A stretch of 64,000 bases of DNA from an uncultured Verrucomicrobiota bacterium. GTDB lineage: Bacteria; Verrucomicrobiota; Verrucomicrobiia; Methylacidiphilales; UBA1321. The notes beneath the pieces are model-generated. The model ran no database searches. It was not told where the DNA came from and saw nothing but the letters and a program-made list of their open reading frames with translations. The translations under genes were made by a program, and so were the position numbers. The stretch lies in the NCBI GenBank assembly GCA_903863295.1, contig CAIPBM010000028.1, positions 45,050-109,049 on the forward strand, in the 5' to 3' direction. This document shows, piece by piece, positions 1 to 64,000 of this stretch. Position 1 is the stretch's first letter. The number at the start of each line of letters is the position of its first letter.

Positions 1-424
1 AGGCGACAAAGGATTTGATGGGGGTGTTGCCAAAGGTATTCGCAAGGACGATTCGGCGGCCAATGTCGACACCAGCGCCGTTCCGTCGGTTCCCCGGGAG
101 CTTTACATGGGAGAGCGAGTAGGTGATGTCATCTATACGCTGCCGATGAAGCCCTCGACGGCAGGCTACCGGGTGCGGCTCTACTTCGCTGAGACCGATG
201 CTAAAACCGATGCCGCCGGAAAAAGGATTTTCAATGTCGATATTAATGACCAACCCGTCCTGACGAATTTCGACATCTACACCGAGGCGGGGGGCGGCGG
301 CAAGGCGATGGTCAAGGAATTCCCGGGGATCATGCCGGATAAAGAGGGGAACATCGTCATTCATTTCCGACCGGGAACCGCTGGGCAACCCAAGATCAAC
401 GGAATCGAAGTCGGCCCGATGTAG
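1..424 (+). CDS. Malectin-like carbohydrate-binding domain, C-terminal fragment of a protein that begins upstream of the window
   Basis: The reading frame is open from position 2 with no stop, so the gene continues upstream. The translation YRVRLYFAETDA..GKRIFNVDINDQPVLTNFDIYTEAGGGGKAMVKEF matches the malectin / di-glucose-binding signature (RLhFaE .. R.F.V.iNg ..l..fDI ..agg). Confidence 0.7.
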   Translation, partial: GDKGFDGGVAKGIRKDDSAANVDTSAVPSVPRELYMGERVGDVIYTLPMKPSTAGYRVRLYFAETDAKTDAAGKRIFNVDINDQPVLTNFDIYTEAGGGGKAMVKEFPGIMPDKEGNIVIHFRPGTAGQPKINGIEVGPM

Positions 425-447
425 GGTTCAATGCCGCGAAAATTCCC

Positions 448-3150
448 ATGAAGATAAAATCGGCATTATTGTTCCTGGTACTGTGCACACCATCCCTGGT
501 CGGGATGGCGCAGGAACAATCGGTCACGTCCCTCAATGGCGGACCATGGAAGGTTGCTCCGGCGCCAGACGTCAAGGAGACCGGCGAGCAGCTTTCGATT
601 CCCGGCTATGCCGACGAGAAATGGTTGACCGCCCATGTTCCCGGTACGGCGTATGTTGACTATATCCTCGCGGGCTTGGAGAAAGATCCCAATTTCGGGG
701 ACAATGCGTGGCAAGCCGACAAGAAAAAATACGATCAAAACTACTGGTATCGCACGGAGTTTACCGTGCCGGACGACTATTTTCAAAATGGCCGGATTTG
801 GTTGAATCTCGACGGCGTCCACCGTGATGCCGACGTCTACGTGAATGGCGCCAAGGTCGGATCGATGCTCGGATTCTTTCAGCGCGGACGTTTTGACGTG
901 ACCGCGCTGGTTAAAAAAAATGAGAAGAACTCGCTGGCAGTCTTGGCCCATCTCATGGACGTGCCCAAGACGAAGGGGCCGGATGGGAAATTGAACCCCA
1001 ATTGTTCCTCGCCGTCGCTCCTTTGCAGCCGGGGATGGGACTGGATGCCGCGCGTGCCCGGATTGAATACGGGCATTTATAAAGATGTTTATCTGACCCA
1101 TACTGGAGAAGTCTCGCTCATTGATCCGTGGATCCGGAGTGATCTTCCCAAACCAACCGAGGCTAACCTGTCGATTCAGACGGATCTGCTGAATTCCTCC
1201 GCGTCTGAGGTTTCAGGTGAACTGGTGGGCGAGATCAACCCGGGCAAGATTGCTTTCACCAAGGCGGTGACCTTGAAGCCGAACGAGACGCAGACGGTTA
1301 CGTTGACCTCAGCAGATACCCCGGCCTTGCACATGACCAACCCGAAGCTCTGGTGGCCGAACGGTTATGGCGATCCCAACCTTTACACGTGCCATTTGGA
1401 ATTCCGCGCCGGCCCGGCCGTGTCGGATCAGAAGACGGTCACCTTCGGGATCAAGAAATATTCCTATGAGGTCAAGAATGACATTCTCTATTTCTATATC
1501 AATGGGACGCGCCTCTTTCTCAAGGGAGGAAGTTGGGGGTTGCCGGAATATTTGATGCGCAACCGAACGGCGGCTGATTACGACACGCGTGTCCGCCTCC
1601 ATAAGGAGCAGAATTTTAACGTCATCCGCAATTGGATGGGCTCGGTTCCCGATGAGGCCTTCTACGAGGCCTGCGACAAGTATGGCATCATGGTCTGGGA
1701 TGAACTGTGGCTCAACTCGCATGATGGCGATCCGTCGGATATTCCAGTCTATCACGCCAATGTCACCGAGAAGGTGAAGCAGTTCCGCAACCACCCCAGC
1801 ATCTGTTTCTGGGTCGCGATGAATGAGGGGACTCCGCCGCCGCCGGTGAACGATCCGAATGCCGACATCATCGAAAAATATGATGGTGGGGACCGCCAAT
1901 ATCATCCCTGCTCCAACAGTGGCAACCTCAGCGGAAGCGGACCCTGGACCGATTTTGCCCCCGAGATTTATTTCCGGGGCACGTTTACTTTTAATGGGGT
2001 GGAAAAGCCTCCGGGTAAAAGAGAACCCTACGGCATGCACAGTGAGCTGGGTACGGCGGTTGTGACCAGCTTTGATAGTTTCAAGAAATTCATGCCCAAG
2101 GAAAGCTGGTGGCCCTGGAATGAAACGTGGAACAAACACTATCTGGGTACGCGCGCCAGGAACGCTTTCCCGGATAAATATCTCTACGACCTGTCTGCTC
2201 GGTACGGTGAGGGAACCGATATTGAAGATTTCTGCCGCAAGGCCCAATTGCTCAACCTGGAAACGACGAAGGGGATGTTTGAAGGCTGGCTCGATCATAG
2301 TGATCAAACCGCAGCCGGATTAATTATCTGGATGAGCCATCCGGCTTATCCCTGTTTTGTCTGGCAAACCTACGATTACTACTATGACACCACCGGCGCT
2401 TACTGGGGAGCCAAGACCGCCTGTGAACCGGTCCACATCTATTGGAATTCCAACGATGATCGTATCCGTGTCGTCAACACCTCAGGCAAGAGCCTGCAGA
2501 ATCTCAAGGCCGATTTGTGGGTCTATAATCTCGATGGCACGGAAAAATTTCACCGCAGCGCCACAGTCGATGCGCCTTACGACAAGGTGACCGACTGTTT
2601 CAAGCTGGAAGCCCCGGCCGACCTTTCGCCCACGCATTTTCTCAAGCTCAAACTGACCGATGCCGCAGGCAAGGTCATCTCGGAGAATTTCTACTGGCGG
2701 GGAACGGAAGACCTCAATTACTTCGGCTTGAGCAGCCTGAAGCCCGTCCATTTGACGGTCACTGAACCGACCGTCGAGACCCTTCCTGATGGAATGAAAA
2801 AACTCTCCCTGGACATCACCAATCCAGCGGATTCGGGAACCGTCGCTTTTGCCATCCGGCCCAAACCGGTCAAACCCAGCTCCGGGGAACAAATCCTGCC
2901 AGTCTTCATGAATGACGGTTATTTTGCGCTCATCCCCGGCGAAACCAAACACCTCACCATTGAATATAACCCGGCGGAGGCCGGAGGTGAGACCGCCAAG
3001 GTGGAGATCGAATGTTGGAATAACTTCACCCACGCAGCGCCGACCAAACCACCGCCATTCGATCCCAAAGCCCGTATCGGTACGAGCTCCGCGACGACCA
3101 AACCGGACAAGACTCCCGGGACTCCGGCCCCGAATGATCCCGCGCAGTAA
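448..3150 (+). CDS. Secreted glycoside hydrolase family 2 enzyme (beta-mannosidase / exo-beta-glucosaminidase-like)
   Basis: N-terminal signal peptide MKIKSALLFLVLCTPSLVGMAQE. GH2-type blocks WWPNGYGDPNLY, NWMGSVPDEAFYEACDKYGIMVWDE and FWVAMNEG (acid/base NE), plus beta-sandwich domains. Pro/Thr-rich C-terminal tail. Total 900 aa. Confidence 0.8.
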   Translation: MKIKSALLFLVLCTPSLVGMAQEQSVTSLNGGPWKVAPAPDVKETGEQLSIPGYADEKWLTAHVPGTAYVDYILAGLEKDPNFGDNAWQADKKKYDQNYWYRTEFTVPDDYFQNGRIWLNLDGVHRDADVYVNGAKVGSMLGFFQRGRFDVTALVKKNEKNSLAVLAHLMDVPKTKGPDGKLNPNCSSPSLLCSRGWDWMPRVPGLNTGIYKDVYLTHTGEVSLIDPWIRSDLPKPTEANLSIQTDLLNSSASEVSGELVGEINPGKIAFTKAVTLKPNETQTVTLTSADTPALHMTNPKLWWPNGYGDPNLYTCHLEFRAGPAVSDQKTVTFGIKKYSYEVKNDILYFYINGTRLFLKGGSWGLPEYLMRNRTAADYDTRVRLHKEQNFNVIRNWMGSVPDEAFYEACDKYGIMVWDELWLNSHDGDPSDIPVYHANVTEKVKQFRNHPSICFWVAMNEGTPPPPVNDPNADIIEKYDGGDRQYHPCSNSGNLSGSGPWTDFAPEIYFRGTFTFNGVEKPPGKREPYGMHSELGTAVVTSFDSFKKFMPKESWWPWNETWNKHYLGTRARNAFPDKYLYDLSARYGEGTDIEDFCRKAQLLNLETTKGMFEGWLDHSDQTAAGLIIWMSHPAYPCFVWQTYDYYYDTTGAYWGAKTACEPVHIYWNSNDDRIRVVNTSGKSLQNLKADLWVYNLDGTEKFHRSATVDAPYDKVTDCFKLEAPADLSPTHFLKLKLTDAAGKVISENFYWRGTEDLNYFGLSSLKPVHLTVTEPTVETLPDGMKKLSLDITNPADSGTVAFAIRPKPVKPSSGEQILPVFMNDGYFALIPGETKHLTIEYNPAEAGGETAKVEIECWNNFTHAAPTKPPPFDPKARIGTSSATTKPDKTPGTPAPNDPAQ

Positions 3151-3200
3151 AGCCCGATAACTGAGAATTCCAACCCCAGACTTGATTGATCCTGACCCCC

Positions 3201-4859
3201 ATGAAAACACGCTCCTTAGTCACGCTGCTCGTTGCCGGTTTGAGTTTCAGTCATGCGCGGGCCGAAGTTCAACCCAACGCCCTCTTCTCCGATAACGCCG
3301 TCCTTCAGCAAAACACCATCGTTCCGGTCTGGGGTTCAGCGAAGGAAGGAGAAAAAGTCACGGTTACCTTCGATGGCGACACGGAGGCAACTGAAGCCAA
3401 GGATGGCCAGTGGATGGTTCACCTTAAGCCCCACAAGCCGGGCGGGCCGTTCACCTTGACCATCGCGGGAGATAACACGATCACCGTCAACAATGTCATG
3501 GTGGGTGAGGTCTGGATTTGCTCCGGCCAGTCGAACATGGCCTTCCGGTTTATCAATGCGGCGAACGCCAAGGAGGAAGCTCCCACCGCCAATTATCCCA
3601 ACTACCGGATGTTCGTCGTGCAACGCCATCCCGCCTTTACCCCACAAACCCAGGTGGCGGGTTCCTGGATCGTTTGCTCGCCGACCACCGTCCAGGATTT
3701 CTCAGCGGTCGGTTACTTCTTCGGACGCGATATCCTCAAGGCGACCGGGGAGCCTGTCGGCATGATTGATAGCGCGTTTAGCGGAACCGCGGCAGATCTT
3801 TGGACCAGCCAGTCCGGCCTGGCCAAGGCTCCTGAACTTCACGGCTACTTGGATCTGTTGGCCAAGGCACAAGCCAAGTACGATCCCGCCGCTGATGCCC
3901 AATACCCCCAGGCAATGGCAGATTATGAGGCGAAACTCAAGGAGTGGAATGATACGACGCTCAAGGCCTATTCCGATTCGATCAAGGCCTGGAACGAGGA
4001 AAATGCCAAGAACAAGGCTGCAGGTCTTCCTCTCACCCCCCGGCCGGAACCTAATCCGCCCAAGCCCCGTCCCCCTATGGAACCCGTGGGTAAGATTCCC
4101 ACCGGGCTTTTCAATGGCATGATCGCACCGCTGATCCCCTATGCGATCAAGGGCGTTGTCTGGTATCAGGGGGAGTCGAATAATCTCAAACCCTTTGAGT
4201 ATCGCACCCTTTTCCCCATCCTGATCGCGGACTGGCGGGAAAAATGGGGTATCGGGGATTTCCCTTTTATTTTCGTTCAAATCGCCCCCTACAAGGACGA
4301 TATCCCGGAACTTCGCGAGTCGCAGCTCCTGACCTGGAAGTCGACCGACAATACCGCCATGGTTGTTACCACGGACGTGGGTGATCCCGTCTGGATTCAT
4401 CCCATTCAAAAAGAACCCGTTGGGGTTCGTCTGGCGCTGGCCGCCCGGGCCTTAGCCTACGGCGAGAAAATCGAATACTCGGGCCCCGAGTACGATTCTT
4501 TCAAGGTCGATGGCAACAAGATCATCCTGACCTTCACTCATGTCGGCAGTGGACTGGTGGCCAAAGATGGACCGCTCAAGGGTTTTGAAATTGCCGGGGC
4601 CGACAAAAAATTTGTCGAGGCCAAGGCCGAGATCAATGGGAATACCGTTGTCGTTTCGAGCGACCAGGTTTCGGCACCGGTCGCCGCCCGGTACGGATGG
4701 GCGAATGTCCCTGACGTCAACCTCTGGAACAAGGAAGGCTTGCCCGCTTCAATTTTCCGGACCGATCCTGAATCCTTGACCGCAGATGTGCCTCCCTCAA
4801 AGAAGACGGCGCCTGCCGCAGCCAACGCGGAATCAGGTGGTGAACCCGCCGCCCCATAA
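3201..4859 (+). CDS. Sialate O-acetylesterase family carbohydrate esterase (SASA / DUF303)
   Basis: Signal peptide MKTRSLVTLLVAGLSFSHARA, using the ATG at 3201; the ORF track starts at an upstream TTG at 3186. Catalytic block VGEVWICSGQSNM, typical of sialate O-acetylesterases. Coiled K/E-rich insert and a second half-domain, as in SASA proteins. Confidence 0.75.
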   Translation: MKTRSLVTLLVAGLSFSHARAEVQPNALFSDNAVLQQNTIVPVWGSAKEGEKVTVTFDGDTEATEAKDGQWMVHLKPHKPGGPFTLTIAGDNTITVNNVMVGEVWICSGQSNMAFRFINAANAKEEAPTANYPNYRMFVVQRHPAFTPQTQVAGSWIVCSPTTVQDFSAVGYFFGRDILKATGEPVGMIDSAFSGTAADLWTSQSGLAKAPELHGYLDLLAKAQAKYDPAADAQYPQAMADYEAKLKEWNDTTLKAYSDSIKAWNEENAKNKAAGLPLTPRPEPNPPKPRPPMEPVGKIPTGLFNGMIAPLIPYAIKGVVWYQGESNNLKPFEYRTLFPILIADWREKWGIGDFPFIFVQIAPYKDDIPELRESQLLTWKSTDNTAMVVTTDVGDPVWIHPIQKEPVGVRLALAARALAYGEKIEYSGPEYDSFKVDGNKIILTFTHVGSGLVAKDGPLKGFEIAGADKKFVEAKAEINGNTVVVSSDQVSAPVAARYGWANVPDVNLWNKEGLPASIFRTDPESLTADVPPSKKTAPAAANAESGGEPAAP

Positions 4860-4869
4860 GGGCAGGGGG

Positions 4870-5661
4870 CTATTTCATCAGCGGATCGAGAACGGGTTGC
4901 AGGTTATCCGCCCAGATTTGGTAGCCTTGCAAGGAGGGGTGGAGAAGATCGGGAAATAGTTCCTTGGGAAGTTCGCCATTGGCGTCGAGGAATTTTGCAC
5001 CGATATCCAGATAGTGGACTTGCGGGCCAAAGTCGGTCTTACTCAGGATGGCATTGGTGGCTTCCACTGTCGTGCGCCGGAAGTCACCTTTTTTTCCGCA
5101 GGGAAAAATCGCCATCAGCACAATTTGGGATTGGGGTAATTTTTCGTGGACAGTAGCCACGATCTTCTGGACACCGGCGGCGACCCACTCCGGCTTATCC
5201 CGGAACTTCCCAATATTATTCGTGCCGATCAGGATGACGACGGCCTTGGGGTGGAGCCCATCAAGGATTCCACCGGCCAGATGACCCAGCGTCTGCCCCG
5301 TGGTTTCGCCGGAGATGCCCATGTCTCCGGCATCGTAGGGGGCATAATACTTGGTCCAGACGGGAAGTCCCGCGCGCTGCCAGAAGGCCGTGATGGAATC
5401 GCCCAGGAAAATCAATTGCATGTTTTTGTCCTCGGCCCGCTTGAGCAGTTTCATCTGTCCTCCCAGGCCGGCGACCGGGGCGGGAGTGACTGCATCTTCC
5501 GGTTGACGTGGCGCCGCCGGAGGCTTGGCCGCGACGGGTGCGGTATTGGTGGCCGGTTGAGTTGTAGGAGTCGGGGGACTGATTTCCTGTGCCGTCAATG
5601 GGCGTCCAAGAAAAAGAATGAGGGCAAGGACAAACAGGGGAGAGACTTGGTTTTTGGGCAT
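4870..5661 (-). CDS. SGNH/GDSL hydrolase (lipase/acylesterase)
   Basis: GDSL block IFLGDSITAFW, block III ILIGTNN, block V DLLHPS. The internal Met at 5661 begins a signal peptide MPKNQVSPLFVLALILFLGRPLTAQE. The ORF-track start at 5901 adds 80 non-signal residues and is unlikely to be the true start. Confidence 0.75.
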   Translation of the reverse strand: MPKNQVSPLFVLALILFLGRPLTAQEISPPTPTTQPATNTAPVAAKPPAAPRQPEDAVTPAPVAGLGGQMKLLKRAEDKNMQLIFLGDSITAFWQRAGLPVWTKYYAPYDAGDMGISGETTGQTLGHLAGGILDGLHPKAVVILIGTNNIGKFRDKPEWVAAGVQKIVATVHEKLPQSQIVLMAIFPCGKKGDFRRTTVEATNAILSKTDFGPQVHYLDIGAKFLDANGELPKELFPDLLHPSLQGYQIWADNLQPVLDPLMK

Positions 5662-5839
5662 GGAGGTTTTTATAATGTGTTGAGTTTGCAAACGATCAGG
5701 TGCGGGGACCGAGAGAGCATCAAAAGTCAATGTGCGAAGTATCTGTATCCGATGGCATCCAGCGACGAATACTTGGTAATTTGGGTAGCCGGACGATTCA
5801 TGTATAGAGTGAGAAATGCGGATTTCATTTTCAAGATGC

Positions 5840-7450
5840 CTAGTGATCGTCTCCTGGATCAGTGACCAGTTTCCCTTTTCCCGTGGCGCCGGGGGGATCA
5901 TTTGCGGGAACTTTGAGTTCCGTTTCTAATCGGTGCAATTCTGCGGTTAACTTAGCCGTGATATCTTTGTACTCAGGTTGTCCGTAAACGCTGTTCAGTT
6001 CATTCGGATCCTTTTTAAGGTCAAAAAGTTCCCAATAGTCGTCAGCGTCATAAAAATGGATCAACTTATACTGGTCGGTAACGACTCCATAATGAGGCGA
6101 GACGTTATGAAAAAAGGGATACTCATAGTAGTGATAATAAAAGCTGGTTCTCCAATCCGTTGGTGTAGCTCCCTTGAAGAGGGGAAGGAGGCTATGGCCT
6201 TGCATCTCTTCGGGGATCGGAATGCCTGCGGCGTCCAGGAATGTTTCCGCAAAATCGAGGTTGGAGACAATGGCTTTATTGACGCTTCCCGGTTTGATTA
6301 CTCCCGGCCAACGTACCAGTAAAGGTGCTCGTAGGGATTCTTCAAAGATCCAGCGTTTATCAAACCAACCGTGCTCGCCTAAATAGAACCCTTGATCAGA
6401 AGAGTAAATCACGAGGGTGTTATTTTTCAGCCCGTTGTCATCAAGATATTTAAGTAGACTACCCACTGAGTCATCAACCTGTTTGACGCAGGCGAGGTAG
6501 TCATGCATGTAGCGATTGTATTTCCAGGCCACCAGATCCTTTCCCTTTAAATGAGCGCTTAGGAAAGCTTCATTCCGTGGTTCGTAATAGGCGTTCCAAG
6601 TTTGGAGCTGGTCTGGACTCAAATCACGGGGCGGGATCAATTTGACGTCTGCCTTGTTCATGTTCGTGGCAATCGTCATTTTTTGATTATGCTCCGCCGA
6701 GCCGCGCCCGTCATAGTCATCAAAAAGAGTCGCAGGAGGATCGTATTTTCGATCATGATCAAAATTTAGGTAATCCAAGCCCGGTTCCCAGGGGCGATGT
6801 GGCGCCTTGTTTTGGTACATGAGCAGAAAGGGCTTCGACTTATCGCGATGATTCATCCAATCAATGGCATCTTTCAGGGTCAGGTCGGTGACATAACCCG
6901 GTACTTGTGCTTTGACACCATTCTTAATAAAAACAGGATTATAATAGACGCCCTGTCCGACGAGGATATTCCAGTAGTCGAATCCAGTGGGGGCCGTCTC
7001 TAGATGCCACTTGCCGATCATGGCTGTCTGGTAACCAGCTTTTTGCAGGAGTTTGGGAAAGGTCATCTGGGAACCATCGAAGCGGCAATTTATATTATTA
7101 TAGAATCCGTTAAGATGATTGTACTTTCCGGTTAGAACGGTCGCTCGTGCCGGGCCACAGAGGGAATTCGTCACAAGACAGCGATCTAGGCGCATACCTT
7201 CATTCCCGATCCGGTCGATATTCGGCGTATCGATCAACTTGCGATCATCGCCGTAGGCACTGACAGCTTGGTAGGCGTGATCATCAGAATAGATTAATAT
7301 GATGTTGGGATGTGATGGATCAGCTTGCGGGGAAATTGCAGAGGACGTCTGGGCCTGAGAAACTGGATGAAAGAGCAATGAAAATAATCCGGCTGCTACT
7401 AAGCATGGAAGTTTTACTCGTCGAGCATGGAAGGGAAGTGGACTAAGCAT
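5840..7450 (-). CDS. Cys-type sulfatase (arylsulfatase / glycosaminoglycan sulfatase family)
   Basis: Formylglycine signature C-X-P-X-R inside LCGPARATVLTGKY, metal-binding IILIYSDDH, and GKWHL. Signal peptide begins at the Met at 7450 (MLSPLPFHARRVKLPCLVAAGLFSLLF). The ORF-track start at 7543 would overlap the upstream gene. Confidence 0.85.
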   Translation of the reverse strand: MLSPLPFHARRVKLPCLVAAGLFSLLFHPVSQAQTSSAISPQADPSHPNIILIYSDDHAYQAVSAYGDDRKLIDTPNIDRIGNEGMRLDRCLVTNSLCGPARATVLTGKYNHLNGFYNNINCRFDGSQMTFPKLLQKAGYQTAMIGKWHLETAPTGFDYWNILVGQGVYYNPVFIKNGVKAQVPGYVTDLTLKDAIDWMNHRDKSKPFLLMYQNKAPHRPWEPGLDYLNFDHDRKYDPPATLFDDYDGRGSAEHNQKMTIATNMNKADVKLIPPRDLSPDQLQTWNAYYEPRNEAFLSAHLKGKDLVAWKYNRYMHDYLACVKQVDDSVGSLLKYLDDNGLKNNTLVIYSSDQGFYLGEHGWFDKRWIFEESLRAPLLVRWPGVIKPGSVNKAIVSNLDFAETFLDAAGIPIPEEMQGHSLLPLFKGATPTDWRTSFYYHYYEYPFFHNVSPHYGVVTDQYKLIHFYDADDYWELFDLKKDPNELNSVYGQPEYKDITAKLTAELHRLETELKVPANDPPGATGKGKLVTDPGDDH

Positions 7451-7473
7451 GCGGATGTTTTGATTTTCCCGGA

Positions 7474-8577
7474 TTAAATCGGATGGTAGGGCGCAACGGC
7501 CACCCCGACATAAGTGTCGGCGCAACCGTAGTAGAGAAACCATTGGTGCTTAAACAGGACGAGTCCCTCAATGAAAGTTGTTCCAGCCGTGTACTGCCCC
7601 GACTTTTCCCACGGCAACTCGGGCTTGATGAAGGGGACGTCGGTGCGGTCGATCAGATGTGAGGGATCGGTGGCGGAAAATAGCGCCTGCCCGCCGGAGT
7701 AAGCCCTGTGGCCAACGCCGATATCGTCCAGGGCCTTGCCATTTTTTCCATTATACATGAGCACGATACCTTTGCTCGTCATCAAGGCGGGGGGACCACA
7801 TTCCGCCAGGTCGGCATCGAACTTTCCCGGGCGTCGATCGAGGAGCACGCCGGAAGCAGGTTCCCAGGTGCGTAGGTCGGGCGAGGAGAGGAGCTGGATG
7901 GCCCCCTCACCAAAATAAAGCCAATAGCGCCCGTTGATTTTCGCTGCGACGAGTCGATCCCCCACGACGCGGCAGACCAGCGACGCCGACTTGCTCGGAT
8001 GGATTTTGCCCGCCACCACGGGCCCGAGCTTGGTCCAGTGGATCAAATCCTTGGAGGTAGCCAATCCCAAGCGGGCCTTCCGCTTACCTGGAAGCCGCAT
8101 CCATTCGGTGTAGAAGAGCGAGTAGGTTCCATCTTCCATTTCCACCACGCGGGGGTCTTCGCAGCCACCCTCCCACTCGTTTCCCTTTTGGTCATCCTCC
8201 GCCGGATACAAAACCGGTTCCGGCATTTTCTTGAAGTTGATCCCGTCCTCGCTCACGGCCAAGCCCAAGCGTGAAGTATAGCCGCCGATCCCGTGCCCCA
8301 GATCGTCCTCGGCGCGGTAAAGCACATAGATTTTGCCGTCCTTGACCACGGCTGCCGGGTTGAAGGTGTGCGCGGCTTCCCAATGGACGGGGATCTTCCT
8401 CATCGGACAGTTGAAGACCGATGCCGGATCGGGTTTGATGATCGGCTTTGCCTCTGGGGGGCGGGTAAAAGGACCTACACACCAGTCGGGTAACCCAGCC
8501 GCTTGATCCCCGGCATCAGACCTGATCGAGATAAAACCGAACAGCGCGATGAGCAGAAGGATCGATCTTTGGCGCAT
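7474..8577 (-). CDS. Glycoside hydrolase family 130-like (beta-mannoside hydrolase/phosphorylase fold), secreted
   Basis: Signal peptide MRQRSILLLIALFGFISIRSDA. Five-bladed beta-propeller blocks HTFNPAAVVKDGKIYVLYRAEDD and SRLGLAVSEDGINFKK resemble GH130 (DUF377). Carrying a signal peptide fits the hydrolytic GH130 subgroup. Confidence 0.6.
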   Translation of the reverse strand: MRQRSILLLIALFGFISIRSDAGDQAAGLPDWCVGPFTRPPEAKPIIKPDPASVFNCPMRKIPVHWEAAHTFNPAAVVKDGKIYVLYRAEDDLGHGIGGYTSRLGLAVSEDGINFKKMPEPVLYPAEDDQKGNEWEGGCEDPRVVEMEDGTYSLFYTEWMRLPGKRKARLGLATSKDLIHWTKLGPVVAGKIHPSKSASLVCRVVGDRLVAAKINGRYWLYFGEGAIQLLSSPDLRTWEPASGVLLDRRPGKFDADLAECGPPALMTSKGIVLMYNGKNGKALDDIGVGHRAYSGGQALFSATDPSHLIDRTDVPFIKPELPWEKSGQYTAGTTFIEGLVLFKHQWFLYYGCADTYVGVAVAPYHPI

Positions 8578-8814
8578 GAAAGCGATTTATCGACTGTTCG
8601 AATAGAATATTCTATGAAAAGTGGATATATTCTAGTTATTATTCATATTTTGCTTGCAAAGCAAGACTTTTTTCGGCACGGTTCATTTGGGCTTAATAGC
8701 TAAAAATGGCATTGACGAGCATGCCTTCATAGATGACTTAGTGTCTATTCTTTAACCCCTATTAGGCACTTTGATACTAGTTTTGTGAGACCTCTCTTAA
8801 AATTCCTGCGTGAC

Positions 8815-11800
8815 ATGCCGGAGATCAAGGTGAAGAGCCAGTGGAACCCATCGCAATCGAGGCGTAGCGGGTCGGCGTTGATTGTTGTTCTGGTCATGGT
8901 CGTTCTCCTGACCATTCTGATGCTGACCTACTTGTTGTCATCCACCGCCGATCGCAAGTTATCCAACAGCAGCCTGAACCAGACGATTGCCGATCAGCTT
9001 GCCCGCAGTGCCACGGACGTCATTATTGGCGACCTCAAGGAAGAGATCATCAACCCCGGGCCGGGCTCGGGCGGCTATAATACGATTACTTCCGTAGGCC
9101 CAACGGGAGCCCAGACCACGATCTCGATTCCGCAACTGCAGAATAACATCTACGGCACGATGATGCCCACCCGCAGTGGTAATCCCGCTCTGGTCGCTGG
9201 CGTCGATCCCATTCCAAATCTGGTGCGGATCAGCAACCGGAATGACCCGGTCGGTAATTCAACCACCAGTACACTGGTGGGAAGCCGCGCCTCTGCCGCC
9301 AGTTCATCGACGGCTTCGTCAAATGGACGCTCGGTCAGCGCCAAGCGCTGGAACGCTCATTTTCTCATCCCGCTCCAAACTCCGGGGAGTACCGCGGTGA
9401 GCGCGACGGCGCCCGATAGCACTCCTGCTGCCTCAGCGAAATTTACCGTGCCGGACTGGGTCTTTGTCACCAGCGACCAAGGGCCAACGGTCATCACCGC
9501 GCCCAGTACCAAAGTTGTCGGACGCTACGCCTACGCGATTTTCGATGAAGGCGGACTCCTGGATGTCAACGTGGCGGGAAGCCCGTCCGCGATGAAGGCG
9601 CTCCAGTTCGATAACAAGAGCACGTTGGCACTCATTGATTTGACGAAGCTACTGGATGCGAGTGGGAACCAGCTCATCCCCACGGCCGCTGCCGATACCC
9701 TGGTCGGCTGGAGAAACTACGCGTCGCTTCAGTCTAATTTTGTCTCAGGCACCGATTCGCTTTCCGGGCAATTTCCGACGGGATTCACGCTCACAGCCCG
9801 CAACAAATCCGATTTTTTCTTTAACTTTGGCCGGGGCAGTTCGACCGCTTATTTGAAAGCCAATAACCTGGCCTCCAGCACCAACCTAACCGATCAGCTT
9901 TTCCTCAGCCGCCAGCAACTCCTTTCCCTCCAGTTTGCCCTCCAGCAAACGGTCGGATTCTCTCCCAGCGCGCTCCAATATTTGACCACCTTCTCCCGGG
10001 GGCTCGATCAGCCCTCCTATACCCCCGATCCCGCTCGTCCCAAGACCCAGAGTTACACCTCAGGCACGGATCCGGCGACGGTTACGCCAAATGGAGCCAA
10101 TACGGCGGCGGGCAATGACGATTACATCAATCCCAGTTACCTGGCCGTCCGGGTCTGGCAGCCTTTGACCGCCGGTCGCAACGACGGAACCGACCTCACC
10201 CTCGGCGAGCCCCTGGTCAAAAAGCGCTTTGCCCTCAACCGTCTCGCATGGCTGACTTACAAGGGGCCTCTTTCGGACGGGTCAAACACCGGAACCGCGA
10301 CGACAAACACGCAGGTCAACGCGGATGCAGACCTGCAATTGATCGCCAAATATCTGCATGACAACTATGGCCTCAGCTACGCTTTCCTTTCCAAGGGAAC
10401 CAAGAACAATATCTACAATTACTTCGGTTTGAGTTGGGTGCCCGACAGCCGTACGACGCCGCTAGGGAATGGTCAGAGTAAATGGTTCTATAATCATTCC
10501 AATTCCAACGCTACCGGTCCCTTTACCGCCTTACCGACAACAGGCTTCGGCGGTCCCATCATGCGCGTGGGACGTCCTGCCGCTGTGACAGCCCAGGATC
10601 CCGCGACCTATGTCGAGGATTTAGGTTATAATGGAACCGGGACGGCGAGGGAGCCTGACTTCTTTGAGCTACTCAAGGCCACCATCGTCGCTGGATCGAA
10701 AGGAAGGAACGCGACGCTGCAAGTTCCCTTTGCCAGTATCGGCGGAAAAGTCATTTTCACCACCCAGCCGAACCCGGACGACTTTCAAAATAAAATGGAC
10801 TCTTCCCTGGAATTTCAAACCATCCAGATTGGGGCCAACATTATTGAGCAATCCCGCCTCGATGGCTATACCGTCCAAATACTTTATAATGATGGTAGTA
10901 TCACGGCGACCAGGGAGTTTTCCGGGACTGAAAATCTACCCTATATCTACGGGATACGCACGGGCATGGTACAAGGAAAGGCCCCGGTAATTACAAATCC
11001 ACCTATTCCAACTGCAGCCCCTCCCTATAACGCCTACACGACAACGCCGTCACCACTCCCCACCATCACGGACACCGGCTACAGCGTCGCGATGCAATTT
11101 CCGATTGTCTGGAATCCCCAGGATCAAAACTGCCTTCGTTGTGCGGTTGATCCTACGACGCAAAAATTTTTAACCGACCATCTAAACAAGCCGCTTTTTC
11201 CCACTAGTTTTCGCATCGTTGCCGATTCAGTCGATCCAGATCACATCAACGCCTCGGGAACAGGCTATAGCACGATCGGATTTCAACTCTATAACCAGTA
11301 TGCGACCAGCAATATTCAAACCTATAATGTTAATGCTACGAATGTGACGAAGTCCTACTTCACCAGCGCTAATGTGCCACTCAACGCCCCATTTACCCAA
11401 GCAAGCCAGCTTAATAATAACCCACCAACCCAGTTTACGCTCACGGCGGAAAGCACGGCGCTTACCTTTACCGTCGATGACAATACTTACCCGAGTGCCC
11501 AGACGTTTTTTAGAGAACCAACCTTCCTGATTTCACCGAACGTTCCGCCTAATTCCTCTCTTAAAGCAGGGGGCTCAACGAATTGCCTGAATCCCTTGGC
11601 TGTGCAAGCAACTTTAAATCCACCAACCAGTGTGTTCCCTAGTTTACAGTCTTCCAGCTATATGGATACGAGCACGGGTGCGCTTAAAACTACCGATAGC
11701 GCCAACGGCAACGCCTACCTTAATCTGAATCCAATTCTCGGTTTTTATTTGGGAACTTATCCGGGAGCCTATTATTGGGATGCCACCTATGCTGGTTTTC

Positions 11801-13515
11801 CTGCCCAAACCTACAAGTATACCCTTTGGACGAGTGGCACCACCAGCTCGGTTAAGGCAAACTTCAAACTCGCAGCGGTTCCTGATTCTTGCGACCCCGT
11901 GAGCACACCGGCGATTACCTACCGGATGCAGTATGAGACGACGCCCGGATCTGGGGTTTGGGTGACCTATGATTCAAAATATGTCTTTACCCTAATGAGC
12001 CCGGATATAGAGCTTACGAATTATAATGATGCGACTTACCCCTCTGGAACGGCCCTGACGACCCGCGGGCATTGTACGGGCTATGATCCCCGAACCAATC
12101 GCTTTAGCATGCCATTTCAAGTGCTCGGCCCCGTCGATGCTCCTCCGGGAATGGCCTTAACTTCCTCCTATAGTCTTAAAGCTGCCCCAACCCAGCCCGG
12201 TACTCCCTGGTCGGCTGCAAATGCGACGACCTTCGGCTGGCTTAACGCCATCTCATCCAGAGGAACCGGTACGACGGTTAGTAATGAAATCATGACGATG
12301 CGTCCGGATATCGCCTTGGGCTATTACATGGGATTTGGATCAACCGGAAATGCAACCTTGGACGCTCAGTTTCCAGAGGCTCAGGGGTGGACTCTGAACA
12401 CGCCTCACACGCCAGACGTGAATTTTCCTGCCACCTCTTATTACGCAACATTTTTTGGACTATTTCAGATTAACAGTTCTCAATACACGCCATCCAAATA
12501 TCCGACTCTGGAGACAGCTCAAAGCGCTGCAAATATACCGGCGGCTATCAACTCAACCTTTCGTCCCACGGGTGCCCAATACTATGCCGATCCCGATGGT
12601 GTGGTGCGCCGGGGCATGGGTGCTTACTTTTCCGATTCAACGGCAACAGTAAGCACGTCCACGACTCCCGGGCTTTATCCCGGTCTCCCAATGGCCACCG
12701 CGAGCAATGTTCAAACCGACGGTTCCAACTACGCCGCTCAGCAGGCGCAGAGCCGTCCCATCATCCTGCATCGCCCTTTCCGGTCCGTAGCAGAACTCGG
12801 CTATGTCTTCTCGGGAACCCCATGGAAAAATCTCGATTTCTTTACTCCGGAAAGCGGGGATGCGCCGCTGCTCGATGTCTTTTGCATCGATGACTCTGAT
12901 AACTCAACTGGGCTGGTGGCGGGTAAAGTAAATCTGAACACCCGCCAGCTTCCGGTGCTCCAAACTGTCTTGTCCGGAGCCTATAAAGATGAAGAGAACT
13001 ATTACTTGGGAAACAATAAACCCGGGACTTCCACCTATGCGTCTTCCTACAGTCCGCTGACCACTCTGACGGGACCGACGAGCAATACCGAAGCTAACTT
13101 GATCGCCAAGGCTCTCATCGCCCGAACTACCGGAACCACCCTTGGCTCGGGTCCGTTAGTCTATATCAGCGATCTGGTTGGCCGCTATACGGCAGGGCAA
13201 AACAATGCCTACGGACAACCCTACGATGGATTCAGTAGCGATCTTAACTCGAGCGTGTTCAAAAATTCCGCCACGGTAAGCTCTCAGATTCAGCGTTTCC
13301 GTGAAGCACCGATCCGGGCGCTCTCCGCCGTCGGCCAGACCCGCGTCTGGAATTTGTTGATTGATGTCGTCGCCCAAAAAGGACGCTTTCCCACCACGGC
13401 GACAACCCTCGATAATTTCAATGTCGAGGGCGAGCAGCGGTACTGGGTTCATGTGGCCATTGATCGTTTTACGGGACAAGTCATCGACAAACAAATTGAG
13501 GTTGTACACGAGTGA
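8815..13515 (+). CDS. Giant GspK/PilX-like minor pseudopilin fused to a roughly 1300-residue Ser/Thr/Asn-rich extracellular region (putative pilus-tip adhesin)
   Basis: N-terminus MPEIKVKSQWNPSQSRRSGSALIVVLVMVVLLTILMLTY resembles the GspK-type non-canonical prepilin helix (G-x-A-L-I-x-V-L, no Glu5). A GspK-like motif VAGKVNLNTRQLPVLQTVL lies near the C-terminus. The long low-complexity middle is rich in T/S/N. The ORF track starts at GTG 8785; the first ATG is at 8815. The stop overlaps the next gene. Confidence 0.55.
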   Translation: MPEIKVKSQWNPSQSRRSGSALIVVLVMVVLLTILMLTYLLSSTADRKLSNSSLNQTIADQLARSATDVIIGDLKEEIINPGPGSGGYNTITSVGPTGAQTTISIPQLQNNIYGTMMPTRSGNPALVAGVDPIPNLVRISNRNDPVGNSTTSTLVGSRASAASSSTASSNGRSVSAKRWNAHFLIPLQTPGSTAVSATAPDSTPAASAKFTVPDWVFVTSDQGPTVITAPSTKVVGRYAYAIFDEGGLLDVNVAGSPSAMKALQFDNKSTLALIDLTKLLDASGNQLIPTAAADTLVGWRNYASLQSNFVSGTDSLSGQFPTGFTLTARNKSDFFFNFGRGSSTAYLKANNLASSTNLTDQLFLSRQQLLSLQFALQQTVGFSPSALQYLTTFSRGLDQPSYTPDPARPKTQSYTSGTDPATVTPNGANTAAGNDDYINPSYLAVRVWQPLTAGRNDGTDLTLGEPLVKKRFALNRLAWLTYKGPLSDGSNTGTATTNTQVNADADLQLIAKYLHDNYGLSYAFLSKGTKNNIYNYFGLSWVPDSRTTPLGNGQSKWFYNHSNSNATGPFTALPTTGFGGPIMRVGRPAAVTAQDPATYVEDLGYNGTGTAREPDFFELLKATIVAGSKGRNATLQVPFASIGGKVIFTTQPNPDDFQNKMDSSLEFQTIQIGANIIEQSRLDGYTVQILYNDGSITATREFSGTENLPYIYGIRTGMVQGKAPVITNPPIPTAAPPYNAYTTTPSPLPTITDTGYSVAMQFPIVWNPQDQNCLRCAVDPTTQKFLTDHLNKPLFPTSFRIVADSVDPDHINASGTGYSTIGFQLYNQYATSNIQTYNVNATNVTKSYFTSANVPLNAPFTQASQLNNNPPTQFTLTAESTALTFTVDDNTYPSAQTFFREPTFLISPNVPPNSSLKAGGSTNCLNPLAVQATLNPPTSVFPSLQSSSYMDTSTGALKTTDSANGNAYLNLNPILGFYLGTYPGAYYWDATYAGFPAQTYKYTLWTSGTTSSVKANFKLAAVPDSCDPVSTPAITYRMQYETTPGSGVWVTYDSKYVFTLMSPDIELTNYNDATYPSGTALTTRGHCTGYDPRTNRFSMPFQVLGPVDAPPGMALTSSYSLKAAPTQPGTPWSAANATTFGWLNAISSRGTGTTVSNEIMTMRPDIALGYYMGFGSTGNATLDAQFPEAQGWTLNTPHTPDVNFPATSYYATFFGLFQINSSQYTPSKYPTLETAQSAANIPAAINSTFRPTGAQYYADPDGVVRRGMGAYFSDSTATVSTSTTPGLYPGLPMATASNVQTDGSNYAAQQAQSRPIILHRPFRSVAELGYVFSGTPWKNLDFFTPESGDAPLLDVFCIDDSDNSTGLVAGKVNLNTRQLPVLQTVLSGAYKDEENYYLGNNKPGTSTYASSYSPLTTLTGPTSNTEANLIAKALIARTTGTTLGSGPLVYISDLVGRYTAGQNNAYGQPYDGFSSDLNSSVFKNSATVSSQIQRFREAPIRALSAVGQTRVWNLLIDVVAQKGRFPTTATTLDNFNVEGEQRYWVHVAIDRFTGQVIDKQIEVVHE

Positions 13516-14252
13516 AGAGCATAAAATCACCCATCATTCTGGCTGGTATGAGTGGGGCCCTTATCTCCGTTCTGGCCTGGGGACAAGACGCGTCCCAACC
13601 TCCCGCGTTACCGCCTGGACCGTTACTGGCCAGGCCGGAGTCCGCCCAATGGCAGGTAACGATGTCACAGGAGAAAACCGCGAATGTGGGAAGTGACAGC
13701 GCGGTGATCAAAGTAAAGTCGGTGGTGGTGCAGGGTAAAATCCGGCATGAAGAATCCAAAGACGCCTCGGGATTTCAATTAACCATCTGGTGCGAGGGAA
13801 AGAACGAGTACTACAAAACCTCAAGCTCGGACCGATTCTTCATTTGCTCGCCTAATCTTGTCTCGATCTATATCGATAATTCCAAGCAGGTCTTTACGGA
13901 ACTCGACTGGCTCCGCCGTGAGAATTTCGTCGGCATCAAAAATATCAATGGCAAGCCCTGCCTGGTCTTTGGTGAAGCATTCCAGGCGCTTCCGGCAGGT
14001 AAAATCGGTGAGCTGCTGGCACCCGAAACCGTGGAGAACAATCATTTCAAAAAGGCTGAACTTCCACGAATTGCCTATATCGATATGGAAACCCGCCTGC
14101 CTCTCTATTATCAAGATGGTGCCGGCAACTATGTATATCAGTTTGGGCCCACACCCGATGCGCCGCTGGTACTTCCGGACGAGATTGTCACGATGTTGAA
14201 AAGGCAGGAAGCGCTGACGAAACAATTGAGCAAGCAGCCCGCACGATCCTGA
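13512..14252 (+). CDS. Hypothetical secreted protein (Sec signal peptide), translationally coupled to the pseudopilin genes
   Basis: GTG start overlaps the upstream TGA stop (GTGA). Signal peptide MKSIKSPIILAGMSGALISVLAWGQDA. No recognisable catalytic motif. Confidence 0.45.
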   Translation: MKSIKSPIILAGMSGALISVLAWGQDASQPPALPPGPLLARPESAQWQVTMSQEKTANVGSDSAVIKVKSVVVQGKIRHEESKDASGFQLTIWCEGKNEYYKTSSSDRFFICSPNLVSIYIDNSKQVFTELDWLRRENFVGIKNINGKPCLVFGEAFQALPAGKIGELLAPETVENNHFKKAELPRIAYIDMETRLPLYYQDGAGNYVYQFGPTPDAPLVLPDEIVTMLKRQEALTKQLSKQPARS

Positions 14253-14265
14253 GCTGTATCGATCC

Positions 14266-15042
14266 ATGAATGAAAACAGCTTAGCCTCAAATCTGAGAGC
14301 CCGGAGTCAAGTCAGGCGGGCTTTCAGCCTGGTTGAGTTGCTCGTGGTCATGGCCATCATCGCGATTCTCGTCGGGTTGAGTGTCGCCTCCATTAAGGGG
14401 CTCCAGGATTCGGGAAATATCACGCAAGCCGCGAACAACATCACCGGTGTCCTCGAAAACGCTCGGGCCTATGCTATGGCCAACAATACCTACGTCTGGG
14501 TGGGATTTTACGAGGAAGCCACCACGTCGGCCGGAGCGAGCGCCCTTCACAATCAAGCTCCCCCCTATAAGGCCCCGGCTGTCGGTCGTCTGGTCATCGG
14601 GGTGGCGGCCGCGCTTGACGGGACCAGCAGCCTTACAACCACCAACCTTACCGCGGTACAGAAATTGACCATCATTCCCAACATCCACTTGACGAATATC
14701 AACACGACCCTGGCACCGGCGGCCAGCAACACCAGTCTGCCCAACAACCTCGCTGGCCGACCGCTGGCCGATAGCTTTCTGGATAGCGAGGATTCAAGCA
14801 CGAGCTCCGAATTGCCCTCCGCCACAGAAAGCTTCCAATTGAATAACTACCAATTTTATAAAGCGATTTGTTTCAATCCACAGGGCGGTGCAGAAATGGA
14901 AACGCCGAACAAAGTGCTGCAACATGCCATTGAAATCGGCTTGGTTCCCACTCATAACGGCGCGGTCAATACCACAACAAAAAACCTCGTCGCACTGCAG
15001 ATAACTGGGGCAGTGGGAAGCGTGAAAATCTACCGGCAATGA
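14266..15042 (+). CDS. Prepilin-type N-terminal cleavage/methylation domain protein, FimT/GspH-like minor (pseudo)pilin
   Basis: Class III signal RRAFSLVELLVVMAIIAILVGL, with Glu at +5 and Ala rather than Gly at -1. The following segment NITGVLENARAYAMANNTYVWVGF resembles the GspH/FimT block. Confidence 0.7.
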   Translation: MNENSLASNLRARSQVRRAFSLVELLVVMAIIAILVGLSVASIKGLQDSGNITQAANNITGVLENARAYAMANNTYVWVGFYEEATTSAGASALHNQAPPYKAPAVGRLVIGVAAALDGTSSLTTTNLTAVQKLTIIPNIHLTNINTTLAPAASNTSLPNNLAGRPLADSFLDSEDSSTSSELPSATESFQLNNYQFYKAICFNPQGGAEMETPNKVLQHAIEIGLVPTHNGAVNTTTKNLVALQITGAVGSVKIYRQ

Positions 15043-16160
15043 AGCTTTCTCCAAACAGGGAAGACGGCTCAAGCCGGTATCGCTACACGAAGACCGCCAT
15101 TCTCCGGCACATGTTCTTGGCTCCAGATGGAATGGTGACGAAACAGCGCACTGCGCGGAGGGGCTTTACCCTGGTGGAACTCCTCGTCTCCATGACCATC
15201 CTCATTGTTCTGGGCGCCGTCATTCTCCAGATCTTGAGCGCCACGACCAAGGCGACGCTCTATAGTTACAAACACATGGATACCGATACCCAGGCCCGCA
15301 CCGTTTTTGATCGCATGGCCATCGATTTCGGGCGCATGGTGATTCGGAAAGATGTTGATTACTATATCAAGCAGGCCGTCGCCTCCTCGGTGCCAACGGG
15401 AGCTACCGGTTACCCCGACCAGTACAAGGCCGTCAATGCTGAACTCGCTACGGCGGGCGTTCCCGGTAATGATCAAATCGCCTTCTATAGTGAGGTGCCC
15501 GGTTACTACCCGGCCACGGGAACGACCAGCGCCCAAAGTCAGCTCTCCCTCGCGGCGTATCGCATCAATGCCGATGCTACCTCTACCCGATATAATACCA
15601 TGGAACGCCTCGGTAAGGGGCTGGTTTGGACTTCGACCAGCAACACGAATATCGCCAACGGTATTGACGTTCCGATTGTTTTTTATCCCACCACGCTGGC
15701 CACCATCTGGCCCCAGGCGGCCAGCGCCACCGCCACAGATTCAAACAATGACTATGAAGCAATCGGGCCGGAAGTCTTCCGCTTTGAGTATTACTATAAT
15801 CTTAAGAAATCGACATCCAGCACGTTGACCAACTTTCTCAGCAATACACCCTGGGATTCGACACTGACCAATCACACATCACTCAATGGCTGGCAGGACG
15901 TGGCCTCCATCACGGTCGTCATCGCGGTGGTGGATTCGAGAACGCGCCCCTTGCTGACTCAAAATCAAATCACGACCTTGGCTGGAAACATGGTCGACTT
16001 CGATTCCACCAACACTCGCACCTGGACGCCGGGACAACTGGAATCCTCCTGGCGTACCGCCATCCAGACCGCCATAACCCAGAATGCGATTTCTGCTCCC
16101 CTGGCGACCCATATTCGTGTTTATAGCCGGACGTTTTACTTGAACACGCCCACGCCTTGA
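15039..16160 (+). CDS. Prepilin-type N-terminal cleavage/methylation domain protein, PilW/GspJ-like minor (pseudo)pilin
   Basis: ATG overlaps the upstream TGA (ATGA). Canonical RRGFTLVELLVSMTILIVLGAV. The following ATTKATLYSYKHMDTDTQARTVFDRMAIDFGRMV resembles the PilW/GspJ helical extension. Confidence 0.7.
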   Translation: MKLSPNREDGSSRYRYTKTAILRHMFLAPDGMVTKQRTARRGFTLVELLVSMTILIVLGAVILQILSATTKATLYSYKHMDTDTQARTVFDRMAIDFGRMVIRKDVDYYIKQAVASSVPTGATGYPDQYKAVNAELATAGVPGNDQIAFYSEVPGYYPATGTTSAQSQLSLAAYRINADATSTRYNTMERLGKGLVWTSTSNTNIANGIDVPIVFYPTTLATIWPQAASATATDSNNDYEAIGPEVFRFEYYYNLKKSTSSTLTNFLSNTPWDSTLTNHTSLNGWQDVASITVVIAVVDSRTRPLLTQNQITTLAGNMVDFDSTNTRTWTPGQLESSWRTAIQTAITQNAISAPLATHIRVYSRTFYLNTPTP

Positions 16161-18424
16161 TCTATCTCATGCGTTCCCCAATGGAAAAAATCGATGTCGA
16201 TGGTTCGCCTTATAAATTCATCCGGCGAACTTGGAGTGTCGTGGCGGCGATCAGCCTGGCCTTGATCTCAACGGCACCGGCTCTGGATATCCCACCCATC
16301 AATTCCGATTTTCTCTCCCGTCACGATTTGCTTTGGGATCAGATGCCGCCCGACTGGGCTTCGGGCGCATTTCAGGGAAATGGATTGTTAGGCGCGATGA
16401 TTTCGCAGCAACCGAATTCCAATAACCTTCGCTGGCACATCGGACGAACCGATGTCTATTTTACCGCCAAGCCGGGCAATCAGTACCGTGTGCCAATCGG
16501 TGATTTGGTTTGGCCGTTGAATCAGCCTCCCGTCTCCTTTTCCATGCGCCTTGACCTGTGGAACGCGGAGGTTGTGGGGACGCTCAAGCCGGATGCCGGG
16601 ACGGAACTAAAATGGAATTCCTTTACCGCCAGCGGAATGCCGGTCCAGGTCATCCGAATCACGAGTGTCGCGGGCAACTTGCCACAAATGGAATGGCATC
16701 CTGCCCCAGCCGTAAACGCCCGCGCCATCATTCGCAAAGAGGTGATCCCGCCGGAGGAGATCAATCCAAGTCCAGTGATCTCGAAGGATGGCGACATCTC
16801 CTACTCGCTCCAATCGCTGCGCGACGGCAATGAGTATGTGACCGCATGGACCCAGGTGGCCTCTCAAGACAGTGAGACCTATTATTTAACGGTCGCCTTT
16901 GCGCCCGCAGGAAAGGCCAAGGCCCAGGCCACGGAGACGATTCATCAGGCCTTGAAAACCGGCTATGATGCGATCTTGGAAAAGCATCAAGCCTGGTGGC
17001 ACTTTTACTGGAATCAAAATTGGATTTCCTTAACCGATACCCGCCTCGAAAGTTACTATGAAATCCAGCTCTATAAGCTGGCCTCCGCCACGCGTGAAGA
17101 CACCACCCCGATCGATCTGATGGGCCCTTGGTACCGGGAAAGTCCCTGGTTGAAGACCTGGTGGAACTTAAACATCCAGCTCACCTACTGGCCCATCTAT
17201 GCAGGTAATCATCTGGAACTCGGGGATCCCCTGCTGCGCATGCTCGATCAGCACCACGATGCCTTCGCCGCGAATGCAAAACCCTACGAGCAGGACTCCA
17301 TGACCATCGGCAGAACGAGCGGTCCAGATGCCCTCTCGCCGGGCGGTCGGGAGCTTTGTAATTTCCCGTGGATTCTTCACAATTACTGGCTGCAATATCG
17401 CTACAGCATGGATGAAGCGATGTTGCGCGACCGGCTTTATCCCTTATTGAAAGGTGCGACCAATTACTACATGCATTTTCTTAAGATGGGGCCGGATGGA
17501 AAACTCCATCTCATCTCGGGACTTTCACCTGAGTATCATAAAGACGCCAATCACCCCGATTGTAATATAGATCTCGCGCTGCTGCGTTGGCTTTGCCAGA
17601 CACTCATCGAAACGGCGACCAAATTCAATCTGGACCCGGAGATGATCCCCAAGTGGAAGGAGACGCTGGAAAATCTCGCTCCCTATCCGGTCAACGAAAA
17701 AGGCCTCATGGTTTCCGCGGATACCTCCTTCGATCTATCCCACCGCCATTATTCGCACCTGCTCATGATCTATCCGCTTGGTCTCATGAATTGGGAGAAC
17801 CCGCAAGACCGGCCCTTGATGGAAAAATCATTTGAGAATTGGACGAGCATGACCGAGGGATTCCGCGGCTTCTCGTTTACCGGGGCCGCAGCCATTCTCG
17901 CGCGCATGGGCAAGGCCGATGAAGCCGAGCAATGGCTGCAAAAGTGGGTCAACGATGGCAAGATACCCTACCCGATGTCGCCGACCACCATGTACGCGGA
18001 AGCGGGACCCGTCATCGAGACGCCGCTTTCGGGTGCGGAGGCCTTGCAGGAATTTTTGCTCCAAAGCTGGGGCGATAAAATCCGGGTCTTTCCTGCCATT
18101 CCCAAGGATTGGCCCGACGTCGCTTTCTACCACATGAGGGCCGAAGGAGCTTTTCTCATCAGTGCCTGTCGGGTCCATGGCAAGACGCGGACGATCCAGG
18201 TCGAAAGTTTGGCCGGAGCGCCCTGCCGAATTGAGACCGACCTGCTCGATCCCCAAACCGATCACCCGGTTCACCTGAAAAAGATCGGGCCCAACCTGTA
18301 TGAGCTTTCTTTGAAAAAAGGCGAATCCGTTACCCTATTCGCCGGAACGGATTCGACGCCTCATCCCATTGCGCCTGTCCGTCCCAACCCCAAACTCGTG
18401 AACAGTTTCGGGCTTAAAGGGTAA
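16157..18424 (+). CDS. GH95-like six-hairpin glycoside hydrolase (putative alpha-L-fucosidase family), secreted
   Basis: Start overlaps the upstream stop by 4 nt. N-terminal block LLWDQMPPDWASGAFQGNGLLGAMISQ matches the GH95 N-terminal signature LW..P..W.EALP.GNG.LGAMV. Signal-like hydrophobic segment VVAAISLALISTAPA. Total 755 aa. Confidence 0.5.
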   Translation: MIYLMRSPMEKIDVDGSPYKFIRRTWSVVAAISLALISTAPALDIPPINSDFLSRHDLLWDQMPPDWASGAFQGNGLLGAMISQQPNSNNLRWHIGRTDVYFTAKPGNQYRVPIGDLVWPLNQPPVSFSMRLDLWNAEVVGTLKPDAGTELKWNSFTASGMPVQVIRITSVAGNLPQMEWHPAPAVNARAIIRKEVIPPEEINPSPVISKDGDISYSLQSLRDGNEYVTAWTQVASQDSETYYLTVAFAPAGKAKAQATETIHQALKTGYDAILEKHQAWWHFYWNQNWISLTDTRLESYYEIQLYKLASATREDTTPIDLMGPWYRESPWLKTWWNLNIQLTYWPIYAGNHLELGDPLLRMLDQHHDAFAANAKPYEQDSMTIGRTSGPDALSPGGRELCNFPWILHNYWLQYRYSMDEAMLRDRLYPLLKGATNYYMHFLKMGPDGKLHLISGLSPEYHKDANHPDCNIDLALLRWLCQTLIETATKFNLDPEMIPKWKETLENLAPYPVNEKGLMVSADTSFDLSHRHYSHLLMIYPLGLMNWENPQDRPLMEKSFENWTSMTEGFRGFSFTGAAAILARMGKADEAEQWLQKWVNDGKIPYPMSPTTMYAEAGPVIETPLSGAEALQEFLLQSWGDKIRVFPAIPKDWPDVAFYHMRAEGAFLISACRVHGKTRTIQVESLAGAPCRIETDLLDPQTDHPVHLKKIGPNLYELSLKKGESVTLFAGTDSTPHPIAPVRPNPKLVNSFGLKG

Positions 18425-18522
18425 GCCGCTCCCCCTAGACCGCTGCAGGGTATAAGTTTAACTCCTTAGGCTTTGCAAGTTTTTTATGGTAATTCACGAG
18501 AATAGTGTGAATACTCAAGGGC

Positions 18523-19593
18523 ATGTCGATTATTGAAGTGGCGAAAAAGGCAGGAGTTTCCTACGCAACGGCCTGGCGGGTGATCAACGGTAAATACAAC
18601 TTGTCCAGTGAAACAGCCGCCGCTGTCGAGCGTGCGATGACTGAGCTCAGCTTTTCCGTCGAAAATCGACGTCGCTTACGGCGCAACGTCGGCAAGGACA
18701 AGGCCGTCGAAACGGTCGCCCTGCTCCATTTCCGTCCGGTAACCACCCTCGGTAATTCCATCCTTTATCTCGTGCAAAAATGCCTGGCGGCCGAGGGGAT
18801 TAACCTGGTCTTTGCCCATGTGCAAAATGAAAATGAGATTCCGCCCGCCGTCAGGAAAGGGGAGGTCCACGGCATCCTCGGCTACGGGGAAATGCCGGAA
18901 GCGTGGATCACCGAGAGTTTAAAGAAAACCCCCGCCGTCTGGATGATGAGCACCTCCTCCCCGCATCCCGATGTCTGGGGGGACCGCGTCTCGCCGGATA
19001 ATTATGGGATCGGCACCCTGGCCGGAAAATACCTCATGGATCGCGGCCACCGGCACGTGGCCATGATGGGAACGAACGACAATTTCAGCTCTTACGGCCT
19101 CTCGCAGAGATGGTACGGCTTCCAGGCCGCCGCCTTCGGAAAATCCGATTCGGTTCACTCCATTTCCGCGCTCCAGGATAGTGAAGCCTCCTCCCAGGTC
19201 ATGCGCTCCTTAAGGCAAAAGGGGACGCCAGGAATTGAGCTCGGTAGTGCCCAACTCGCGGGAACGGCGGAAAAGTTGGTCGACCAGTGGCTGGCCCTGA
19301 AACCACGCCCCACAGGCATATTCATCTCGGTGGATCGCCTGCTCGTCGCCGTTTACGAGGTCTTGTACAACCGGGGCATCAAGATTGATCGCAATTTCGA
19401 TGTCGTCTCCTGCGACTATGAGCAGAACCTCGGGCAACATTTGCGTCCCAAGCCCGGTTGGATCGACCTGAACCGCGGGCAGATCGCCCAGTGGGCGGTC
19501 GAGCGTTTGATCTGGCAGATGAATAGCGGCAAGGTCTCATCGAATATGCTCATCTCCGTCTTCCCGTCGCTCCATTTGCCGACGGAGTCTTAG
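18523..19593 (+). CDS. LacI-family transcriptional regulator
   Basis: N-terminal HTH MSIIEVAKKAGVSYATAWRVINGKYNLSSETAAAVERAM, followed by a periplasmic-binding-protein-like sugar-binding fold. Confidence 0.85.
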   Translation: MSIIEVAKKAGVSYATAWRVINGKYNLSSETAAAVERAMTELSFSVENRRRLRRNVGKDKAVETVALLHFRPVTTLGNSILYLVQKCLAAEGINLVFAHVQNENEIPPAVRKGEVHGILGYGEMPEAWITESLKKTPAVWMMSTSSPHPDVWGDRVSPDNYGIGTLAGKYLMDRGHRHVAMMGTNDNFSSYGLSQRWYGFQAAAFGKSDSVHSISALQDSEASSQVMRSLRQKGTPGIELGSAQLAGTAEKLVDQWLALKPRPTGIFISVDRLLVAVYEVLYNRGIKIDRNFDVVSCDYEQNLGQHLRPKPGWIDLNRGQIAQWAVERLIWQMNSGKVSSNMLISVFPSLHLPTES

Positions 19594-19623
19594 CCTCGGC
19601 GCAAATTCGTCATCAGGTCACCT

Positions 19624-19648
19624 CGCTCCCAAGTTGCACTTGGGAGCG
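19624..19648. repeat. Perfect 25-bp palindrome CGCTCCCAAGTTGCACTTGGGAGCG, copy 1 of a dispersed intergenic palindrome family, 31 nt downstream of the lacI-family gene
   Basis: The sequence is self-complementary. The flanks, CCTCG on the left and CTTCCTGTTCC on the right, are shared with the copies at 57574 and 61872. Confidence 0.75.
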
Positions 19649-19960
19649 CTTCCTGTTCCTCGCGAAATTTCATTCCGCGCGAACTGGAACCGTCCTACGG
19701 GCGAGATCGTCAATGATCTTGCCTCTGTAAGTTGTTTTCTAAGTGATCCATAGGAGCGGCGAGGTCGTTTTTATGCCCCTTCGCGAAAGCGTCTACCACG
19801 AGAACTTGTCCCACCCTGGCCGTGAAGTCAGGCCACCTGGCAAAATATTTTTAGCTTTGGCGAAAATTTTCCTCCACATCGGAAATATCTCCTAACCAAT
19901 AAGTTGCCTGCGACGATTCCTGTGCGATTTTAGGAATGAAAATTGCAATCGCTATTTCTG

Positions 19961-19989
19961 TTGACAGAAAACTAATCAGAGAATAATCT
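19961..19989 (+). promoter_or_regulatory. Candidate sigma70-like promoter upstream of the PEP-CTERM protein gene (-35 TTGACA, then an A/T-rich -10 region GAATAATCT)
   Basis: Perfect TTGACA at 19961-19966. ATAAT lies 15-17 nt downstream, about 25 nt before the ATG at 20010. Confidence 0.35.
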
Positions 19990-20009
19990 CGGAATAACTG
20001 AAGAATATC

Positions 20010-23000
20010 ATGAAAATACTCAACTCGCTTTTTACCACTCTCGCGCTGGCCGTTGTTTCCGCTGGCTTCTTCTCTGGCGGCACCCTACTCGCGGACACAA
20101 CCGAAACGACCTGGAATGGTGCGGGAACCGCTTGGGGTACTGGATCCAACTGGGCGAATGGTACGGGAACTTCCTCCACCGTAAGCGCCGAGTTCAATTC
20201 AAGCTTCAGCAATCAGCCCACCTTGGGGAGCACGGCGGCAACCACTCAGGGCATTTGGTTGACCACCGGCGTGAGCGGCACGACGACCATCGGTGGCACG
20301 GCCACTTTGACCCTCACGGGCACGGCTACGCTTAATTCGCAAGCCAATGCCGGCATCTACATGAACGATGCGAACAACAATAGCCTGACTATTAATGCTC
20401 CGATCACGCTTAGCAATGCCACCGGCTTTTATAACATGGAAAGTTCCTCTGGTACGCTCACCATCGCAGGCGGGCTGAACCTCAACGGCAAGGCGTTGAC
20501 CCTCGGCTCACTCACAGCTCCGGGTACGGGCAATATCACGATCAGCGGTAATATCACCGGTGGTGCTGGCACGCTCGGCATTTACAACACGGGAACAACG
20601 ACCCTTTCTGGTACCAATAGTTTCACCGGTCTAACCACGATTTTTGCGGGGGCTACGGTGATTGCTCAGGGCACTTCCGGCACGGGTGGTCTTACAGTTG
20701 GCGGGAGCACGAATGCCACGCTTGAACTCAATAATTCCACGGCCAACAACGGCGGTATCTCGACGGGTACGCTCACCTTGAACGTGGCAACGATCCAAAA
20801 CATCTATAGTTCAGCTGTGACGCTCTCCAACACCTCCACGATGTCGGGGAATGTTACCTTCTCCGGCACCCAGGCCATTACCCTCAGTGGTGTGATGACG
20901 GAAACGAATGCGAAAATTTTGACCAATAATGTCACCAACGGTCTAACCTTCTCGGCGGCCAACTTCTACCTCGCTAACGCGACTGGCTCGGGTTTAACGA
21001 CAACCTTGACTGGTTCGGGTAACACTACTTTTAGCAGCGCGATTAGCGATTATAGTGGAGGTCTTGGCACCAAGGGTGACGGTCTGACCATCACGAACAC
21101 GGGCACAACCACGTTGTCCGGCAGTAATGCCTTCGGCGGAGCCAGCGGTGGCACTGCCGGGACTTTGACGATTAATGCTGTGACCGGCACCGTCGTCCTC
21201 TCAGGTTCCAACAGCTCGCCAATTGGAACTACCACGCTCACTTCGGGTACCTTACAGCTTCAAAATAGCAGCAACGGTGGGTTGGCAGGGGGGGCTTTTA
21301 ACCTCAATGGTGGCACCCTGCAAAATACCTTCACAACGGGCCTGACGGTAACGAGCCCGGTAACTTTGGGCGGGAACGTGACGATCTCTGGTTCCCAAGA
21401 TTTAACCTTCAGCGGTGCTTTTACTCAATCCCTTAATAATCGGACGCTCACAATTAATAATACGGGAAACACTGCTCTCACGGGTGGTAATCTTTATCTC
21501 TCAGAGGCGACTGGAACGGGGCGTATTCTCACCTTTGCTGGAAGCGGTAATCTGACCATTGGCGATGTGATCGCGAATTTTAACGGCGGTGCAGGCACGG
21601 CGAGCTCCATTGTCTACGGCACCACTGGAACGGTGAATGTTTCCGGCGCGAATACCTACTCGGGCACCACCACGGTAAGTTCCGGTACGGTCGTGGCGGG
21701 TATCTCCAATTCAGGAACCACGAGCGGTGCTTTCGGACCTACCGGACTCGTTACGCTCGGTAACGCAGCCACAACGACGAATAATTCGTCCGTCTCACTG
21801 CAGAACGCGGGCTACACAGTCTCGAACGCGATCACGGTCGCCAATCAGGCCACTACGGGCGGCTACACCATCGGTGGCAGTACGGATAATGTCTCAACCT
21901 ACTCCGGGTTGATCACGGCCAACCAAAACGTGAGCATCACACAGGTGGCCAACGCCGGCAATAACGGCTCGCTCAATATCACCGGAGGTATCAGCGGCGG
22001 CAGCCAGAGCACCACCAAGACAATCACCTTTAACAATGCCGGTGCAGTCAATGTTTCAAGCACGGCCATCACCAATGGTACAGGCAGCAGTAAGATTGCC
22101 ATCGTTCAGGCCGGCTCCGGCACGACCACCTTGTCGACGGCCAATACCTTCACCGGTTCCGTCGCGATTAACAACGGTACGTTGGCCGTAACCACCGTCG
22201 GCACCGGCGCAGCCGCCCAGGGCCTCGGTGAAAACACCACGACGGCGGTCACCCTCGGTGTGGCGGGTGTTTCGTCCGGTACATTGAAGTACACCGGCTC
22301 AGGCGGTACCTTGGACAAGAACATCTCCGCGCTCGGTAACGGTAACGATACCATCCAGAATGCGGGTACGGGTGTCCTGACCCTCTCCGGTTCGCTGGTC
22401 AAGAACGGTACGGTATTGACCCTCAACGGTGGTACCAGCGGCATCAACGTCACGGGTGTGATTAGCGGCTCGGCGGCCAACTCCGATCTCGATGTTGTCA
22501 ATGGCCCGGTCACGCTCTCAAACTTGGAGACCTACAACGGCCCGACCAACATCTTTAACGGCGGCACGCTGATCGACAACGTGAGTGGCGGCGCACTGCC
22601 GACGGGAACAACCGTGAACATCGGCTCCGGATCGACCGGCGGTACCTTGGACCTCAACGGAAATAATCAATCGATCACCGGTCTCAACTCGGTCGGAACC
22701 GCCACCTCAAGCGACATCGTCACCAACAACGGTGGTGGCACGGCCACCCTGACCATCACGGGCTCGGGCACATTCGCGGGTATCATTCAGGATGGCTCGG
22801 GCGGCACCAATGTGAAAGTGACCAGCGGCACGGAATACCTGACTGGCGCCAACACCTACACCGGCACCACGACGCTCTCCGGCGGTACCACCTACATCAA
22901 CGGCAGTAACACCTCGGGTGCGGTCAACGTCAGCAGCGGTGCAACGTTGGCGGGCTCCGGCACGATCAAGCCGGGTGGCGGCACGGCGGGTGTCACGTTG

Positions 23001-23669
23001 AACACCGGCGCCAATCTGAGTTCAGGTGGGGTTCAGACCAGCGACGCGACGCACTACACGGTAACGGGCCCGGGCCTGACCCTCGATAACACCTCGCTCA
23101 CCGACACGATCCTCAATGCCAGCGCGGGCACGACGCTGACCTTCTCGCTCGGTGCAGGCGCCTCGACTGGCGCCCTGAATTTTGTCAGCCCGAACTTGAA
23201 CTCGACCTACCTGAAGATCCTCGGCAACACCTCTGGCGAGGTCAATTTTGGTACCGGCGCTGCCATCAGCATTCACCTTGTTGACTTGACGGCCTACCAA
23301 GCTATCAACAGCGTGAACGCACTCGCCCTGCGGGTGAACAATCCCTTCCTTCTCATTCAGGCGGGGGCGAACAGTGACTACGCCAACTTGGTCACCTCGA
23401 TCGACGGTACGGCGGCCAACGCCACCCTCGGTGGAAACGGCTACGTCCTTGGCGTCGGCAGCTCGACGACCAGCTACACGGCCTTTAATATCGGAGCCTA
23501 CGATATCAACGGCAATCCGATCACTGGCTCGGCCCAGTACAATGGATTGGCGCTCTACCTCTATAACGGCGATCTCGAAGTCGTTCCTGAGCCTTCGACT
23601 TGGGCGATGATTCTTGGTGGCTTTGCCCTCTTGATTGTGATCCAGCGCCGCAAAAACAAGATCAGCTAA
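20010..23669 (+). CDS. PEP-CTERM sorting-signal protein with autotransporter-associated beta-strand repeats (large surface protein)
   Basis: Signal peptide, then dozens of degenerate TxTLSGxNTYTGxTT repeats. C-terminal VPEPSTWAMILGGFALLIVIQRRKNKIS is a PEP-CTERM motif plus TM helix plus basic tail. Total 1219 aa. Confidence 0.8.
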   Translation: MKILNSLFTTLALAVVSAGFFSGGTLLADTTETTWNGAGTAWGTGSNWANGTGTSSTVSAEFNSSFSNQPTLGSTAATTQGIWLTTGVSGTTTIGGTATLTLTGTATLNSQANAGIYMNDANNNSLTINAPITLSNATGFYNMESSSGTLTIAGGLNLNGKALTLGSLTAPGTGNITISGNITGGAGTLGIYNTGTTTLSGTNSFTGLTTIFAGATVIAQGTSGTGGLTVGGSTNATLELNNSTANNGGISTGTLTLNVATIQNIYSSAVTLSNTSTMSGNVTFSGTQAITLSGVMTETNAKILTNNVTNGLTFSAANFYLANATGSGLTTTLTGSGNTTFSSAISDYSGGLGTKGDGLTITNTGTTTLSGSNAFGGASGGTAGTLTINAVTGTVVLSGSNSSPIGTTTLTSGTLQLQNSSNGGLAGGAFNLNGGTLQNTFTTGLTVTSPVTLGGNVTISGSQDLTFSGAFTQSLNNRTLTINNTGNTALTGGNLYLSEATGTGRILTFAGSGNLTIGDVIANFNGGAGTASSIVYGTTGTVNVSGANTYSGTTTVSSGTVVAGISNSGTTSGAFGPTGLVTLGNAATTTNNSSVSLQNAGYTVSNAITVANQATTGGYTIGGSTDNVSTYSGLITANQNVSITQVANAGNNGSLNITGGISGGSQSTTKTITFNNAGAVNVSSTAITNGTGSSKIAIVQAGSGTTTLSTANTFTGSVAINNGTLAVTTVGTGAAAQGLGENTTTAVTLGVAGVSSGTLKYTGSGGTLDKNISALGNGNDTIQNAGTGVLTLSGSLVKNGTVLTLNGGTSGINVTGVISGSAANSDLDVVNGPVTLSNLETYNGPTNIFNGGTLIDNVSGGALPTGTTVNIGSGSTGGTLDLNGNNQSITGLNSVGTATSSDIVTNNGGGTATLTITGSGTFAGIIQDGSGGTNVKVTSGTEYLTGANTYTGTTTLSGGTTYINGSNTSGAVNVSSGATLAGSGTIKPGGGTAGVTLNTGANLSSGGVQTSDATHYTVTGPGLTLDNTSLTDTILNASAGTTLTFSLGAGASTGALNFVSPNLNSTYLKILGNTSGEVNFGTGAAISIHLVDLTAYQAINSVNALALRVNNPFLLIQAGANSDYANLVTSIDGTAANATLGGNGYVLGVGSSTTSYTAFNIGAYDINGNPITGSAQYNGLALYLYNGDLEVVPEPSTWAMILGGFALLIVIQRRKNKIS

Positions 23670-23696
23670 ATTACAGATCCATTCCTAATGATTGAT

Positions 23697-23726
23697 CATC
23701 TGCTTCGGTTCGAAACCGGGCAGATG
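23697..23726 (+). terminator. Candidate intrinsic terminator hairpin after the PEP-CTERM gene (CATCTGC-N16-GCAGATG, then an A/T-rich stretch)
   Basis: A 7-bp perfect stem whose loop is itself near-palindromic (CGGTTCGAAACCG). It is followed by TGAAACGAAATTTGAAAT. Confidence 0.35.
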
Positions 23727-23851
23727 TGAAACGAAATTTGAAATCCCGGAATCATCCATGCCAATGACCCGGGGCATTGAGACATGATTCCTTCCGGCCT
23801 CTGCTCAACCAAATTTGGCTCTTTTTCGCGTCGCGAAACCACCGGGCAGAG

Positions 23852-24853
23852 ATGAAATCTAAAAAGCGCAAAGCTGCCATATTTTGCAACCTTCAGGAAA
23901 GGTTGAACCGGGTCTACACCACCCGCCATCGCCGCCAAATCGAAGAGCGGACCGACTGCTATCCAGTGATCATCACCTCGGAAAACTTCGGACAGCACGC
24001 CCCCTACCTGGAGGACTTGGAGGTCATCTTTACCACTTGGGGAATGCCGGTTCTGAGTGCAGGGGAAATCGAGCGCCTCCCCGCACTCCGGGCGGTTTTC
24101 TATGCCGCGGGTTCCGTCCAATCTTTTGCCCGGCCCTTTCTCGAGAGGAATATACTCATCTTCAGCGCCTGGGCGGCAAACGCCATACCGGTGGCAGAAT
24201 TCACCCTCGCGCAAATTCTCCTTTCCAATAAGGGCTACTTCAGGAACTCCAGTGAAAGCCGGTTCCGCAGCGATGCCGACCGGGCTTTTTTAGGGCGCGG
24301 AAATTATGGAGAATCGGTGGCGCTCCTGGGGGCTGGTCAGATTGGTCAGCGGGTGATCAAGCTACTCCAGCCTTTTAACCTGAAAGTCTTGGTTTTTGAT
24401 CCTTTTCTACCAGAAGACTCGGCCGAGATGCTGGGCGTCACCCGCGTGACGCTGGAGGAGGCATTCCAGGAATCCTACGTCGTCTCGAATCACCTGGCCA
24501 ACCTGCCCCCCACGCACAAGATGCTCCGGGGCGCCCACTTCGCCTCGATGAGAAAAGATGCGACCTTCATCAATACCGGACGGGCCCAGACGGTTCACCA
24601 AGTCGAGATGGTCAAGGTGTTGGAAGAGCGTCCCGATCTGCTGGCCTTGCTCGACGTCTATCATTATCCGGATGAGGCGGGTGATCGCCTGCATCAACTC
24701 AGCAATGTCCGCCTGACCACGCACATCGCCGGCTCCATGCACGACGAGCAGCACCGGATGGCCGACTGGATGATTGACGAATTTATCAATTGGAGCCAGA
24801 AGAACACGGCCCGCTATCAAGTTAGTCTTGAGATGTTGGCCACCATGGCTTAA
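23852..24853 (+). CDS. D-isomer-specific 2-hydroxyacid dehydrogenase family protein (NAD-binding)
   Basis: Rossmann motif LLGAGQIGQRVIKLL. Catalytic-domain blocks resemble glycerate/phosphoglycerate dehydrogenases. An in-frame ATG at 23852 (MKSKKRK..) is more plausible than the ORF-track start at 23777. Confidence 0.6.
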   Translation: MKSKKRKAAIFCNLQERLNRVYTTRHRRQIEERTDCYPVIITSENFGQHAPYLEDLEVIFTTWGMPVLSAGEIERLPALRAVFYAAGSVQSFARPFLERNILIFSAWAANAIPVAEFTLAQILLSNKGYFRNSSESRFRSDADRAFLGRGNYGESVALLGAGQIGQRVIKLLQPFNLKVLVFDPFLPEDSAEMLGVTRVTLEEAFQESYVVSNHLANLPPTHKMLRGAHFASMRKDATFINTGRAQTVHQVEMVKVLEERPDLLALLDVYHYPDEAGDRLHQLSNVRLTTHIAGSMHDEQHRMADWMIDEFINWSQKNTARYQVSLEMLATMA

Positions 24854-24913
24854 AGCGGTGCCAGTCATTTTGCGTCTCCCTTTCAGGCTGACTACGCAAG
24901 TAAGGAGAACGTT

Positions 24914-27385
24914 TTAGATATCCAGGACGTAGGTCTCGAGATCGACCAGGATTTCGCGCGGCTTGGCCCCTTCGCCGGGAGCGATGACGCCGACTTTCTC
25001 GAGGTAATCGATGACATAGGCCGCGCGGTTGTAGCCGAGGCGCAAGCGCCGCTGCAGGTTCGAGGTGCTGGCCCGCTTTTCCTGCCGGATCACCTCAAAG
25101 CATTCGAGAATGAGCTGCTTGTCTTCTTCGCTGACTTCCATGTCGGCGGGGGCTTTGCCGCTGAGCTTGTTGTGAATCTCGGGCACAAACTCAGCTTCGG
25201 CCTGGTCTCCGACGAACTTGACCACGGCCTGAACTTCCTCGTCGGAGACGAAGGCTCCCTGGCCACGGGTCAATCCGGCCACGCCGGGTGGGCGGTAAAG
25301 CAGGTCGCCTTTGCCGAGGAGATTTTCCGCGCCGTTTTCATCGAGGATGACGCGCGAATCGAGTCCACTCGGCACTTGGAAGGCGATGCGGGCCGGGATG
25401 TTGGTCTTGATGACGCCGGTGACGACTTCACGGCGTGGGGTCTGGGTCGCCACGATGAGATGGATCCCGGCGGCGCGGGCTTTCGCCGTGAGGCGGGCGA
25501 TGGCGCTTTCGACATCTGCGGGGGCGGTCTGCATGAGATCGGCCAACTCATCAACGATGACGACGATGTAGGGCAGGCGGTCGGGGATCACCAGATCGTC
25601 CTCGCGAGGCACGCGAATGGGAGGGCGGTTCATGTCGTCGAGCTCCTCTTCCTCCTCGTCCTCAGAGTCGTCGACATGGACGTGGAGGAATTCCATCTGC
25701 GGCGATTCCTCGGCGGGCTTCGCTTCTTCGCGGGTGCGGCTGTTGAAGCTGGCGATGTTGCGCACGCCGACCTTGGCCAGAATCTTGTAGCGCTTTTCCA
25801 TCTCGTTGATGACCCAGCGCAAGGCGAGCATGACCTTCTTCGGATCGGTGACGACCGGGACGACGAGATGCGGGATGGAATTGTAGACCTGCATTTCGAC
25901 CTGCTTGGGATCGATCAAGATGAGCCGCAATTCGTCCGGGGTAAACCGATAGAGGAAGCTCATCAGGATGCAGTTGATGCAGACCGATTTTCCGGAACCC
26001 GTCGTGCCGCCGATGAGCATGTGGGGCATGGCGGCGAGATCGGCCACCAGCGTCTTGCCATAGACGTCCTTGCCGAGGGCGATGGGAATCTTGGCGTTCG
26101 TGTTGTTCCAGTCGCGGCTCTCGAGCAGTTCACGCAGGAAGACGGCGACCTTGTTCGAGTTCGGAATCTCGATCCCGACGGTGTCCTTGCCGGGAATCGG
26201 GGCGAGGATGTTGATCCGCTCCGCGCGCAGCACGCGGGAGAGATCGCGGCCCAGGCTGCTGATCTTGTCAACGCGCACGCCCTTGCCGGGATAGACCTCG
26301 TAGCGGGTGATCGTCGCGCCGGGGGTGATCTCGCCAGGTGTGGCGGCGACGCCAAAGCGCTCCAGCGTCTCAATGATGAGATCGAGGTTGTTGTGGAGTT
26401 GCTCGTCGCTCAGGCCTGCATCGCGTGCCTTGCCCGCCGGGGCGCTCAGGAGCTGGACGGAGGGAAGCATGTAGTCGGGTACGAGGACGGAGGGGAGGGG
26501 AACGAATGGCTTGCTCGGCGCGGCTTTGGGAGTAGGAGGTTTGGTGGCCGATTTGGCCGCGGCGACAGGTGTGGGTTCCTCGATGTCCTCATCCGGACGG
26601 CGAATGGGGGCCCGGATGGGTTCAGCTTCCGGCGCCTCTTCGAGTTCATCTTCGACCACGACAGGAGCAGGTTCCAGCGCGGCTTTCTTTTCGAGCTCCT
26701 CGATCTTCTTTTTGACCCGGCGTTTCTGGATTTCGAGCTGCTCCTCTGGCGGTGCATTGGCCAGGCGTTCCTCTTCGCGGCGCATATTCCATTCGCGGTA
26801 CCAGGAGAACGCGTTGAGCACGGTGACGATCGGGTTGACGTTGAAAAGATAGACGGCGGAGATGCCGAAGACGGTGCCAAAAAGGATGGTTGAGCCGACG
26901 CTGTTGAGGGCGTAGGGAACGGTGAGCTGGATGATGGAGCCGCCGACCAGTCCGCCGGGGCTGTCGATATTGGCGAGGTGCTGGATCAGGTGCCAGCCGC
27001 CGAGATGCTGAAGGTTGAGAAGGGCGCAGCCGCTGACGAGAAAAAGCACAAGCCAGACCGGCTTCCAGAGCCAGTTGACCTGGATGCCGAGCAGATTGAC
27101 CAGGCAGCAGCAGAAAAAAAGGAGCGGGAAGAAATAGGCGCCAAAACCGAAGCCATAGTAGAGCACGCCCGCCAATCCGGCTCCCGCATACCCGATGAAA
27201 TTTGAGGGAATGGTATTGGACGGATAGACGTTAAAGCCAAGATCCGCCGGGTCGTATGAGATCAGGGAAAGCAGGGTGACGATGTAAAGCGAGAGCCAAA
27301 GAAACCCGATGACCTGCTTGAAGAGCGGAAGCTGGGCGAGATTTTTGGCCCAGGATGGATGAGACGCTGCGTCACTACTCGGCAT
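24914..27385 (-). CDS. ftsK: DNA translocase FtsK
   Basis: N-terminal polytopic membrane domain, Pro/Glu-rich linker, Walker A GGTTGSGKSVCIN, and the C-terminal winged-helix gamma domain LQRRLRLGYNRAAYVIDYLEKVGVI. Confidence 0.9.
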   Translation of the reverse strand: MPSSDAASHPSWAKNLAQLPLFKQVIGFLWLSLYIVTLLSLISYDPADLGFNVYPSNTIPSNFIGYAGAGLAGVLYYGFGFGAYFFPLLFFCCCLVNLLGIQVNWLWKPVWLVLFLVSGCALLNLQHLGGWHLIQHLANIDSPGGLVGGSIIQLTVPYALNSVGSTILFGTVFGISAVYLFNVNPIVTVLNAFSWYREWNMRREEERLANAPPEEQLEIQKRRVKKKIEELEKKAALEPAPVVVEDELEEAPEAEPIRAPIRRPDEDIEEPTPVAAAKSATKPPTPKAAPSKPFVPLPSVLVPDYMLPSVQLLSAPAGKARDAGLSDEQLHNNLDLIIETLERFGVAATPGEITPGATITRYEVYPGKGVRVDKISSLGRDLSRVLRAERINILAPIPGKDTVGIEIPNSNKVAVFLRELLESRDWNNTNAKIPIALGKDVYGKTLVADLAAMPHMLIGGTTGSGKSVCINCILMSFLYRFTPDELRLILIDPKQVEMQVYNSIPHLVVPVVTDPKKVMLALRWVINEMEKRYKILAKVGVRNIASFNSRTREEAKPAEESPQMEFLHVHVDDSEDEEEEELDDMNRPPIRVPREDDLVIPDRLPYIVVIVDELADLMQTAPADVESAIARLTAKARAAGIHLIVATQTPRREVVTGVIKTNIPARIAFQVPSGLDSRVILDENGAENLLGKGDLLYRPPGVAGLTRGQGAFVSDEEVQAVVKFVGDQAEAEFVPEIHNKLSGKAPADMEVSEEDKQLILECFEVIRQEKRASTSNLQRRLRLGYNRAAYVIDYLEKVGVIAPGEGAKPREILVDLETYVLDI

Positions 27386-27521
27386 GGGGAAGGCTAGCGA
27401 TTCGATTCGCCTGAGTCTATCCGAAAACGGAGACGAGAATCCTGGATGAGTTTCAAACTTCCCCTAATTAGTCTTTACCCGTGATCGACTCTTCCGTTGG
27501 GGCGCGGTTATCTTTTCCCGG

Positions 27522-28454
27522 ATGAAATTTCGGTGCACGATTATGCTCGCAGTCTTGTGCTGTTTTCCGGCTGAGGCGGAGGATTGGACCATCCAAGGCA
27601 GGGAGTACCACAATGTTGTTGTCCAGAACGTGACCGCGGACCACGTTGATATCAGTTTTGACGGGGGCGTCGGCAGTCCTCGTCTGGCCGATTTGCCTCC
27701 CGACCTGCAAAAGCGATTCAATTATCAGCCGCCAGACAGCGCCGCGGCGATGGAAGCCCGTGCGGCAGCCAGTGCGGAAATCGAGCGCGCGGCCGGCCAC
27801 ATTCTTCCGGTGAAAGTTGGCGAGACTGAAATCAAGCTCTCCGAGCCGCCTGGAATGACCGAATTGTCCAAGGACAATCCGATGTACCATTCGATTACGG
27901 ACATGACGCCAGACGACCTGGTTCTTTTGCGGACGTGCGTTTCCTCGGAGGCCCTTGAGGCTGAAAAAGCACCGGATACATCGGGTGACATCTTTTTTTC
28001 GCGAACGTTCTCCGTCAAGGAGGCCACGATGGATATCGACTACGGGAATTTCATCAATTTGGTGCAGAGGCTGGCTTTTGTGACCTCACATGGAGTACTA
28101 GTGTCGCAGGATTCCCCGGTTGATTTCATCGAAACGGAAAAGCGGCTCGATCAATTCCAGAAAGACACCGGTATCGCGGTCAAGGAGGATAGCGATGTCT
28201 ACTCCCTGGGCATGATTTCCCGCAGCGATGGATGCGTGGCCTATATGACGGCGCAGTATTTGAAAGCCACCGCCGGGGGAAAGACGGAACGGGAAAAGTG
28301 TGTCAACGTTGTGGCTTACCTCCTCCTGAAGAAGAAGCTCGTGATCGCGGTGATCTCACTAACGAAAAACATGATTTTACGAGGGGACCTTCAACCGCTT
28401 ATTCAAGAGGCCGAGAAATATCAACTCTCCCTGCAGAACTTGAATAACCAGTAA
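27522..28454 (+). CDS. Hypothetical secreted protein
   Basis: Signal peptide MKFRCTIMLAVLCCFPAEA. No recognisable motif. Visibly more A/T-rich than the flanking genes. Confidence 0.45.
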   Translation: MKFRCTIMLAVLCCFPAEAEDWTIQGREYHNVVVQNVTADHVDISFDGGVGSPRLADLPPDLQKRFNYQPPDSAAAMEARAAASAEIERAAGHILPVKVGETEIKLSEPPGMTELSKDNPMYHSITDMTPDDLVLLRTCVSSEALEAEKAPDTSGDIFFSRTFSVKEATMDIDYGNFINLVQRLAFVTSHGVLVSQDSPVDFIETEKRLDQFQKDTGIAVKEDSDVYSLGMISRSDGCVAYMTAQYLKATAGGKTEREKCVNVVAYLLLKKKLVIAVISLTKNMILRGDLQPLIQEAEKYQLSLQNLNNQ

Positions 28455-28462
28455 GAAGAGAC

Positions 28463-30205
28463 CTACTGGCTCGCCAAGGGATATTCCAAGATGAGCTGCT
28501 TGGTCTTCTGTTTGGTGGCGGGATCGCCGGTGCCGTTGATGACACTGTTGATACCGCTGTTTTCCGTGGCGCCGGAGAGACGGAAGATCAGCGCATTGTG
28601 AAATTTCACGTCGGGACTTTTTGGAGCCTCAATCGCGGTATCGGAGAAAATATTGTCCTGGTTGAAGACGCAATAAATGCCCAGGCCCCAGGCTTCGTGG
28701 GTCTTGACGTTGTCCGCGACTTTGTAGCCGGGATATCCCTTCACCGTGCCATGCTGCCAGGCATCCTGGGTTGGAGGATCGTAAGGCATCTCGCACTGGT
28801 AAAAGTAGACGCGACCGTTCTCGCCATTCCAGAGGGTCATATTCTCCTGGAAGTGCTCTACGAAGAGGCCGTACCAAGTGACGTTGGCTCCATTGACGAT
28901 GAGGCCATTCGCTGCTGGATTAGTGCTCCATCCCGCACCGGCGCCATGATCTGCGCGCCAGATCCAGGCATGATCCCCGATGACGTCGCTGCTGTTGACT
29001 TCCACGCAGGTCTTGACCTGTCCGGGAGAGCCTCCGCCAATCCGGCAGAAGATATCGTAGAGCAGGGTGGGATCGGTGGCGTGGGATTGGGTGCTTCCCG
29101 GTTCGCCCACCTGCAGAAGGACGGGCGATGAGGTTGACCCCGCGTCAAAGAGGACGCAACAGACTTTGACGCCGCTGACATCGGAGATTTCCATGGCGGA
29201 CGTGCCCTTCACGGGATTGAGCGTTGCCATGCCGAGACCGAAGACGATGGTATCCGGGCGGGTGACCTTGATCGGAGCATCAAGTTGATAGATACCGGGA
29301 GTGAGCAGGAGATTTTTCCCGGAGGCCAGCGCATCGTTGATGGTGGCGGCGGTATCGTGATCGGGCTTGGCGATGTAGAATTGGCTGATCGGAATGGAAT
29401 CGCCGACGGGTGGCGTTCCCTCGGTCCAACTCGTGCCGGAGCTGTCCTTTACCAAGGGCGGGACAAAGACGTTATAGTTACCGCTGTCATCGACATAGAG
29501 AAACGGCTTTTCCCGGATGATGGGCGTCTTTTCAATTGTCGTGTAAGGCTTCGCCGGCCAAGTGCCTCCGGGAGGGTTAATGCAGCCAAGGAATACCATG
29601 TTCCAGACGCCGTTGCTCCATGAGGACCATTGAGAATTCCGCGAGAACCACTGCTGCTGGGAACCGGGAATGATCTGGTTGTCGATCTTGGAATCAGCCA
29701 TGTAGCCGCCGCTGGTCCAGCCGTTGTCAAAAAGGGAAAGCGAGCCTTTGATGTGCATCCGGCGGAATGGTGCAGCCTGGGAGACGGTCCATTGATCCAT
29801 GCGACCGCTGGGGATGATCGCCAGGTTTTCGCAGCCTCTCCAGAAGTTGAGACAGCCGCTGTTCTGGGCGCGCTTCGCATCGGAGTGAATTTCTCCGGTG
29901 ATGGTCGTGTCATCTGGCAGTTTGCCGAGACCATAAACCTGGGTGTAGTAGCCGACTTTGACGACGGCCTTGTAAGTACCGGGCTTGAAGAAAATCGCAT
30001 GCCGTTCCGAGCCGAATTCATTGCGCTCTTCCTGCTCATAGATCGAGTCGCATTGGGTTTGGATGGCGGCGGGGTCTGAAGTGGGATCAAAGATCAGGAC
30101 ATTGGGACCGAAGTCGGGTGCTGGGTCGGCAGCACGGGAGACTTGGGTGAAGACCAGGGCCATGAGAACAGCGACGACGGGTATGAGCTTGGATCGATAG
30201 TGCAT
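28463..30205 (-). CDS. Secreted right-handed beta-helix protein (pectate-lyase-superfamily-like), putative glycoside hydrolase
   Basis: Internal Met at 30205 begins the signal peptide MHYRSKLIPVVAVLMALVFTQVSRA. N-terminal block PDFGPNVLIFDPTSDPAAIQTQCD ... GTYKAVVKVG resembles the Pectate_lyase_3 start D.T.AIQ.A ..GTY. Gly/Asn-rich repetitive beta-strand region. The ORF-track start is 30424. Confidence 0.45.
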   Translation of the reverse strand: MHYRSKLIPVVAVLMALVFTQVSRAADPAPDFGPNVLIFDPTSDPAAIQTQCDSIYEQEERNEFGSERHAIFFKPGTYKAVVKVGYYTQVYGLGKLPDDTTITGEIHSDAKRAQNSGCLNFWRGCENLAIIPSGRMDQWTVSQAAPFRRMHIKGSLSLFDNGWTSGGYMADSKIDNQIIPGSQQQWFSRNSQWSSWSNGVWNMVFLGCINPPGGTWPAKPYTTIEKTPIIREKPFLYVDDSGNYNVFVPPLVKDSSGTSWTEGTPPVGDSIPISQFYIAKPDHDTAATINDALASGKNLLLTPGIYQLDAPIKVTRPDTIVFGLGMATLNPVKGTSAMEISDVSGVKVCCVLFDAGSTSSPVLLQVGEPGSTQSHATDPTLLYDIFCRIGGGSPGQVKTCVEVNSSDVIGDHAWIWRADHGAGAGWSTNPAANGLIVNGANVTWYGLFVEHFQENMTLWNGENGRVYFYQCEMPYDPPTQDAWQHGTVKGYPGYKVADNVKTHEAWGLGIYCVFNQDNIFSDTAIEAPKSPDVKFHNALIFRLSGATENSGINSVINGTGDPATKQKTKQLILEYPLASQ

Positions 30206-30483
30206 AGAAGTGTAAATAGTGGGGCGGTGGAATTCTCGGTTGAAGGAGGGTGTGAAGAGGGTGATGCTGGCGTTTAAAAATACGTGATCAGAGGAGAAAA
30301 TCGTATCGAGAAAAGCGATAAAAGTGTTAACAGCAAAACTCGACTGTCCAAGTGTGCATAAAATTGCATTAACTGTCAGTAAAAATATCGGCCAGTCCCT
30401 TTTTCTTTCTTTTACCGAGGGCAAGCCGCCGGATTTATCGGCAGGAATGAGAGGAACTGGATCGACCGTAAGGACAGGGTTCT

Positions 30484-30511
30484 TGACATCCTCTCCACCT
30501 TCCTTAGAGTT
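30484..30511 (+). promoter_or_regulatory. Candidate sigma70-like promoter upstream of hpnH (-35 TTGACA, 16-nt spacer, -10 TAGAGT)
   Basis: Perfect -35 hexamer at 30484-30489. The -10-like hexamer at 30506-30511 lies 24 nt upstream of the hpnH ATG. Confidence 0.3.
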
Positions 30512-30534
30512 AGTAGTTTAACTAATCCAAAACT

Positions 30535-31545
30535 ATGGTCCCAATCTCTCAAGCCTGGACGGTCGCCTCATATGTCGCCACCCAGAAATACATCAAAGGC
30601 CGCAAGCGTTATCCGCTCGTCTTGATGCTCGAACCTCTTTTCCGCTGCAACCTCGCCTGCGCCGGCTGTGGCAAGATCCAATATCCGGATCATATTCTCA
30701 ACAAACGCCTGACCCCCCAGCAGTGTTGGGATGCTGTCGAAGAATGCGGCGCCCCGATGGTCAGCATCCCCGGTGGTGAACCCCTGATCCATCCAGAAAT
30801 CGGCGAAATCGTAGAAGGGCTCGTCAAGCGCAAGAAGTATATTTATCTCTGCACCAATGCATTGCTTCTCAAGCGCAAGCTTGATCTCTTCAAGCCCTCC
30901 ACGTATCTCACCTTCTCCGTGCACATGGACGGTCTCAAGGAAGAGCATGATACCGCCGTCTGCCGCGATGGCACCTACGACATCGCCGTGGAAGCGATCA
31001 AGGAAGCCGTCAAACGTGGCTTTCGCGTGACGACCAACACAACTCTCTTCAACGGCACCAATCCCGCTCACGTCCGTGAGTTCTTTGATGAGATGATGAA
31101 GCTCGGCGTCGAAGGCATGATGCTTTCGCCCGGCTATACCTACGAGAAGGCCCCTGATCAGGCCAACTTCCTCCATCGCGACCAGACCAAGGCGCTCTTC
31201 AAGCAGATCCTTTCCAACCCCAAGAAGAGCTGGCGCTTCAATCTCTCTCCGCTGTTCCTCAAGTTCCTTCAGGGCGATCTCGATTTCGAGTGCACCCCGT
31301 GGGGCAGCCCGGCTTACAATATCTTCGGATGGCAGAAGCCCTGCTACCTCTTGCAGGACGGCTATGTCAGCACATTCAAGGAATACCTCGAATTGACCGA
31401 CTGGGACAACTACGGCAACAAGAGCGATAATCCCAAGTGCCAGGATTGCATGGTCCATTGCGGCTTCGAACCCTCTGCGGTCGATGCCACCTTTGGCTCG
31501 CTCTCCGGCTTCATGCAAACGGCCAAGGCCACGATGGGAGCTTAA
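30535..31545 (+). CDS. hpnH: Adenosyl-hopene transferase (hopanoid biosynthesis radical SAM protein HpnH)
   Basis: Radical SAM motif CNLACAGC inside RYPLVLMLEPLFRCNLACAGCGKIQYPD, which is near-identical to the conserved HpnH N-terminal block. Total 336 aa, typical for HpnH. Confidence 0.8.
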   Translation: MVPISQAWTVASYVATQKYIKGRKRYPLVLMLEPLFRCNLACAGCGKIQYPDHILNKRLTPQQCWDAVEECGAPMVSIPGGEPLIHPEIGEIVEGLVKRKKYIYLCTNALLLKRKLDLFKPSTYLTFSVHMDGLKEEHDTAVCRDGTYDIAVEAIKEAVKRGFRVTTNTTLFNGTNPAHVREFFDEMMKLGVEGMMLSPGYTYEKAPDQANFLHRDQTKALFKQILSNPKKSWRFNLSPLFLKFLQGDLDFECTPWGSPAYNIFGWQKPCYLLQDGYVSTFKEYLELTDWDNYGNKSDNPKCQDCMVHCGFEPSAVDATFGSLSGFMQTAKATMGA

Positions 31546-31581
31546 TCGCTCCCTCACATCCCGGTATTTCCCAGAATTATT

Positions 31582-31974
31582 ATGCCCGCTGATATCAAGA
31601 CTCACCCCGTCAACCTGCATACCTCGCTGCAAGGTTCCGTTTTTACCTTTCAGTCTGACCAGGACCGCATCGAGGCCATCGACAAGGCTTTCGATTATCG
31701 TGGCGATGTGACTTTGACCCTGGCGGGTGAGCAACTCGAGTGCTTCATCTTCAACCGGGATGCCAGGGCCAACCCGCCCCGCCTCCAGGTTTTCATCAAG
31801 GGCAGCGAAGCTCCCCGCGTGATTCCCTACTCTGACGTATTAGGCATCGCCTTCACCGGCAAAGATACCGCCGATGGAAAATCGTGGGAAGCCTGGGTGA
31901 ACAAGAAGGAACACGAGCGCCAGGCGGAAGCCGATCGCATCAAGGCCGAAGCCGAAGCCCAGGGACATCTTTAG
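31582..31974 (+). CDS. Hypothetical protein (130 aa) downstream of hpnH
   Basis: The ORF lies 36 nt after the hpnH stop. No signal peptide. K/E-rich C-terminal tail. A GC-rich hairpin follows its stop. Confidence 0.4.
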   Translation: MPADIKTHPVNLHTSLQGSVFTFQSDQDRIEAIDKAFDYRGDVTLTLAGEQLECFIFNRDARANPPRLQVFIKGSEAPRVIPYSDVLGIAFTGKDTADGKSWEAWVNKKEHERQAEADRIKAEAEAQGHL

Positions 31975-32159
31975 TCTTGGCTTAAATTCCCCGGAGGGCC
32001 CGGCTCCTGCCGGGCCACGGACACTCCATGCGTTCCGATTCGAACGTCTAGTAAATCGCGCGCCGGTCATCGGCCGCTGATCCCTCGACCATGGTTGGCC
32101 TGTGGGCAAAGTCATCCAGAAAGTTGTCCGGTTCAATCAAGAGATGTTAGTCTGGCGTC

Positions 32160-33752
32160 GTGCCTACTCAACCATCCGCGCTGGATCGACGGAGATTTTT
32201 GCGTCTCATCGGGCACGGAACCCTGGCGGCGACCTTGCCGGGCGTCGCGTTGGCGGATGAAGGCGAAACTGTCACGATTTCCATCCTCCACACGACCGAT
32301 CTGCACGGTCATATTTTGCCGACGGTCGATTACAACGACCATCCCGACCTAGGAGGTCTCGCCCGTTGCGCGACACAAATCCGCCGTTGGCGCAGCGCGA
32401 ATGCCAACTCGATTCTGGTCGATATTGGCGATGTTTACCAGGGTGCCGAGGTTGGCTTGCGGGCGCAGGGGGCGACCATGATCCGCGCTTTCAACGCGCT
32501 CGCTTATGACGCTTGGGTGATCGGCAATCACGAGTTCGATTGGGGCATGGAGCCACTCGCCGCCTGCATAAAGAGCTCTGCGATGCCCGTGCTCTCAGGT
32601 AACGCCTTAATCGAGGGAAAGCCCTTGCGTTCCATGCCGGAATCGTCTGGTCCGCTGGCCCAAATTCGTCCCTGGCTGATCAAGGAAATCTCAGGCTTCC
32701 GGATCGCCATCATCGGGCTGACCACTCCGGCGCTGACCAGTTGGCTCCCGCCGGAAAACCTGCGCGGATTTGAAACGCTCGATCCCGTCGAGTCCCTGCG
32801 TAACTTGCTGCGCGAGGTACAAGCCACGAAGCCCGATGCCATCGTGCTCGCGGGGCACATGGGGCTCACGCGCCGGGATGACTACGCCAATCGCGTCGGT
32901 GCCCTGACCCGGGAGTTTCCTCAAGTCGTCGCGTTCATCGGGGGGCACACCCACCAGAATCATTCCAGCGAGATCGTGAACAACGTCCTCTATACCCAGG
33001 CCGATCACTACGGCATCTACGCGGGCAAGATTGATCTCACCTTTCATCGGGGCGCGCGCCAGTTGTTGAAACGGGAGGCCGTGACCGTGCCCATGGATCA
33101 TCAGGTTCCCCTCGATCCCCAGGTGCTTTCCCTCGCCAAAGCGGATCTCGACGCTTCGGATCTGATTCTCGCGCGGGATATCGGGGAGCTGACCGAGCCG
33201 TTCAGTCTCGCCTCCAGCTTCGGTCAGCCCAGCGACATCGAGCGTCTCATCGGCAGCGCCATGAAGGATGCACTTCAGCAACGAGGTTGCGAGATTGACG
33301 CTGTCGTCCACGGTCTTTTCGATGACAAACAGCCGTTCCCCGCCGGAACCAAGACCGTGGCCGATGCCTGGAGAATTTTGCCTTACGAAAACCAGATCGT
33401 GACCGTCGAATTGTCTCGCGACGACTTGATCACCCTCGTCCGCGATTTTAATTCCGGGCGCGAATTCCGCAATGTCATGGGCATCCGTCCGGTGCTTTCC
33501 AACAACGCCACCCAAACCACGGTGGACGATTTGCGGGCCATGGACGGCTCCCCCTTGCCTAGCAAACCAAGCTATCGCGTCGCCCTGAACTCGTTCGACT
33601 CGCAATCAGGCGGCCAACGTTTCCCGGTGGTGGCCAAATTGGTTGCCAATCCGTCCAACCATCGCGTGCTTCATCCCATTTTCATTCGCGACGCCTTGAT
33701 CGAATTTTTCGTCACACGGCAAAAAGTAGGGCGCAATTCATTGCTGGTATGA
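32160..33752 (+). CDS. Tat-exported bifunctional metallophosphatase / 5'-nucleotidase family protein
   Basis: Twin-arginine signal LDRRRFLRLIGHGTLAATLPGVALA. Calcineurin-like phosphoesterase motifs ISILHTTDLHGHI and GNHEFD. C-terminal 5'-nucleotidase substrate-binding domain. Confidence 0.8.
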   Translation: MPTQPSALDRRRFLRLIGHGTLAATLPGVALADEGETVTISILHTTDLHGHILPTVDYNDHPDLGGLARCATQIRRWRSANANSILVDIGDVYQGAEVGLRAQGATMIRAFNALAYDAWVIGNHEFDWGMEPLAACIKSSAMPVLSGNALIEGKPLRSMPESSGPLAQIRPWLIKEISGFRIAIIGLTTPALTSWLPPENLRGFETLDPVESLRNLLREVQATKPDAIVLAGHMGLTRRDDYANRVGALTREFPQVVAFIGGHTHQNHSSEIVNNVLYTQADHYGIYAGKIDLTFHRGARQLLKREAVTVPMDHQVPLDPQVLSLAKADLDASDLILARDIGELTEPFSLASSFGQPSDIERLIGSAMKDALQQRGCEIDAVVHGLFDDKQPFPAGTKTVADAWRILPYENQIVTVELSRDDLITLVRDFNSGREFRNVMGIRPVLSNNATQTTVDDLRAMDGSPLPSKPSYRVALNSFDSQSGGQRFPVVAKLVANPSNHRVLHPIFIRDALIEFFVTRQKVGRNSLLV

Positions 33753-33806
33753 GATGCCGGAATTGTCGTGTTCAATCCAACGACGACCAAAGATTATAGA
33801 CGCTTG

Positions 33807-35210
33807 TTAAGCGGACGCTTCGGCTAGATCCCCCGGTGCGCGATAATGGTGCGGTCCACCCAATCGCATAAATTGAGAGTGGAGGACAAGACCACTCCCT
33901 AAAGCCAGTAAGCTGAGCCCGGAGGCCGCCAGATAGGTGAGGCGGTAATTATGCGCTGCGTGATCCAGCCAGAAGCCCATCAACGGATTGTAGACCATGA
34001 TCCCCAGGTTCATGGCGATGTAGGTCGCGGAATGAAACTGGGCGAACTTTAATTTGGGAACCAGAACCTGGGTTAATCCCGCAACCGAAGTCATCCAGAC
34101 TCCAGACACCACCCCATGGGCCACCAAAGCGATGGCAAACGTCTCCGGGGTGCGCGCAAATAGCCCTCCCCAGAGCGTGACCCCACTATAGAGCGTGATG
34201 GCCACCAAACTGACGCGCAGGGGGTGAAAACGATCCGCCAGCCATCCGAGCCCATAAGAGACGCTGAGTGAAATCGCATAGGTCAGGGCCAGATACTTGC
34301 CAAAAGTGCCTAGGCTCATGTGGATGCTTTTGGCGAAAAAAATGTTGAATAAATTGACGGGGGCGAACGCCACGTAGGGCAGCCCGAACGTGGCAAAAAA
34401 CCAGAGGTAATACGAATGGCCAAAGCACTCGCGAACATAGGTTTTGATCGAGGTGAAGGGATTGCCCGGACTCGTCGTCACGGGAGGGTACTCACCTTCC
34501 TTGACCTTCAAGCACATGCTCGTGAACCCAGTGCCGTAGAGCAAGGCGATGCCCAGAAAAATCCAGAAATACTGGGTCTCGGCATGCCCCAGTAAAAAGT
34601 AGTTGAAGACAATCGCCGCGAGCAGCGAGACGGTGCGAAAAAGGCCGAAAAAACGTCCCAAAAGCGAACGGGGAACCACATCATTGACCAGGCCATTGAA
34701 GATGGAAAAGCCGCCATTGGAGGCGAGCTCAAAGATCGTCCAGAAAACCACAAACCAGCCGATGACAAGGGTGTTGAGTCCGGGAGAGTTGGCACCCAAG
34801 GCCCGATCCAGCCACGCCCCCAGCGCAGGGCTGAAGGCCAGCCCCACAATTCCGGCAACCGCCACCGGGGTTATCGCGAGTAAATAGGGGATTCGCCGTC
34901 CCATCGGGCCGCGATGGTGGTCGGAGCGGTAGCTCAGGATCGGGCCGAGAATCACCAGAACGATCGGAGGGATTGAACCCACCAGGACGCCGTTGACCAA
35001 ATCAGAGGCGTCGAATTTTTTCAGGAGCGCCTCGACCGTGTAGAGGACACCCCGTTCCTTCATTTGCCACGAGAAATCGCCCCAGAGCAGCCAAAAAAAG
35101 AGCACGCCCAGGGTCGCCTTCGTATAGGTCAGGGTGCCGACGCTCCATCTCTTTGAACTGCCCTGGGCAAGATTGGGTGAGGGCATGGGTTCGGCGACGC
35201 CTGGTTTCAT
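33807..35210 (-). CDS. MFS transporter (sugar:cation symporter-like)
   Basis: Twelve predicted TM helices. MFS loop motif SDHHRGPMGRRIPYLL (D-R-x-G-R-R-like) between TM2 and TM3. Confidence 0.7.
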   Translation of the reverse strand: MKPGVAEPMPSPNLAQGSSKRWSVGTLTYTKATLGVLFFWLLWGDFSWQMKERGVLYTVEALLKKFDASDLVNGVLVGSIPPIVLVILGPILSYRSDHHRGPMGRRIPYLLAITPVAVAGIVGLAFSPALGAWLDRALGANSPGLNTLVIGWFVVFWTIFELASNGGFSIFNGLVNDVVPRSLLGRFFGLFRTVSLLAAIVFNYFLLGHAETQYFWIFLGIALLYGTGFTSMCLKVKEGEYPPVTTSPGNPFTSIKTYVRECFGHSYYLWFFATFGLPYVAFAPVNLFNIFFAKSIHMSLGTFGKYLALTYAISLSVSYGLGWLADRFHPLRVSLVAITLYSGVTLWGGLFARTPETFAIALVAHGVVSGVWMTSVAGLTQVLVPKLKFAQFHSATYIAMNLGIMVYNPLMGFWLDHAAHNYRLTYLAASGLSLLALGSGLVLHSQFMRLGGPHHYRAPGDLAEASA

Positions 35211-35306
35211 AGGGTCAGGACTCAGGCGATTAAAGGAACGACTGGGGCTTTTCTCAAGATATTCAGTATCCAGCCCTCGAAACAGGGAGAGATAATCCGG
35301 AATAGA

Positions 35307-35351
35307 TTCACATTAAATTGTGAATAGTGCAATTTATTCTTGTTCTATTCA
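35307..35351. promoter_or_regulatory. Candidate operator: 18-bp perfect palindrome TTCACATTAAATTGTGAA, overlapping a second inverted repeat TGAATAG-N17-CTATTCA, in the divergent promoter region between the MFS transporter and the fucose-permease-family gene
   Basis: The palindromes are visible directly. The region is AT-rich and sits between divergently transcribed transporter genes. Confidence 0.45.
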
Positions 35352-35461
35352 GAATGGATGATTACTTTATTCCGAGCGATGCGGGACGCACTGAGTTCCC
35401 TCTAATTCATGGAGCTCAACTGCCCGATCAACCGACCTTAAGGTAGATATCGCTTCAATTT

Positions 35462-36883
35462 ATGGCCACGCTCTCCCCCTCCATCGACCATACCCTCAAC
35501 CCGTCGCTTGAAACCAGCCGGTCGAGCCATCGCGGTTCATTTGCGATCATGACCGTCCTGTTTTTCATGTGGGGATTCATGACCGTCTTCAACGACATCC
35601 TCATTCCCCGTTTCAAGGAGGCGTTTACGCTCAGCTATTTCGAGGCGATGCTCGTCCAATTCGCGTTCTTTGGCGCCTATTTCATCGGGTCGTTGCTCTA
35701 CTTCATCATCTCGGCGACCACCGGCGATCCGATTGCGAGGATCGGTTACAAAAACGGCGTGGTCATCGGGCTCCTCATCTCCGCCACCGGGAGCGCCATT
35801 TTCTGGCCGGCGGCGAGCCTGGCTTCCTATCCGATGTTTCTGGGCGCGCTCTTCGTCGTCGGGCTTGGCTTTGCCATGTTGCAAATCGCGGCCAATCCGT
35901 ATGTCACCATTCTCGGGCCGGAAAAAACCGCGTCTTCGCGCCTGAATCTCGCCCAAGGTTTCAATTCGCTGGGCACGACGATTGGGCCCCTCATCGGCGG
36001 CTGGTTGATTTTTCAATACTTTGCCAAGACGGGAGCTCACGGGGCCGACTCGGTCAAAGTACCTTATCTCATTTTCAGCATCGTCTTCGTGGTCATTGCG
36101 GTGATTTTCTATTTCATCCATTTGCCTCATATTGGCGAAGGCAAGGTTGAGCCGGGGGCAGGGGCCTTGAAGTATCCCCACGTCGTCTTGGGAATTATCG
36201 CGATTTTCATGTATGTCGGCGGCGAGGTCTCCGTCGGCAGTTCGATCATCAATTTTCTGGGCCAAAAATCGGTCGCCAATCTCGACGCTGTGGAGGCGAG
36301 CAAGTACGTCTCGCTCTTCTGGGGCGGCATGCTGATGGGCCGTTTCATGGGAGCCGTGGAATTGAGCGAGTTGACCCGGCGCAACAAGCAAATCTTCCTC
36401 GCCTTGATCCCGCTCGCGGGCCTGCTGATCCTCTGGAGCGTCCGGGGTTGGGGATTCGTGCAATATTACTTCCCGTTTTTGATTCTCTGCTGGGCGTTGT
36501 TCCAGCTCGGCCAATCGCGCGCGGCGCGCACCTTGATGATTTTCGCGCTCACGGTCGTCACGCTTTTGCTCGCGGCCATCCTGGTCGGCGGAACCGTCGC
36601 CATGTGGTGCATCGTGGCCATTGGCCTGTTCACCTCAATCGGGTGGTCCAACACCTTTTCCCTCGCCCTCGAAGGCACGGGCGTCTTGAAGAGTCAGGTC
36701 TCTTCCTTGCTCGTCATGGCCATTCTGGGTGGCGCCATTCTACCGCCCATGCAGGGAGCGGTGGCCGATTACACCAAGAACCTCCAACTCTCCTACATCG
36801 TGCCTCTCATCGCCTATCTCTACGTCGCCTTCTATGGTTTGTATGGGCACCGCGTGGGTCGTCCGCGCGAGATTGCCGCCTGA
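35462..36883 (+). CDS. L-fucose:H+ symporter-family MFS permease (FucP/GluP-like)
   Basis: FucP-family N-terminal block FFMWGFMTVFNDILIPRFKEAFTLSYFEAMLVQFAFFGAYFIGS. Twelve TM helices. Confidence 0.8.
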   Translation: MATLSPSIDHTLNPSLETSRSSHRGSFAIMTVLFFMWGFMTVFNDILIPRFKEAFTLSYFEAMLVQFAFFGAYFIGSLLYFIISATTGDPIARIGYKNGVVIGLLISATGSAIFWPAASLASYPMFLGALFVVGLGFAMLQIAANPYVTILGPEKTASSRLNLAQGFNSLGTTIGPLIGGWLIFQYFAKTGAHGADSVKVPYLIFSIVFVVIAVIFYFIHLPHIGEGKVEPGAGALKYPHVVLGIIAIFMYVGGEVSVGSSIINFLGQKSVANLDAVEASKYVSLFWGGMLMGRFMGAVELSELTRRNKQIFLALIPLAGLLILWSVRGWGFVQYYFPFLILCWALFQLGQSRAARTLMIFALTVVTLLLAAILVGGTVAMWCIVAIGLFTSIGWSNTFSLALEGTGVLKSQVSSLLVMAILGGAILPPMQGAVADYTKNLQLSYIVPLIAYLYVAFYGLYGHRVGRPREIAA

Positions 36884-36892
36884 AATCGGGCC

Positions 36893-39154
36893 ATGCGCTC
36901 ACTCCTCATCGCTCTCGGCCTCTTGGGTTGTTTCCCGGTACGGGCCGAGGCGAATTCCGCTTCTTCGGATCCGGGTCTGGTGGCCAACGTCGATATCTTG
37001 CAGGGAACAGACTCCGCGGGCCATAACTCCCGCGGCAATACCTTGCCCTTGACGGGTATGCCCTGGGGCATGGTGAATTGGTCGATCCAGAACGGCGACG
37101 GGGCCTGGTACTTCCACCCGACCGGCAAGATCAACGGTTTCCGGGCCACGCATCAGCCAAGCCCCTGGATCATGGATTACGGTCAGTTCGTGCTCATGCC
37201 CCAGTCCGGAGAGTTGCAGATTGCGACAGCAGCGCGCACCACCGACTACGATATGGGTACGGCTCTCCTCCGGCCGGATTACGAAAAGCTCGATCTCAAG
37301 ACCGCGGGTATCACGGTGGAACTAACCGGCACGGAACGTTGTGGTGTTTTCCGCCTCAACTACCAGACCGCAAACCTCGGGCGTCTCGTTCTCAATACGT
37401 TTGGCCCGGGAGAAATCAAAATCGAAGGTCGGAACATTTACGGAATCAGTACTCAAAATCGTGGAGGGGTCTCCAAGAATTTCGCTTCCTACTTTGTCAT
37501 CCAATTGGATCGGGACATGGTGAAAAGTGAAGTCGTGCCTCCCGTGGTTCCCCCGAACTCGGGAAAAAGCCATCATCAGGCCAAGGAATTGGATGCTTAC
37601 GTCGAATTCAAAACTTCGCCGGACGATCCCGTCCTCGTCAAAATCGGAACGTCCTTCATCAGTTGGAAGCAGGCGGAACAAAATCTCCTCGCCGAGACGT
37701 CAGGAAGTTTTGAAAAGGTCCATGACCGTGTTCTTGCCACCTGGAACGCCAACCTCGGCAAGGTCACCATTGAGGCCAGTGACGAGCAAAAGCGTGTCTT
37801 CTACAGCTGCCTCTACCGCGCCCAGATGTTCCCGCATCGTCTTTACGAAATTGATGCCACTGGAAAGGCAATTCACTACAGCCCCTACGATGGGAACATC
37901 CACGACGGCGTTCTCTATGGCGACATCGGCATCTGGGACGCGTTCCGGACGACCTTTCCCTTCATCACCCTGATTTACCCCGCGCAATTGTCTGAAATCC
38001 TGCAAGGCTTCGTCAATGCGGCGAAGGAAGGAAATGGCACGCTTCCGGAATGGCCCAGCCCCGGCTATCGACGCTGCATGATTGGCCAGCATTGCGCCGC
38101 GATCTTTGCGGACGCCGCCGCGAAAGGAATCACGAATTTTGACTTGGCGTCGGCTTACGAATCCCTGCGAAAAAGTGCCTTTGAGCCCCCTACCCAGGGC
38201 GAAATGGTGCGCGATGGTCTGGCCGATTATCTCAAGCTTGGTTATACCCCGGATACGGTGCGGTACTCGGTCTCGACCACGCTCGATTACGCCTACGACG
38301 ACTGGTGCGTCGCCCAGCTTGCCCTCCGGCTGAATCATCCGGAAATCGCCAAGACTCTCCTGGCGCGGGCGCAAAATTACCGGAACCTCTGGGATCCCGG
38401 CGTCGGCTTCATGCGCGCGAAGAATGCGGAGGGCCAGTGGATCGAACCCTTTGACCCCTTCGCCTGGGGCGGTCCCTATGCGGAATCGGGCCCTTGGCAA
38501 TCGAGCTGGTTTGTGCCCCACGATCCGCTTGGATTGACCGGACTCCTCGGAGGAAAACCGGCCTTCATCGCGAAGCTCGATCAACTTTTCAGCCTTCCCC
38601 CCACCTTTCATTACGGTGGCTACCGCACTCAAATTCACGAGATGGAAGAGATGTCCGCGCTCAATTTCGGGCAATGCGCCCTGAACAATCAGCCCTCCTT
38701 TTCCATTCCATATCTTTACGCAGCTATCGGTGAACCGGCAAAGACCCAGTACTGGACCCGCCGGGCCTGCGCGGAGCTTTTCCATGCAACTCCCCGCGGT
38801 TTTCCCGGCGATGAAGACAATGGTTCCTTGGCCAGTTGGTACCTTTTCAGTTCCATCGGCCTTTATCCCTTTTGCCCCGGTTCAACCCAGTATCTCCTGA
38901 CCAGCCCGGTTTTCTCCAAGATCACCCTTGATCTTGCCGGCAACAAAACACTCCTCATCACGGCCAACGGCAACAGCGAAAAGAATGTCTATATTCAGCG
39001 GCTCAAATTCAACGGCGCTCCCGTCACGAAAACCTGGATCAGTCACCAGCAACTCATTAATGGAGGTTTGCTTGAGTTTGAAATGGGGCCTGAGCCCGTC
39101 ACGGGCAAACTCGACGAGTCAGATTTGCTCAATTCAGCCTCCCCCAAAGAATGA
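36893..39154 (+). CDS. Glycoside hydrolase family 92 (alpha-1,2-mannosidase-like), secreted
   Basis: Signal peptide MRSLLIALGLLGCFPVRAEA. GH92 N-terminal block VDILQGTDSAGHNSRGNTLPLTGMPWGMVNWS. Conserved central and C-terminal GH92 blocks. Total 753 aa. Confidence 0.85.
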   Translation: MRSLLIALGLLGCFPVRAEANSASSDPGLVANVDILQGTDSAGHNSRGNTLPLTGMPWGMVNWSIQNGDGAWYFHPTGKINGFRATHQPSPWIMDYGQFVLMPQSGELQIATAARTTDYDMGTALLRPDYEKLDLKTAGITVELTGTERCGVFRLNYQTANLGRLVLNTFGPGEIKIEGRNIYGISTQNRGGVSKNFASYFVIQLDRDMVKSEVVPPVVPPNSGKSHHQAKELDAYVEFKTSPDDPVLVKIGTSFISWKQAEQNLLAETSGSFEKVHDRVLATWNANLGKVTIEASDEQKRVFYSCLYRAQMFPHRLYEIDATGKAIHYSPYDGNIHDGVLYGDIGIWDAFRTTFPFITLIYPAQLSEILQGFVNAAKEGNGTLPEWPSPGYRRCMIGQHCAAIFADAAAKGITNFDLASAYESLRKSAFEPPTQGEMVRDGLADYLKLGYTPDTVRYSVSTTLDYAYDDWCVAQLALRLNHPEIAKTLLARAQNYRNLWDPGVGFMRAKNAEGQWIEPFDPFAWGGPYAESGPWQSSWFVPHDPLGLTGLLGGKPAFIAKLDQLFSLPPTFHYGGYRTQIHEMEEMSALNFGQCALNNQPSFSIPYLYAAIGEPAKTQYWTRRACAELFHATPRGFPGDEDNGSLASWYLFSSIGLYPFCPGSTQYLLTSPVFSKITLDLAGNKTLLITANGNSEKNVYIQRLKFNGAPVTKTWISHQQLINGGLLEFEMGPEPVTGKLDESDLLNSASPKE

Positions 39155-40710
39155 GCGATCAGCCCCAATGGCCACGACTCTCCTGGCTAACGTTTTCCGT
39201 TTATGTCCTGGCGTTCTCCGGCTGGGTGAACCCAGCGTGGGCCGATCCCTTGTCGTGGGTGACTCAGGACCATCAGGGACACCTCCTTTATCAAACCGAC
39301 AATCGAGGCAACCGGATACCCGATTTTTCTCACGCAGGGTATGGTGGCGGAGGCATCGCTCTGCCGGATGTTCCCACCCAAAAGCGGGTGAATCCCTCCG
39401 GGGAAGATGACACCTCCGCGATCCAGGCGGCGCTGGACGAGGTCGCCGCGTTGCCGCTCAAGGAGCGTTTTCGAGGAGCGGTGCTCCTCAGCTCCGGAAC
39501 CTTCCATTGCGCCAAAACGTTGACCCTCTCCCAATCGGGAGTTGTGCTGCGTGGTTCGGGCTCGGGAGAGAACGGAACCATCATTGAGATGACCGGTCCC
39601 CCTCATCTTTGTCTCCAGATTCTGGGGCACGAGATGAAGCCACCTGTCCTCGACCCAGCGAAAGGTTTGGAAATCCTGGATTCCTATGTCCCGGTGGGAA
39701 CCCAGGACGTCACGGTTAAGGACACTTCCGGGTTGAAAAAAGGTGATCGGATGATCATCGAACGCAAGCTCACCTCTGAGTGGATTCACTCCCTGGGAAT
39801 GGACACGCTCGTTCGCGATGGCAAACCTCAAACCTGGATCAAACCAGACCAGGTGGTCACTTATGAACGTACGATAGAATCGATCAAAGGCCGGCAAATC
39901 CACTTCGATCTTCCCATGCCCGACGTCATCGACGCGCGGCTCATGTCGCCCGAAACTCTGAAAGTTTTTAAGGTCAATCCCGAGGAGCCACATCTTTCGC
40001 AATGTGGAATCGAATCGCTCCAAATCCATTCACCACCCCCGGCTGGCATCCTCACCGCCCCAAACCATCATGCGATTCTTCTCAACAACTGCGAGGACTG
40101 CTGGATCAGGGACGTGACCATGAACGATGTTTTGACCAATGTTCAGGTTCTTGAGGGCAGTCGTCGCATCACCATCGAGAACGTGAACGCTTTTCACTCA
40201 GCCACCGTGGTAGGCGGAAAAGGGGCTTCGGCTGATTTCATGCTGAGGGGCTCCCAGGTGTTGCTCGACCGCTCCTCCTCCACCGGGCACGGCTCATTCT
40301 TTGTCGCCACCGCGGAAACCGGCTCTGTCTTGAATGTTGTCTTGAATTGTCATTTTTATGGGGTCGGTGGGATTCAGCCCCACATGCGCTGGTCAACGAC
40401 TTTGCTGGCAGACAATTGCCAACTCCCCCAAGGGAAGATTGCTTACCACAACCGGGGTTTTGCCGGATCAGGCCAAGGATGGGCCATCGCCTGGGGCGTG
40501 GTCTGGAATTGTACCGCAAGTCTCTATAAGATCGCCTCGCCTCCCGGTGCGCTCAACTGGTGTATCGGGTGCCAAGGGGGACTTGATAAAAAACTTGGCC
40601 TCACGGAAGGCTATGTCTCCTTTGGCAAGCCCGTGCTGCCGCAAAGTCTCTACCTGGCCCAATTACGGGATCGCCTGGGCGACCAAGCTCTGAAAAATAT
40701 GGGCTATTAG
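39151..40710 (+). CDS. Secreted beta-helix protein, pectate-lyase-superfamily-like (paralog A)
   Basis: ATGA overlap with the GH92 stop. Signal peptide. Block DFSHAGYGGGGIALPDV ... EDDTSAIQAALDEVAAL ... LSSGTFHCAKTLTLSQSGVVLRGSGSG resembles the Pectate_lyase_3 start. Strongly similar to the convergent downstream gene. Confidence 0.6.
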   Translation: MSDQPQWPRLSWLTFSVYVLAFSGWVNPAWADPLSWVTQDHQGHLLYQTDNRGNRIPDFSHAGYGGGGIALPDVPTQKRVNPSGEDDTSAIQAALDEVAALPLKERFRGAVLLSSGTFHCAKTLTLSQSGVVLRGSGSGENGTIIEMTGPPHLCLQILGHEMKPPVLDPAKGLEILDSYVPVGTQDVTVKDTSGLKKGDRMIIERKLTSEWIHSLGMDTLVRDGKPQTWIKPDQVVTYERTIESIKGRQIHFDLPMPDVIDARLMSPETLKVFKVNPEEPHLSQCGIESLQIHSPPPAGILTAPNHHAILLNNCEDCWIRDVTMNDVLTNVQVLEGSRRITIENVNAFHSATVVGGKGASADFMLRGSQVLLDRSSSTGHGSFFVATAETGSVLNVVLNCHFYGVGGIQPHMRWSTTLLADNCQLPQGKIAYHNRGFAGSGQGWAIAWGVVWNCTASLYKIASPPGALNWCIGCQGGLDKKLGLTEGYVSFGKPVLPQSLYLAQLRDRLGDQALKNMGY

Positions 40711-42287
40711 TAGCCGATATTTTTTAAGGCCACATCTCCCAGGCGCTCATGAAGCTGGGCGAGATAAAGGCTCTTGGGGAGGACCGGCGTTCCGAACGAA
40801 ATAAAACCGTCATTCAATCCCGTTTTTTGATCGGCCGCGCCCTTGCATCCGATGCACCAGTTGATCGCCCCCGGCGGCTGCTGGATGTTGAAAATTTTCG
40901 CCGTGCAATTCCAGACCACGCCCCAACTCATCGCCCAGCCATGTCCCGATCCGGCCGTACCGCGATTGATATACTCAATTTTTCCGTCAGGAACGTTGCA
41001 ACTATCCACCAGCAGCGCCGTCGACCAACGCGCATGCGGTTGGATCGCCCCGCCATCGCCATCCACACCATAGAAATTACAATTCAGCACCACGTTCAGG
41101 TTCGATTCCGTGTTCGCCGTGGCAACGTAGAAGGAGCCGTGTCCGGTGGATGAGGAGCGATCCAGTAGAATCTGCGTTCCGCGAATCGTGTAGTCCGCCG
41201 GATAGCCCGCCCCCTTGCTCACCGTCGCGGTATGAAAAGCATTGGCGCCCTCAATCGTCACCCGTCGTGCGCTGCCCAGGACATCGATATTCTGCAACGT
41301 GTCCCTCATCACGACATCCTTCACCCAGCAATCCTCACAGTTGTTGATCGAGATGGCGTGATTATTTTTTGTCGTCAGCGTTCCCGATGGGGGAGGGGAA
41401 TTGATCTGGAGCGATTCAATCCCACACTGCGCCAGGCGTGGCTCAACGGTTTTGCCGAGCTTGAAAACCTTGGCGCTGTCTGGCGCCAGAAGCTGCGCGT
41501 CGATCGCATCAGGCATGGGGATATCAAAGCTGATCTTGTTTCCATCGACAGCGCGCACCGTCCGCTCGTAGGTCATCACCTGGTCAAGATGGATCCACGT
41601 CTGCGGCTTGCCGTCGCGCACCAGAGTGTCCATGCCCAGCGAATGAATCCACGCGGCGGTGAATTTTCGCTCGATAAGAATGTGATCACCCGCGGCAAGA
41701 CTGGAGGCATCCGCCACCGTGACGGAAACCGTGCCCTCCGGGACATACGTATCCGTAATGGCGATGCCTTGGGAGGGATCAAGCTGGGGACGGGCAATAT
41801 TCTTCCCGTTGATTTCAAGGCAGAGATGCGGATCCCCGGTCATCTCAATGATGGTGCCTTTGTCCCCGGATCCCGAGCCGCGCAGGACAATTCCGGATTG
41901 AGAAAGGGTCAACGGTTTCGCGCAGTGAAATGTGCCCGCACTGAGAAGTACCGTTCCTCGAAACCCGTTGGTCAGCGGCAGCGCGGCGACTTCATCCAGG
42001 GCCGCTTGAATCGCGCCGCTGTCATCGTCTCCGGCGGGGGCGACCGTTTTTTTCACGGGAACATCCGGTAGCGCCACGCCGCCTCCCGCATAACCCGCGC
42101 ACGAAAAGTCGGGAATCGTATCGCCCTTGGCCGTGGCTTGATAGTGGAGATGCCCCTGATCGTCCTGGCTCACCCACTGCGTCGGTGCCGAATCGGCGAA
42201 GGCCTGGGTCGCCATGCCCAGACAGCATGCGGCCGGGAGATAGCGTCGAAGCACGGTTACGGGAACAAAGCGGGGAATGGTCATCAT
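40707..42287 (-). CDS. Secreted beta-helix protein, pectate-lyase-superfamily-like (paralog B)
   Basis: Collinear with paralog A along its whole length. Shared blocks include DFSCAGYAGGGVALPDV, DDDSGAIQAALDEVAALPL, LSAGTFHCAKPLTLSQSG, WIHSLGMDTLVRDGKPQTWI, QCGIESLQI and the ending LYLAQLHERLGDVALKNIGY. Its stop codon overlaps paralog A's stop. Confidence 0.6.
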   Translation of the reverse strand: MMTIPRFVPVTVLRRYLPAACCLGMATQAFADSAPTQWVSQDDQGHLHYQATAKGDTIPDFSCAGYAGGGVALPDVPVKKTVAPAGDDDSGAIQAALDEVAALPLTNGFRGTVLLSAGTFHCAKPLTLSQSGIVLRGSGSGDKGTIIEMTGDPHLCLEINGKNIARPQLDPSQGIAITDTYVPEGTVSVTVADASSLAAGDHILIERKFTAAWIHSLGMDTLVRDGKPQTWIHLDQVMTYERTVRAVDGNKISFDIPMPDAIDAQLLAPDSAKVFKLGKTVEPRLAQCGIESLQINSPPPSGTLTTKNNHAISINNCEDCWVKDVVMRDTLQNIDVLGSARRVTIEGANAFHTATVSKGAGYPADYTIRGTQILLDRSSSTGHGSFYVATANTESNLNVVLNCNFYGVDGDGGAIQPHARWSTALLVDSCNVPDGKIEYINRGTAGSGHGWAMSWGVVWNCTAKIFNIQQPPGAINWCIGCKGAADQKTGLNDGFISFGTPVLPKSLYLAQLHERLGDVALKNIGY

Positions 42288-42386
42288 GGAGAAATATCGA
42301 TTGATTTAAACGGGGAGGGTAGGGAAGAAACCCCAAGCGCCTCTTGAAGTTGTGGATATTTGTGATTATTCATAAAATAAATCGAG

Positions 42387-42392
42387 TATAAT
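42387..42392 (+). promoter_or_regulatory. Consensus -10 hexamer TATAAT in the AT-rich region upstream of the orphan pilin gene
   Basis: GAGTATAATCT lies 77 nt upstream of the pilin start. The -35 is weak (TTATTC/TGTGAT). Confidence 0.3.
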
Positions 42393-42468
42393 CTCAGGAA
42401 TTATTCATTTTTCTTGCGCTATTTGCGGTTCATGCTACTTTTCGAATAGAAAGTAACCCGCGATTCCG

Positions 42469-42987
42469 ATGCCCACGTCTCCGTTCACCCTGAAGATTTC
42501 CCGCCGCAGTCGGGCAGGCTTCTCGCTCACGGAAGTCGCGGTGGCCTTGGCCATCGCCTCATTTTGCCTTACCTCCATCGTGGGTATGATTCCCGTCGGT
42601 TTGCTGGCCAACCAAGCCGCCAGCGGCCAAACCGTCACCAACGGCATCGTCTCTTCCGTCGTTGCAGATTTGCGTGGGGCACCCCTCCCGACCACCGCCA
42701 CGCCCACGCCGACATCCCTCCAGTATTCGATACCCATTCCGGCCAATTCAAAGACATCCACGTCCAGCCTCTTCTTTGCCACGGACGGCTCCTTCAGCTC
42801 GACCCAGCAAAAGAACTCCGTCTATATGGTAGTCGTTAGTTTCTTGAACAACGGCGCCACCGCCACGACGGATAAAACCAGCACCTTTGCCAACATCAGC
42901 ATCAACTGGCCCATTCCTCCTGCGGCCACGACGGCCTCCAAGTGCGCCAATAGCTACCAGACTTTCATCGCGCTCGATCGAAGCTGA
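42469..42987 (+). CDS. Prepilin-type N-terminal cleavage/methylation domain protein (172 aa pilin/pseudopilin)
   Basis: RSRAGFSLTEVAVALAIASFCLTSIVGMIPV carries the canonical G|FSLTE class III signal with Glu5. Thr/Ser-rich globular part. Not adjacent to the other pilin genes. Confidence 0.65.
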   Translation: MPTSPFTLKISRRSRAGFSLTEVAVALAIASFCLTSIVGMIPVGLLANQAASGQTVTNGIVSSVVADLRGAPLPTTATPTPTSLQYSIPIPANSKTSTSSLFFATDGSFSSTQQKNSVYMVVVSFLNNGATATTDKTSTFANISINWPIPPAATTASKCANSYQTFIALDRS

Positions 42988-43007
42988 GACAGTTCGGGGC
43001 TTTGGCT

Positions 43008-44264
43008 TCAGGTCCCTCCTCCGGGATGACCTTTAATTTCCTTTTTAACTGGGGCGTGCGTTTCGGGCATCGCCACATAGAGAAGGACGAAAGCCGCTGC
43101 GGCAGTTGTGGCTAGAAAAAGAAAGCCCGCATTATAGCCAAAATGGTGGACGATTCCCCCGGCAATAAGCTGGCTGAGTGAGGCGCCGATGCCCACGGCG
43201 GTCGTGATCGCACCGAGGGTCAGGTTAAACCGGCCAGTGCCGGTGGTCAGGTCAGCGATGACGAGCACCGAGACGACGCCAAAGATTCCGGCTCCCACGC
43301 CGTCGAGAACCTGGATCGCAATGAGATAGGAGGTCTTGGTCGTCAGCGTGTAAAGCAAACCACGAACAGGCAGCACGGCAAACGCAAGGAGCAGGAGCGG
43401 CTTGCGGCCCCAGGAACCAGCCTTGCGCCCAGACCAGGATGCGAGTAGGACGATGACCATCTGTGTGGTGACGACACAGGCGGACATAAACATCATCGAA
43501 CTCTTGCCTTGTCCCTTGGCCAGCATCTCCCCCAGCAGCGGTAACATCGCGGCATTGGCAAAGTGAAACATCACGGCGCAGGCCAGGAAAATAACGAGCG
43601 GGCGGTGCCGGAAAAGCTCCATGATCACCGAAGGGTTCACCTCTTTATTTTTCTCCTGTGCGCCCCTGGCCAGGTCGTAATCGATTTCCTCCGGCCGGAT
43701 GAGCAAAAGCGTGAGGATCGTCGGGAGGGCGAGGACGATCACGAAGAGGAAAATCCCGCGATTGGAAATGTAATAGCCGATAAGTCCCATGCAGACGGCG
43801 GCGAAGACATTGCCTGCGGAATTGAAGGTCTGGTTTCTTCCCTGGCGACGGTCGAACAAAGAGTGTCCGACGATGCCAAGCGAAATGGCACAGATGGCAG
43901 GGACAAAGATGCTGGACGTCCCGCCAATCAAACCCTGCGCGATCATCACGGGCCAAAAGGAGGGAAAGAGGGCGATCATCGCCGCGCCCAGGGCGAGAAA
44001 CAGAACGCCACCCGCGATCAAGGTGCGCTTGGATTGCAAGCGATCAACCAGCGCACCAGCCGGGGTCTGCGTCATGATGCCCGCGATGCCACCCACCGTC
44101 AGAGCCATGCCCACCGACTGCTCGTTCCAGTGATAGCCGGAGAGGTAAATCGCCAGGAACGGCCCGACACCCGTCTGGACATCGGCAAGAAAGAAGTTAA
44201 GCCAGTCGAGACCACGCAGGGTTCGTTGCGTGGGTGTCTTTATTGCACAGGATTGAGTGGCCAT
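43008..44264 (-). CDS. MFS transporter
   Basis: Twelve TM helices. MFS-type loop between TM2 and TM3 (GALVDRLQSKRT). Duplicated 6-TM architecture. Confidence 0.75.
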   Translation of the reverse strand: MATQSCAIKTPTQRTLRGLDWLNFFLADVQTGVGPFLAIYLSGYHWNEQSVGMALTVGGIAGIMTQTPAGALVDRLQSKRTLIAGGVLFLALGAAMIALFPSFWPVMIAQGLIGGTSSIFVPAICAISLGIVGHSLFDRRQGRNQTFNSAGNVFAAVCMGLIGYYISNRGIFLFVIVLALPTILTLLLIRPEEIDYDLARGAQEKNKEVNPSVIMELFRHRPLVIFLACAVMFHFANAAMLPLLGEMLAKGQGKSSMMFMSACVVTTQMVIVLLASWSGRKAGSWGRKPLLLLAFAVLPVRGLLYTLTTKTSYLIAIQVLDGVGAGIFGVVSVLVIADLTTGTGRFNLTLGAITTAVGIGASLSQLIAGGIVHHFGYNAGFLFLATTAAAAFVLLYVAMPETHAPVKKEIKGHPGGGT

Positions 44265-44526
44265 TTTTTCCTCCGGAGGCAGGCGGGGAGTGTCCCTAGC
44301 TTAATCCACAAAGCACGGGTCGGCTTTGCCAAAGTGCTTTTTAGGTTACCCGCTTTCCGAGGAGCGTTTGGACGAATCGAGCAAGTGATGCAATACGCCC
44401 GATAACCGGTTGGGAAGCCGCGAAGTGCGGGCGGTTGGATGTCATCCTTATGGAATGGTTACGCTGCTTTAAGAGGAGGAATCCAAGTTGCGGTGAGGTG
44501 GCATCGCGCATGCAGAAAGTCTTCTT

Positions 44527-45630
44527 ATGAATTCCTCTCGTTGGTTTTCGGCGTATGGTCTCGCCGCAGCTTTGGTGTTGGTCACTTCACATGCCTTGGC
44601 TCAGGTTTCCATCTCCATCGACGTGGCCCCACCGCCACTTGCTGTCTATGAACAACCGCCTTGTCCCGGAGACGACTTCATTTGGACGCCCGGTTACTGG
44701 GCCTACGGCGATGAGGGTTACTACTGGGTACCCGGCGCCTGGGTGCAACCGCCGGAGATCAACGTTTATTGGACGCCTGCTTACTGGGGATGGGGCGGAG
44801 ATGCCTATGTCTTCCATCAGGGCTACTGGGGCCCGACTGTGGGATTCTATGGAGGCGTCAATTATGGCTATGGTTACGGGGGACGCGGTTACGGCGGCGG
44901 TCGCTGGGATCATAATCACTTCGCCTATAACACAGCAGTGAACAACGTTTCCGCGAACAACGTGCATAACACCTACGTGGATCGTTCGGTGGTGAATAAT
45001 GCTTCCGCCAACAACACCAGCTACAATGGCGGTAAAGGGGGCATTGCAGCTCAGCCCACGCCTGAAGAACGGCAGGTGGAGCAACAAAGGCATGTTCAGG
45101 CGACTGCCGAGCAACAATCCCACGAGCGCGCAGCCGCGCAGGATCGTAATCAGTTAGCCAAGGTCAATGGCGGCAAGCCTGCCACTCCCGCCGTGTCCCG
45201 GCCTGAAGCATATAGTCATGCTTCGTCACCGTCTCAGCCTGGTGCCCAGCAGGTTGATCACGCTCCTCAGCAGCCCGCGGTTGAACCTCAGCAGGTTAAT
45301 CATGCTCCGCAGCAATCTTCAGCTGAATCCCAGCAGGTTAAGAAGGAAAACCAAGTGGTTGAAAAGTCGAGTCCGGTGATTGAGAAAAAAGAGGCTCCCG
45401 TCAAGGAAACGCCTCAAGTCTCACCATTGGAACCGATCAAGCCAGGGGAAGCTATTCATCCCGCAAACGAATCAGCACCCAAGGAATCGCATCCGCCTGA
45501 AAACCACAGCTCTGCTCCGCCATCGCATGAAAACAAGCCGTCGGGTGCATCTGCCGGACCGAAACCGGAGTCAAAGCCTCAAATCACACCCGCTCCTTCC
45601 GCACCGAACAAACCCGATTCTCATCCGTAA
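44527..45630 (+). CDS. Secreted WxxGxW-repeat protein with a long Pro/Gln/Ser-rich C-terminal tail
   Basis: Signal peptide. Repeats WTPGYW, WVPGAW and WTPAYW fit W-x-x-G-x-W. Gly/Tyr-rich segment. The C-terminal half is low-complexity with tandem 14-aa repeats (QQVDHAPQQPAVEP / QQVNHAPQQSSAES). Confidence 0.6.
   Translation: MNSSRWFSAYGLAAALVLVTSHALAQVSISIDVAPPPLAVYEQPPCPGDDFIWTPGYWAYGDEGYYWVPGAWVQPPEINVYWTPAYWGWGGDAYVFHQGYWGPTVGFYGGVNYGYGYGGRGYGGGRWDHNHFAYNTAVNNVSANNVHNTYVDRSVVNNASANNTSYNGGKGGIAAQPTPEERQVEQQRHVQATAEQQSHERAAAQDRNQLAKVNGGKPATPAVSRPEAYSHASSPSQPGAQQVDHAPQQPAVEPQQVNHAPQQSSAESQQVKKENQVVEKSSPVIEKKEAPVKETPQVSPLEPIKPGEAIHPANESAPKESHPPENHSSAPPSHENKPSGASAGPKPESKPQITPAPSAPNKPDSHP
45247..45345 (+). 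repeat. 42-bp tandem repeat (about 2.3 copies) inside the WxxGxW-protein gene
   Basis: CAGCAGGTTGATCACGCTCCTCAGCAGCCCGCGGTTGAACCT, then CAGCAGGTTAATCATGCTCCGCAGCAATCTTCAGCTGAATCC, then CAGCAGGTTAAGAAGG. These encode the QQV(D/N)HAPQQ repeats. Confidence 0.7.
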
Positions 45631-45689
45631 CGGCCATGTGAGTCTCCTCCCTCTCTTGACTGTGAGGGAGGATGTCGAACCGTCTCGAT

Positions 45690-47183
45690 CTACTGAATCC
45701 CGAAGACGTGGAACGAGACGTAGAGTGCCGCAGCGAAGAGGGTCGCGCCGAGGAATACGCAGACCGGTAGCGTCAGTACCCAGGCCAACAGGATGCTGAT
45801 GAGCGTGTCCCGTTGGAGGCCGGAGCGGTTCGCCGCCATGGTACCCGCCACGCCGGAAGAAAGGACGTGAGTGGTGCTGACCGGGAAGCCCATGTAATCC
45901 GCAATGCCGATGGTCGAGGCGGCAACGAGCTCGGCGGAAGCGCCCTGCGCGTAGGTCAGGTGCGCCTTGCCGATTTTTTCACCCACCGTCACCACGATCC
46001 GCTTCCAGCCGATCATCGTCCCGCAACCGAGGGCAAGCGCGACGGCCACCTTGACCCAGGTCGGGATATATTTGGTGATATCGTCGAGATCGCTATCGGT
46101 CTTTTTCAGCTGCTTGATCGAGGAGGCATCTGCAGTGATCAGGTTTTTCTTCAGGAGTTTATGGATGCTTTCATCGACGAGATAAATATCCGTGCGAAGC
46201 GTTGTGCGGTCATCGCGGACCAGTTCGCCGAAGCTTTTGACCTTCGACAGAGAATCCGCGACGTAGCCTGCCTGCTGAACAATCGCGGCGTAGGTTTTTT
46301 CCGTCGGCTTGCCGCCGCTCGGCTTCACGAAATTGGTCAGGATCGAGACCGCTTCGTCCTGGGTCACGGTGGTCGTTCCGGTCTGGCTTTGCAGCGAAGT
46401 CTCGACCTGCCGCAGCTCGGCAACGGTGGCGACAACCTTGCCCGGTTCCGTGGTCATGTTCAGGGCGAAGGCTCCCGGAACCAAGCCAACCAGGATGAGC
46501 ATGATGAGCCCCATGCCCTTTTGCCCGTCGTTCGAGCCATGGAAAAAGCTGACCAGCGTGCAGGTGCAGACCAGAACCCCGCGAATCCAGAGCGGAGGAG
46601 GCGTATCTTTTTTCGGGGCCTCATAAAGATCCTCCCGGCGAACCAGAAATTTCAGGATCAGCAACAGAAGCCCGGCGGCAAAAAATCCAAAGAGCGGGGA
46701 GATGAGCAGATACGTGAAAATCTCCTGCGCTTTGGGCCAGTTGATTCCCGCCATCCAGCCATGACCCGACATGATCGAATTGGCCACGCCCACGCCCATG
46801 ATCGAACCGATCAGCGTGTGCGAGCTCGATGCGGGAAGCCCCAGATACCATGTCCCCACGTTCCAGAGAATCGCGGAAATCAGAAGCGCAAAGATCATCG
46901 CGAATCCGGCACCGGAACCGGAGTGAAGCACCAGTTCCACCGGCAGCAGCGCCACGATGCTGTAAGCAACCGCGCCCGACGACCAAAGAACGCCCGCCAG
47001 ATTCCAGAGACCCGCCCAAACCACGGCAAACGTCGGCTTGAGGGTATTGGTATAGATGACCGTCGCGACGGCATTCGCCGTGTCATGGAAGCCGTTGACG
47101 AATTCAAAGCTCAAGGCCAGGGCCAGGGCCAGCAACAAAAAGAATCCAGCGGCAAACGTGAGTGCTTCTCCAAATAATTCCAT
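45690..47183 (-). CDS. Inorganic phosphate transporter, PiT (PHO4) family
   Basis: Signature GFHDTANAVATVIYT in the first half and GSNDGQKGMG in the second half. Large central cytoplasmic loop. Total 497 aa. Confidence 0.85.
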   Translation of the reverse strand: MELFGEALTFAAGFFLLLALALALSFEFVNGFHDTANAVATVIYTNTLKPTFAVVWAGLWNLAGVLWSSGAVAYSIVALLPVELVLHSGSGAGFAMIFALLISAILWNVGTWYLGLPASSSHTLIGSIMGVGVANSIMSGHGWMAGINWPKAQEIFTYLLISPLFGFFAAGLLLLILKFLVRREDLYEAPKKDTPPPLWIRGVLVCTCTLVSFFHGSNDGQKGMGLIMLILVGLVPGAFALNMTTEPGKVVATVAELRQVETSLQSQTGTTTVTQDEAVSILTNFVKPSGGKPTEKTYAAIVQQAGYVADSLSKVKSFGELVRDDRTTLRTDIYLVDESIHKLLKKNLITADASSIKQLKKTDSDLDDITKYIPTWVKVAVALALGCGTMIGWKRIVVTVGEKIGKAHLTYAQGASAELVAASTIGIADYMGFPVSTTHVLSSGVAGTMAANRSGLQRDTLISILLAWVLTLPVCVFLGATLFAAALYVSFHVFGIQ

Positions 47184-47331
47184 AACTCATCTCCTTCAGG
47201 CGTTAGAACTCAGCGCACTCAAAGTCTTTGCAGAGCAAAAAACCTGCGCTGAAGTGCGCCGTAGTCAGACAGCAGGCGGTGACGACATTACGTCTCAAAT
47301 GTTACAATTAGATGACTTCGCTCCAATTTGA

Positions 47332-48726
47332 TCAGAATTTTGCCCAACTCTTGATCTGCTCCGGAAACGTGCAGTCCCGGCAGCTTGAACAATCCGCCTG
47401 GCAATAATCCCGGAAGACCTGCAACAGCCCCTGTTGGATCAACCCCTCCCGCAACTGTTTCGAAGTCAGGCGCGAGGTCAGCAAGCGCTGCGAGGCAACC
47501 CGGGCGGCGCCGTTGGCCGCCGCATGGATCAGACGCATGCCCCGTTCCGCCGCCTCCGGCTCATCCAGCGAGATGATCGGCCAGAAGATATTGATCAGGA
47601 TATCATCAACCCGTTCTTCCCCGATCAAGCGGCACGGGGCCTTGAGCGGCGTGCCGGTCAGCGTCGCGTGCTTTTCCCAGAACGAATCGCGAATCCCCAG
47701 CAACACTTTCGCGAATGGCTCTGGATCGCGGGCTTTCAGCGCGCTCTGTAATTCAGGCAGGCGCGGGACGAGTTGCGCCAGTGCCGCCAACCGCCGTTCC
47801 GGTCGGTTCAAAGGACGCTGCCCCGCCAGTTTCCACTGACTCTTCGGCAACAACGCATAATCGAGTTCCCCCCGCGCCTTCCACCAGATTTCCCAGAGAT
47901 TCCGGAGCCACGCCTTCGGTTCCACGCGCAATCGCGCCACGCTTTCATCCGGCAAAAATCCCGCCAGCCCGAAGAGATGGGCCAGTCGTTCCTCATGGCT
48001 GAGGCCACGCAGCTTCGACCAGGGCAAACGCTGCGCCGTCAGCCGCATCGGAATCTGGTTCGCGTGAAAGCCCAGCGCTTCCGCCAGCGCCTCGAAGAGC
48101 ATTTGTTGCGGTCCCGCCAATTGTCGCCGCCAATACCAGCGCCGCGCCTTTTGCCTCAAGCGATACAGCCCCGCCGCGCGGAGGATTTCCGCAACCTGCT
48201 CCGCGGGCAGAGCCGCCAGCGCCGGGGAACATCGCCCCGCCATCGCGCCGGGCAGGGGACGATGCAGCACCCCCGCGCAGAGCGGTTGCAACTCCGCCCA
48301 CGGCGCCACCAATTGCGAACCCAGCACAATCTGCGGCACGCGCCGGAACGAAGCCGTCGCCGGAAAGAAAGCCTTGCTTCCTTTCGACTCCCAGACGACA
48401 TGCAGGATGGTGTCGTTATAGGCCGGATCGGCATCGTGACCATGCGCATTCCAATCACCCGGGCGCAGGTGAACCTCCACATTACCGATGGTCAGTTGCT
48501 CCTCAGATTGACCCTCCTTGCGAAACCGCGCCACCGCCCGCGTGAAGTCGGGCCCGCCCCCGTGATTCCAAAAGCCCGGCTGCACGATCTCCACCGTCCG
48601 CCCGTCATCCGTGGTTAATTCCCGCGGATAAAGCTGCTCAAACCAAAGCGCCTGCACCTCAATCTCGGAAGGCGGATTTAGGACATCCTCCCTTAATCGG
48701 CTCGATGCTGAATATTGGGAAAGCAT
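47332..48726 (-). CDS. DUF2851-family protein
   Basis: The N-terminal region EVQALWFEQLYPRELTTDDGRTVEIVQPGFWNHGGGPDFTRAV matches my recollection of the DUF2851 conserved start. Total 464 aa. Function unknown. Confidence 0.45.
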   Translation of the reverse strand: MLSQYSASSRLREDVLNPPSEIEVQALWFEQLYPRELTTDDGRTVEIVQPGFWNHGGGPDFTRAVARFRKEGQSEEQLTIGNVEVHLRPGDWNAHGHDADPAYNDTILHVVWESKGSKAFFPATASFRRVPQIVLGSQLVAPWAELQPLCAGVLHRPLPGAMAGRCSPALAALPAEQVAEILRAAGLYRLRQKARRWYWRRQLAGPQQMLFEALAEALGFHANQIPMRLTAQRLPWSKLRGLSHEERLAHLFGLAGFLPDESVARLRVEPKAWLRNLWEIWWKARGELDYALLPKSQWKLAGQRPLNRPERRLAALAQLVPRLPELQSALKARDPEPFAKVLLGIRDSFWEKHATLTGTPLKAPCRLIGEERVDDILINIFWPIISLDEPEAAERGMRLIHAAANGAARVASQRLLTSRLTSKQLREGLIQQGLLQVFRDYCQADCSSCRDCTFPEQIKSWAKF

Positions 48727-48744
48727 GGTAACTTTGATCTTTTA

Positions 48745-49506
48745 TCAAATAGTAGGCCTCGTCGTGAGAGACTGCTTGTCTGCTGCGAGATAAAGATCAG
48801 GCCGACTATGCCATTCATGTTCTATCTCTCTCATGACTAGCGCACTATCAAGTGTGACCGAGCCTCTGGGAAACATGGTCTCCGTTGAAAAGAATCGCGA
48901 GCGCGCTTCAAGAACCTGCAAAGGCGCAATGGTCCAATTAAGTGAGCGTAGTTCCATTCCGTGATAATGGCCGGGAGTATGCGTTGCAGAATAGCCCGTG
49001 GCACCGAGTGAGAAAAAATTGGCTGCTGCCGTGAGGGAGGGGAAAATGCTTGTCGAGTTAAGGTCTTCTGCGGTAGTTGCCGAAATTGCTGCTTCCTCTT
49101 CCCCATCCTCACGCACAATTTGAATGCTCAGCGATGATGGCGTTTCATGCACCTTGAAGTTGCTGCGATGGAAAATTCCTGGGAAAACCCGTCCTCCAAA
49201 GGCTTTATTAAAAACGGAGTTAGTGTCACGTCGCGGAATGAAAACTCCTTCCATTTCTTTACCGTCTTGGCTCCACTCAACTGCAAAACGATGGGCGGCG
49301 TTCTCTGAATTAAATCCTAACCACGAGGGCATTAGTCTCGGACGCAAATGCTGAAAACGAATCATGCAAATACCTCCTATACCCCAGCCTGAATATAATT
49401 TCGGACGATAAGGAGCAGGCAGTGCCCTCTGAAGAATTGCAGAATCAATGCGATAGTTTAGCAGCACCCTTCGACCGATGATTCCGTGAATAGTATCAAG
49501 TAGCAT
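48745..49506 (-). CDS. DUF2071-like (acetoacetate-decarboxylase-fold) protein
   Basis: The start GRRVLLNYRIDSAILQRALPAPYRP ... GWGIGGICMIRF resembles the DUF2071 N-terminus. Total 253 aa. Only 18 nt separate it from the upstream DUF2851 gene. Confidence 0.4.
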   Translation of the reverse strand: MLLDTIHGIIGRRVLLNYRIDSAILQRALPAPYRPKLYSGWGIGGICMIRFQHLRPRLMPSWLGFNSENAAHRFAVEWSQDGKEMEGVFIPRRDTNSVFNKAFGGRVFPGIFHRSNFKVHETPSSLSIQIVREDGEEEAAISATTAEDLNSTSIFPSLTAAANFFSLGATGYSATHTPGHYHGMELRSLNWTIAPLQVLEARSRFFSTETMFPRGSVTLDSALVMREIEHEWHSRPDLYLAADKQSLTTRPTI

Positions 49507-49713
49507 AGATATTTTCTGGCAGTTTGTATCGGCCTCAAAATCGTATAAACAAGGTTTATTCTAAATGGCGTGTTTTACGAATTTTAAATGACGCCTAGAA
49601 AGCCTTCTGCCAGTTATTTGAAGTTCACCACTCTACGATCATTTGCCCTTTGGCTTTCATGCTCGTAACTTGAAAATCGGCTTCATTCCCCGCATAACTC
49701 TATCCCTCGCGCC

Positions 49714-50925
49714 ATGAAAACTCCCCTCTTCGGTACTCTGGTCTTGAGTCTGCTCGCCTTGGCCGCCATCTCAGTGGGCCGGGCGCAAACGCCGCCCCTC
49801 AATCCTCCGCCCGATGCCGCGACCAACACGCCTCCTCCCGCCCTCACCACGCCGCAGGGCAAAGTCCCGCCACCGCCCGGCCAGGTGGATATCGCCAGCG
49901 AACCCACCGTCAAGGTCGTCGCCAATGTCCTCCCCGCCGTGGTCAATATCACTGCGCAGGAAACCGTTCCAGAATACGTCACCGCTTACGACCAATACTT
50001 CCGCCTCTACCGCGGCGTCCGCAATAAAACCGAGCAAAGCATCGGTTCCGGTCTCCTCATTTCGGTGGATGGTTATATCATCACCAATGCCCATGTCGTC
50101 GCTATGGCCGATCGCGAGAAAGAGGTCAGCATCACCCTCTCCACCGGCTCCAAATACCAGGCCCAAATCATCAGTGAGGACGACGACCAGGACCTCGCCC
50201 TGCTCAAGGTCGAGGACAAGACCGTCCAGTTCCCCTATTTCGATCTCACCTACACCTCACCCAATTACCTCGGCGAAACCGTTATCGCCCTCGGCAGTCC
50301 CGCCGGTTACCAGAACTCGGTCAGCCAGGGAATTCTCAGCGCCAAGGGCCGCACCTTCACCGTGCAGGATCACGTTTACAAGAACCTCATCCAGACCGAT
50401 GCCGCCATCAATCCCGGCAATAGCGGCGGACCCCTCGTTGACATGAACGGCGGCCTCGTCGGGATCAATTCCGCCAAGCTCGCCGGGCAGGCCATCGAAA
50501 GCATCGGCTTCGCCATCCCGCACGACATCGTTGTCTCCTGGGCCAACGATGCCATGGCCGTGGCCAAGGGAAGCAAGCCTGCCGCCGCGCCGGGCATTAC
50601 CGCCGCCCAGAGCCTGCACGATCACCTCGGTCTCAGCGTCAAGACCCTCACCGCCGACAACGCTGCCGCCCTCAACCTGCAACTCGCCGGGGGACTTCTC
50701 ATCACTCACGTCGAGGACAACACCTCCGCCGCCAAGGCCGGTCTGCGTGAAGGCATGATCATCGTCGCCCTCGGTAACCGCCAGATTGTTGACGAAAAAA
50801 GCCTTCCCCGCGAACTGCTCCACGTCCAGCCCGGCGATCCCGTCCGGCTCCAGGTGATCTACACCTCAACCCTCGGCCCCCTCACCATCCAGCGCGGCGG
50901 CACGGTCATGCTCACGGCGAATTAA
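49714..50925 (+). CDS. HtrA/DegP-family periplasmic serine protease with a PDZ domain
   Basis: Signal peptide. Catalytic blocks GSGLLISVDGYIITNAHVV (His), D..LLKV (Asp) and TDAAINPGNSGGPLVDMNGGLVGIN (Ser). C-terminal PDZ domain (LGLSVKTLT ... GMIIVALGNRQI). Confidence 0.85.
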   Translation: MKTPLFGTLVLSLLALAAISVGRAQTPPLNPPPDAATNTPPPALTTPQGKVPPPPGQVDIASEPTVKVVANVLPAVVNITAQETVPEYVTAYDQYFRLYRGVRNKTEQSIGSGLLISVDGYIITNAHVVAMADREKEVSITLSTGSKYQAQIISEDDDQDLALLKVEDKTVQFPYFDLTYTSPNYLGETVIALGSPAGYQNSVSQGILSAKGRTFTVQDHVYKNLIQTDAAINPGNSGGPLVDMNGGLVGINSAKLAGQAIESIGFAIPHDIVVSWANDAMAVAKGSKPAAAPGITAAQSLHDHLGLSVKTLTADNAAALNLQLAGGLLITHVEDNTSAAKAGLREGMIIVALGNRQIVDEKSLPRELLHVQPGDPVRLQVIYTSTLGPLTIQRGGTVMLTAN

Positions 50926-51002
50926 CCCTCCCGTCGTCGCAGGATCGAAGCTGTTTCCGAATCTTTTTGCGCTCACGTTTGCAAACCTGCTAGTTTAGTG
51001 GC

Positions 51003-51593
51003 GTGATGATTTTCTCTTCCTTCATCGGTCAATGGAGCGACGAGTCAATGGCCCTCAATATTTTCTGGGGCATCGGCCTTCTGGGCCTTCTTCTCATCAT
51101 CCTTCAAGCCATGTTTGGCATGCTCGTCGGTCATGATGGTGACACAAGTTCCAGTGGCAGCGTCGATGTCGAGGGTGGACACGGCGGAGGAGGAAGCATT
51201 GTCTCCATCAAGACGATCTCGGCCATGTTGCTCGGTTTTGGTTTTGGTGGCGCCATCCTCACGAAGAACGGCTTTTCGGTGGGACTCGCGGCCTTGGGCG
51301 GACTCGGAATCGGACTCGTCATCGGTGGCGGCTATTTCGTGCTCATGAGCTCCCTCTATCGTCTCCGTTCCGACGGCACCTCCGTTTTGGCCGAGGCCAT
51401 TAATCGTAGCGCCACGGTTTATCTCCGTGTCCCGGGTAATCTGTCCGGCGCGGGAGAAATCCAGGTCGCCTTTGGCGGGCGCTTACAAAATGTGCGTGCT
51501 TACACCCGCGGACTCGAACTGCCCACCAGCACCTCGGTGCGTGTCGTCGCCTTGCATGGGGACAGCGCGCTCCTTGTGGAAAAGCTTTCGTAA
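51003..51593 (+). CDS. NfeD-family membrane protein (flotillin-associated)
   Basis: Gly-rich TM helices followed by a C-terminal OB-fold-like beta domain (YLRVPGNLSGAGEIQVAFGGRLQNVRAY). Immediately upstream of an SPFH/flotillin gene. The start may be the internal Met at 51048. Confidence 0.65.
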   Translation: MMIFSSFIGQWSDESMALNIFWGIGLLGLLLIILQAMFGMLVGHDGDTSSSGSVDVEGGHGGGGSIVSIKTISAMLLGFGFGGAILTKNGFSVGLAALGGLGIGLVIGGGYFVLMSSLYRLRSDGTSVLAEAINRSATVYLRVPGNLSGAGEIQVAFGGRLQNVRAYTRGLELPTSTSVRVVALHGDSALLVEKLS

Positions 51594-51616
51594 TCGTTAG
51601 TCATCACTGAAAAAAT

Positions 51617-53056
51617 ATGGACCTTATTTACGTTTATCTCATCGGCGGTGCCGCCCTGCTTCTCTTCACCGCTTTCATCGGCTTTCTGACCCGTTACAAA
51701 AGGTGTCCTTCAGATCGTGTCCTTGTGATTTATGGAAGGGTTGGAGAGGGGAGAAGCGCCCGCTGCATGCATGGCGGGGCGGCCTTCATCCTGCCTATCG
51801 TTCAGGATTACCAGTTCCTCGATTTGCGCCCGATGTCGATCGACATCCAGTTGAATAACGCGCTCTCCAAGCAAAACATCCGGGTCAGTGTTCCCTCCAC
51901 ATTTACCATCGGGGTTACCACCGATCCCGAAAAGATGGGTAACGCCGCCGAGCGTCTCCTCGGCCTCAACAGTGGTCAGATCACTCAGCTCGCCAAGGAA
52001 ATCATCTTCGGCCAGATGAGGCAGGTGGTCGCGGCCATGCGGATTGAGGAGATCAACGCGGATCGTGATCAACTCATCGAGGCCATCACCAACAACATCA
52101 GCACCGAGCTCGAAAAAGTCGGCTTGCGCCTCATCAACGTCAATATTCAGGATGTCACCGATGAGTCGGGCTACATCGAGGCCCTCGGCAAGGAAGCCTC
52201 CGCCAAGGCCATCGCCGATGCCAAGATCAAGGTTGCCCAGGCGGAGCGCGATGCCGAAATTGGCAAGGCCGTTGCCGACAAGGAAATGACCGTAAGCGTG
52301 GCCAGCGCCCAGGCCGATGCCACCCAGGGCAAGAATCAGGCGCAGCAACAAATCGCCCAGTCCAATGCCGATCTCCGGATCAAGCAGGCGGAAGCCGCCC
52401 GCACCGCGCAAGTGGCGGAAAATGTCGCCAAGGCCGACGTGGAACGCCAGACCTTCGACGCCGAAGGCAAGGCTCAGGAAGCCCGCGCCGAGATGCAGCG
52501 CAAGCAACAATATGCCGAGCAGGTGGTTCCTGCCGAGATCGCCCGCGAATCGGTCGTCGTCAATGCCCAGGCCGCCGCGCAGCAGGTCAACATCGCCGCT
52601 GAGGCCGAAGGCAAACGCATGATCACCATCAAACAGGCGGAAGCCGTCGCCGCCGAAGCCGAAGCCAAGAAAATTCTTGCCCTCAAACAGGCGGAAGGCG
52701 CTGGTATCAAGGCCGTCCTGGAAGGCCGCGCGGAAGGGTTCCGGCAACTTGTCGCCTCCGCCGGTGGCAACGCCAGCGAGGCCGTGGTCGTGCTTGTCGC
52801 CGATCAACTGCCCGCCTTGGTCGATTCCCAGATGAAGGGCATCTCCAATCTCAAGATCGACAAAATCGTCGTCTGGGGTGGTGGTGAGGCGGGTGACAAG
52901 GGAGGAGTCTCGAAACTCCTCAAGGACTTGATCACCGGCCTGCCTCCTGTCACCGATCTCGCCAAGGCCGCAGGTATCGAACTTCCACCCGTCCTGGGAC
53001 GTGTGAGCTCCTCGGACGTCACCCCTGCACCCGCAGAACCGTCTTCGCCGAAATAG
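51617..53056 (+). CDS. Flotillin-like SPFH (band 7) domain protein
   Basis: N-terminal TM helix, SPFH domain (RCPSDRVLVIYGRVGEG ... ILPIVQDYQFLDLRPMSIDI), and a long Ala/Glu/Gln-rich coiled-coil flotillin-type C-terminus. Confidence 0.8.
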   Translation: MDLIYVYLIGGAALLLFTAFIGFLTRYKRCPSDRVLVIYGRVGEGRSARCMHGGAAFILPIVQDYQFLDLRPMSIDIQLNNALSKQNIRVSVPSTFTIGVTTDPEKMGNAAERLLGLNSGQITQLAKEIIFGQMRQVVAAMRIEEINADRDQLIEAITNNISTELEKVGLRLINVNIQDVTDESGYIEALGKEASAKAIADAKIKVAQAERDAEIGKAVADKEMTVSVASAQADATQGKNQAQQQIAQSNADLRIKQAEAARTAQVAENVAKADVERQTFDAEGKAQEARAEMQRKQQYAEQVVPAEIARESVVVNAQAAAQQVNIAAEAEGKRMITIKQAEAVAAEAEAKKILALKQAEGAGIKAVLEGRAEGFRQLVASAGGNASEAVVVLVADQLPALVDSQMKGISNLKIDKIVVWGGGEAGDKGGVSKLLKDLITGLPPVTDLAKAAGIELPPVLGRVSSSDVTPAPAEPSSPK

Positions 53057-53124
53057 AAAAGCCGTCCCGCGCCACTTGATCCGGGACTCCCTCAGCCAGC
53101 TTCATCAAGCTGGCCAGCACCGGT

Positions 53125-54285
53125 TCACCCCACCTGCATGATCGACGGCTTGAGCAATTCCCATTGCCAGGCGCACCAGCGGTTCTCACCGATGAGGCGA
53201 TCCGGGGCGGTATCCGGATTGCGCGCCACGTCCTGAAGCGTCGATTTGGGCGCGATGACCGTCGGATCAAGGCCCAGGTCAGCCGCGATCGCATCGCGAT
53301 GGAGCCGGAGCTTTTCCATGCGGACCTCGGCATCCTTGTCGCGCGGGGGACGCTCGGCCCGCGGCAGACGCGGCACGGGCGGGGCCTGGCGCCCCTTATC
53401 AATGGCATCAATGAGTCGTTCTGCCCGCTGCGGCGAAGTCCGCTGCGGCCAACGCGGTGCGCCCATCGGCGAGATTTTCGGGTTTTCCGCGCACCAGACG
53501 GCGAGGTCGAGCAGGAGCTCGTTATGCAGCACCTTGAACACGGGAAGATCGACCGACTCGGCCTCTTTCTCGCGCCAATGCCAGAGTTCCCGCACGATGG
53601 CCTGGGCCTGTGGCGAAAGCAGCGCGGAACCGGAGATGCGCCAGTCGTTCTCGGGATCGTCCTCGCGCACGATCTGGCTGGAGGCGACGACCCGGGCGCA
53701 CGATTGCTCATGCCAGGTGCGGCGTCCCTTTTCGTCGAGCAGCGCACCCAGCGCCTCGGCGATGGGCTCCAGGTACTGGGTGTCCTGCACCGCGTAATCG
53801 ATCATCATCTGGGAAAGGGGACGGCGCGACCAATCGGCCTTCTGGCTCGTCTTGTTCAAGGTGATGCCGCAAAAGCGTTCCACCAGCGCGCCATAGCCGA
53901 ACGCCTTTTCCCCGACCAGTTGCGCCGCCAGCATCGTATCAAACACGGCCTGCGGCTCGGGCGCACCCGCGCGGCGGAGCATGCGGAGATCGAAATCAGC
54001 CCCGTGGAGAATCCAGGTATGGCGACTGGTCGGCGGCCAGAGTTCATCCAGCGGGAAGGAATCAAGCGGATCAATGAGAAAGTGCTGCTCCGCGTGGGTC
54101 ACCTGGATTAGGCAGACGCTCTCGCGGTAATGGTGCAGGCTGTCCGCTTCCGTATCGAGCGCCAGCGGAAAGTAGCCGCGTAGGCTGGTAATAAAGTAGT
54201 CGAGGGCTTGCGGGGTATTGACCCAGATGAACTCGGCTTGGCTGTTTGACATAAAGACCAGCCGATCATGCGGCAACCCGCGCAT
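53125..54285 (-). CDS. rnd: Ribonuclease D (3'-5' exonuclease with HRDC domain)
   Basis: DEDDy exonuclease motifs LALDTEADSL ... HGADFDLRML ... YAVQD. C-terminal HRDC-like region. The probable true start is the Met at 54252 (MSNSQAEFIWV..). Confidence 0.8.
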   Translation of the reverse strand: MRGLPHDRLVFMSNSQAEFIWVNTPQALDYFITSLRGYFPLALDTEADSLHHYRESVCLIQVTHAEQHFLIDPLDSFPLDELWPPTSRHTWILHGADFDLRMLRRAGAPEPQAVFDTMLAAQLVGEKAFGYGALVERFCGITLNKTSQKADWSRRPLSQMMIDYAVQDTQYLEPIAEALGALLDEKGRRTWHEQSCARVVASSQIVREDDPENDWRISGSALLSPQAQAIVRELWHWREKEAESVDLPVFKVLHNELLLDLAVWCAENPKISPMGAPRWPQRTSPQRAERLIDAIDKGRQAPPVPRLPRAERPPRDKDAEVRMEKLRLHRDAIAADLGLDPTVIAPKSTLQDVARNPDTAPDRLIGENRWCAWQWELLKPSIMQVG

Positions 54286-54330
54286 AACGACAAGCGCGTT
54301 CCGAAATAACCAACATTGAAGCCCCGGAAC

Positions 54331-54610
54331 GCCGTCATCCTGAGCGGAGGCGAGCCCGGGAGTATGGGTTCAGGAAAAGATTAACCCGAGCCGCAGTCGA
54401 AGGACCTGCTTTGCTTCAAAGCGACATCTCAGTAGCACGTTATTACTTCTAGGAGAACGGCCGCTCTGCGCTCTTTGCATCTGCGGAGGACATGCCTTTT
54501 ATTTCCGCTTTTCAAATCGCCAGTCTCATGGAACTAGGTCCTTCGACTTCGGCTCGGACTACTCTTCATGCTCAGCGAAATCGCCCTCTCGCCTTCGCTC
54601 AGGATGACAG
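54331..54610. repeat. Two inverted copies of a ~75-nt module (CYGTCATCCTGAGCGRAGGCGAG - ~30 nt - CCGAGCCGMAGTCGAAGGACC), separated by 131 bp, in the 420-bp rnd-moeB intergenic region
   Basis: Left copy 54331-54406. Right copy 54538-54610 in reverse orientation. The 22-nt and 21-nt termini of each copy match with one mismatch each, while the ~30-nt centres differ. Confidence 0.65.
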
Positions 54611-54706
54611 CGTTTTTAAACAACATGGCCCCCCGAAAGGGCGGCGACTCTATACCACCACCATGGGACTTGCGATTGCCCTCTTTTGTTCCATAATGGT
54701 TAGCTC

Positions 54707-55897
54707 ATGAGTTTCATTCCCCGCATCAACAAGGTCTACCAAGAGGTAACCTTCACCAATGAAGAGATTCGCCGTTATGGACGTCATCTCATCATGCCGG
54801 AGGTGACGCTGGAGGGACAACAGAAGCTCAAGGCCGCACGGGTCATCGTCATCGGGACGGGCGGACTCGGCGCGCCCATTCTGGCCTATCTGGCGGCGGC
54901 GGGCGTGGGGCACATCGGCGTGGTTGATTTCGACACGGTCGATCTCTCCAATCTCCACCGGCAGATCATCCACAAGACGGGCAACGTCGGTAAACTCAAG
55001 ACCCAATCGGCGGTCGAGCTGATGAAGGAAATCAATCCCGACATCGACATCAAGACCTACGACACCTCGCTCCGCGCCGACAACGCGCTCGACCTGCTCC
55101 GCGACTACGACATTGTCATCGACGGCACCGATAATTTCCCGACCCGTTACCTGGTCAACGATGCCTGCGCCTTGCTCGACAAGCCGAACGTCTACGGCTC
55201 GATCTTCCGCTTTGAAGGACAGGCGACCGTTTTCTGGGCCTCGCAAGGGCCCTGCTACCGCTGTCTCTATCCCGAACCGCCCGAGGCCGGCACCGTCCCC
55301 AGTTGCGCGGAGGGTGGCGTGCTCGGCGTGCTTCCCGGCGTGGTCGGCACGATCCAGGCGACCGAAGCGGTGAAGTTGATCATCGGCGCGGGCGATCCGC
55401 TCATCGGCCGGCTCCTCCTCTTCGATGCCCTGAAGATGAAGTTCAAGGAGCTCAAGCTCCGCAAAGACCCCAAGTGCCCGCTTTGCGGCCCCAACAAGAC
55501 GATCACCGAATTGATCGATTATGAGTTCTTCTGCGGCGTAACCCCTGAGCAAAAAAAGCCAGCCGTCCACGTCGAGGAAGTCGAAGTGGAGGACGTCGAC
55601 GCGGCGATCAAGTCGGGCAAAGTCCCGGCAGAGATCGACCTGCTCGACATCCGCGAGCCGTTCGAGGCCAAAATCGCCCAGATTCCCCACTCGAAGCTGA
55701 TTTCCCTGGCCGATTTCCGCAAACGGATGCACGAACTCGATAGCGCCCGGGAAATTTGGCTCTATTGTAAAGATGGCGCGCGCAGCTCCAAGGCGTGGAA
55801 ATTGCTCTATGATGCCGGATTCAGGAAAATCAAGAATGTCGCAGGTGGAATCGATGCATGGAGCGAGGATATTGATCCCAACACGCCGAGGTACTGA
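54707..55897 (+). CDS. Molybdopterin/thiamine-synthase sulfur-carrier adenylyltransferase (MoeB/ThiF/MoeZ type) with a C-terminal rhodanese domain
   Basis: ThiF/MoeB blocks YGRHLIMPEVTLEGQQKL ... VIVIGTGGLGAP ... DFDTVDLSNLHRQ. Zn-binding CYRC...C..C. C-terminal rhodanese active-site Cys in LYCKDGARSS. Confidence 0.85.
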   Translation: MSFIPRINKVYQEVTFTNEEIRRYGRHLIMPEVTLEGQQKLKAARVIVIGTGGLGAPILAYLAAAGVGHIGVVDFDTVDLSNLHRQIIHKTGNVGKLKTQSAVELMKEINPDIDIKTYDTSLRADNALDLLRDYDIVIDGTDNFPTRYLVNDACALLDKPNVYGSIFRFEGQATVFWASQGPCYRCLYPEPPEAGTVPSCAEGGVLGVLPGVVGTIQATEAVKLIIGAGDPLIGRLLLFDALKMKFKELKLRKDPKCPLCGPNKTITELIDYEFFCGVTPEQKKPAVHVEEVEVEDVDAAIKSGKVPAEIDLLDIREPFEAKIAQIPHSKLISLADFRKRMHELDSAREIWLYCKDGARSSKAWKLLYDAGFRKIKNVAGGIDAWSEDIDPNTPRY

Positions 55898-55976
55898 GCA
55901 GGAAAGGGAAAAGGAAGCAGCCACGTGCTCCCTACCTTTTCCCTTTCAACTTTCCACTTTTTCCTTCGCCCCCTCC

Positions 55977-56276
55977 ATGGCCAAACCCGGTACGGAAACC
56001 AGCCCCGACATCGATGTCGAGGACAAGCTCAAGGACGCCTTCGCCCGCGGCTGGACGGTCGTGGTCTGGAACGACCCGATCAACCTCATGGATTACGTCG
56101 TCTACGTCTTCAAGACCGTGTTGAAAATGAACGAAAAGGACGCCTCGCGCCACATGTGGGAGGTCCATCAACTGGGCAAAAGCCAGGTGGCACGGGAGAC
56201 GAAGGAAAAATCGGAATTGCTTGTTCACCGCTTGCGCGGGTTCGGATTAAACGCAACCATGGAGCAGGCCGATTAG
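55977..56276 (+). CDS. clpS: ATP-dependent Clp protease adaptor ClpS
   Basis: VVVWNDPINLMDYVVYVFKTVLKMNEKDASRHMWEVHQLGKSQVARETKE matches the ClpS core. The internal ATG at 55977 gives about 100 aa; the ORF-track start at 55773 adds a non-conserved extension. Confidence 0.85.
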   Translation: MAKPGTETSPDIDVEDKLKDAFARGWTVVVWNDPINLMDYVVYVFKTVLKMNEKDASRHMWEVHQLGKSQVARETKEKSELLVHRLRGFGLNATMEQAD

Positions 56277-56288
56277 CCTCGATTTCCC

Positions 56289-56810
56289 ATGACTTGCGAA
56301 CAAATCGATTCCCAACATTGGACCCTGAGTTTCCCAGAGGCCGAGGCCGTGTTCATCATCAACATCCTGGCGCGGCTCGCGCGGAATTATCAGGAAGACC
56401 TGAGCGAGATGCCGCCCGCCCTGCGCGCCTATTGGCAGGGAACGCTGACCGTTGGCGAAGCGGCAAACAAGGAAGAGATGCGGGAATCGCAGGAAGTCCT
56501 TTCCGAGGCACGCGCGGAGTTGCGTTCCGACCGGCTCGCGCTGGTCGAGAACTGGATCCGGGAATTTGAAATTGCCGAGAAACGGGATCCCTGGGAAGTC
56601 GACGTCAGCAATGAAGAGCGGGACGAGTTCATCTCCATGCTCAACGACCGCCGCCTGCTCCTCGCCTTTGAAGCCGGAATCACCGAACAGGACATGACCG
56701 TCGATCCCGGCGAAATCAGCCAGGAAGCGCGCCGCCATGCCGTGCTGGAAATAGATATCCTCGGGCACTTCATCCTGGTTATGCTGGGGCCGCAAATTCA
56801 CCGCCCATGA
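56289..56810 (+). CDS. Hypothetical acidic cytoplasmic protein (173 aa)
   Basis: The ORF lies 12 nt after clpS, and its stop overlaps the HAD hydrolase start (ATGA). Predicted helical and Glu-rich. No recognisable motif. Confidence 0.4.
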   Translation: MTCEQIDSQHWTLSFPEAEAVFIINILARLARNYQEDLSEMPPALRAYWQGTLTVGEAANKEEMRESQEVLSEARAELRSDRLALVENWIREFEIAEKRDPWEVDVSNEERDEFISMLNDRRLLLAFEAGITEQDMTVDPGEISQEARRHAVLEIDILGHFILVMLGPQIHRP

Positions 56811-57436
56811 TTACCTTTGACCCGACTGCCTACGACGGATTCATCTTCGATTGCGACGGCACGCTCGCCGACACCATGCCGCTCCATTACCAGGCCTGGA
56901 GGGAATCCCTGGAACGGAAGCTCGGGCATCCTTCCGCCTTCACGGAAGAATTGTTCTACCGCTGCGGCGGCATGCCCGCGCGGCAAATCATCGAGATGTT
57001 GAACCGCGACTATGGTTACAGCCTGCCCGTCCACGAATTTGCAGAGGAAAAGGAAGCCCGTTTTGTCGAGCTCCTGCCCGGCATCGGTCCGGTCCAGGAA
57101 GTGATCGATGTTTTGAACCGCCTCGGCCCGGACGCGAAGGTCGCCGTGGCCTCGGGCGGGTTGACCCCTGTGGTTCGTCAGACGCTGGAGTTCCTGGGAC
57201 TGAAAGTCGGCCCAACGGAGAAGATTCAATATCTCGTCGGCTCGGATCAGGTCACCCATGGCAAACCCGACCCGGAATTGTTTCTCCGCGCCGCAAAATT
57301 GCTGGGAGTGAAGCCGGAAAAATGTCTCGTTTTTGAAGACGCCACCCCCGGCTTTGAGGCCGCAAAAGCCGCCGGCATGGACTACATCGACGTGCGTCCC
57401 TTCCGGGCGACGATCCACGCCGCTGCGAAGTATTAG
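56807..57436 (+). CDS. HAD-superfamily hydrolase, subfamily IA (beta-phosphoglucomutase/phosphatase-like)
   Basis: Motif I FIFDCDGTLADT. Motif II (S/T) and motif III K ... motif IV FEDATPGFEAAKAAGM, typical of HAD-IA. Confidence 0.8.
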   Translation: MITFDPTAYDGFIFDCDGTLADTMPLHYQAWRESLERKLGHPSAFTEELFYRCGGMPARQIIEMLNRDYGYSLPVHEFAEEKEARFVELLPGIGPVQEVIDVLNRLGPDAKVAVASGGLTPVVRQTLEFLGLKVGPTEKIQYLVGSDQVTHGKPDPELFLRAAKLLGVKPEKCLVFEDATPGFEAAKAAGMDYIDVRPFRATIHAAAKY

Positions 57437-57467
57437 GCGCGGCTTTTAGCTTAGGCAAAGGGCCTCT

Positions 57468-57574
57468 GCACGTCCCCCTGTAGCGGCGGTCTATCACCGT
57501 CGTCGACGAGAGGAGCGACGTTGCGAAAAGGTGACAGTCATAGACCGCCGCTACAGGGAAGGCACATCCCCCTC
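57468..57574. repeat. MITE-like element: a perfect 19-bp inverted repeat (57476-57494 and 57540-57558) around a 45-nt core, flanked by direct repeats CACGTCCCCCT / CACATCCCCCT
   Basis: CCCTGTAGCGGCGGTCTAT and its exact reverse complement ATAGACCGCCGCTACAGGG. The flanking 11-nt direct repeats at 57468-57478 and 57563-57573 resemble a target-site duplication. Confidence 0.6.
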
Positions 57575-57598
57575 GTTCCCAAGTTGCACTTGGGAACG
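57574..57598. repeat. Palindrome family copy 2, CGTTCCCAAGTTGCACTTGGGAACG, between the convergent HAD and glgP genes
   Basis: Self-complementary, with the same CCTCG left flank and CCCTGTCTG right flank as the other copies. Confidence 0.75.
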
Positions 57599-57649
57599 TC
57601 CCTGTCTGCGCAACTTCGTTGCCCCCGGTAGCGGCAAGTCCGCCCAAAA

Positions 57650-60115
57650 TCAGACCGGAACCGCAGGCAAATTCCAGATTTCCTTGGCGTACTCGTGGAT
57701 CGTGCGGTCGCTGGAGAACTTATCCATGCGCGCCGTGTTGAGGATCGCCATGCGCGCCCACTTCGTTTTATCCCGGTAAGCCGCATCAATCTTTTCCTGC
57801 GCGTCGCTGTAAGAACGGAAATCGGCCAGGCAGAGGTAAGGGTCGCCGCCTTCCAGCAGGCTGTGGCGGAGCGATCCCAGCACTCCCGGTTCATCCGGTG
57901 TGAAGTAGTTGGAGCCCACCCAATCGACCACCGCGCGCAATTCTTCATCGGCGAGGTAGTAGTCGTGCGGATGATAGCCGCGCGCCCAGAGCGCCTCGAC
58001 CTGATCCACGGTCAGCCCGAAGATAAAGATATTATCCGGTCCCACTTCCTCAAGGATTTCCACATTGGCTCCGTCCAGCGTCCCGACGGTCAAGGCACCG
58101 TTGAGTGCCAGCTTCATGTTGCCGGTGCCGGACGCTTCCTTGCCCGCCGTGGAGATTTGTTCCGAGATATCTGCCGCCGGAATGATCCGTGAGGCGAGCG
58201 AGACGCGGTAATTCGGCAGGAAGACCACCTTGAGCTTGTCGCCCACCCGAGGATCATTGTTGATCTTGTTCCCCACCGCGTTGATCGCCTTGATGATGCA
58301 CTTGGCCAGGTCGTAACCGGGCGCGGCCTTCGCGGCAAAGACGAAGACGCGCGGCTGCACGTCGAGGGTCGGATTCTGCAGGATGCGGCGATAGAGCGCG
58401 AGGATATGGAGCAGGTTGAGATGCTGCCGCTTGTACTCGTGGAGACGCTTGATCTGCACGTCGAAAAGCGCGGAAGGATTGACCGTGACGCCACATTCTT
58501 TCTGGATGATCTTCGCCAGGTCAACCTTGTTGGCGTGTTTGACCGCCATGAAATCTTTCTGGAACTCGGGATCGTCGGCCCACTGTTCCAGCTTGCGCAG
58601 TTCTTCCTGGTGCTTGACCCAGCCATCGCCGATTTTTGAGGTGATCAAATCGGCCAGGCGCGGGTTGGAAGCCTGCAACCAGCGGCGGGGCGTGATGCCA
58701 TTGGTCTTGTTGTTGAACTTGCCGGGATAGAAGGCATTGAAGTCAGCAAAGAGATGTTTCTTCAGCAATTCGGTATGCAGCGCGGCCACCCCGTTGACCG
58801 AGTGGCTGCCCACCACCGCGAGGTTCGCCATGCGCACCATCTGCACGCCGCCTTCCTCAATCAGCGACATGACCTGCTTCTTGTGGGCATCGCCGGGATA
58901 GGCGGCTTCCACCGTATCGAGCAGGCGCTTGTTGATCTCGAAGATCAACTGGAGATGGCGCGGCAACACTTTCTGGAAGAGCGGCACGCTCCATTTTTCG
59001 AGCGCTTCCGGCAACAAGGTGTGATTGGTGTAGGCGAAGGTCTTCGTGACAATGCCCCACGCTTCATCCCAAGGCAGGCCGTTCTCATCATGGAGAATGC
59101 GGAGTAACTCGACGACAGCGACTGTCGGGTGGGTATCGTTGAGCTGGATGGCGACCTTGCTCGGGAAATCGGTCCAGCTTGGATTGCTGCGCTGGAAGCG
59201 GCGGATGATGTCGCGCAGGGAGCAGGAGACAAAGAAGTACTGCTGGATCAGGCGGAGTTCCTTCCCGGCTTCGGTCTTGTCATTGGGATAAAGAACCTTC
59301 GAGACCGTTTCGCTCTGCGTCTTGGCAGCGAGGGCTTCGCTGTAACCGCCGCGATTGAACGCCTCAAGATTGATCTTCTCCGAGGGGCGCGATTCCCAGA
59401 GACGCAGGAAGTTCACCGTGTTGGTGCCATAGCCGGGAATCGGGATGTCATAGGGAACGCCGAGAATCTTGGTCGTATTGACCCAGTGAGGGACGTAGTT
59501 GCCCTTGTCATCGAAGATGTTCTCCACATGACCGTAGAGCCGGACTTCCTGGGTATATTCAGGACGGACGATTTCCCAGGGCGTGCCGAAGCGCATCCAG
59601 TCATCCGGCATTTCGATCTGGTGGCCGTTGCTGAATTCCTGGCGGAAGAGGCCGAACTCATAGTGGATGCCATAACCGACGGCCGGGTAATCGAGCGTGG
59701 CAAGGGAATCGAGGAAACAGGCGGCCAGGCGACCAAGACCGCCGTTGCCCAGGCCCATGTCGTATTCCTCCCCGCGGAGTTCGTCCATGTCGAGGCCCAG
59801 TTCCTTGAGCGCCTGCTCGGTCTCGCCGTGGATACCGGCGTTATAAAGGCTGTTGGAGAAAAGGCGTCCCATGAGGAACTCAAGCGAGAGATAGTAGACC
59901 CGGCGGACATCCTGCTGATTGTGGACTGCCTGCGTGGCGATCATCCGTTCAATGATCCGTTCCTGCACCGCCTTGGACGTGGCCAGCCACCAATCCCGCT
60001 TCGTCGCCGACTGGACATCGTGCGCCAGGCTGAACTTCAATTGGTGAAGAATCGCGTCCTTCATCGACTGGGCGGACTTTTCAAAAAAGCTGTGGAACTT
60101 CGGGTTGGTGGTCAT
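57650..60115 (-). CDS. glgP: Glycogen/alpha-glucan phosphorylase
   Basis: Pyridoxal-phosphate site [28 protein letters not shown]. Phosphorylase N-terminal region [16 protein letters not shown]. Start taken at the Met at 60115 (MTTNPKF..); the ORF track extends to 60169. Confidence 0.9.
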
Positions 60116-60317
60116 GGAGCGTGGATGGATGGATGAGTTGGAGTGTAAAAGTAGACAATGGGCCGACAAAAGTTACCGCGTCCAGCTTTAGTTAGGCCAG
60201 ACACGGAAACGGAACATTTAAGCAGGAAGTCTGCCAGCGGTGGTGATTCCCTCAATTCCGTTTGAGCGTGAGGCTGAGTTGACTATTCAGTGAGTCCACC
60301 TAAGCTGCTTAAATTCC

Positions 60318-61862
60318 ATGTCCAAAAGCTCCTTCCTCCGTTCCGCGGCTACCTTGGGTGCCGGCATTGCTTTCCTGACCGCTTGCTCCGTTGGCCCTGA
60401 TTACGTTCAGCCCACCGCCCCCCAGTCCCTGAGTTATAAGGAGGCGGGCAAGTGGAAGAAGGGTGAACCCAAGGATGATATCTCCAAGGGCAACTGGTAC
60501 TCCGTTTTCCATGATGAAAAGTTGAATGAGCTTGAGGCTGAAGCCCAGATGGCCAACCAGAATCTCCGCGCCGCCGCAGCCCGCGTCAGCGAATCGCGCG
60601 CCTTGGCCCGCGAGACGGAAGCGAATTTTTTCCCGACGATTGACTTCAGCGCAGCAGGGAGCCGCCAGCGCACCTCGCCCAATGATGGCCAGGCGGTGGC
60701 CCAGTCGCCCACGGGAGTAGCCCCGGCAACCACGTTCACCTCGGCAACCGTGGTCCCTTTCGATCTCAGCTATGAAGTCGATATCTGGGGCAAGATCCGC
60801 CGCGCTTATGAATCCGCAGGAGACCAGGCCCAGGCCACCCTTGCCGACTTCGAAAACGCCCTCCTTTCGCTCAAGGCGGATGTCGCCACCAATTACTTCG
60901 CGCTTGAAACCGCCGATTCGCTCATTGATGTGCAGCGCCGCACCATCCAGGCCTACAAGGAAAATCTCGACCTGACCAACAGCCGCTTCAAGGGCGGCAT
61001 CAGCACCCTGCTTGACGTCGAACAGGCGGAGGCGACTCTTGCCGCAGCGCAGGCGCAGTTGGGGCAATTCCAGCAGACCCGCGCCCAATATGAACACGCC
61101 ATTGCGGTGCTCCTCGGCCGTCCACCCTCCACCTTCTCGCTCTCGTTCCGTCCGCTGCACAGCCAGCCTCCCGTGATTCCGCCCGGCCTTCCTTCCTCGC
61201 TGCTGGAACGCCGTCCGGACGTCTCGGCTGCGGAGCGCCGCGTCGCCGCGCAAAACGCGCAGATCGGTGTCGCCATTGCCGCCTATTTCCCCACCGTGCA
61301 ATTGACCGGCCAGACCGGCTTGGACAGCGGTGACCTCGGCCTGCTCTTCAATTGGCAGAGTCGCATCTGGTCTTATGGGCCGAGCATCCAATTCCCGATT
61401 TTTGAAGGTGGGCAAATCAGCGCCACCGTCAAGCAGGAGCGGGCCAAGTATGAGGAAAACGTCGCGCTCTACCGCGAACAGGTTCTCGTCGCCTTCCAGG
61501 ATGTGGAAAACGGGCTGAGCTCCTTGCGCTATCTCTCCCAGCAACAGGAAGCCGAAGACCGCGCCTTCACGGCCTATAACAAAGCGCTGGAGTTGACCAA
61601 CCAGCGCTACACGACGGGTCTCGTCTCCTACTTTGACGTAATCCAGGCGGAAGGCCTGGCCTTGGGTGCCGAGCAGCAAACCGTTCAAATCCAGGGCAAC
61701 CGCATGGCCTCGACCGTCCTCCTGATCAAGGCCCTCGGCGGCGGCTGGGCCGATTCTCCTTTGGCCAAGCCTGATCATGGTGACCACGTTTCGCAACCTC
61801 TGGCCGCCCCCACCGTCCTCGGCCCAGTCAAAGGACAAGCCGTTCCTGCCGCCGGACAGTAG
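60318..61862 (+). CDS. Efflux-system outer-membrane factor lipoprotein (TolC-like, NodT family)
   Basis: Lipoprotein signal with lipobox LTAC. The two-repeat outer-membrane-factor architecture carries the conserved blocks FFPTIDFS ... LLDVEQAE and YFPTVQLTG ... YFDVIQAE. Confidence 0.85.
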   Translation: MSKSSFLRSAATLGAGIAFLTACSVGPDYVQPTAPQSLSYKEAGKWKKGEPKDDISKGNWYSVFHDEKLNELEAEAQMANQNLRAAAARVSESRALARETEANFFPTIDFSAAGSRQRTSPNDGQAVAQSPTGVAPATTFTSATVVPFDLSYEVDIWGKIRRAYESAGDQAQATLADFENALLSLKADVATNYFALETADSLIDVQRRTIQAYKENLDLTNSRFKGGISTLLDVEQAEATLAAAQAQLGQFQQTRAQYEHAIAVLLGRPPSTFSLSFRPLHSQPPVIPPGLPSSLLERRPDVSAAERRVAAQNAQIGVAIAAYFPTVQLTGQTGLDSGDLGLLFNWQSRIWSYGPSIQFPIFEGGQISATVKQERAKYEENVALYREQVLVAFQDVENGLSSLRYLSQQQEAEDRAFTAYNKALELTNQRYTTGLVSYFDVIQAEGLALGAEQQTVQIQGNRMASTVLLIKALGGGWADSPLAKPDHGDHVSQPLAAPTVLGPVKGQAVPAAGQ

Positions 61863-61871
61863 GACGGTTCC

Positions 61872-61900
61872 GACGTTCCCAAGTCGCGCTTGGGAACGTC
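61872..61900. repeat. Palindrome family copy 3, GACGTTCCCAAGTCGCGCTTGGGAACGTC, 10 nt after the NodT-family gene stop
   Basis: Perfect 29-bp palindrome. The core TTCCCAAGT..ACTTGGGAA and the right flank TCTCTGTTGG are shared with copies 1 and 2. Confidence 0.75.
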
Positions 61901-62191
61901 TCTGTTGGGCCCATTCGATGCCAGCCTCTGCCATCCCAAACATTCCCATCGGTGACTAAGCTGGTTGCCTGGTCATCAGAGAGCTAGTTGCACAAAGTCC
62001 CGCGAACTCGCTTTCTTCCTCCTCTCGGAAGGAACTGGCCATCGAATTGCTTGATCTGAAAGCCAATGCGCATCACAAGTTGTAGTTTACAGGTCTTTCC
62101 ATTCGAGGCATTTTTAGCTGGTACAGGTCGAAGCGGTCGCTTAAGTGAAAAGTATTCACCCCCCAACTCTTTTATTTGATTCCAACACGCC

Positions 62192-63778
62192 ATGAGTCGA
62201 GCAGGAAAATTTATTCCAGGAGGTGGGGCCGGGAATCGACCATCCGGTGAGGGGGGGACAGGAGTACGTACCGGCCCCATTCGCGCCCCGGTTCCCGGCA
62301 CGCCGGCTCCGGATCCTGCCAGTCCCAAAAAAACGACGGGCAAGGGATCGAGCCTGATCAAGCCGGTCGCCAAGAGCCAGCGCATCCCCATCATGGTCAT
62401 GAGTGCCGTGGTGTGTTGCCTGCTCGTCTCGTTTGCGTGGTATGAATTTGCCGTCGTCCCAGCCCAGAGGGAGGTCGCCGCCGCCCAGCAGAATGCCGCG
62501 GCGATTCAAAAGCAACTAGCCGACGCCCAGGCCGAATTTGCCAAGCAACAGGCCGCCATGAAACAGCAGGCCGCGGCGGTCCGCGCCACCTTGACCGTGG
62601 ACAGCAAGCCCTCCGGCGCAACCGTCACCATCGGCGATTCCCGCAAGCAGACTCCCGCCACGTTTGATGATCTCATCCCCGGTTCCGTTAGCGTCCTCAT
62701 CCACGCCGACGGCTATGAGGACTATAAGCAAAACGTGACCGTCACGGCCGACAAGCCCACCGATCTCGGCACCGTTGAACTGATCCTCAAGGCCGGCAGC
62801 CTCTCCCTGACCAGCCCCCAGTCCGATGTCCAATACACCCTCACGGGCCCCAACGACTACTCCCATCAGGGACAGTTCCCCGACAAGCTCGACCAGTTGC
62901 CCGTCGGCGACTATCAACTCACCGTCTGGCAGCACGACTGGAAATTATCTCCCGTCACCATCGCCATCCACGATCAGGAGAGCGTTCAGAAAGAGATCAA
63001 ATTTCCCTACGGCACGGTGACCATCAACAGCACTCCCCCCGGCGCCACGATCCGGCAGGGACGGGAAATCCTCGGGCAGACACCCTTTACCCTGAACCAG
63101 GTGAAGCCCGGTACCCTGAATCTTTCCATCGATCTCGTTCCCTACGAGGTGCAAAAATTCTCCATTGATGTCCCGGATTTCGGCAACATCACCCGCACCA
63201 TCACACTCCGGCAGGACAAGAATTTCGTCGCCGCCTGCGGCATGCCGATGATGTGGATTCCAGACGGCGGATTCTGGGCCGGAAAATATCTCGTCACGCA
63301 GAGCCAGTTTGAAACCGTGGCTGGATCTAACCCCAGCTACTTCCGGCGCCCGAACCGTCCCGTTGAGCAAATCTCCTGGGAAGCCGCCACGGCCTTCTGC
63401 GACAAGCTCAACCAGTACGAGCGCAAGGCCGGAAAACTTCCCGCCGGTTACGTCTACGCCTTGCCGTCGGAATCCCAGTGGGCGCTTTTGTCCGGTGATG
63501 CCAATATCGACCTCGCCCCCATGTCCCGCAATTCGACTCTTTCCTCCACCCAGGACGTCGGCTATTCCGAGCCGAACAAGTACGGCCTCTACGACACGCT
63601 CGGTAACGTCTGGGAGTGGTGCACGGACCTCTACGACGACAAGGGCAGCCACAGTCTCCGCGGAGGAAGCTGGCTCAGTTCCCAGGATCATTTCCCCAGC
63701 GCCGATACCCGCTCCGCCGCCGCGCCGAAATACGCCGATCGCTTCACCGGCTTCCGCGTCGTCCTCGTCCCGCAGTAA
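62192..63778 (+). CDS. Membrane-anchored protein with tandem PEGA domains and a C-terminal FGE-sulfatase (SUMF1-like) domain
   Basis: TM helix IMVMSAVVCCLLVSFAWY. Three PEGA-like beta-sandwich repeats (P..A.V.IGDS ..TP ... GYEDY ..V.V). C-terminal DUF323/FGE-sulfatase blocks MMWIPDGGFWAGKY .. SNPSYF ... VEQISWEAATAFC ... YGLYDTLGNVWEW ... LRGGSW. Confidence 0.75.
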   Translation: MSRAGKFIPGGGAGNRPSGEGGTGVRTGPIRAPVPGTPAPDPASPKKTTGKGSSLIKPVAKSQRIPIMVMSAVVCCLLVSFAWYEFAVVPAQREVAAAQQNAAAIQKQLADAQAEFAKQQAAMKQQAAAVRATLTVDSKPSGATVTIGDSRKQTPATFDDLIPGSVSVLIHADGYEDYKQNVTVTADKPTDLGTVELILKAGSLSLTSPQSDVQYTLTGPNDYSHQGQFPDKLDQLPVGDYQLTVWQHDWKLSPVTIAIHDQESVQKEIKFPYGTVTINSTPPGATIRQGREILGQTPFTLNQVKPGTLNLSIDLVPYEVQKFSIDVPDFGNITRTITLRQDKNFVAACGMPMMWIPDGGFWAGKYLVTQSQFETVAGSNPSYFRRPNRPVEQISWEAATAFCDKLNQYERKAGKLPAGYVYALPSESQWALLSGDANIDLAPMSRNSTLSSTQDVGYSEPNKYGLYDTLGNVWEWCTDLYDDKGSHSLRGGSWLSSQDHFPSADTRSAAAPKYADRFTGFRVVLVPQ

Positions 63779-63795
63779 AATCCTCTAAAGACGTC

Positions 63796-64000
63796 TTCCT
63801 GGGTAGCCGTCGGACCTGCGGTCGGCAGTAAACATCGCGGGCAATCCTCCGTGGTAGCCGTCGCACTCCGTGCGACGGTGCTCCCCGTCGCGTTAGCGAC
63901 TTTACAAAATCCGTCATCCTGAGCTAACTGAGTCATCGTCCTCTAACTATTCCTGCCTTCCCTCCCTGGTAGCCGCCGATGTCCCTATCGGCGGATGTCC
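63796..64000. repeat. Tandem array of ~50-57-bp intergenic repeat units (TCCT..GGTAGCCG-YCG plus a short perfect hairpin), truncated by the window end
   Basis: GGTAGCCG recurs at 63802, 63853 and 63968. Each copy is followed by a different perfect palindrome (CCGTCGCACTCCGTGCGACGG, CCGCCGATGTCCCTATCGGCGG). A degenerate unit in between carries CCGTCATCCTGAGC, as in the 54.3-kb modules. Confidence 0.55.

What the first reader, a model, noticed from the sequence alone, without database searches (positions are those of the whole stretch)
8785..18424. Five co-directional, overlap-linked genes combine a minor-(pseudo)pilin set with a GH95-like glycosidase and lack all core pilus/T2SS machinery
The genes run in the order: giant GspK/PilX-like protein, secreted 246-aa protein, FimT/GspH-like prepilin, PilW/GspJ-like prepilin, GH95-like hydrolase. 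They are chained by overlapping stop/start codons: GTGA at 13512, ATGA at 15039, and a 4-nt overlap at 16157. This makes them a single operon. Minor pilin sets (H/I/J/K or FimU/PilV/W/X) normally sit with a major pilin and near an ATPase, platform and secretin, and none of those is in this 64-kb window. Coupling such a set to a secreted glycoside hydrolase, with a LacI regulator just downstream, suggests a pseudopilus-tip-like module dedicated to glycan capture or enzyme export. The gene order and the absence of a GspI/PilV-like small pilin are atypical.
Basis: partly seen in the sequence, partly recalled or inferred. Interest (0 to 1): 0.85.

Follow-up and report, generated by a model that had tools for sequence, protein, structure and literature searches.

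The report
Glycan-locus pseudopilus-tip gene cassette, rearranged
A soil or freshwater Verrucomicrobiota bacterium carries, inside a sugar-degrading gene cluster, a rearranged copy of a widespread but unstudied cassette that encodes the tip proteins of a pilus-like filament (including a giant cap protein), here co-transcribed with a fucosidase-like enzyme and its regulator.

Summary
The five genes exist as described, and no pilus/T2SS core gene lies in the 64 kb. Only the A/E overlap is secure. The D/C overlap depends on an uncertain start, and the GH95 overlap is a TTG artefact (true ATG 16169 or 16181).

The block is a permuted member of a large, multi-copy Verrucomicrobiota family, a sister of TIGRFAM's "Verru_Chthon cassette". 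Its usual order is D (GspH-like), B (GspI/PilV-like), C (GspJ-like), giant A (GspK-like), E.
- E has a LolA-type fold.
- The "missing" small pilin is at 42469-42987.
- Sequence support for D and C stops at the N-terminal helix.

Family copies sit in different carbohydrate-utilisation loci (pectin-, alginate-, mannan-type). A few lie beside T2SS/T4P ATPase or platform genes.

The order A-E-D-C-GH95-LacI recurs on four diverged contigs, one lacking E.

Best reading: a locus-specific tip set for a shared type IV filament machine, serving glycan capture or enzyme export. Function is inferred, not shown. I rate it a new variant of a known kind, of moderate to high interest.

The parts
8602..8615 (.). 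Perfect 14-nt palindrome ATAGAATATTCTAT in the divergent intergenic region between GH130 and gene A. Candidate operator, untested.
   Evidence: Read. Unique in the window at up to 2 mismatches, with 0.07 expected by chance.
8785..13515 (+). Gene A: a giant (1576 aa) GspK/PilX-like modular pseudopilin. It has a GspK-type N-terminal helix (RRSG|SALIVVLVMVV, no Glu5), a conserved GRYAYAIFDEGGLLDVNVAG strand, a variable beta-sandwich-rich middle and a strongly conserved C-terminal domain (aa 1320-1576). An in-frame ATG at 8815 is an alternative start.
13512..14252 (+). Gene E: a 246-aa Sec-signal protein with a LolA/LolB/RseB-type open beta-barrel fold. It is translationally coupled to A (GTGA overlap).
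14266..15042 (+). Gene D: a 258-aa prepilin (RRA|FSLVELLVVMAIIAIL), GspH/FimU-like, similar to Verru_Chthon protein D.
   Evidence: PF07963 at 28.6 bits. TIGR02596 at 50.4 bits (cutoff 70) and GspH at 35 bits (cutoff 80), both N-terminal only. Of 42 family members, 42 hit TIGR02596 and 40 hit GspH. The PDB profile search matches only pilin N-terminal helices.
15039..16160 (+). Gene C: a 373-aa prepilin (ARRG|FTLVELLVSM), GspJ/PilW-like, similar to Verru_Chthon protein C. The true start may be ATG 15111 or 15132.
   Evidence: PF07963 at 28.1 bits. TIGR02599 at 39.6 bits (cutoff 256.5), N-terminal only. Of 42 family members, 41 hit TIGR02599 and 20 hit GspJ. The PDB profile search matches the helix only.
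16181..18424 (+). GH95-like glycoside hydrolase with a signal peptide (747 aa, or 751 aa from ATG 16169). The TTG at 16157 is unlikely to be the start.
   Evidence: PF22124 at 124 bits and PF21307 at 32.8 bits. GH95 structures 2rdy, 7kmq, 8zbv, 4ufc and 2eab match at E 1e-23 to 5e-11. The equivalents of Asn421, Asn423 (NLN) and Glu566 (SPE) are kept, while the Asp766 'IDGN' motif reads 'IETP'. Public gene calls are 747 or 751 aa.
18523..19593 (+). LacI-family regulator, probably the last gene of the transcription unit.
   Evidence: PF00356 and PF13377. 80% identical in L001 and L002 at the same position.
19624..19648 (+). Hairpin with an 11-bp stem (7 G-C pairs) just after LacI. It is the only strong terminator-like structure in an intergenic position downstream of 8785.
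42469..42987 (+). Gene B: a displaced 172-aa small prepilin (RAG|FSLTEVAVALAI), GspI/PilV-like, similar to Verru_Chthon protein B. It is probably the fourth pilin of the set.
   Evidence: TIGR02598 at 35 bits (cutoff 51.4) and TIGR02532. 68% identical to a 162-aa gene 5 kb upstream of A in L002, and 33-41% identical to the in-cassette B genes. A 165-aa gene sits at the equivalent place in the P0001 locus.
7474..8577 (-). Divergently transcribed GH130 (similar to the BT3780 beta-1,2-mannosidase). Part of the surrounding CAZyme locus.
   Evidence: PF04041 at 118 bits. NF058598 at 443 bits (cutoff 550). GH130 genes lie upstream of A in L001, L002 and the P0001 locus.

Best explanation
The operon encodes a locus-specific tip (priming) complex for a type IV filament, either a T2SS pseudopilus or a type IV pilus. 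The motor, platform, secretin, peptidase and major subunit of that filament are encoded elsewhere in the genome.

Proposed roles:
- D (GspH/FimU-like), C (GspJ/PilW-like) and the displaced B (GspI/PilV-like, 42469-42987) would form the base.
- A would cap the filament. Its GspK-like pilin/alpha-domain core is interrupted by roughly 1000 residues of beta-sandwich modules that would project from the tip.
- E, a periplasmic LolA-fold protein translated in step with A, would act as A's chaperone or adaptor.

The set is transcribed together with a Sec-exported GH95-like hydrolase and a LacI repressor, inside a mannan/complex-glycan CAZyme cluster. The cell would therefore fit its shared machine with this tip only when the cognate glycan is present. 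I favour substrate capture or adhesion at the cell surface as the purpose, with outer-membrane export of the locus's enzymes as the alternative.

Shown: gene content, family membership, the folds of A's family and of E, synteny, multi-copy distribution in different CAZyme loci, and adjacency of some copies to T2SSE/T2SSF genes.
Inferred: assembly into a filament, tip position, glycan binding, regulation by LacI, and the role of E.
For: - Class III signal peptides in D, C and B, and a GspK-type N-terminus without Glu5 in A.
- Relatives have the order D-B-C-A, which mirrors GspH-I-J-K and FimU-PilV-W-X. Each gene's best NCBIfam hits include the matching pseudopilin type.
- Family loci L067 and L072 adjoin a T2SSE ATPase (464 bits). 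L021, L022 and L028 adjoin a T2SSF gene, and L051 carries one about 7 kb downstream of A.
- There are at least 7 copies in one complete 5.6-Mb genome and 5 in another MAG.
- Different copies lie in different substrate loci: pectin/rhamnogalacturonan (L089), alginate lyases (L088), GH29/GH2/GH3 (L003), GH116/GH3 (L005) and rhamnogalacturonan-lyase-like (L087).
- The commonest immediate neighbours are MFS sugar transporters, LacI/AraC regulators, PATR proteins and GHs.
- A-(E)-D-C-GH95-LacI-GH92 is conserved at 50-63% protein identity on four contigs.
- Gene spacing is tight, and the only strong hairpin follows LacI.
- The ends of A are better conserved than its middle, both family-wide and among 7 paralogues of one genome (53% and 47% versus 37%).
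- Precedents: modular, tip-located adhesive pilins (PMC8179133); pili genes needed for mucin uptake in Akkermansia (PMC12418764, PMC13174399); a PulG-like pseudopilin inside a verrucomicrobial alginate locus whose genes were induced on alginate (PMC13274419).
Against: - No core machinery or major pilin lies in the window, and the rest of this genome was not available.
- All GspH/I/J/K and Verru_Chthon HMM scores are below the curated cutoffs and confined to the N-terminal helix.
- Profile searches of D, C and A against PDB sequences give nothing beyond that helix.
- Foldseek found nothing significant.
- No carbohydrate-binding module was recognised in A. The beta-sandwich hits (C2, Ig-like and GH2 accessory domains) are generic.
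- E is missing in L002.
- Only about 14 of 50 long loci hit my CAZyme seed set, so the link to glycan loci is frequent but not universal.
Confidence: 0.55

Rival explanations
1. Cargo-specific secretion adaptor. The cassette re-tunes a single T2SS so that its pseudopilus tip recognises and pushes out the enzymes of this locus (the GH95-like protein and its neighbours). A's large insert would be a cargo-docking platform, not a glycan binder.
For: - GspK/XcpX (T2SS) are the closest folds.
- The GH95-like enzyme has a Sec signal peptide and is co-transcribed, 8-20 nt after C.
- In L086, A-E is followed by another GH95-clan enzyme (DUF5703) and a GH78.
- T2SS has been proposed to export alginases in a verrucomicrobium and is up-regulated on fucoidan in a planctomycete (PMC13274419, PMC11685898).
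Against: - Most family copies have no enzyme inside the operon.
- A tip carrying about 1000 extra residues is hard to reconcile with a piston working inside the secretin.
- No cargo-recognition data exist.
- Many neighbours are transporters and regulators rather than secreted enzymes.
Confidence: 0.25
2. Not a filament at all. The prepilin-type N-termini serve only as inner-membrane anchors or processing signals, and A-E-D-C form a periplasmic or envelope scaffold for glycan processing or uptake.
For: - Sequence support for pilin identity stops at the N-terminal helix in D and C.
- PVC bacteria carry very large expansions of prepilin-like proteins, for example 67 PulG-like paralogues in one genome (PMC13274419).
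- A periplasmic protein complex is required for mucin uptake in Akkermansia (PMC12418764).
- E is a periplasmic LolA-fold protein.
Against: - The H-I-J-K-like order, the size ranks and the type-specific N-terminal signatures fit a filament set.
- A's family has a GspK-like fold.
- Some copies adjoin the assembly ATPase or platform genes.
Confidence: 0.12
3. The pairing with GH95 is incidental. An ordinary cassette copy was shuffled next to a hydrolase and regulator by rearrangement within a CAZyme-rich region, and the pilins and the enzyme share no function.
For: - The cassette is clearly rearranged here, with B displaced and GH92 moved 17 kb from LacI relative to L001 and L002.
- GH95 adjacency is confined to one small clade.
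Against: - The arrangement has been kept through divergence to 50-63% protein identity on four contigs.
- Spacing is operon-like.
- A distant clade independently has a GH95-clan enzyme after A-E.
- Family copies are generally embedded in CAZyme loci.
Confidence: 0.08

Closest known systems
T2SS minor pseudopilin tip complex GspH-GspI-GspJ-GspK (XcpU-V-W-X), and its type IV pilus counterpart FimU-PilV-PilW-PilX
   Same: - Four prepilin-type proteins with the same size ranks. In the wider family they also have the same gene order.
- I/V-type 'FSLxEV' and H/J-type 'FTLVELL' N-termini.
- Some copies lie next to T2SSE or T2SSF genes.
   Different: - The K-like protein is 4-5 times larger (1300-1600 aa against about 300).
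- There is an extra conserved LolA-fold partner.
- All curated HMM cutoffs are missed.
- There are many dispersed copies per genome, away from the core genes.
- In this window the order is K-like, E, H-like, J-like, with the I-like gene 26 kb away and a glycoside hydrolase and regulator inside the operon.
'Verru_Chthon cassette' proteins A-D (TIGR02600, TIGR02598, TIGR02599, TIGR02596): an annotation-level family with no published function
   Same: - The best NCBIfam hit for D, C and B, and for relatives of A.
- The same architecture: three prepilin-type proteins plus a protein of about 1300 aa.
- The same phylum and a multi-copy habit.
   Different: - Scores are far below cutoffs and cover only the N-terminal 60-80 residues (50 against 70, 40 against 256, 35 against 51 bits). 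Relatives of A score 25-36 bits against a cutoff of 332, and the window's A does not hit TIGR02600 at all.
- This makes it a sister family, not a member.
- A Chthoniobacter flavus protein of this family (P0094) also fails TIGR02600.
Modular, tip-located type IV pilins such as S. sanguinis PilB (vWA module) and PilC (lectin module), and ETEC CofB (Raynaud et al. 2021, PMC8179133)
   Same: A pilin carrier module fused to bulky effector modules and presented at the filament tip. That paper cites GspK as a modular pilin.
   Different: - The extra modules are inserted within the GspK-like core rather than appended.
- The protein is almost twice the size of the largest modular pilin listed there (860 aa).
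- The modules are not recognised by any domain signature.
Polysaccharide utilisation loci with SusC/SusD pairs in Bacteroidota
   Same: A multi-copy surface-apparatus gene set embedded in substrate-specific CAZyme, regulator and transporter loci. This is an analogy of genomic logic only.
   Different: There is no homology. No TonB-dependent transporter is involved here. The capture or uptake role is untested.
Akkermansia mucin utilisation loci (MUL; pili plus a periplasmic complex needed for mucin uptake)
   Same: Same phylum. Pilus-type genes are experimentally tied to glycan acquisition (PMC12418764, PMC13174399).
   Different: The genes differ (Amuc_1099-1102: a PilM-like protein and an archaeal-type pilin-like protein). 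There is no giant GspK-like protein or H/I/J-like set, and I did not establish any homology.

Membership tests
T2SS/T4P minor (pseudo)pilin set (GspH-I-J-K / FimU-PilV-W-X) | Class III signal peptide (G/A at -1, F at +1, E at +5) in the H-, I- and J-type members | tested here: met
   D is RRA|FSLVELL, C is RRG|FTLVELL and B is RAG|FSLTEVA. PF07963 and TIGR02532 score above their cutoffs.
T2SS/T4P minor (pseudo)pilin set (GspH-I-J-K / FimU-PilV-W-X) | K/X-type member: hydrophobic N-terminal helix without Glu5, and a pilin fold with an inserted alpha-domain | tested here: met
T2SS/T4P minor (pseudo)pilin set (GspH-I-J-K / FimU-PilV-W-X) | Scores above the curated cutoffs of the GspH, GspI, GspJ and GspK (or PilV) models | tested here: not met
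   All hits are below cutoff and N-terminal only. No Pfam T2SSK, T2SSJ or GspH domain was found.
T2SS/T4P minor (pseudo)pilin set (GspH-I-J-K / FimU-PilV-W-X) | Globular pilin fold in the H- and J-type members | not tested
PDB profile searches matched only the N-terminal helix.
T2SS/T4P minor (pseudo)pilin set (GspH-I-J-K / FimU-PilV-W-X) | Gene order H-I-J-K and linkage to core genes | tested here: not met
   The window has the order A-E-D-C with B 26 kb away and no core genes. The order is met in most relatives. Adjacency to an ATPase or platform gene occurs in 5 of 78 loci from the genome scan, and a sixth (L051) carries a T2SSF gene about 7 kb from A.
Verru_Chthon cassette (TIGR02596, TIGR02598, TIGR02599, TIGR02600) | Scores at or above the curated cutoffs of the four TIGRFAM models | tested here: not met
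   D scores 50.4 against 70, C 39.6 against 256.5 and B 35.1 against 51.4. The window's A has no hit, and its relatives score 25-36 against 332.
Verru_Chthon cassette (TIGR02596, TIGR02598, TIGR02599, TIGR02600) | Multi-copy cassette of three prepilin-type proteins plus a protein of about 1300 aa, restricted to Verrucomicrobiota | tested here: met
   259 relatives were found among GTDB species genomes. Nearly all titles name Verrucomicrobiota lineages; four MAGs carry other labels. There are at least 7 copies in CP170506.1. The architecture is D-B-C-A(-E). This shows likeness of kind, not membership.
Glycoside hydrolase family 95 | GH95 catalytic (alpha/alpha)6 domain and C-terminal domain | tested here: met
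   PF22124 scores 124 bits (cutoff 27) and PF21307 32.8 bits (cutoff 27.6). GH95 structures match at E down to 1e-23.
Glycoside hydrolase family 95 | Catalytic residues (AfcA numbering: Asn421, Asn423, Glu566, Asp766) | tested here: inconclusive
   NLN aligns with N421-V-N423, and SPE aligns with the SPE that holds Glu566. The 'QIDGN' motif holding Asp766 reads 'VIETP', so a Glu may or may not substitute.
Glycoside hydrolase family 95 | N-terminal GH95 beta-sandwich domain (Glyco_hyd_65N_2) and alpha-L-fucosidase/galactosidase activity | tested here: not met
   The N-terminal domain model did not hit. There was only a weak Glucodextran_N hit at 19 bits. Enzyme activity cannot be tested with these tools.
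LolA/LolB/RseB superfamily (protein E) | Open antiparallel beta-barrel with helical plug | tested here: met
LacI family regulator | LacI HTH domain plus a periplasmic-binding-protein-like sugar-binding domain | tested here: met
   PF00356 scores 43.6 bits and PF13377 44.2 bits.

The most novel reading that the evidence does not exclude
These cassettes would be the verrucomicrobial counterpart of SusC/SusD. Each polysaccharide-utilisation locus would encode its own interchangeable filament tip, whose giant GspK-like cap binds that locus's glycan. One shared retractile type IV filament machine would then reel the polymer to the envelope, with the LolA-fold partner handling the cap. That would be a pilus-based, substrate-specific glycan capture system. 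The window would show an evolved form in which the tip genes, an enzyme and the repressor have fused into one operon.
Probability: 0.25. Interest if true: 0.85.

Novelty: new variant of a known kind. Interest (0 to 1): 0.62.

Why it matters
Verrucomicrobiota are major degraders of complex polysaccharides in soil, water and the gut. They lack the SusC/SusD apparatus that defines glycan capture in Bacteroidota, and how they seize and import polymers is largely unknown.

This work points to a recurrent, multi-copy gene set for a filament tip, with a giant modular cap. It is wired into individual CAZyme, regulator and transporter loci, and here directly into an enzyme/repressor operon. That makes it a concrete, testable candidate for the missing surface apparatus.

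It would also extend the 'modular pilin' idea to much larger GspK-type subunits, add a LolA-fold accessory protein to type IV filament biology, and provide a marker for finding polysaccharide-utilisation loci in this phylum.

Tried and rejected
- Sequence searches of A (single protein and a 76-sequence profile) against PDB sequences gave nothing.
- Profile searches of the D and C families against the PDB matched only pilin N-terminal helices.
- Word-indexed homologue searches for E found only 4-9 proteins, even with a 33-sequence profile. The E model therefore rests on an 8-sequence alignment.
- A profile job on the representative library failed because the profile exceeded 1200 positions. I replaced it with A's C-terminal domain.
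- Literature searches for 'Verru_Chthon' and for Chthoniobacter plus prepilin found no paper.
- No inverted repeat of 10 nt or more was reported in the promoter region. I found the 14-nt palindrome by eye.
- Promoter-like and terminator-like sites are not enriched over shuffled sequence, so operon boundaries rest on spacing and one hairpin.
- Membership in the TIGRFAM Verru_Chthon families was considered and rejected, because the scores miss the cutoffs.
- A phage or mobile origin was considered. Nothing in the window supports it, although relative L086 has an integrase beside its A-E pair.
- My first GH95 identity comparison used a start one base out of frame and was meaningless. I corrected the coordinates to 16181 afterwards but did not recompute those identities.

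Full report
**1. Observation**

The ORF scan finds five co-directional ORFs: 8785-13515 (1576 aa), 13512-14252 (246 aa), 14266-15042 (258 aa), 15039-16160 (373 aa) and 16157-18424 (755 aa). A LacI gene follows at 18523-19593. The claimed junction sequences are present: GTGA at 13512, ATGA at 15039 and TTGA at 16157.

The three overlaps are not equally reliable.
- The A/E overlap recurs in every relative where both genes were called (L001, L003, L005, the P0001 locus, L086, L088).
- The D/C overlap needs a start that leaves a 42-residue leader before the G|F cleavage site. In-frame ATGs at 15111 and 15132 give normal leaders, and relative L001 has a 31-nt gap at this junction.
- The C/GH95 overlap comes from the mechanical TTG start. 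Public gene calls for the identical sequence start at ATG 16181 (747 aa) or 16169 (751 aa), leaving an 8-20 nt gap.

The spacing is still operon-like. The only strong hairpin in an intergenic position downstream of 8785 is at 19624-19648, just after LacI. The likely transcription unit is therefore A-E-D-C-GH95-LacI.

No core pilus or T2SS gene is in the window. I checked Pfam on all ORFs of 200 aa or more, ran PROSITE-type GspD/E/F patterns and scanned the six-frame translation for prepilin motifs.

**2. Identity of each gene**

D and C carry the prepilin N-methylation motif above its cutoff.
- D's best NCBIfam hits are 'Verru_Chthon cassette protein D' (TIGR02596) and then GspH.
- C's best hit is 'Verru_Chthon cassette protein C' (TIGR02599), and 20 of 42 family members also hit GspJ.
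- All of these hits are below the curated cutoffs and cover only the first 60-80 residues.
- Profile searches of both families against PDB sequences match only pilin N-terminal helices.

The giant protein A has no Pfam hit and no sequence match in the PDB. It does have a GspK-type N-terminus (G|SALIVVL, no Glu5; weak NF037980 hits). It has more than 1000 homologues of 1300-1600 aa. Its most conserved parts are the N-terminal helix, a GRYAYAIYDEGGLLDVNVAG strand and the last 260 residues.

The window protein is too long to model. I therefore modelled a full-length 1176-aa family member, P0119 (42% identical), with a 51-sequence alignment (pTM 0.78).
- Foldseek found nothing significant.
- Generic C2/Ig-like beta-sandwiches, GH2 accessory domains and a ComEA helix-hairpin-helix followed.

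A is therefore best described as a GspK-like modular pseudopilin whose core is interrupted by about 1000 residues of beta-sandwich modules.

The 755-aa protein is GH95-like. Its catalytic and C-terminal domains score above the Pfam cutoffs, and GH95 structures match at E down to 1e-23. The equivalents of Asn421, Asn423 and Glu566 are conserved. The Asp766 'IDGN' motif reads 'IETP', and the usual N-terminal domain was not detected.

**3. The wider family**

A scan of one genome per GTDB species found 259 relatives of A. Nearly all record titles name Verrucomicrobiota lineages (Chthoniobacterales/Spartobacteria, Methylacidiphilales, Verrucomicrobiae); four MAGs carry other labels. One complete 5.6-Mb genome holds at least 7 copies and another MAG holds 5. 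A's C-terminal domain matches 1681 50%-identity clusters at E 1e-3 or better, and 1115 at 1e-30 or better, among 1.84 billion representatives.

I classified the ORFs of 85 fetched loci with phmmer.
- The dominant order is D-B-C-A-E: 28 loci exactly, and about 20 more as variants or truncations.
- B is a 160-180-aa prepilin with a GspI/PilV-type 'FSLVEV' N-terminus.
- This order mirrors GspH-I-J-K and FimU-PilV-W-X, plus the LolA-fold gene.
- E of the window is homologous to the gene after A in distant loci (27-32% identity, E 1e-22).

The family is not the TIGRFAM Verru_Chthon cassette itself. Even a Chthoniobacter flavus member (P0094) hits TIGR02600 only over residues 1-71, at 25 bits against a cutoff of 332. 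I treat it as a sister family. I found no paper that mentions the TIGRFAM cassette.

**4. What is special about the window**

The order A-E-D-C-GH95-LacI occurs only in the window's small clade.
- L001 has A-E-D-C-GH95-LacI-GH92.
- The P0001 contig has the same order.
- L002 has A-D-C-GH95-LacI-GH92, without E.
- Protein identities to the window are 50-63% for the cassette proteins and 80% for LacI.

The 'missing' I/V-like pilin exists. A 172-aa prepilin at 42469-42987 hits TIGR02598. It is 68% identical to a gene 5 kb upstream of A in L002 and only 33-41% identical to in-cassette B genes. That matches the divergence of the other cassette proteins, so I take it to be the displaced cognate B.

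The window's locus looks split. GH92 follows LacI directly in the relatives, but here it lies at 36893-39154, after FtsK and other housekeeping genes.

A more distant relative, L086 (41% identity), has A-E followed by a DUF5703 protein and a GH78. The DUF5703 protein is a remote homologue of the window's GH95-like enzyme (E 4e-7).

**5. Genomic context and the link to a machine**

Family copies sit in different carbohydrate loci.

| Locus | Organism | Neighbouring genes |
|---|---|---|
| L089 | Verrucomicrobium sp. GAS474 | GH28, GH115, GH43, GH106, RhaT, RhaM, LacI |
| L088 | C. flavus | alginate lyases, CBM proteins, a giant PATR protein |
| L087 | Chthoniobacteraceae MAG (CP170506.1) | rhamnogalacturonan-lyase-like, LacI, SASA |
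| L003 | metagenome contig (ENA) | GH29, GH2, GH3 |
| L005 | Chthoniobacteraceae MAG (CP170506.1) | GH116, XylR, MFS, GH3 |
| window clade | metagenome contigs | GH2, GH130, GH92 |

I also ran one Pfam pass over 98 immediate neighbours of canonical cassettes. The commonest families were MFS transporters and PATR proteins (6 each), LacI/AraC-type regulators, GFO/IDH/MocA oxidoreductases, GDSL esterases and various GHs and CBMs. My narrower seed-based count found CAZyme hits in only 14 of 50 long loci. The association is therefore frequent but not universal.

Some copies lie beside core genes.
- L067 and L072 have a T2SSE ATPase (464 and 462 bits, with an MshEN domain) divergent from D.
- L021, L022 and L028 have a T2SSF platform gene immediately after A.
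- L051 has a T2SSF gene about 7 kb downstream of A.

This ties the family to a type IV filament machine. It also fits a picture of one machine with many alternative tip sets.

**6. Mechanism**

The best-supported reading is a locus-specific tip (priming) complex for a shared type IV filament machine.
- D, B and C would form the base.
- A would be a giant modular cap.
- E would be A's periplasmic partner. It is translationally coupled to A and has a LolA fold, which suits shielding a hydrophobic segment.
- Expression would be tied to the glycan locus through LacI. A perfect palindrome, ATAGAATATTCTAT at 8602-8615, is a candidate operator.

Two things lead me to favour glycan capture or adhesion. 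The ends of A, which would be needed for assembly, are better conserved than its middle, both family-wide and among seven paralogues of one genome (53% and 47% versus 37%). A very bulky tip also fits surface display better than a piston inside the secretin. Export of the locus's enzymes remains a serious rival. The in-operon, signal-peptide-bearing GH95-like enzyme supports that rival.

All functional steps are inferred. Published precedents are:
- modular tip pilins (PMC8179133);
- pili genes required for mucin uptake in Akkermansia (PMC12418764, PMC13174399);
- a PulG-like pseudopilin inside a verrucomicrobial alginate locus whose genes were induced on alginate (PMC13274419);
- T2SS up-regulation on fucoidan in a planctomycete (PMC11685898).

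**7. Verdict**

The interpretation points in the right direction but overstates uniqueness. This is a rearranged member of a large family that is annotated in databases but not characterised.

To my knowledge and within the searchable literature, these points are new:
- the GspK-like fold of the giant protein;
- the LolA-fold partner;
- the systematic embedding of the cassette in CAZyme loci;
- the occasional adjacency to ATPase or platform genes;
- the fusion with a GH95-like enzyme and repressor in this clade.

I rate it a new variant of a known kind, with interest 0.62.

Noticed in passing
window 42469-42987 (+): An orphan 172-aa prepilin of the GspI/PilV / Verru_Chthon-B type. It is 68% identical to a gene 5 kb upstream of the cassette in relative L002, so it is probably the displaced fourth pilin of the operon.
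   Followed up: yes
window 20010-23669 (+): A 1219-aa protein with autotransporter-type PATR repeats and a PEP-CTERM sorting signal, directly after LacI. PATR proteins recur beside cassettes of this family (L005, L087, L088; 6 of 98 immediate neighbours). They may be functional partners or cargo.
   Followed up: partly
window 39151-40710 (+) and 40707-42287 (-): Two proteins of about 520 aa with no Pfam hit, between GH92 and the orphan pilin. The P0001 contig has unknowns of 521 and 529 aa beside its 165-aa small gene, which suggests a conserved association.
   Followed up: no
window 8602-8615: A perfect 14-nt palindrome, ATAGAATATTCTAT, in the divergent GH130/A promoter region. It is unique in the window (0.07 expected by chance) and may be an operator.
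   Followed up: partly
window 448-8577 and 33807-44264: The surrounding CAZyme cluster holds GH2, a SASA esterase, a GDSL esterase, a sulfatase and a BT3780-like GH130. It appears split from a second part (two MFS transporters, GH92, two unknowns, the orphan pilin, another MFS) by FtsK and other housekeeping genes. In relatives, GH92 follows LacI directly.
   Followed up: partly
L067 4810-6651 (-), L072 3836-5566 (-), L021 3988-5271 (-), L022 7433-8704 (-), L028 2969-4393 (-): In a few genomes a cassette of this family lies directly beside a T2SSE ATPase (with an MshEN domain) or a T2SSF platform gene. L051 also carries a T2SSF gene (21477-22346, -) about 7 kb downstream of A.
   Followed up: yes
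L086 3874-5073 and 7344-17333: In a 41%-identical relative, the A-E pair has no D-B-C upstream and sits next to a phage-type integrase. It is followed by a DUF5703 protein (a remote GH95-clan homologue) and a GH78 rhamnosidase.
   Followed up: partly
L002 14611-14688: The closest-clade relative L002 lacks the LolA-fold gene E between A and D. E is therefore dispensable, or encoded elsewhere, in that lineage.
   Followed up: no
window 30535-31545 (+): A radical-SAM protein with a DUF3463 domain. It overlaps a longer ORF on the opposite strand that has no family hit. Unrelated to the finding.
   Followed up: no
window 62192-63778 (+): A protein combining PEGA domains with a formylglycine-generating-enzyme (sulfatase-modifying) domain. 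A sulfatase gene lies at 5840-7543.
   Followed up: no

Follow-up and report, generated by a model that had tools for sequence, protein, structure and literature searches.

What are the short palindromes that recur behind plus-strand genes in a Methylacidiphilales-like Verrucomicrobiota MAG? The stretch analysed here (64 kb, referred to as the window) holds three of them. They are very probably dispersed copies of a REP family whose cognate enzymes are a clade of REP-associated tyrosine transposases (RAYT/TnpA_REP), which are HUH-Y1 endonucleases. REPs are non-autonomous mobile repeats based on single-stranded DNA. The mobile unit of this family starts with an unpaired 5' (Y)CT tag. Hairpin H1 comes next, its 11-bp stem CGTTCCCAAGT capped by a 3-nt loop, and 8-11 nt further on there is a second, shorter hairpin with a triloop (H2). 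Related genomes carry two such units, inverted, around a RAYT gene (H1>H2> RAYT <H2<H1). The dispersed copies are extragenic, are oriented independently of genes, and are often paired in the same convergent geometry as around RAYT.

Three hairpins in the window

The three copies and their parts are as follows.

19622..19648, plus strand: copy 1, unpaired tag CT (19622-19623) followed by hairpin H1
19624-19634 / 19638-19648, plus strand: stem of copy 1 H1, CGCTCCCAAGT / ACTTGGGAGCG, loop TGC
19661..19679, plus strand: second hairpin H2 of copy 1, CGCGAAATTTCATTCCGCG, from the predicted fold, two mismatches to the CGCGAAATTCCATTTCGCG consensus
57572..57598, plus strand: copy 2, tag CT (57572-57573) followed by H1
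57574-57584 / 57588-57598, plus strand: stem of copy 2 H1, CGTTCCCAAGT / ACTTGGGAACG, loop TGC
57610..57622, plus strand: weak H2 of copy 2, GCAAC-TTC-GTTGC, 11 nt after H1, from the centroid fold
61872..61900, plus strand: copy 3, H1 with apex CGC; stem of 12 bp, GACGTTCCCAAG / CTTGGGAACGTC, plus a T.G pair

The first-pass annotation had placed the palindromes at 19624-19648, 57574-57598 and 61872-61900, and these coordinates were confirmed. It had called them perfect palindromes. The arms are indeed perfect inverted repeats, but the length is odd and a non-palindromic 3-nt loop lies between them, so that perfect inverted-repeat arms around a loop is the better description and the original wording was loose. 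Of the conserved flanks that had been described, the 3' one, T(Y)CCTGT / TCTCTGT, occurs in every copy. The 5' CCTCG is limited to copies 1 and 2; copy 3 reads CCGACG instead. With a length of 25-29 nt, stems of 11-12 bp and loops of 3-5 nt, the H1 units are short stem-loop palindromes as REPs (about 20-40 nt) are.

Each copy had been reported to lie 10-140 nt after a plus-strand stop codon, and the measured distances agree: 31 nt after a lacI-family gene (copy 1), 138 nt after an HAD gene (copy 2), and 10 nt after an OEP (NodT-type) gene (copy 3). Pfam bears out all three gene assignments. It also identifies the glycogen phosphorylase gene that converges on the HAD gene, with copy 2 placed between the two.

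Copy 2 H1 equals the family consensus exactly and recurs unchanged as the H1 flanking RAYT genes in loci L075, L086, L042 and L186, among others. Copy 2 is also 97.7% identical to locus L016 over 44 nt. Its H2 is tentative because the stem has five base pairs only; the spacing between H1 and H2 agrees with the 8-11 nt linker of RAYT-proximal copies. Relative to copy 2, copy 1 has a compensatory double change in the stem (T:A to C:G) by which pairing is preserved. Over 60-69 nt, the copy 1 segment shares 84-87% identity with the Verrucomicrobiae loci L118, L069, L008 and L003. Its H2 is a degenerate CGCGAAATTCCATTTCGCG hairpin with one stem mismatch, and CGCGAAATTCCATTTCGCG is located 3' of H1 in Verrucomicrobiae loci (seen in L003, L008, L069, L074, L102, and L118).

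Copy 3 departs from this plan. Its stem arms (61872-61883 / 61889-61900) are separated by 5 nt; with the T.G pair included, the stem has 13 bp and the loop is CGC. A paired GA takes the place of the CT tag, and there is no recognisable H2. Probably this copy has decayed or is a variant, and because it lacks the tag and H2 it may no longer be mobilisable.

When the window was searched with TCCCAAGTNGCNCTTGGGA at up to 3 mismatches, only these three places were matched. Shuffled sequences are expected to give 0.16, and the observed count was reached in 0 of 100 shuffles. A fourth plus-strand copy exists about 3.7 kb past the end of the window (L210:15513-15531), giving four copies in about 74 kb of the source genome. 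A high copy number in that genome would be an extrapolation from the three or four copies visible. All copies in the window are singletons rather than REPIN doublets. Rfam gave no match anywhere in the window at its gathering thresholds, and the surroundings of copy 1 had none even at E <= 10.

A dispersed, mainly extragenic family

GTDB genomes (596 Gb) were scanned with an exact 17-base pattern, and at least 118 loci were found. The loci listed come from Verrucomicrobiota, Thermodesulfobacteriota/"Deltaproteobacteria", Hydrogenedentes, Kapaibacteria, Thiomargarita, and others. By simple arithmetic, about 70 matches to such a pattern are expected by chance in 596 Gb. However, chance matches would not share their flanks, and among the matches listed C-T-C is present at positions -5 to -3 in 113-116 of the 128 unique copies, implying that the family is real.

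In the consensus unit, the unpaired 5' CT tag precedes the CGTTCCCAAGT stem, the loop is TGC, and the hairpin that follows after 8-11 nt is weaker than H1. Positions -6 to -3 read (C)CTC. The CT at -5/-4 has a conservation of 88-91% and is unpaired in most copies; only about one third could pair it with the opposite flank (+22/+23). Within the stem, positions -2/+20 co-vary, with GC in 86 and CG in 14 of the 128 unique copies among the matches listed. A GTAG or GTGG tag defines most described REPs. The foot of the present hairpin carries neither canonical form, and the family fits the broader concept of a tagged REP.

As expected of REPs, the family is dispersed and mainly extragenic. Among the matches listed, 29% of 163 copies are located inside open reading frames (ORFs), versus 82% of all positions (p ~1e-49), where ORFs here and in the orientation counts below are crude calls. 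The palindromes had been said to lie always 3' of plus-strand genes. This does not hold for the family: for the 98 listed copies outside crude ORFs, the upstream neighbour is on the same strand in 47, on the opposite strand in 41, and absent in 10, and some copies sit between divergent genes. The 3'-of-gene pattern in the window is a small-sample effect. Many copies form inverted doublets of the BIME or REPIN kind; 21 of 27 neighbouring pairs among the matches listed are convergent and 40-160 nt apart. In these respects the REP-like behaviour that had been suspected is borne out family-wide.

There is also turnover. Relatives whose LacI is 71-81% identical have no copy after lacI. In relatives matched by glgP, either a copy is missing from the 4 kb around the gene, or it is degenerate and oppositely oriented.

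Transposase genes between inverted copies

The first-pass annotation also suggested that the palindromes may be targets of a REP-associated transposase and proposed a search for its gene. Neither the 64-kb window nor the 10 kb past its end contains a RAYT gene. In related genomes and metagenomic loci, however, the identical hairpin is inverted around RAYT genes, the REPtron arrangement. In four loci (L075, L086, L038, and L042) the RAYT gene lies between inverted hairpin copies. The protein encoded at L075:3938-4471 on the minus strand (177 aa) matches the NCBIfam model NF047646, REP-associated tyrosine transposase, with 114.9 bits (cutoff 80). It scores 23.8 bits against Pfam Y1_Tnp, and 20.3 bits against NCBIfam transpos_IS200, under the cutoff of 55. 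It has the HUH motif (H60/H62) and Y138-x3-NP; across 12 sequences H60-x-H62 and Y138-IHY-NP show little or no variation. When the family profile is compared with PDB, the sole match is TnpA_REP (4ER8, E = 3.5e-8). By motifs and profile the protein is a class 2 RAYT/TnpA_REP. It has 1738 homologues, many of which carry the JGI name RayT.

The association was also examined in reverse, starting from 80 metagenomic loci with RAYT homologues, 74 of them with enough upstream sequence. In 34 of the 74, a plus-oriented copy (up to 3 mismatches) precedes the ATG by 54-90 nt, most often at around -61, and in 31 of 77 a minus-oriented copy is present 30-90 nt past the stop codon. Most of the remaining loci keep the foot CTCGTTCCCAA...TTGGGAACG and differ in the apex. 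The layout H1, 8-11 nt, H2, 10-20 nt, ATG could be parsed in 56 RAYT loci. The apices of H1 and H2 co-vary (observed 0.50; maximum 0.46 in 2000 permutations), and apex variants track RAYT protein clusters. Dispersed copies and a RAYT gene also occur together: one Verrucomicrobia MAG holds both L038 (RAYT) and L030 (dispersed copies). The RAYTs P0064 and P0073 are probably on the L014 and L013 contigs, respectively, as judged from equal lengths alone.

Less probable readings: host RNA elements, insertion sequences or operators

Could the hairpins instead be RNA elements selected in the host, that is, terminators without a U-tract or 3'-end structures blocking 3'->5' exonucleases, which resemble each other because they share an RNA-binding factor? 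The window copies and the fourth copy would suit such a role, being all on the sense strand 10-140 nt past a plus-strand stop codon. The predicted RNA hairpins are stable (-16.6 to -22.2 kcal/mol; z-scores -5.5 to -6.6), and an A-to-G change in copy 3 retains a U.G pair only in RNA of the plus strand. REPs of E. coli are reported as 3' UTR regulators (bioRxiv 10.64898/2026.03.23.713779; PMC3733652). Orientation across the family is unbiased, however, and copies exist in divergent intergenic regions. As the first-pass annotation stated, the palindromes lack a U-tract: no T-tract lies beside the hairpins on either strand. They are also not among the sites called in a terminator scan of 57300-62300, and they do not fit an intrinsic (Rho-independent) terminator, in which a U-tract follows a GC-rich hairpin. 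A role in RNA leaves unexplained why the identical sequence is inverted around RAYT genes, why copies pair convergently, and why conservation of an unpaired CT tag is one-sided. We consider this explanation improbable.

Operator sites of a DNA-binding regulator, or low-complexity palindromes that arose by chance with no shared origin, are effectively refuted. Operators are typically palindromic, and a lacI-family gene precedes one of the copies. But the copies are placed after genes and not at promoters, and their conservation is asymmetric, the tag and H2 being on opposite sides. Stem covariation indicates a folded single strand and not a duplex operator. The three copies stand against the 0.16 expected by chance, and the family occurs in several phyla beside unrelated genes.

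A further alternative is that the hairpins are PATE- or MITE-type miniature derivatives of an autonomous IS200/IS605-type insertion sequence, without a single-copy domesticated RAYT; the Y1 gene with its flanking hairpins would then itself be a multi-copy IS that spreads horizontally between phyla. There too a Y1 HUH enzyme reads subterminal single-stranded DNA hairpins by means of a guide sequence at the foot. Near-identical 25-nt hairpins in several phyla adjoin proteins only about 50% identical to each other, which makes horizontal spread plausible. A length of about 1 kb is common among RAYT contigs, as would result if assemblies break at repeats, and Y1_Tnp, the Pfam match, is described as 'Transposase IS200 like'. 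In IS200/IS605, however, the left and right ends are distinct and direct, whereas the flanking hairpins here are inverted. Y-x3-NP is the class 2 RAYT signature (PMC6006769), the L075 protein exceeds the RAYT cutoff but not that of transpos_IS200, and no tnpB is next to the RAYT gene in the loci read. Membership in IS200/IS605 or the PATEs was rejected on the inverted flanks and the low transpos_IS200 score, and this origin is even less probable than a host RNA element.

Proposed mobilization

For copies of a RAYT-served REP family, the E. coli TnpA_REP (PMC3479197) offers a model. By analogy, RAYT would bind the hairpin once it has folded in single-stranded DNA, such as that at a replication fork, with the bases at the hairpin foot positioning cleavage. 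It would cut and rejoin the strand via a 5'-phosphotyrosine, by which units could be duplicated or moved. The source genome is expected to encode, at another place, the RAYT that serves the window copies. All three of these copies would be transcribed as 3' UTRs. They may protect mRNA 3' ends or affect termination, at most as a secondary effect of a mobile repeat; such an effect would be a side effect and not the cause of sequence conservation.

Comparison with known systems

The element is of a well known kind. What differs is a version with an unusual recognition tag, near-unchanged across several phyla, and no published description of a REP family with this hairpin was found. As in the REP/BIME and TnpA_REP system of E. 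coli (PDB 4ER8; PMC3479197), a short extragenic hairpin repeat has a conserved unpaired tag at its 5' foot, and the cognate HUH-Y1 gene, of the same protein family, lies between inverted copies. The tag is (Y)CT and not GTAG, and the unit includes a second, directly oriented hairpin (H2). Stems are perfect with a triloop, whereas those of E. coli REPs are imperfect. Since binding of the E. coli enzyme requires a stem mismatch (PMC3479197), recognition rules are not simply transferable. Alignment of the two proteins (36.6 bits) is confined to the surroundings of the HUH motif and of the Y/C-terminal region.

Pseudomonas REPIN-RAYT systems (PMC3116915, PMC5581495) likewise have convergent doublets that mirror the arrangement around the RAYT gene, and RAYT clades that co-vary with repeat variants. 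They are described as lineage-specific and vertically inherited. In contrast, the present family lacks GTAG, its hairpin foot and often the whole 25-nt hairpin are common to several phyla, and the window copies are single.

CGTC-tagged REPs (PMC3733652) are also palindromic repeats with a tag other than GTAG. CCTC is a listed variant of their tag, and about half of the present copies read CCTC-G. These REPs have 8-9 bp stems starting with A/T pairs, loops of 4-5 nt and a CCA tail, and are reported to have no dedicated transposase. The present family does not belong to this super-family (Di Nocera 2013), as its 11-bp stem starts from C:G, the loop has 3 nt, the CCA tail is absent, and it is RAYT-linked.

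In TnpA_Y1 subclass 2.6 and class 3 (PMC6006769), whose REPs are atypical, secondary structures without GTAG likewise flank RAYT-like genes and are repeated in the genome. Their feet are GCTAG (subclass 2.6) and CnGA (class 3), and a REP containing ...TTCCCAAG... is absent from the supplementary table of that study. The spacing from HUH to Y is about 76-78 aa in the present proteins versus 58-67 aa in most subclasses, and is long as in 2.4 and 2.6.

Hairpin repeats in the window

Three copies of a hairpin repeat are found in the window, as follows.

Stems of the three hairpin copies
19624-19634 / 19638-19648, + strand: copy 1, loop TGC
57574-57584 / 57588-57598, + strand: copy 2, loop TGC
61872-61883 / 61889-61900, + strand: copy 3, centre TCGCG (CGC when the T.G pair is included in the stem)

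These coordinates are exactly those of the first-pass annotation, where the copies were described as perfect palindromes. The arms of 11-12 nt are perfectly complementary. The centre is not self-complementary, however, so the copies are triloop hairpins and not true even palindromes. The pattern TCCCAAGTNGCNCTTGGGA, with up to three mismatches allowed, occurs at these three places only in the window, while shuffled sequences have 0.16 occurrences on average. Copies 1 and 2 are distinguished by a double change, T:A to C:G, in which the pairing is kept. The predicted folding energy of the three copies is -17 to -25 kcal/mol as DNA with flanks and -16.6 to -22.2 kcal/mol as RNA; all three would fold stably.

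Searches of the window with the foot alone, with the consensus sequences of the second hairpin described below, and with a generic foot-hairpin regular expression gave nothing beyond the three copies. No Rfam family was found in the window at gathering thresholds or around copy 1 at E <= 10, and the sole match in a plasmid collection was an unrelated glgP fragment. A sigma-54 promoter reading was rejected by inspection, the GG-N10-GC spacing being unsuitable.

Consensus and distribution of the family

One genome per GTDB species (596 Gb) was scanned for exact matches to a 17-base pattern of the hairpin. At least 118 loci were found, where about 70 matches are expected by chance according to our own arithmetic. 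Positions -5 to -3 are C-T-C in 88-91% of 128 unique copies, and these common flanks show that nearly all of the matches are related. Among the matches listed are Verrucomicrobiota (a closed 4.07-Mb chromosome with seven loci, as well as Chthoniobacterales and Methylacidiphilales) and Thermodesulfobacteriota or "Deltaproteobacteria", some on contigs of more than 1 Mb. Hydrogenedentes, Kapaibacteria / Ignavibacteriae, Thiomargarita / Thiotrichaceae, some Burkholderiales, and an AT-rich MAG labelled Hyphomicrobiales are also among them.

The 11-bp stem of the primary hairpin (H1), in which C-3 to T7 are paired with A11 to G21, is maintained across the family, with a compensatory exchange at -2/+20 (GC in 86 copies, CG in 14). 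CT at positions -5/-4 is conserved, but only about one third of the copies allow it to pair with the opposite flank (+22/+23). It is therefore a conserved, mostly unpaired CT tag at the 5' foot of H1. A second hairpin (H2) usually follows 8-12 nt downstream of H1. Its sequence is GCCAAGCTNAGCTTGGC in deltaproteobacterial loci and GCGAAGTTGCACTTCGC or CGCGAAATTCCATTTCGCG in Verrucomicrobia. Copy 1 of the window carries a degenerate H2 of the verrucomicrobial type at 19661-19679, and Verrucomicrobiae loci match the copy 1 segment at 84-87% identity over 60-69 nt.

Several variants were seen among loci of other genomes (designated by L numbers). In L012, L015, L067, L077, L078, L095, and L110, from Thiomargarita, Thiotrichaceae, and one Burkholderiales MAG, the loop is GGC and the foot is GCAT. 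Another hairpin, GACCGCNNCGCGGTC, precedes this variant in most of its loci, and L110 has four copies of the variant inside 500 nt. In L036, L042, L081, and L175, two to four tandem partial feet, CTCGTTCC(C), lie upstream of a complete H1. Such arrays resemble what recurrent cleavage and rejoining, or slippage at the foot, would leave behind. In several Thermodesulfobacteriota loci (L032, L037, L060, L065, and L104), a classical GTAG-type REP, GGTGCGTNAGACGCACC-CTAC (GTAG-GGTGCGTCTNACGCACC on the opposite strand), is found just upstream of the CT-tagged hairpin, indicating that two REP families share the same intergenic regions. At copy 2 of the window (57554-57605), ACAGGGA located 5' of the hairpin can pair with TCCCTGT, the linker that directly follows H1, and the predicted fold has a longer interrupted stem around H1. 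It may be a chance pairing or the remnant of a partner copy.

Association with REP-associated tyrosine transposases

In locus L075, two inverted copies of the hairpin enclose an ORF of 177 aa. With a score of 114.9 bits, the protein exceeds the cutoff of 80 of the NCBIfam model NF047646 'REP-associated tyrosine transposase'. Its score is 20.3 bits with the IS200 model, below the cutoff of 55, and 23.8 bits with Pfam Y1_Tnp. Homologues of this transposase (RAYT) directly adjoin the motif in L086, L038, and L042 (tblastn), and all four loci have a common layout: tag-H1, H2, start, stop, inverted H2, and inverted H1, the inverted hairpins sometimes being present in several copies. H60-x-H62, Y138-x3-N-P, and a W-x-Y-S-S motif are common to 12 members of the RAYT family. 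A profile of these 12 proteins has a single match in PDB, the E. coli TnpA_REP (4ER8, E = 3.5e-8). A large protein database has 1738 homologues at E <= 1e-10, many of them named 'REP element-mobilizing transposase RayT' by JGI.

A RAYT and dispersed copies are found together in one Verrucomicrobia MAG (L038 and L030). The RAYT proteins P0064 and P0073 are probably on the same contigs as the L014 and L013 copies, as judged from equal lengths of the longest contig alone. Small genes (217, 223, and 218 aa), each bracketed by hairpin copies, are also found at L062:2368-3907 and L087:4189-4955. They were suspected to be transposases but have no RAYT similarity by tblastn; among L075, L087, and L062, only L075 has a RAYT.

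The reverse search, a metagenome scan with the RAYT alignment, gave 80 loci. In 34 of the 74 loci with enough upstream sequence, a window-type hairpin on the + strand (up to three mismatches) precedes the ATG by 54-90 nt, mostly at about -61, and one on the - strand lies 30-90 nt past the stop in 31 of 77. Most of the other RAYT loci share the foot CTCGTTCCCAA...TTGGGAACG but differ in the upper stem and loop (for example AAGCTCCAGCTT, AAACTCTGTTT, AATCTCCGGATT, and ACGCTCTGCGT). In 56 parsed loci, the order is H1 (mostly 11-12 bp), typically 8-11 nt, H2 (5-9 bp, usually with a triloop), usually 10-20 nt, and ATG.

The apex of H1 differs between RAYT clades (e.g., AAGTTGCACTT versus AAGCTCCAGCTT), and the apex variants track the RAYT protein clusters. 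The window-type apex is found with both deltaproteobacterial and verrucomicrobial RAYT clusters, which are mutually only about 50% identical. The H2 apex follows the H1 apex across lineages (similarity 0.50 against a permutation maximum of 0.46, n=2000); since the loci are not independent, this co-variation is indicative only.

Placement relative to genes

The first-pass annotation proposed a REP-like repeat acting as a terminator or mRNA-stabilising hairpin, or serving as a RAYT target, and noted that the copies always lie 3' of plus-strand genes. In the window, the LacI-family regulator gene stops 31 nt before copy 1, the HAD hydrolase gene stops 138 nt before copy 2, with a convergent glycogen phosphorylase gene on the other side, and the stop of the gene for an outer-membrane protein of the OEP/NodT type lies 10 nt upstream of copy 3. 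The genes named earlier were thus right for all three copies. No T-run follows any of the three hairpins on either strand, and none of them was called by a terminator scan.

Across the family, placement was assessed with crude ORF calls (at least 100 aa). The copies are predominantly extragenic: 29% of 163 copies (up to two mismatches) lie within ORFs, compared with 82% of all positions in the same loci (binomial p ~1e-49). Copies are found in co-directional, convergent, and divergent intergenic regions, and of those outside ORFs, 47 have an upstream ORF on their own strand and 41 have one on the opposite strand. With no bias in orientation to these crude ORFs, the position 3' of plus-strand genes turns out to be a small-sample effect. 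Transcribed window hairpins possibly protect mRNA 3' ends or terminate transcription, but as a selected function this is not supported, since orientation is unbiased across the family. Where two copies lie less than 400 nt apart, 21 of 27 pairs are convergent (H1>H2> <H2<H1) with a spacing of 40-160 nt. These are doublets of the REPIN or BIME type. With inverted hairpins flanking RAYT, extragenic copies, and convergent doublets, the REP/RAYT proposal holds; the three window hairpins are REP/RAYT repeats, ordinary in their mechanism class.

Comparison with known REP elements

REP plus RAYT is already well known as a kind of element (PMC2817692, PMC3116915, PMC3479197). Canonical REPs have a GTAG or GTGG foot, whereas the CT-tagged family has neither. 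REPs of the CGTC super-family have stems of 8-9 bp starting with A/T pairs, loops of 4-5 nt, and a CCA tail, and CGTC or non-GTAG REPs are reported without a transposase (PMC3733652). Membership in this super-family was ruled out, as the stem, the loop, the CCA tail, and the lack of a transposase all differ (PMC3733652). Published REP surveys look for GTAG or GTGG feet: the automatic search of one required them, and the atypical feet that it lists are GCTAG and CnGA (PMC6006769); its supplement has no REP entry with ...TTCCCAAG.... Literature searches by sequence found no paper with CCCAAGTTGCACTTGGG and only primer-type matches with CGTTCCCAAG. Within the literature searched, no published description of the CT-tagged family was found by sequence.

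What is noteworthy is the non-GTAG tag, the two-hairpin unit, and the near-identity across phyla. It is tentatively proposed, with slightly more doubt than confidence, that the family is an undescribed cross-phylum REP/RAYT lineage. Its foot tag would be (Y)CT-CG instead of GTAG, and its mobile unit would be a tandem pair of hairpins, with apices evolving in concert with the transposase. Beside RAYTs of only about 50% identity in Verrucomicrobiota and Thermodesulfobacteriota, the 25-nt H1 would have stayed identical, and close variants of it are found in Hydrogenedentes, Kapaibacteria, and giant sulfur bacteria. On this reading, REP-RAYT pairs have repeatedly moved between phyla, or else the recognition of DNA by the protein is unusually constrained. 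Both options would be at odds with the view that REPIN-RAYT systems are symbionts specific to a lineage and inherited vertically, and a widespread class would have been missed by GTAG-based REP finders.

The family offers a non-GTAG REP with a clear link to a RAYT clade, in environmental phyla that have been little studied. With a conserved foot, an apex that co-varies with the protein clade, and an H2 that shares the apex, it is a natural comparative data set on how RAYTs read hairpins, and it allows purely vertical inheritance of REP-RAYT systems to be tested. For annotation of the window, the three palindromes are ordinary selfish or domesticated repeats rather than regulatory sites dedicated to the adjacent genes.

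Possible mechanism

The E. coli TnpA_REP binds folded REP in single-stranded DNA, reads four bases at the 5' foot specifically, and cleaves at a CT dinucleotide via a 5'-phosphotyrosine; strand transfer is possible (PMC3479197). Here the unit is a tagged hairpin that is dispersed outside genes and forms convergent doublets; RAYT lies within inverted units, and apex and protein co-vary. By analogy, the unpaired CT and the C:G foot are likely determinants of specificity or cleavage, and H2 would serve as an additional hairpin for binding or regulation. The E. coli enzyme, however, needs GTAG and a stem mismatch. Both are absent from the CT-tagged family, so the E. coli rules are not simply transferable.

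Gene neighbourhood and possible turnover

With 12 RAYT queries, tblastn gave no match in the window or in the 10 kb that follow it. In relatives with a LacI 71-81% identical, the region after lacI has no copy, and the intergenic sequence is too diverged to align. Among glgP relatives, which are not syntenic with the window, one has a degenerate copy in the opposite orientation and two have none. These comparisons point to a lack of conservation that fits turnover and not to an exact insertion site; with neither synteny nor intergenic sequence conserved, they do not amount to a clean empty-site test.

A fourth copy, TTCCCAAGTCGCACTTGGGAA, with one mismatch and the foot TCA in place of CTC, lies about 3.7 kb past the window end (L210:15513-15531, + strand), within a predicted minus-strand gene of 158 aa without a Pfam match. 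All four copies in this stretch of about 74 kb are on the + strand. GC skew of the window on the + strand is mostly negative.

Proteins named 'Methylacidiphilales bacterium' match the window glycogen phosphorylase at 89-91% identity, and the contig is a metagenome scaffold; the host is therefore a MAG of Verrucomicrobiota. The phosphorylase ORF (57650-60169, - strand) encodes 839 aa from the first TTG, while close homologues are all 820-822 aa; translation probably starts about 18 codons further in. After copy 1, a gene at 20010-23669 (+ strand) encodes a protein of 1219 aa that carries PATR repeats and, at its C terminus, a PEP-CTERM sorting signal. In relatives, the counterpart position is occupied by a GH92 gene or directly by the 2-hydroxyacid dehydrogenase gene, so this gene is a variable part of the neighbourhood.

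What the first reader, a model, noticed from the sequence alone, without database searches (positions are those of the whole stretch)
39151..42287. Convergent paralogous beta-helix genes whose stop codons overlap, forming a ~1.5-kb imperfect inverted duplication
The 519-aa and 526-aa proteins align collinearly along their whole length; the shared blocks are listed under features 39151..40710 and 40707..42287. They are encoded tail-to-tail with TAG/TAA sharing nucleotides (40707-40710). A large inverted repeat centred on shared stop codons is unusual. It could drive recombination or inversion, or gene conversion between the copies. Both proteins carry a Pectate_lyase_3-like N-terminus (DDTSAIQAALD ... 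GTFHCAKTLTL), so they are probably secreted glycan-active enzymes. The upstream copy is co-transcribed with fucP and GH92.
Basis: seen in the sequence. Interest (0 to 1): 0.6.

Follow-up and report, generated by a model that had tools for sequence, protein, structure and literature searches.

The report
Old convergent paralogs, uncharacterised beta-helix enzymes
Two anciently duplicated genes for secreted beta-helix proteins, probably sugar-polymer-cutting enzymes of an unstudied family, sit tail-to-tail with a common 4-base stop-codon overlap; the DNA copies are far too diverged to recombine, so the arrangement is a curiosity rather than a mechanism.

Summary
ORF A (39151-40710, +, 519 aa) and ORF B (40707-42287, -, 526 aa) are collinear paralogs, 66% identical as protein. 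Their stops (TAG/TAA) share the tetramer TTAG.

The "inverted repeat" is only 64% identical as DNA. Third codon positions are 40% identical, pS is 0.73 (saturated), and the longest exact match is 20 nt. The duplication predates the split from a related genome where the two copies lie in tandem. No supported gene-conversion tract was found. Independent assemblies show the same arrangement. Recombination, inversion or ongoing conversion is therefore not supported.

Four-base convergent stop overlaps are a known common class. The 32-nt palindrome at the junction follows from two mirrored, conserved "LKN[IM]GY*" gene ends.

The parts
35462..36883 (+). MFS sugar transporter (gluP/fucP family), first gene of the putative operon
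   Evidence: NCBIfam TIGR01272 gluP 252.6 bits, above its cut-off of 202.55. fucP equivalog 195 bits, below its cut-off of 280. Pfam MFS_1.
36893..39154 (+). GH92 alpha-mannosidase-family gene, 9 nt after the MFS gene; its stop overlaps the start of A (ATGA)
   Evidence: Pfam Glyco_hydro_92 E=4e-158 plus Glyco_hydro_92N; sequence.
39151..40710 (+). Paralog A, 519 aa: signal-peptide-like N-terminus and a right-handed beta-helix with an inserted beta-rich domain (about residues 150-285). 'A-type' copy, ortholog of P0001.
40707..42287 (-). Paralog B, 526 aa: same architecture. 'B-type' copy, positional ortholog of P0004/P0005/P0006.
40693..40724 (.). Central palindrome AAAAATATgGGCTA-TTAG-TAGCCgATATTTTT (14-nt arms with one mismatch, 4-nt loop equal to the shared stop tetramer). 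It resembles a weak bidirectional terminator and is a by-product of two mirrored conserved gene ends.
39315..39614 (.). Best-conserved DNA segment of the inverted repeat (pairs with 41818-42117; 300 nt, 74% complementary). It encodes the conserved N-terminal beta-helix cap.
41818..42117 (.). Partner arm of the segment above.
42469..42987 (+). 172-aa protein with a prepilin-type N-terminal methylation motif, divergent from B. It is a conserved neighbour of B-type genes in related genomes.
   Evidence: Pfam N_methyl. 65-67% identity to the divergent neighbours of P0004 and P0005.

Best explanation
A and B are two old, separately maintained paralogs of a large uncharacterised family of secreted right-handed beta-helix proteins. 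They are most likely endo-acting glycan depolymerases, either hydrolase or lyase. A is expressed from an MFS-transporter/GH92 operon. B is expressed from its own promoter in the AT-rich region it shares with a divergent pseudopilin-like gene. The duplication happened before this lineage split from the lineage of GCA_903960385, where the same two copies lie head-to-tail. At least one later rearrangement therefore produced the tail-to-tail order. Ordinary intergenic compaction then brought the two stops into the common 4-nt TTAG overlap. The 1.5-kb 'inverted repeat' is the residue of shared ancestry kept by protein-level selection, not an active DNA element. The short palindrome at the junction is the automatic result of mirroring two conserved LKN[IM]GY-stop gene ends. 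It may incidentally help terminate both transcripts. Shown: paralogy, divergence, age, fold, family size, context, reproducibility. Inferred: secretion, enzymatic activity, operon structure, order of rearrangements, terminator role.
Confidence: 0.72

Rival explanations
1. The pair is a recombinogenic inverted repeat. RecA-mediated exchange between the arms inverts or scrambles the segment, or gene conversion homogenises the copies.
For: The two arms are homologous over about 1.5 kb with no spacer. In the N-terminal roughly 100 codons A is slightly closer to B than to its ortholog P0001 at nucleotide level, 0.59-0.74 against 0.46-0.65.
Against: DNA identity is 64%, the longest exact match is 20 nt and synonymous sites are saturated. 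From established knowledge, RecA recombination needs more than about 20-30 nt of perfect identity and falls steeply with divergence. The C-terminal 217 columns give 99-100% bootstrap for orthology to different lineages, and the N-terminal A+B grouping gets only 45%. The higher third-position identity within one genome is expected from shared codon usage. Independent assemblies show one arrangement. No recombinase gene was seen among the annotated neighbours.
Confidence: 0.03
2. The tail-to-tail arrangement with zero spacer is selected. The junction hairpin works as a bidirectional intrinsic terminator, and/or convergent transcription makes expression of the two enzyme variants mutually interfering, acting as a toggle between specificities.
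For: The 42-nt junction folds at -15.9 kcal/mol on the + strand (z -5.3) and -10.7 kcal/mol on the - strand (z -4.4), with an A-tract upstream and a T-tract downstream on both strands. A and B have separate promoter regions.
Against: The G+C core of the stem is only 5 bp with 3 G-C pairs. Terminator-like sites are not enriched in the region: 11 found against 9.7 expected. The A/T tracts are the inherited codons AAA-AAT of the conserved C-terminus, present in single-copy relatives. The convergent arrangement is not conserved: the relative has a tandem pair, and 72 of 82 loci are single copy.
Confidence: 0.12
3. A and B are not enzymes but secreted or surface beta-helix binding proteins (adhesin-like).
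Against: Neighbours and fusion partners are overwhelmingly carbohydrate-active enzymes, and one member lies in a Bacteroides SusC/SusD locus. Many invariant Asp/His/Arg/Trp residues across 39 sequences fit a conserved active or binding cleft.
Confidence: 0.12
4. The inverted duplication is an assembly artefact, such as a hairpin chimera or a collapsed repeat.
For: Two short contigs from other assemblies end 30-92 nt beyond the junction.
Against: The arms are 36% different, so they cannot be a foldback of one sequence. The Logan contig L086 spans the junction by 840 nt and is 100% identical to the window. Three further assemblies agree on the junction. Each copy has its own orthologs.
Confidence: 0.01

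Closest known systems
Bacteroidota beta-helix proteins with the Pfam architecture PF12708 (Pect-lyase_RHGA_epim) + PF13229 (Beta_helix) + PF16315 (DUF4955), e.g. Pedobacter L064:4311-5852
   Same: Same length (about 510 aa) and full-length collinear homology: hhalign probability 99.3%, E 1e-20, 28% identity over 422 columns. Shared features include the N-terminal DFSxAGY motif, the DxxAIQxA cap and the C-terminal P-SL-AQL-RL helix. They occur next to members of the present family in the same loci.
   Different: A and B score below the curated cut-offs of all three models: 14.5/27, 15.8/25.9 and 16-18/25 bits. The E315-D316 'CEDCW' turn is not shared. That family is itself uncharacterised, and no paper in the library mentions DUF4955.
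GH28 polygalacturonases and other beta-helix CAZymes (GH82, GH87, GH110, GH141, PL6, PL9, AlgE epimerases, phage tailspike depolymerases)
   Different: Sequence identity is 8-19%. Only about 260-280 of 519 residues align. No Pfam or NCBIfam model of these families is matched. There is an extra inserted domain of about 130 residues and a distinct N-terminal motif.
4-nt convergent stop-codon overlaps (tetramers TTAG, CTAG, TTAA, CTAA) in prokaryotic genomes
   Same: Exactly this tetramer class (TTAG). Described as the characteristic short convergent overlap and attributed to genome compaction or stop-codon mutation (PMC2174442).
   Different: Here the two genes are paralogs, so the flanking codons mirror each other and extend the tetramer into a 32-nt palindrome.
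Bidirectional intrinsic (Rho-independent) terminators between convergent genes
   Same: A hairpin flanked by an A-tract and a T-tract, so that either strand gives stem plus U-run.
   Different: It lies wholly inside coding sequence. The G+C core is only 5 bp. Function was not tested, and its sequence is explained by conserved codons.

Membership tests
Pectin-lyase-fold (right-handed parallel beta-helix) superfamily | Right-handed parallel beta-helix core | tested here: met
Pfam PF12708 (Pectate_lyase_3 / Pect-lyase_RHGA_epim) | Score at or above the gathering cut-off (27 bits) | tested here: not met
   A scores 14.5 bits, E 0.032. B has no hit at E<=0.01. 28 of 39 family members give weak hits, best E 8.5e-4. 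Homology is inferred only through hhalign to a true member.
DUF4955-containing beta-helix proteins (PF16315) | C-terminal DUF4955 domain at or above 25 bits | tested here: inconclusive
   16.2 bits (A) and 17.8 bits (B), matching only the last roughly 25 residues. 38 of 39 members hit weakly. The profile comparison to a true member is highly significant. This looks like a sister family rather than membership.
GH28 | Match to the Glyco_hydro_28 model / conserved catalytic Asp motifs | tested here: not met
   No PF00295 hit for A, B or any of the 39 members at E<=1. Only fold similarity, 12% identity. The catalytic motifs were not mapped.
GH55 / GH87 / GH110 / GH141 | Sequence similarity to solved members; family-specific domain layout | tested here: not met
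PL29 (BT_3328 family hyaluronate/chondroitin lyase) | NCBIfam NF058554 at or above 1100 bits | tested here: not met
   25-26 bits, E about 1e-6, covering only residues about 121-292.
Recombinogenic inverted repeat / invertible segment | Arms with long tracts of near-identity (tens of nt exact, >90% overall) | tested here: not met
   64% identity, longest exact run 20 nt. The best segment is 300 nt at 74%.
Recombinogenic inverted repeat / invertible segment | Alternative orientations or conversion tracts observed | tested here: not met
   One arrangement in four assemblies. No supported conversion. Read-level data were not available.
Secreted protein (Sec signal peptide) | N-terminal n-h-c region with an AxA cleavage site | tested here: inconclusive
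   A reads ...LSWLTFSVYVLAFSGWVNPAWA|DP and B reads ...RRYLPAACCLGMATQAFA|DS, judged by eye. Residues 1-31 have low pLDDT with a helix at 10-24. No signal-peptide predictor was available.
Bidirectional intrinsic terminator | Stable G+C-rich hairpin followed by a U-run on both strands, with mapped 3' ends | tested here: inconclusive
   Hairpin at -15.9 and -10.7 kcal/mol with T-runs on both strands. The G+C core is only 5 bp, there are no transcript data, and the count of such sites is not above the shuffled expectation.

The most novel reading that the evidence does not exclude
The A/B family may be a so-far unclassified catalytic family of beta-helix glycan depolymerases. It comprises 1728 clusters at 50% identity at E<=1e-30, and is present in Verrucomicrobiota, Planctomycetota, Acidobacteriota, Bacteroidota and Kiritimatiellota. 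In the verrucomicrobial clade it would act with GH92, GH2, GH130, acetyl-esterases and sulfatases on a mannose-rich, acetylated and possibly sulfated polysaccharide. The two paralogs would provide different cleavage specificities.
Probability: 0.3. Interest if true: 0.5.

Novelty: new member of a known kind. Interest (0 to 1): 0.22.

Why it matters
As a DNA feature it matters little. It is a diverged paralog pair in a common overlap configuration and should not be flagged as a recombination hotspot.

The useful by-product is the protein family. It is abundant, phylogenetically broad and entirely unannotated. It is a beta-helix family embedded in polysaccharide-utilisation loci of soil and freshwater Verrucomicrobiota, Planctomycetota, Acidobacteriota and Bacteroidota. 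That makes it a reasonable target for CAZyme discovery.

Tried and rejected
- **Foldseek against afdb50:** the library was not installed, so no UniProt names were obtained.
- **Exact look-up of P0002:** not on record. The A protein (P0121) look-up worked instead.
- **First bootstrap script:** it timed out and was rewritten.
- **Literature:** searches for DUF4955/PF16315/IPR032532 returned no papers. A search for newly founded beta-helix GH families gave nothing relevant.
- **PDB sequence searches:** the single sequence gave no hit. The family profile gave only the N-terminal cap of 7chu.
- **Rfam:** no family reached gathering threshold anywhere in the window.
- **Gene conversion:** sliding-window nucleotide comparison gave a mild N-terminal excess of A-B similarity. 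Region-wise bootstrapped trees did not support it.
- **Selection on the junction palindrome:** I checked whether its A/T tracts reflect selection. They are inherited codons found in single-copy relatives, so I rejected this.
- **More family copies in the window:** none found.
Full report
**1. The observation**

The ORF listing gives ORF A at 39151..40710 (+, 519 aa) and ORF B at 40707..42287 (-, 526 aa). The sequence at the junction reads ...AAA AAT ATG GGC TAT TAG|TAG CCG ATA TTT TTT....
- The + stop TAG is at 40708-40710.
- The - stop TAA is the reverse complement of TTA at 40707-40709.
- The gene ends therefore overlap by the tetramer TTAG.

BLASTP of A against B gives 332/503 identities (66%), 79% positives, E=0, collinear from residue 24 to the last residue. 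No further copy exists in the window.

Independent assemblies agree. A Logan contig (5.6 kb, spanning the junction) and an ENA contig are 100% identical to the window. A third contig has the same gene calls with the same 4-nt overlap.

**2. The inverted repeat as DNA**

- Codon-aligned nucleotide identity is 64%, at 74/80/40% for codon positions 1/2/3.
- The longest exact matches are two 20-nt runs.
- The repeat finder recovers only pieces: 300 nt at 74%, 132 nt at 75% and 78 nt at 71%.
- Nei-Gojobori counting gives pS 0.73 (at saturation) and pN 0.21, so dN/dS is about 0.09.

These are two anciently separated genes kept similar by selection on the protein. From established knowledge of RecA-dependent recombination, a minimal efficient processing segment of about 20-30 nt of perfect identity is needed, and recombination drops steeply with divergence. 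On that basis these arms are not a realistic recombination substrate.

**3. Age and history of the duplication**

In a neighbour-joining tree with 200 bootstraps, winA pairs with P0001 (99.5%). winB falls with P0003-P0007 (73% overall; 99% on the C-terminal 217 columns).

P0001 and P0006 (a B-type protein) lie on one contig of another genome in tandem on the same strand, 4 nt apart, followed by a sulfatase gene. The duplication therefore predates the split of these lineages. At least one rearrangement separates the tandem and convergent orders. With only two A-type-bearing lineages the direction cannot be decided.

B is the positional ortholog of the single-copy genes:
- Its divergent neighbour (42469..42987, 172 aa, prepilin-type N-methylation motif) is 65-67% identical to the divergent neighbours of P0004 and P0005.

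Among 82 related loci, 72 hold one copy and 10 hold two or three. These extra copies are almost always co-directional. Only L053 has an opposite-strand copy, and it lies 1.2 kb away.

Gene conversion was tested in two ways:
- Sliding windows show A slightly closer to B than to P0001 in the first roughly 100 codons.
- Region-wise trees give only 45% support for A+B there, and 100%/99% for orthology in the C-terminal part.

Conversion is not supported. A very old event in the 5' third cannot be excluded.

**4. The junction**

Four-nucleotide convergent overlaps built from CTAA, TTAA, CTAG or TTAG are described as the characteristic short convergent overlap in a survey of 58 prokaryotic genomes (PMC2174442). 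Other convergent pairs in this window are separated by only 8-68 nt (coordinates), so tight packing is normal here.

Both proteins end in the family-conserved LKN[IM]GY. The mirrored codons therefore extend the tetramer into a 32-nt palindrome at 40693-40724, with 14-nt arms, one mismatch and the loop TTAG.
- As RNA it folds at -15.9 kcal/mol on the + strand (z -5.3) and -10.7 kcal/mol on the - strand (z -4.4).
- The simple scan calls it terminator-like on both strands.
- Its G+C core is only 5 bp.
- Such sites are not enriched in the region: 11 found against 9.7 expected.
- The A/T tracts are the inherited codons AAA-AAT, seen at the same place in single-copy relatives: CTGAAAAATATCGG.TAT TAG in L083, L084 and L009.

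I read the palindrome as a by-product that might incidentally aid termination.

**5. The proteins**

No Pfam or NCBIfam model passes its cut-off. The sub-threshold hits are PF12708 (14.5 bits), PF13229, the last 25 residues of DUF4955, and the PL29 BT_3328 model at 25 bits against a cut-off of 1100. The PDB holds no sequence relative.

An AlphaFold2 model built on 39 homologs is confident (pLDDT 84.3, pTM 0.87). Its layout is:
- a low-confidence N-terminal helix (residues 10-24; the sequences end in AWA|D and AFA|D, which look like signal peptides);
- a beta-helix interrupted by a beta-rich insert (about residues 150-285);
- two C-terminal helices.

- phage ORF18 and tailspike depolymerases;

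The nearest modelled relatives are Bacteroidota proteins with the architecture PF12708+PF13229+DUF4955. hhalign gives probability 99.3%, E 1e-20 and 28% identity over the full length. No paper in the library mentions that domain.

**6. Family size and context**

- The word-indexed search returned more than 1543 hits, all unnamed or 'hypothetical'.
- At least 558 GTDB species representatives carry a member. They span Verrucomicrobiota, Planctomycetota, Acidobacteriota, Bacteroidota and Kiritimatiellota.
- An exhaustive HMM search finds 1728 50%-identity clusters at E<=1e-30 and 5509 at E<=1e-3. These include multidomain proteins.

Domain fusions include PL6 chondroitinase B, ricin-type lectin domains and CHB_HEX_C.

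Immediate neighbours in 80 loci are dominated by carbohydrate-active families: other beta-helix proteins/GH28/PL6, SASA acetyl-esterases, GH29 fucosidases, GH88, sulfatases, PF05426 lyases, GH2, GH3 and GH95. In Bacteroides oleiciplenus a member follows SusC/SusD.

In the verrucomicrobial clade closest to the window, a set of families recurs around the gene: GH92, GH2 (Ig_GlcNase type), GH130, GDSL/SASA esterases and sulfatase. The window itself carries GH2, SASA, GDSL, sulfatase and GH130 genes at 448-8577, and GH92 directly upstream of A.

My inference, at moderate to low confidence, is an endo-depolymerase for a mannose-rich, acetylated and possibly sulfated glycan. Its products would be finished by the exo-enzymes and imported by the gluP/fucP-type MFS transporter (TIGR01272, 252.6 bits, above its cut-off).

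**7. Verdict**

Its functional guess (secreted glycan-active beta-helix enzymes, A co-transcribed with the MFS and GH92 genes) is reasonable and now better supported. Its structural-dynamics reading (recombination, inversion, conversion; 'unusual') is not supported.

As a genomic feature this is ordinary: an old paralog pair in a common compaction configuration. The residual interest lies in the large, unannotated protein family.

Noticed in passing
window 39187..40029 (-) and 41232..42071 (+): Each paralog carries a long antisense ORF (280 and 279 aa) at mirrored positions. Both lie in the codon-aligned antisense frame, where stops arise only opposite the sense codons TTA, CTA and TCA. They are most likely a by-product of codon usage and paralogy, not genes.
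   Followed up: partly
window 448..8577: A cluster of GH2 (Ig_GlcNase type), SASA esterase, GDSL esterase, SGSH-type sulfatase and GH130 genes. These are the same families that flank members of the A/B family in related Verrucomicrobiota. Here they lie about 30 kb from the A/B pair.
   Followed up: partly
window 42469..42987 (+); L083 9302-9802; L084 5788-6321: A small protein (166-177 aa) with a prepilin-type N-methylation motif is conserved (65-78% identity) as the divergent neighbour of B-type genes in three lineages. Its link to the beta-helix protein is unexplained.
   Followed up: partly
window 19620..19706 (-): ARAGORN calls a tRNA-Phe (GAA) of 87 nt, unusually long for a tRNA-Phe. No Rfam family reached gathering threshold anywhere in the window, tRNA included.
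   Followed up: no
window 8785..13515 (+), 14266..16160 (+), 16157..18424 (+), 18523..19593 (+): A 1576-aa ORF with no Pfam hit is followed by two N_methyl-motif proteins, a GH95-like gene and a LacI-type regulator. This may be another glycan-related unit.
   Followed up: no
L087 (ends at window 40740); ERZ1426567 contig (ends about 92 nt past the A stop): Two short contigs from other assemblies break 30-92 nt beyond the A/B junction. This could be coincidence, low coverage, or assembly-graph trouble near the palindrome. The read-out sequence is identical to the window.
   Followed up: partly
P0124, P0176, P0138: The family domain also occurs as a module. It is fused C-terminally to a PL6 chondroitinase-B domain, and found together with ricin-type lectin domains and with CHB_HEX_C/Fn3_assoc domains.
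   Followed up: partly
window convergent pairs, e.g. 3186..4859/4870..5901 and 27522..28454/28463..30424: Convergent gene pairs across the window are separated by only 8-68 nt. Very short tail-to-tail spacers appear to be a general trait of this genome.
   Followed up: no
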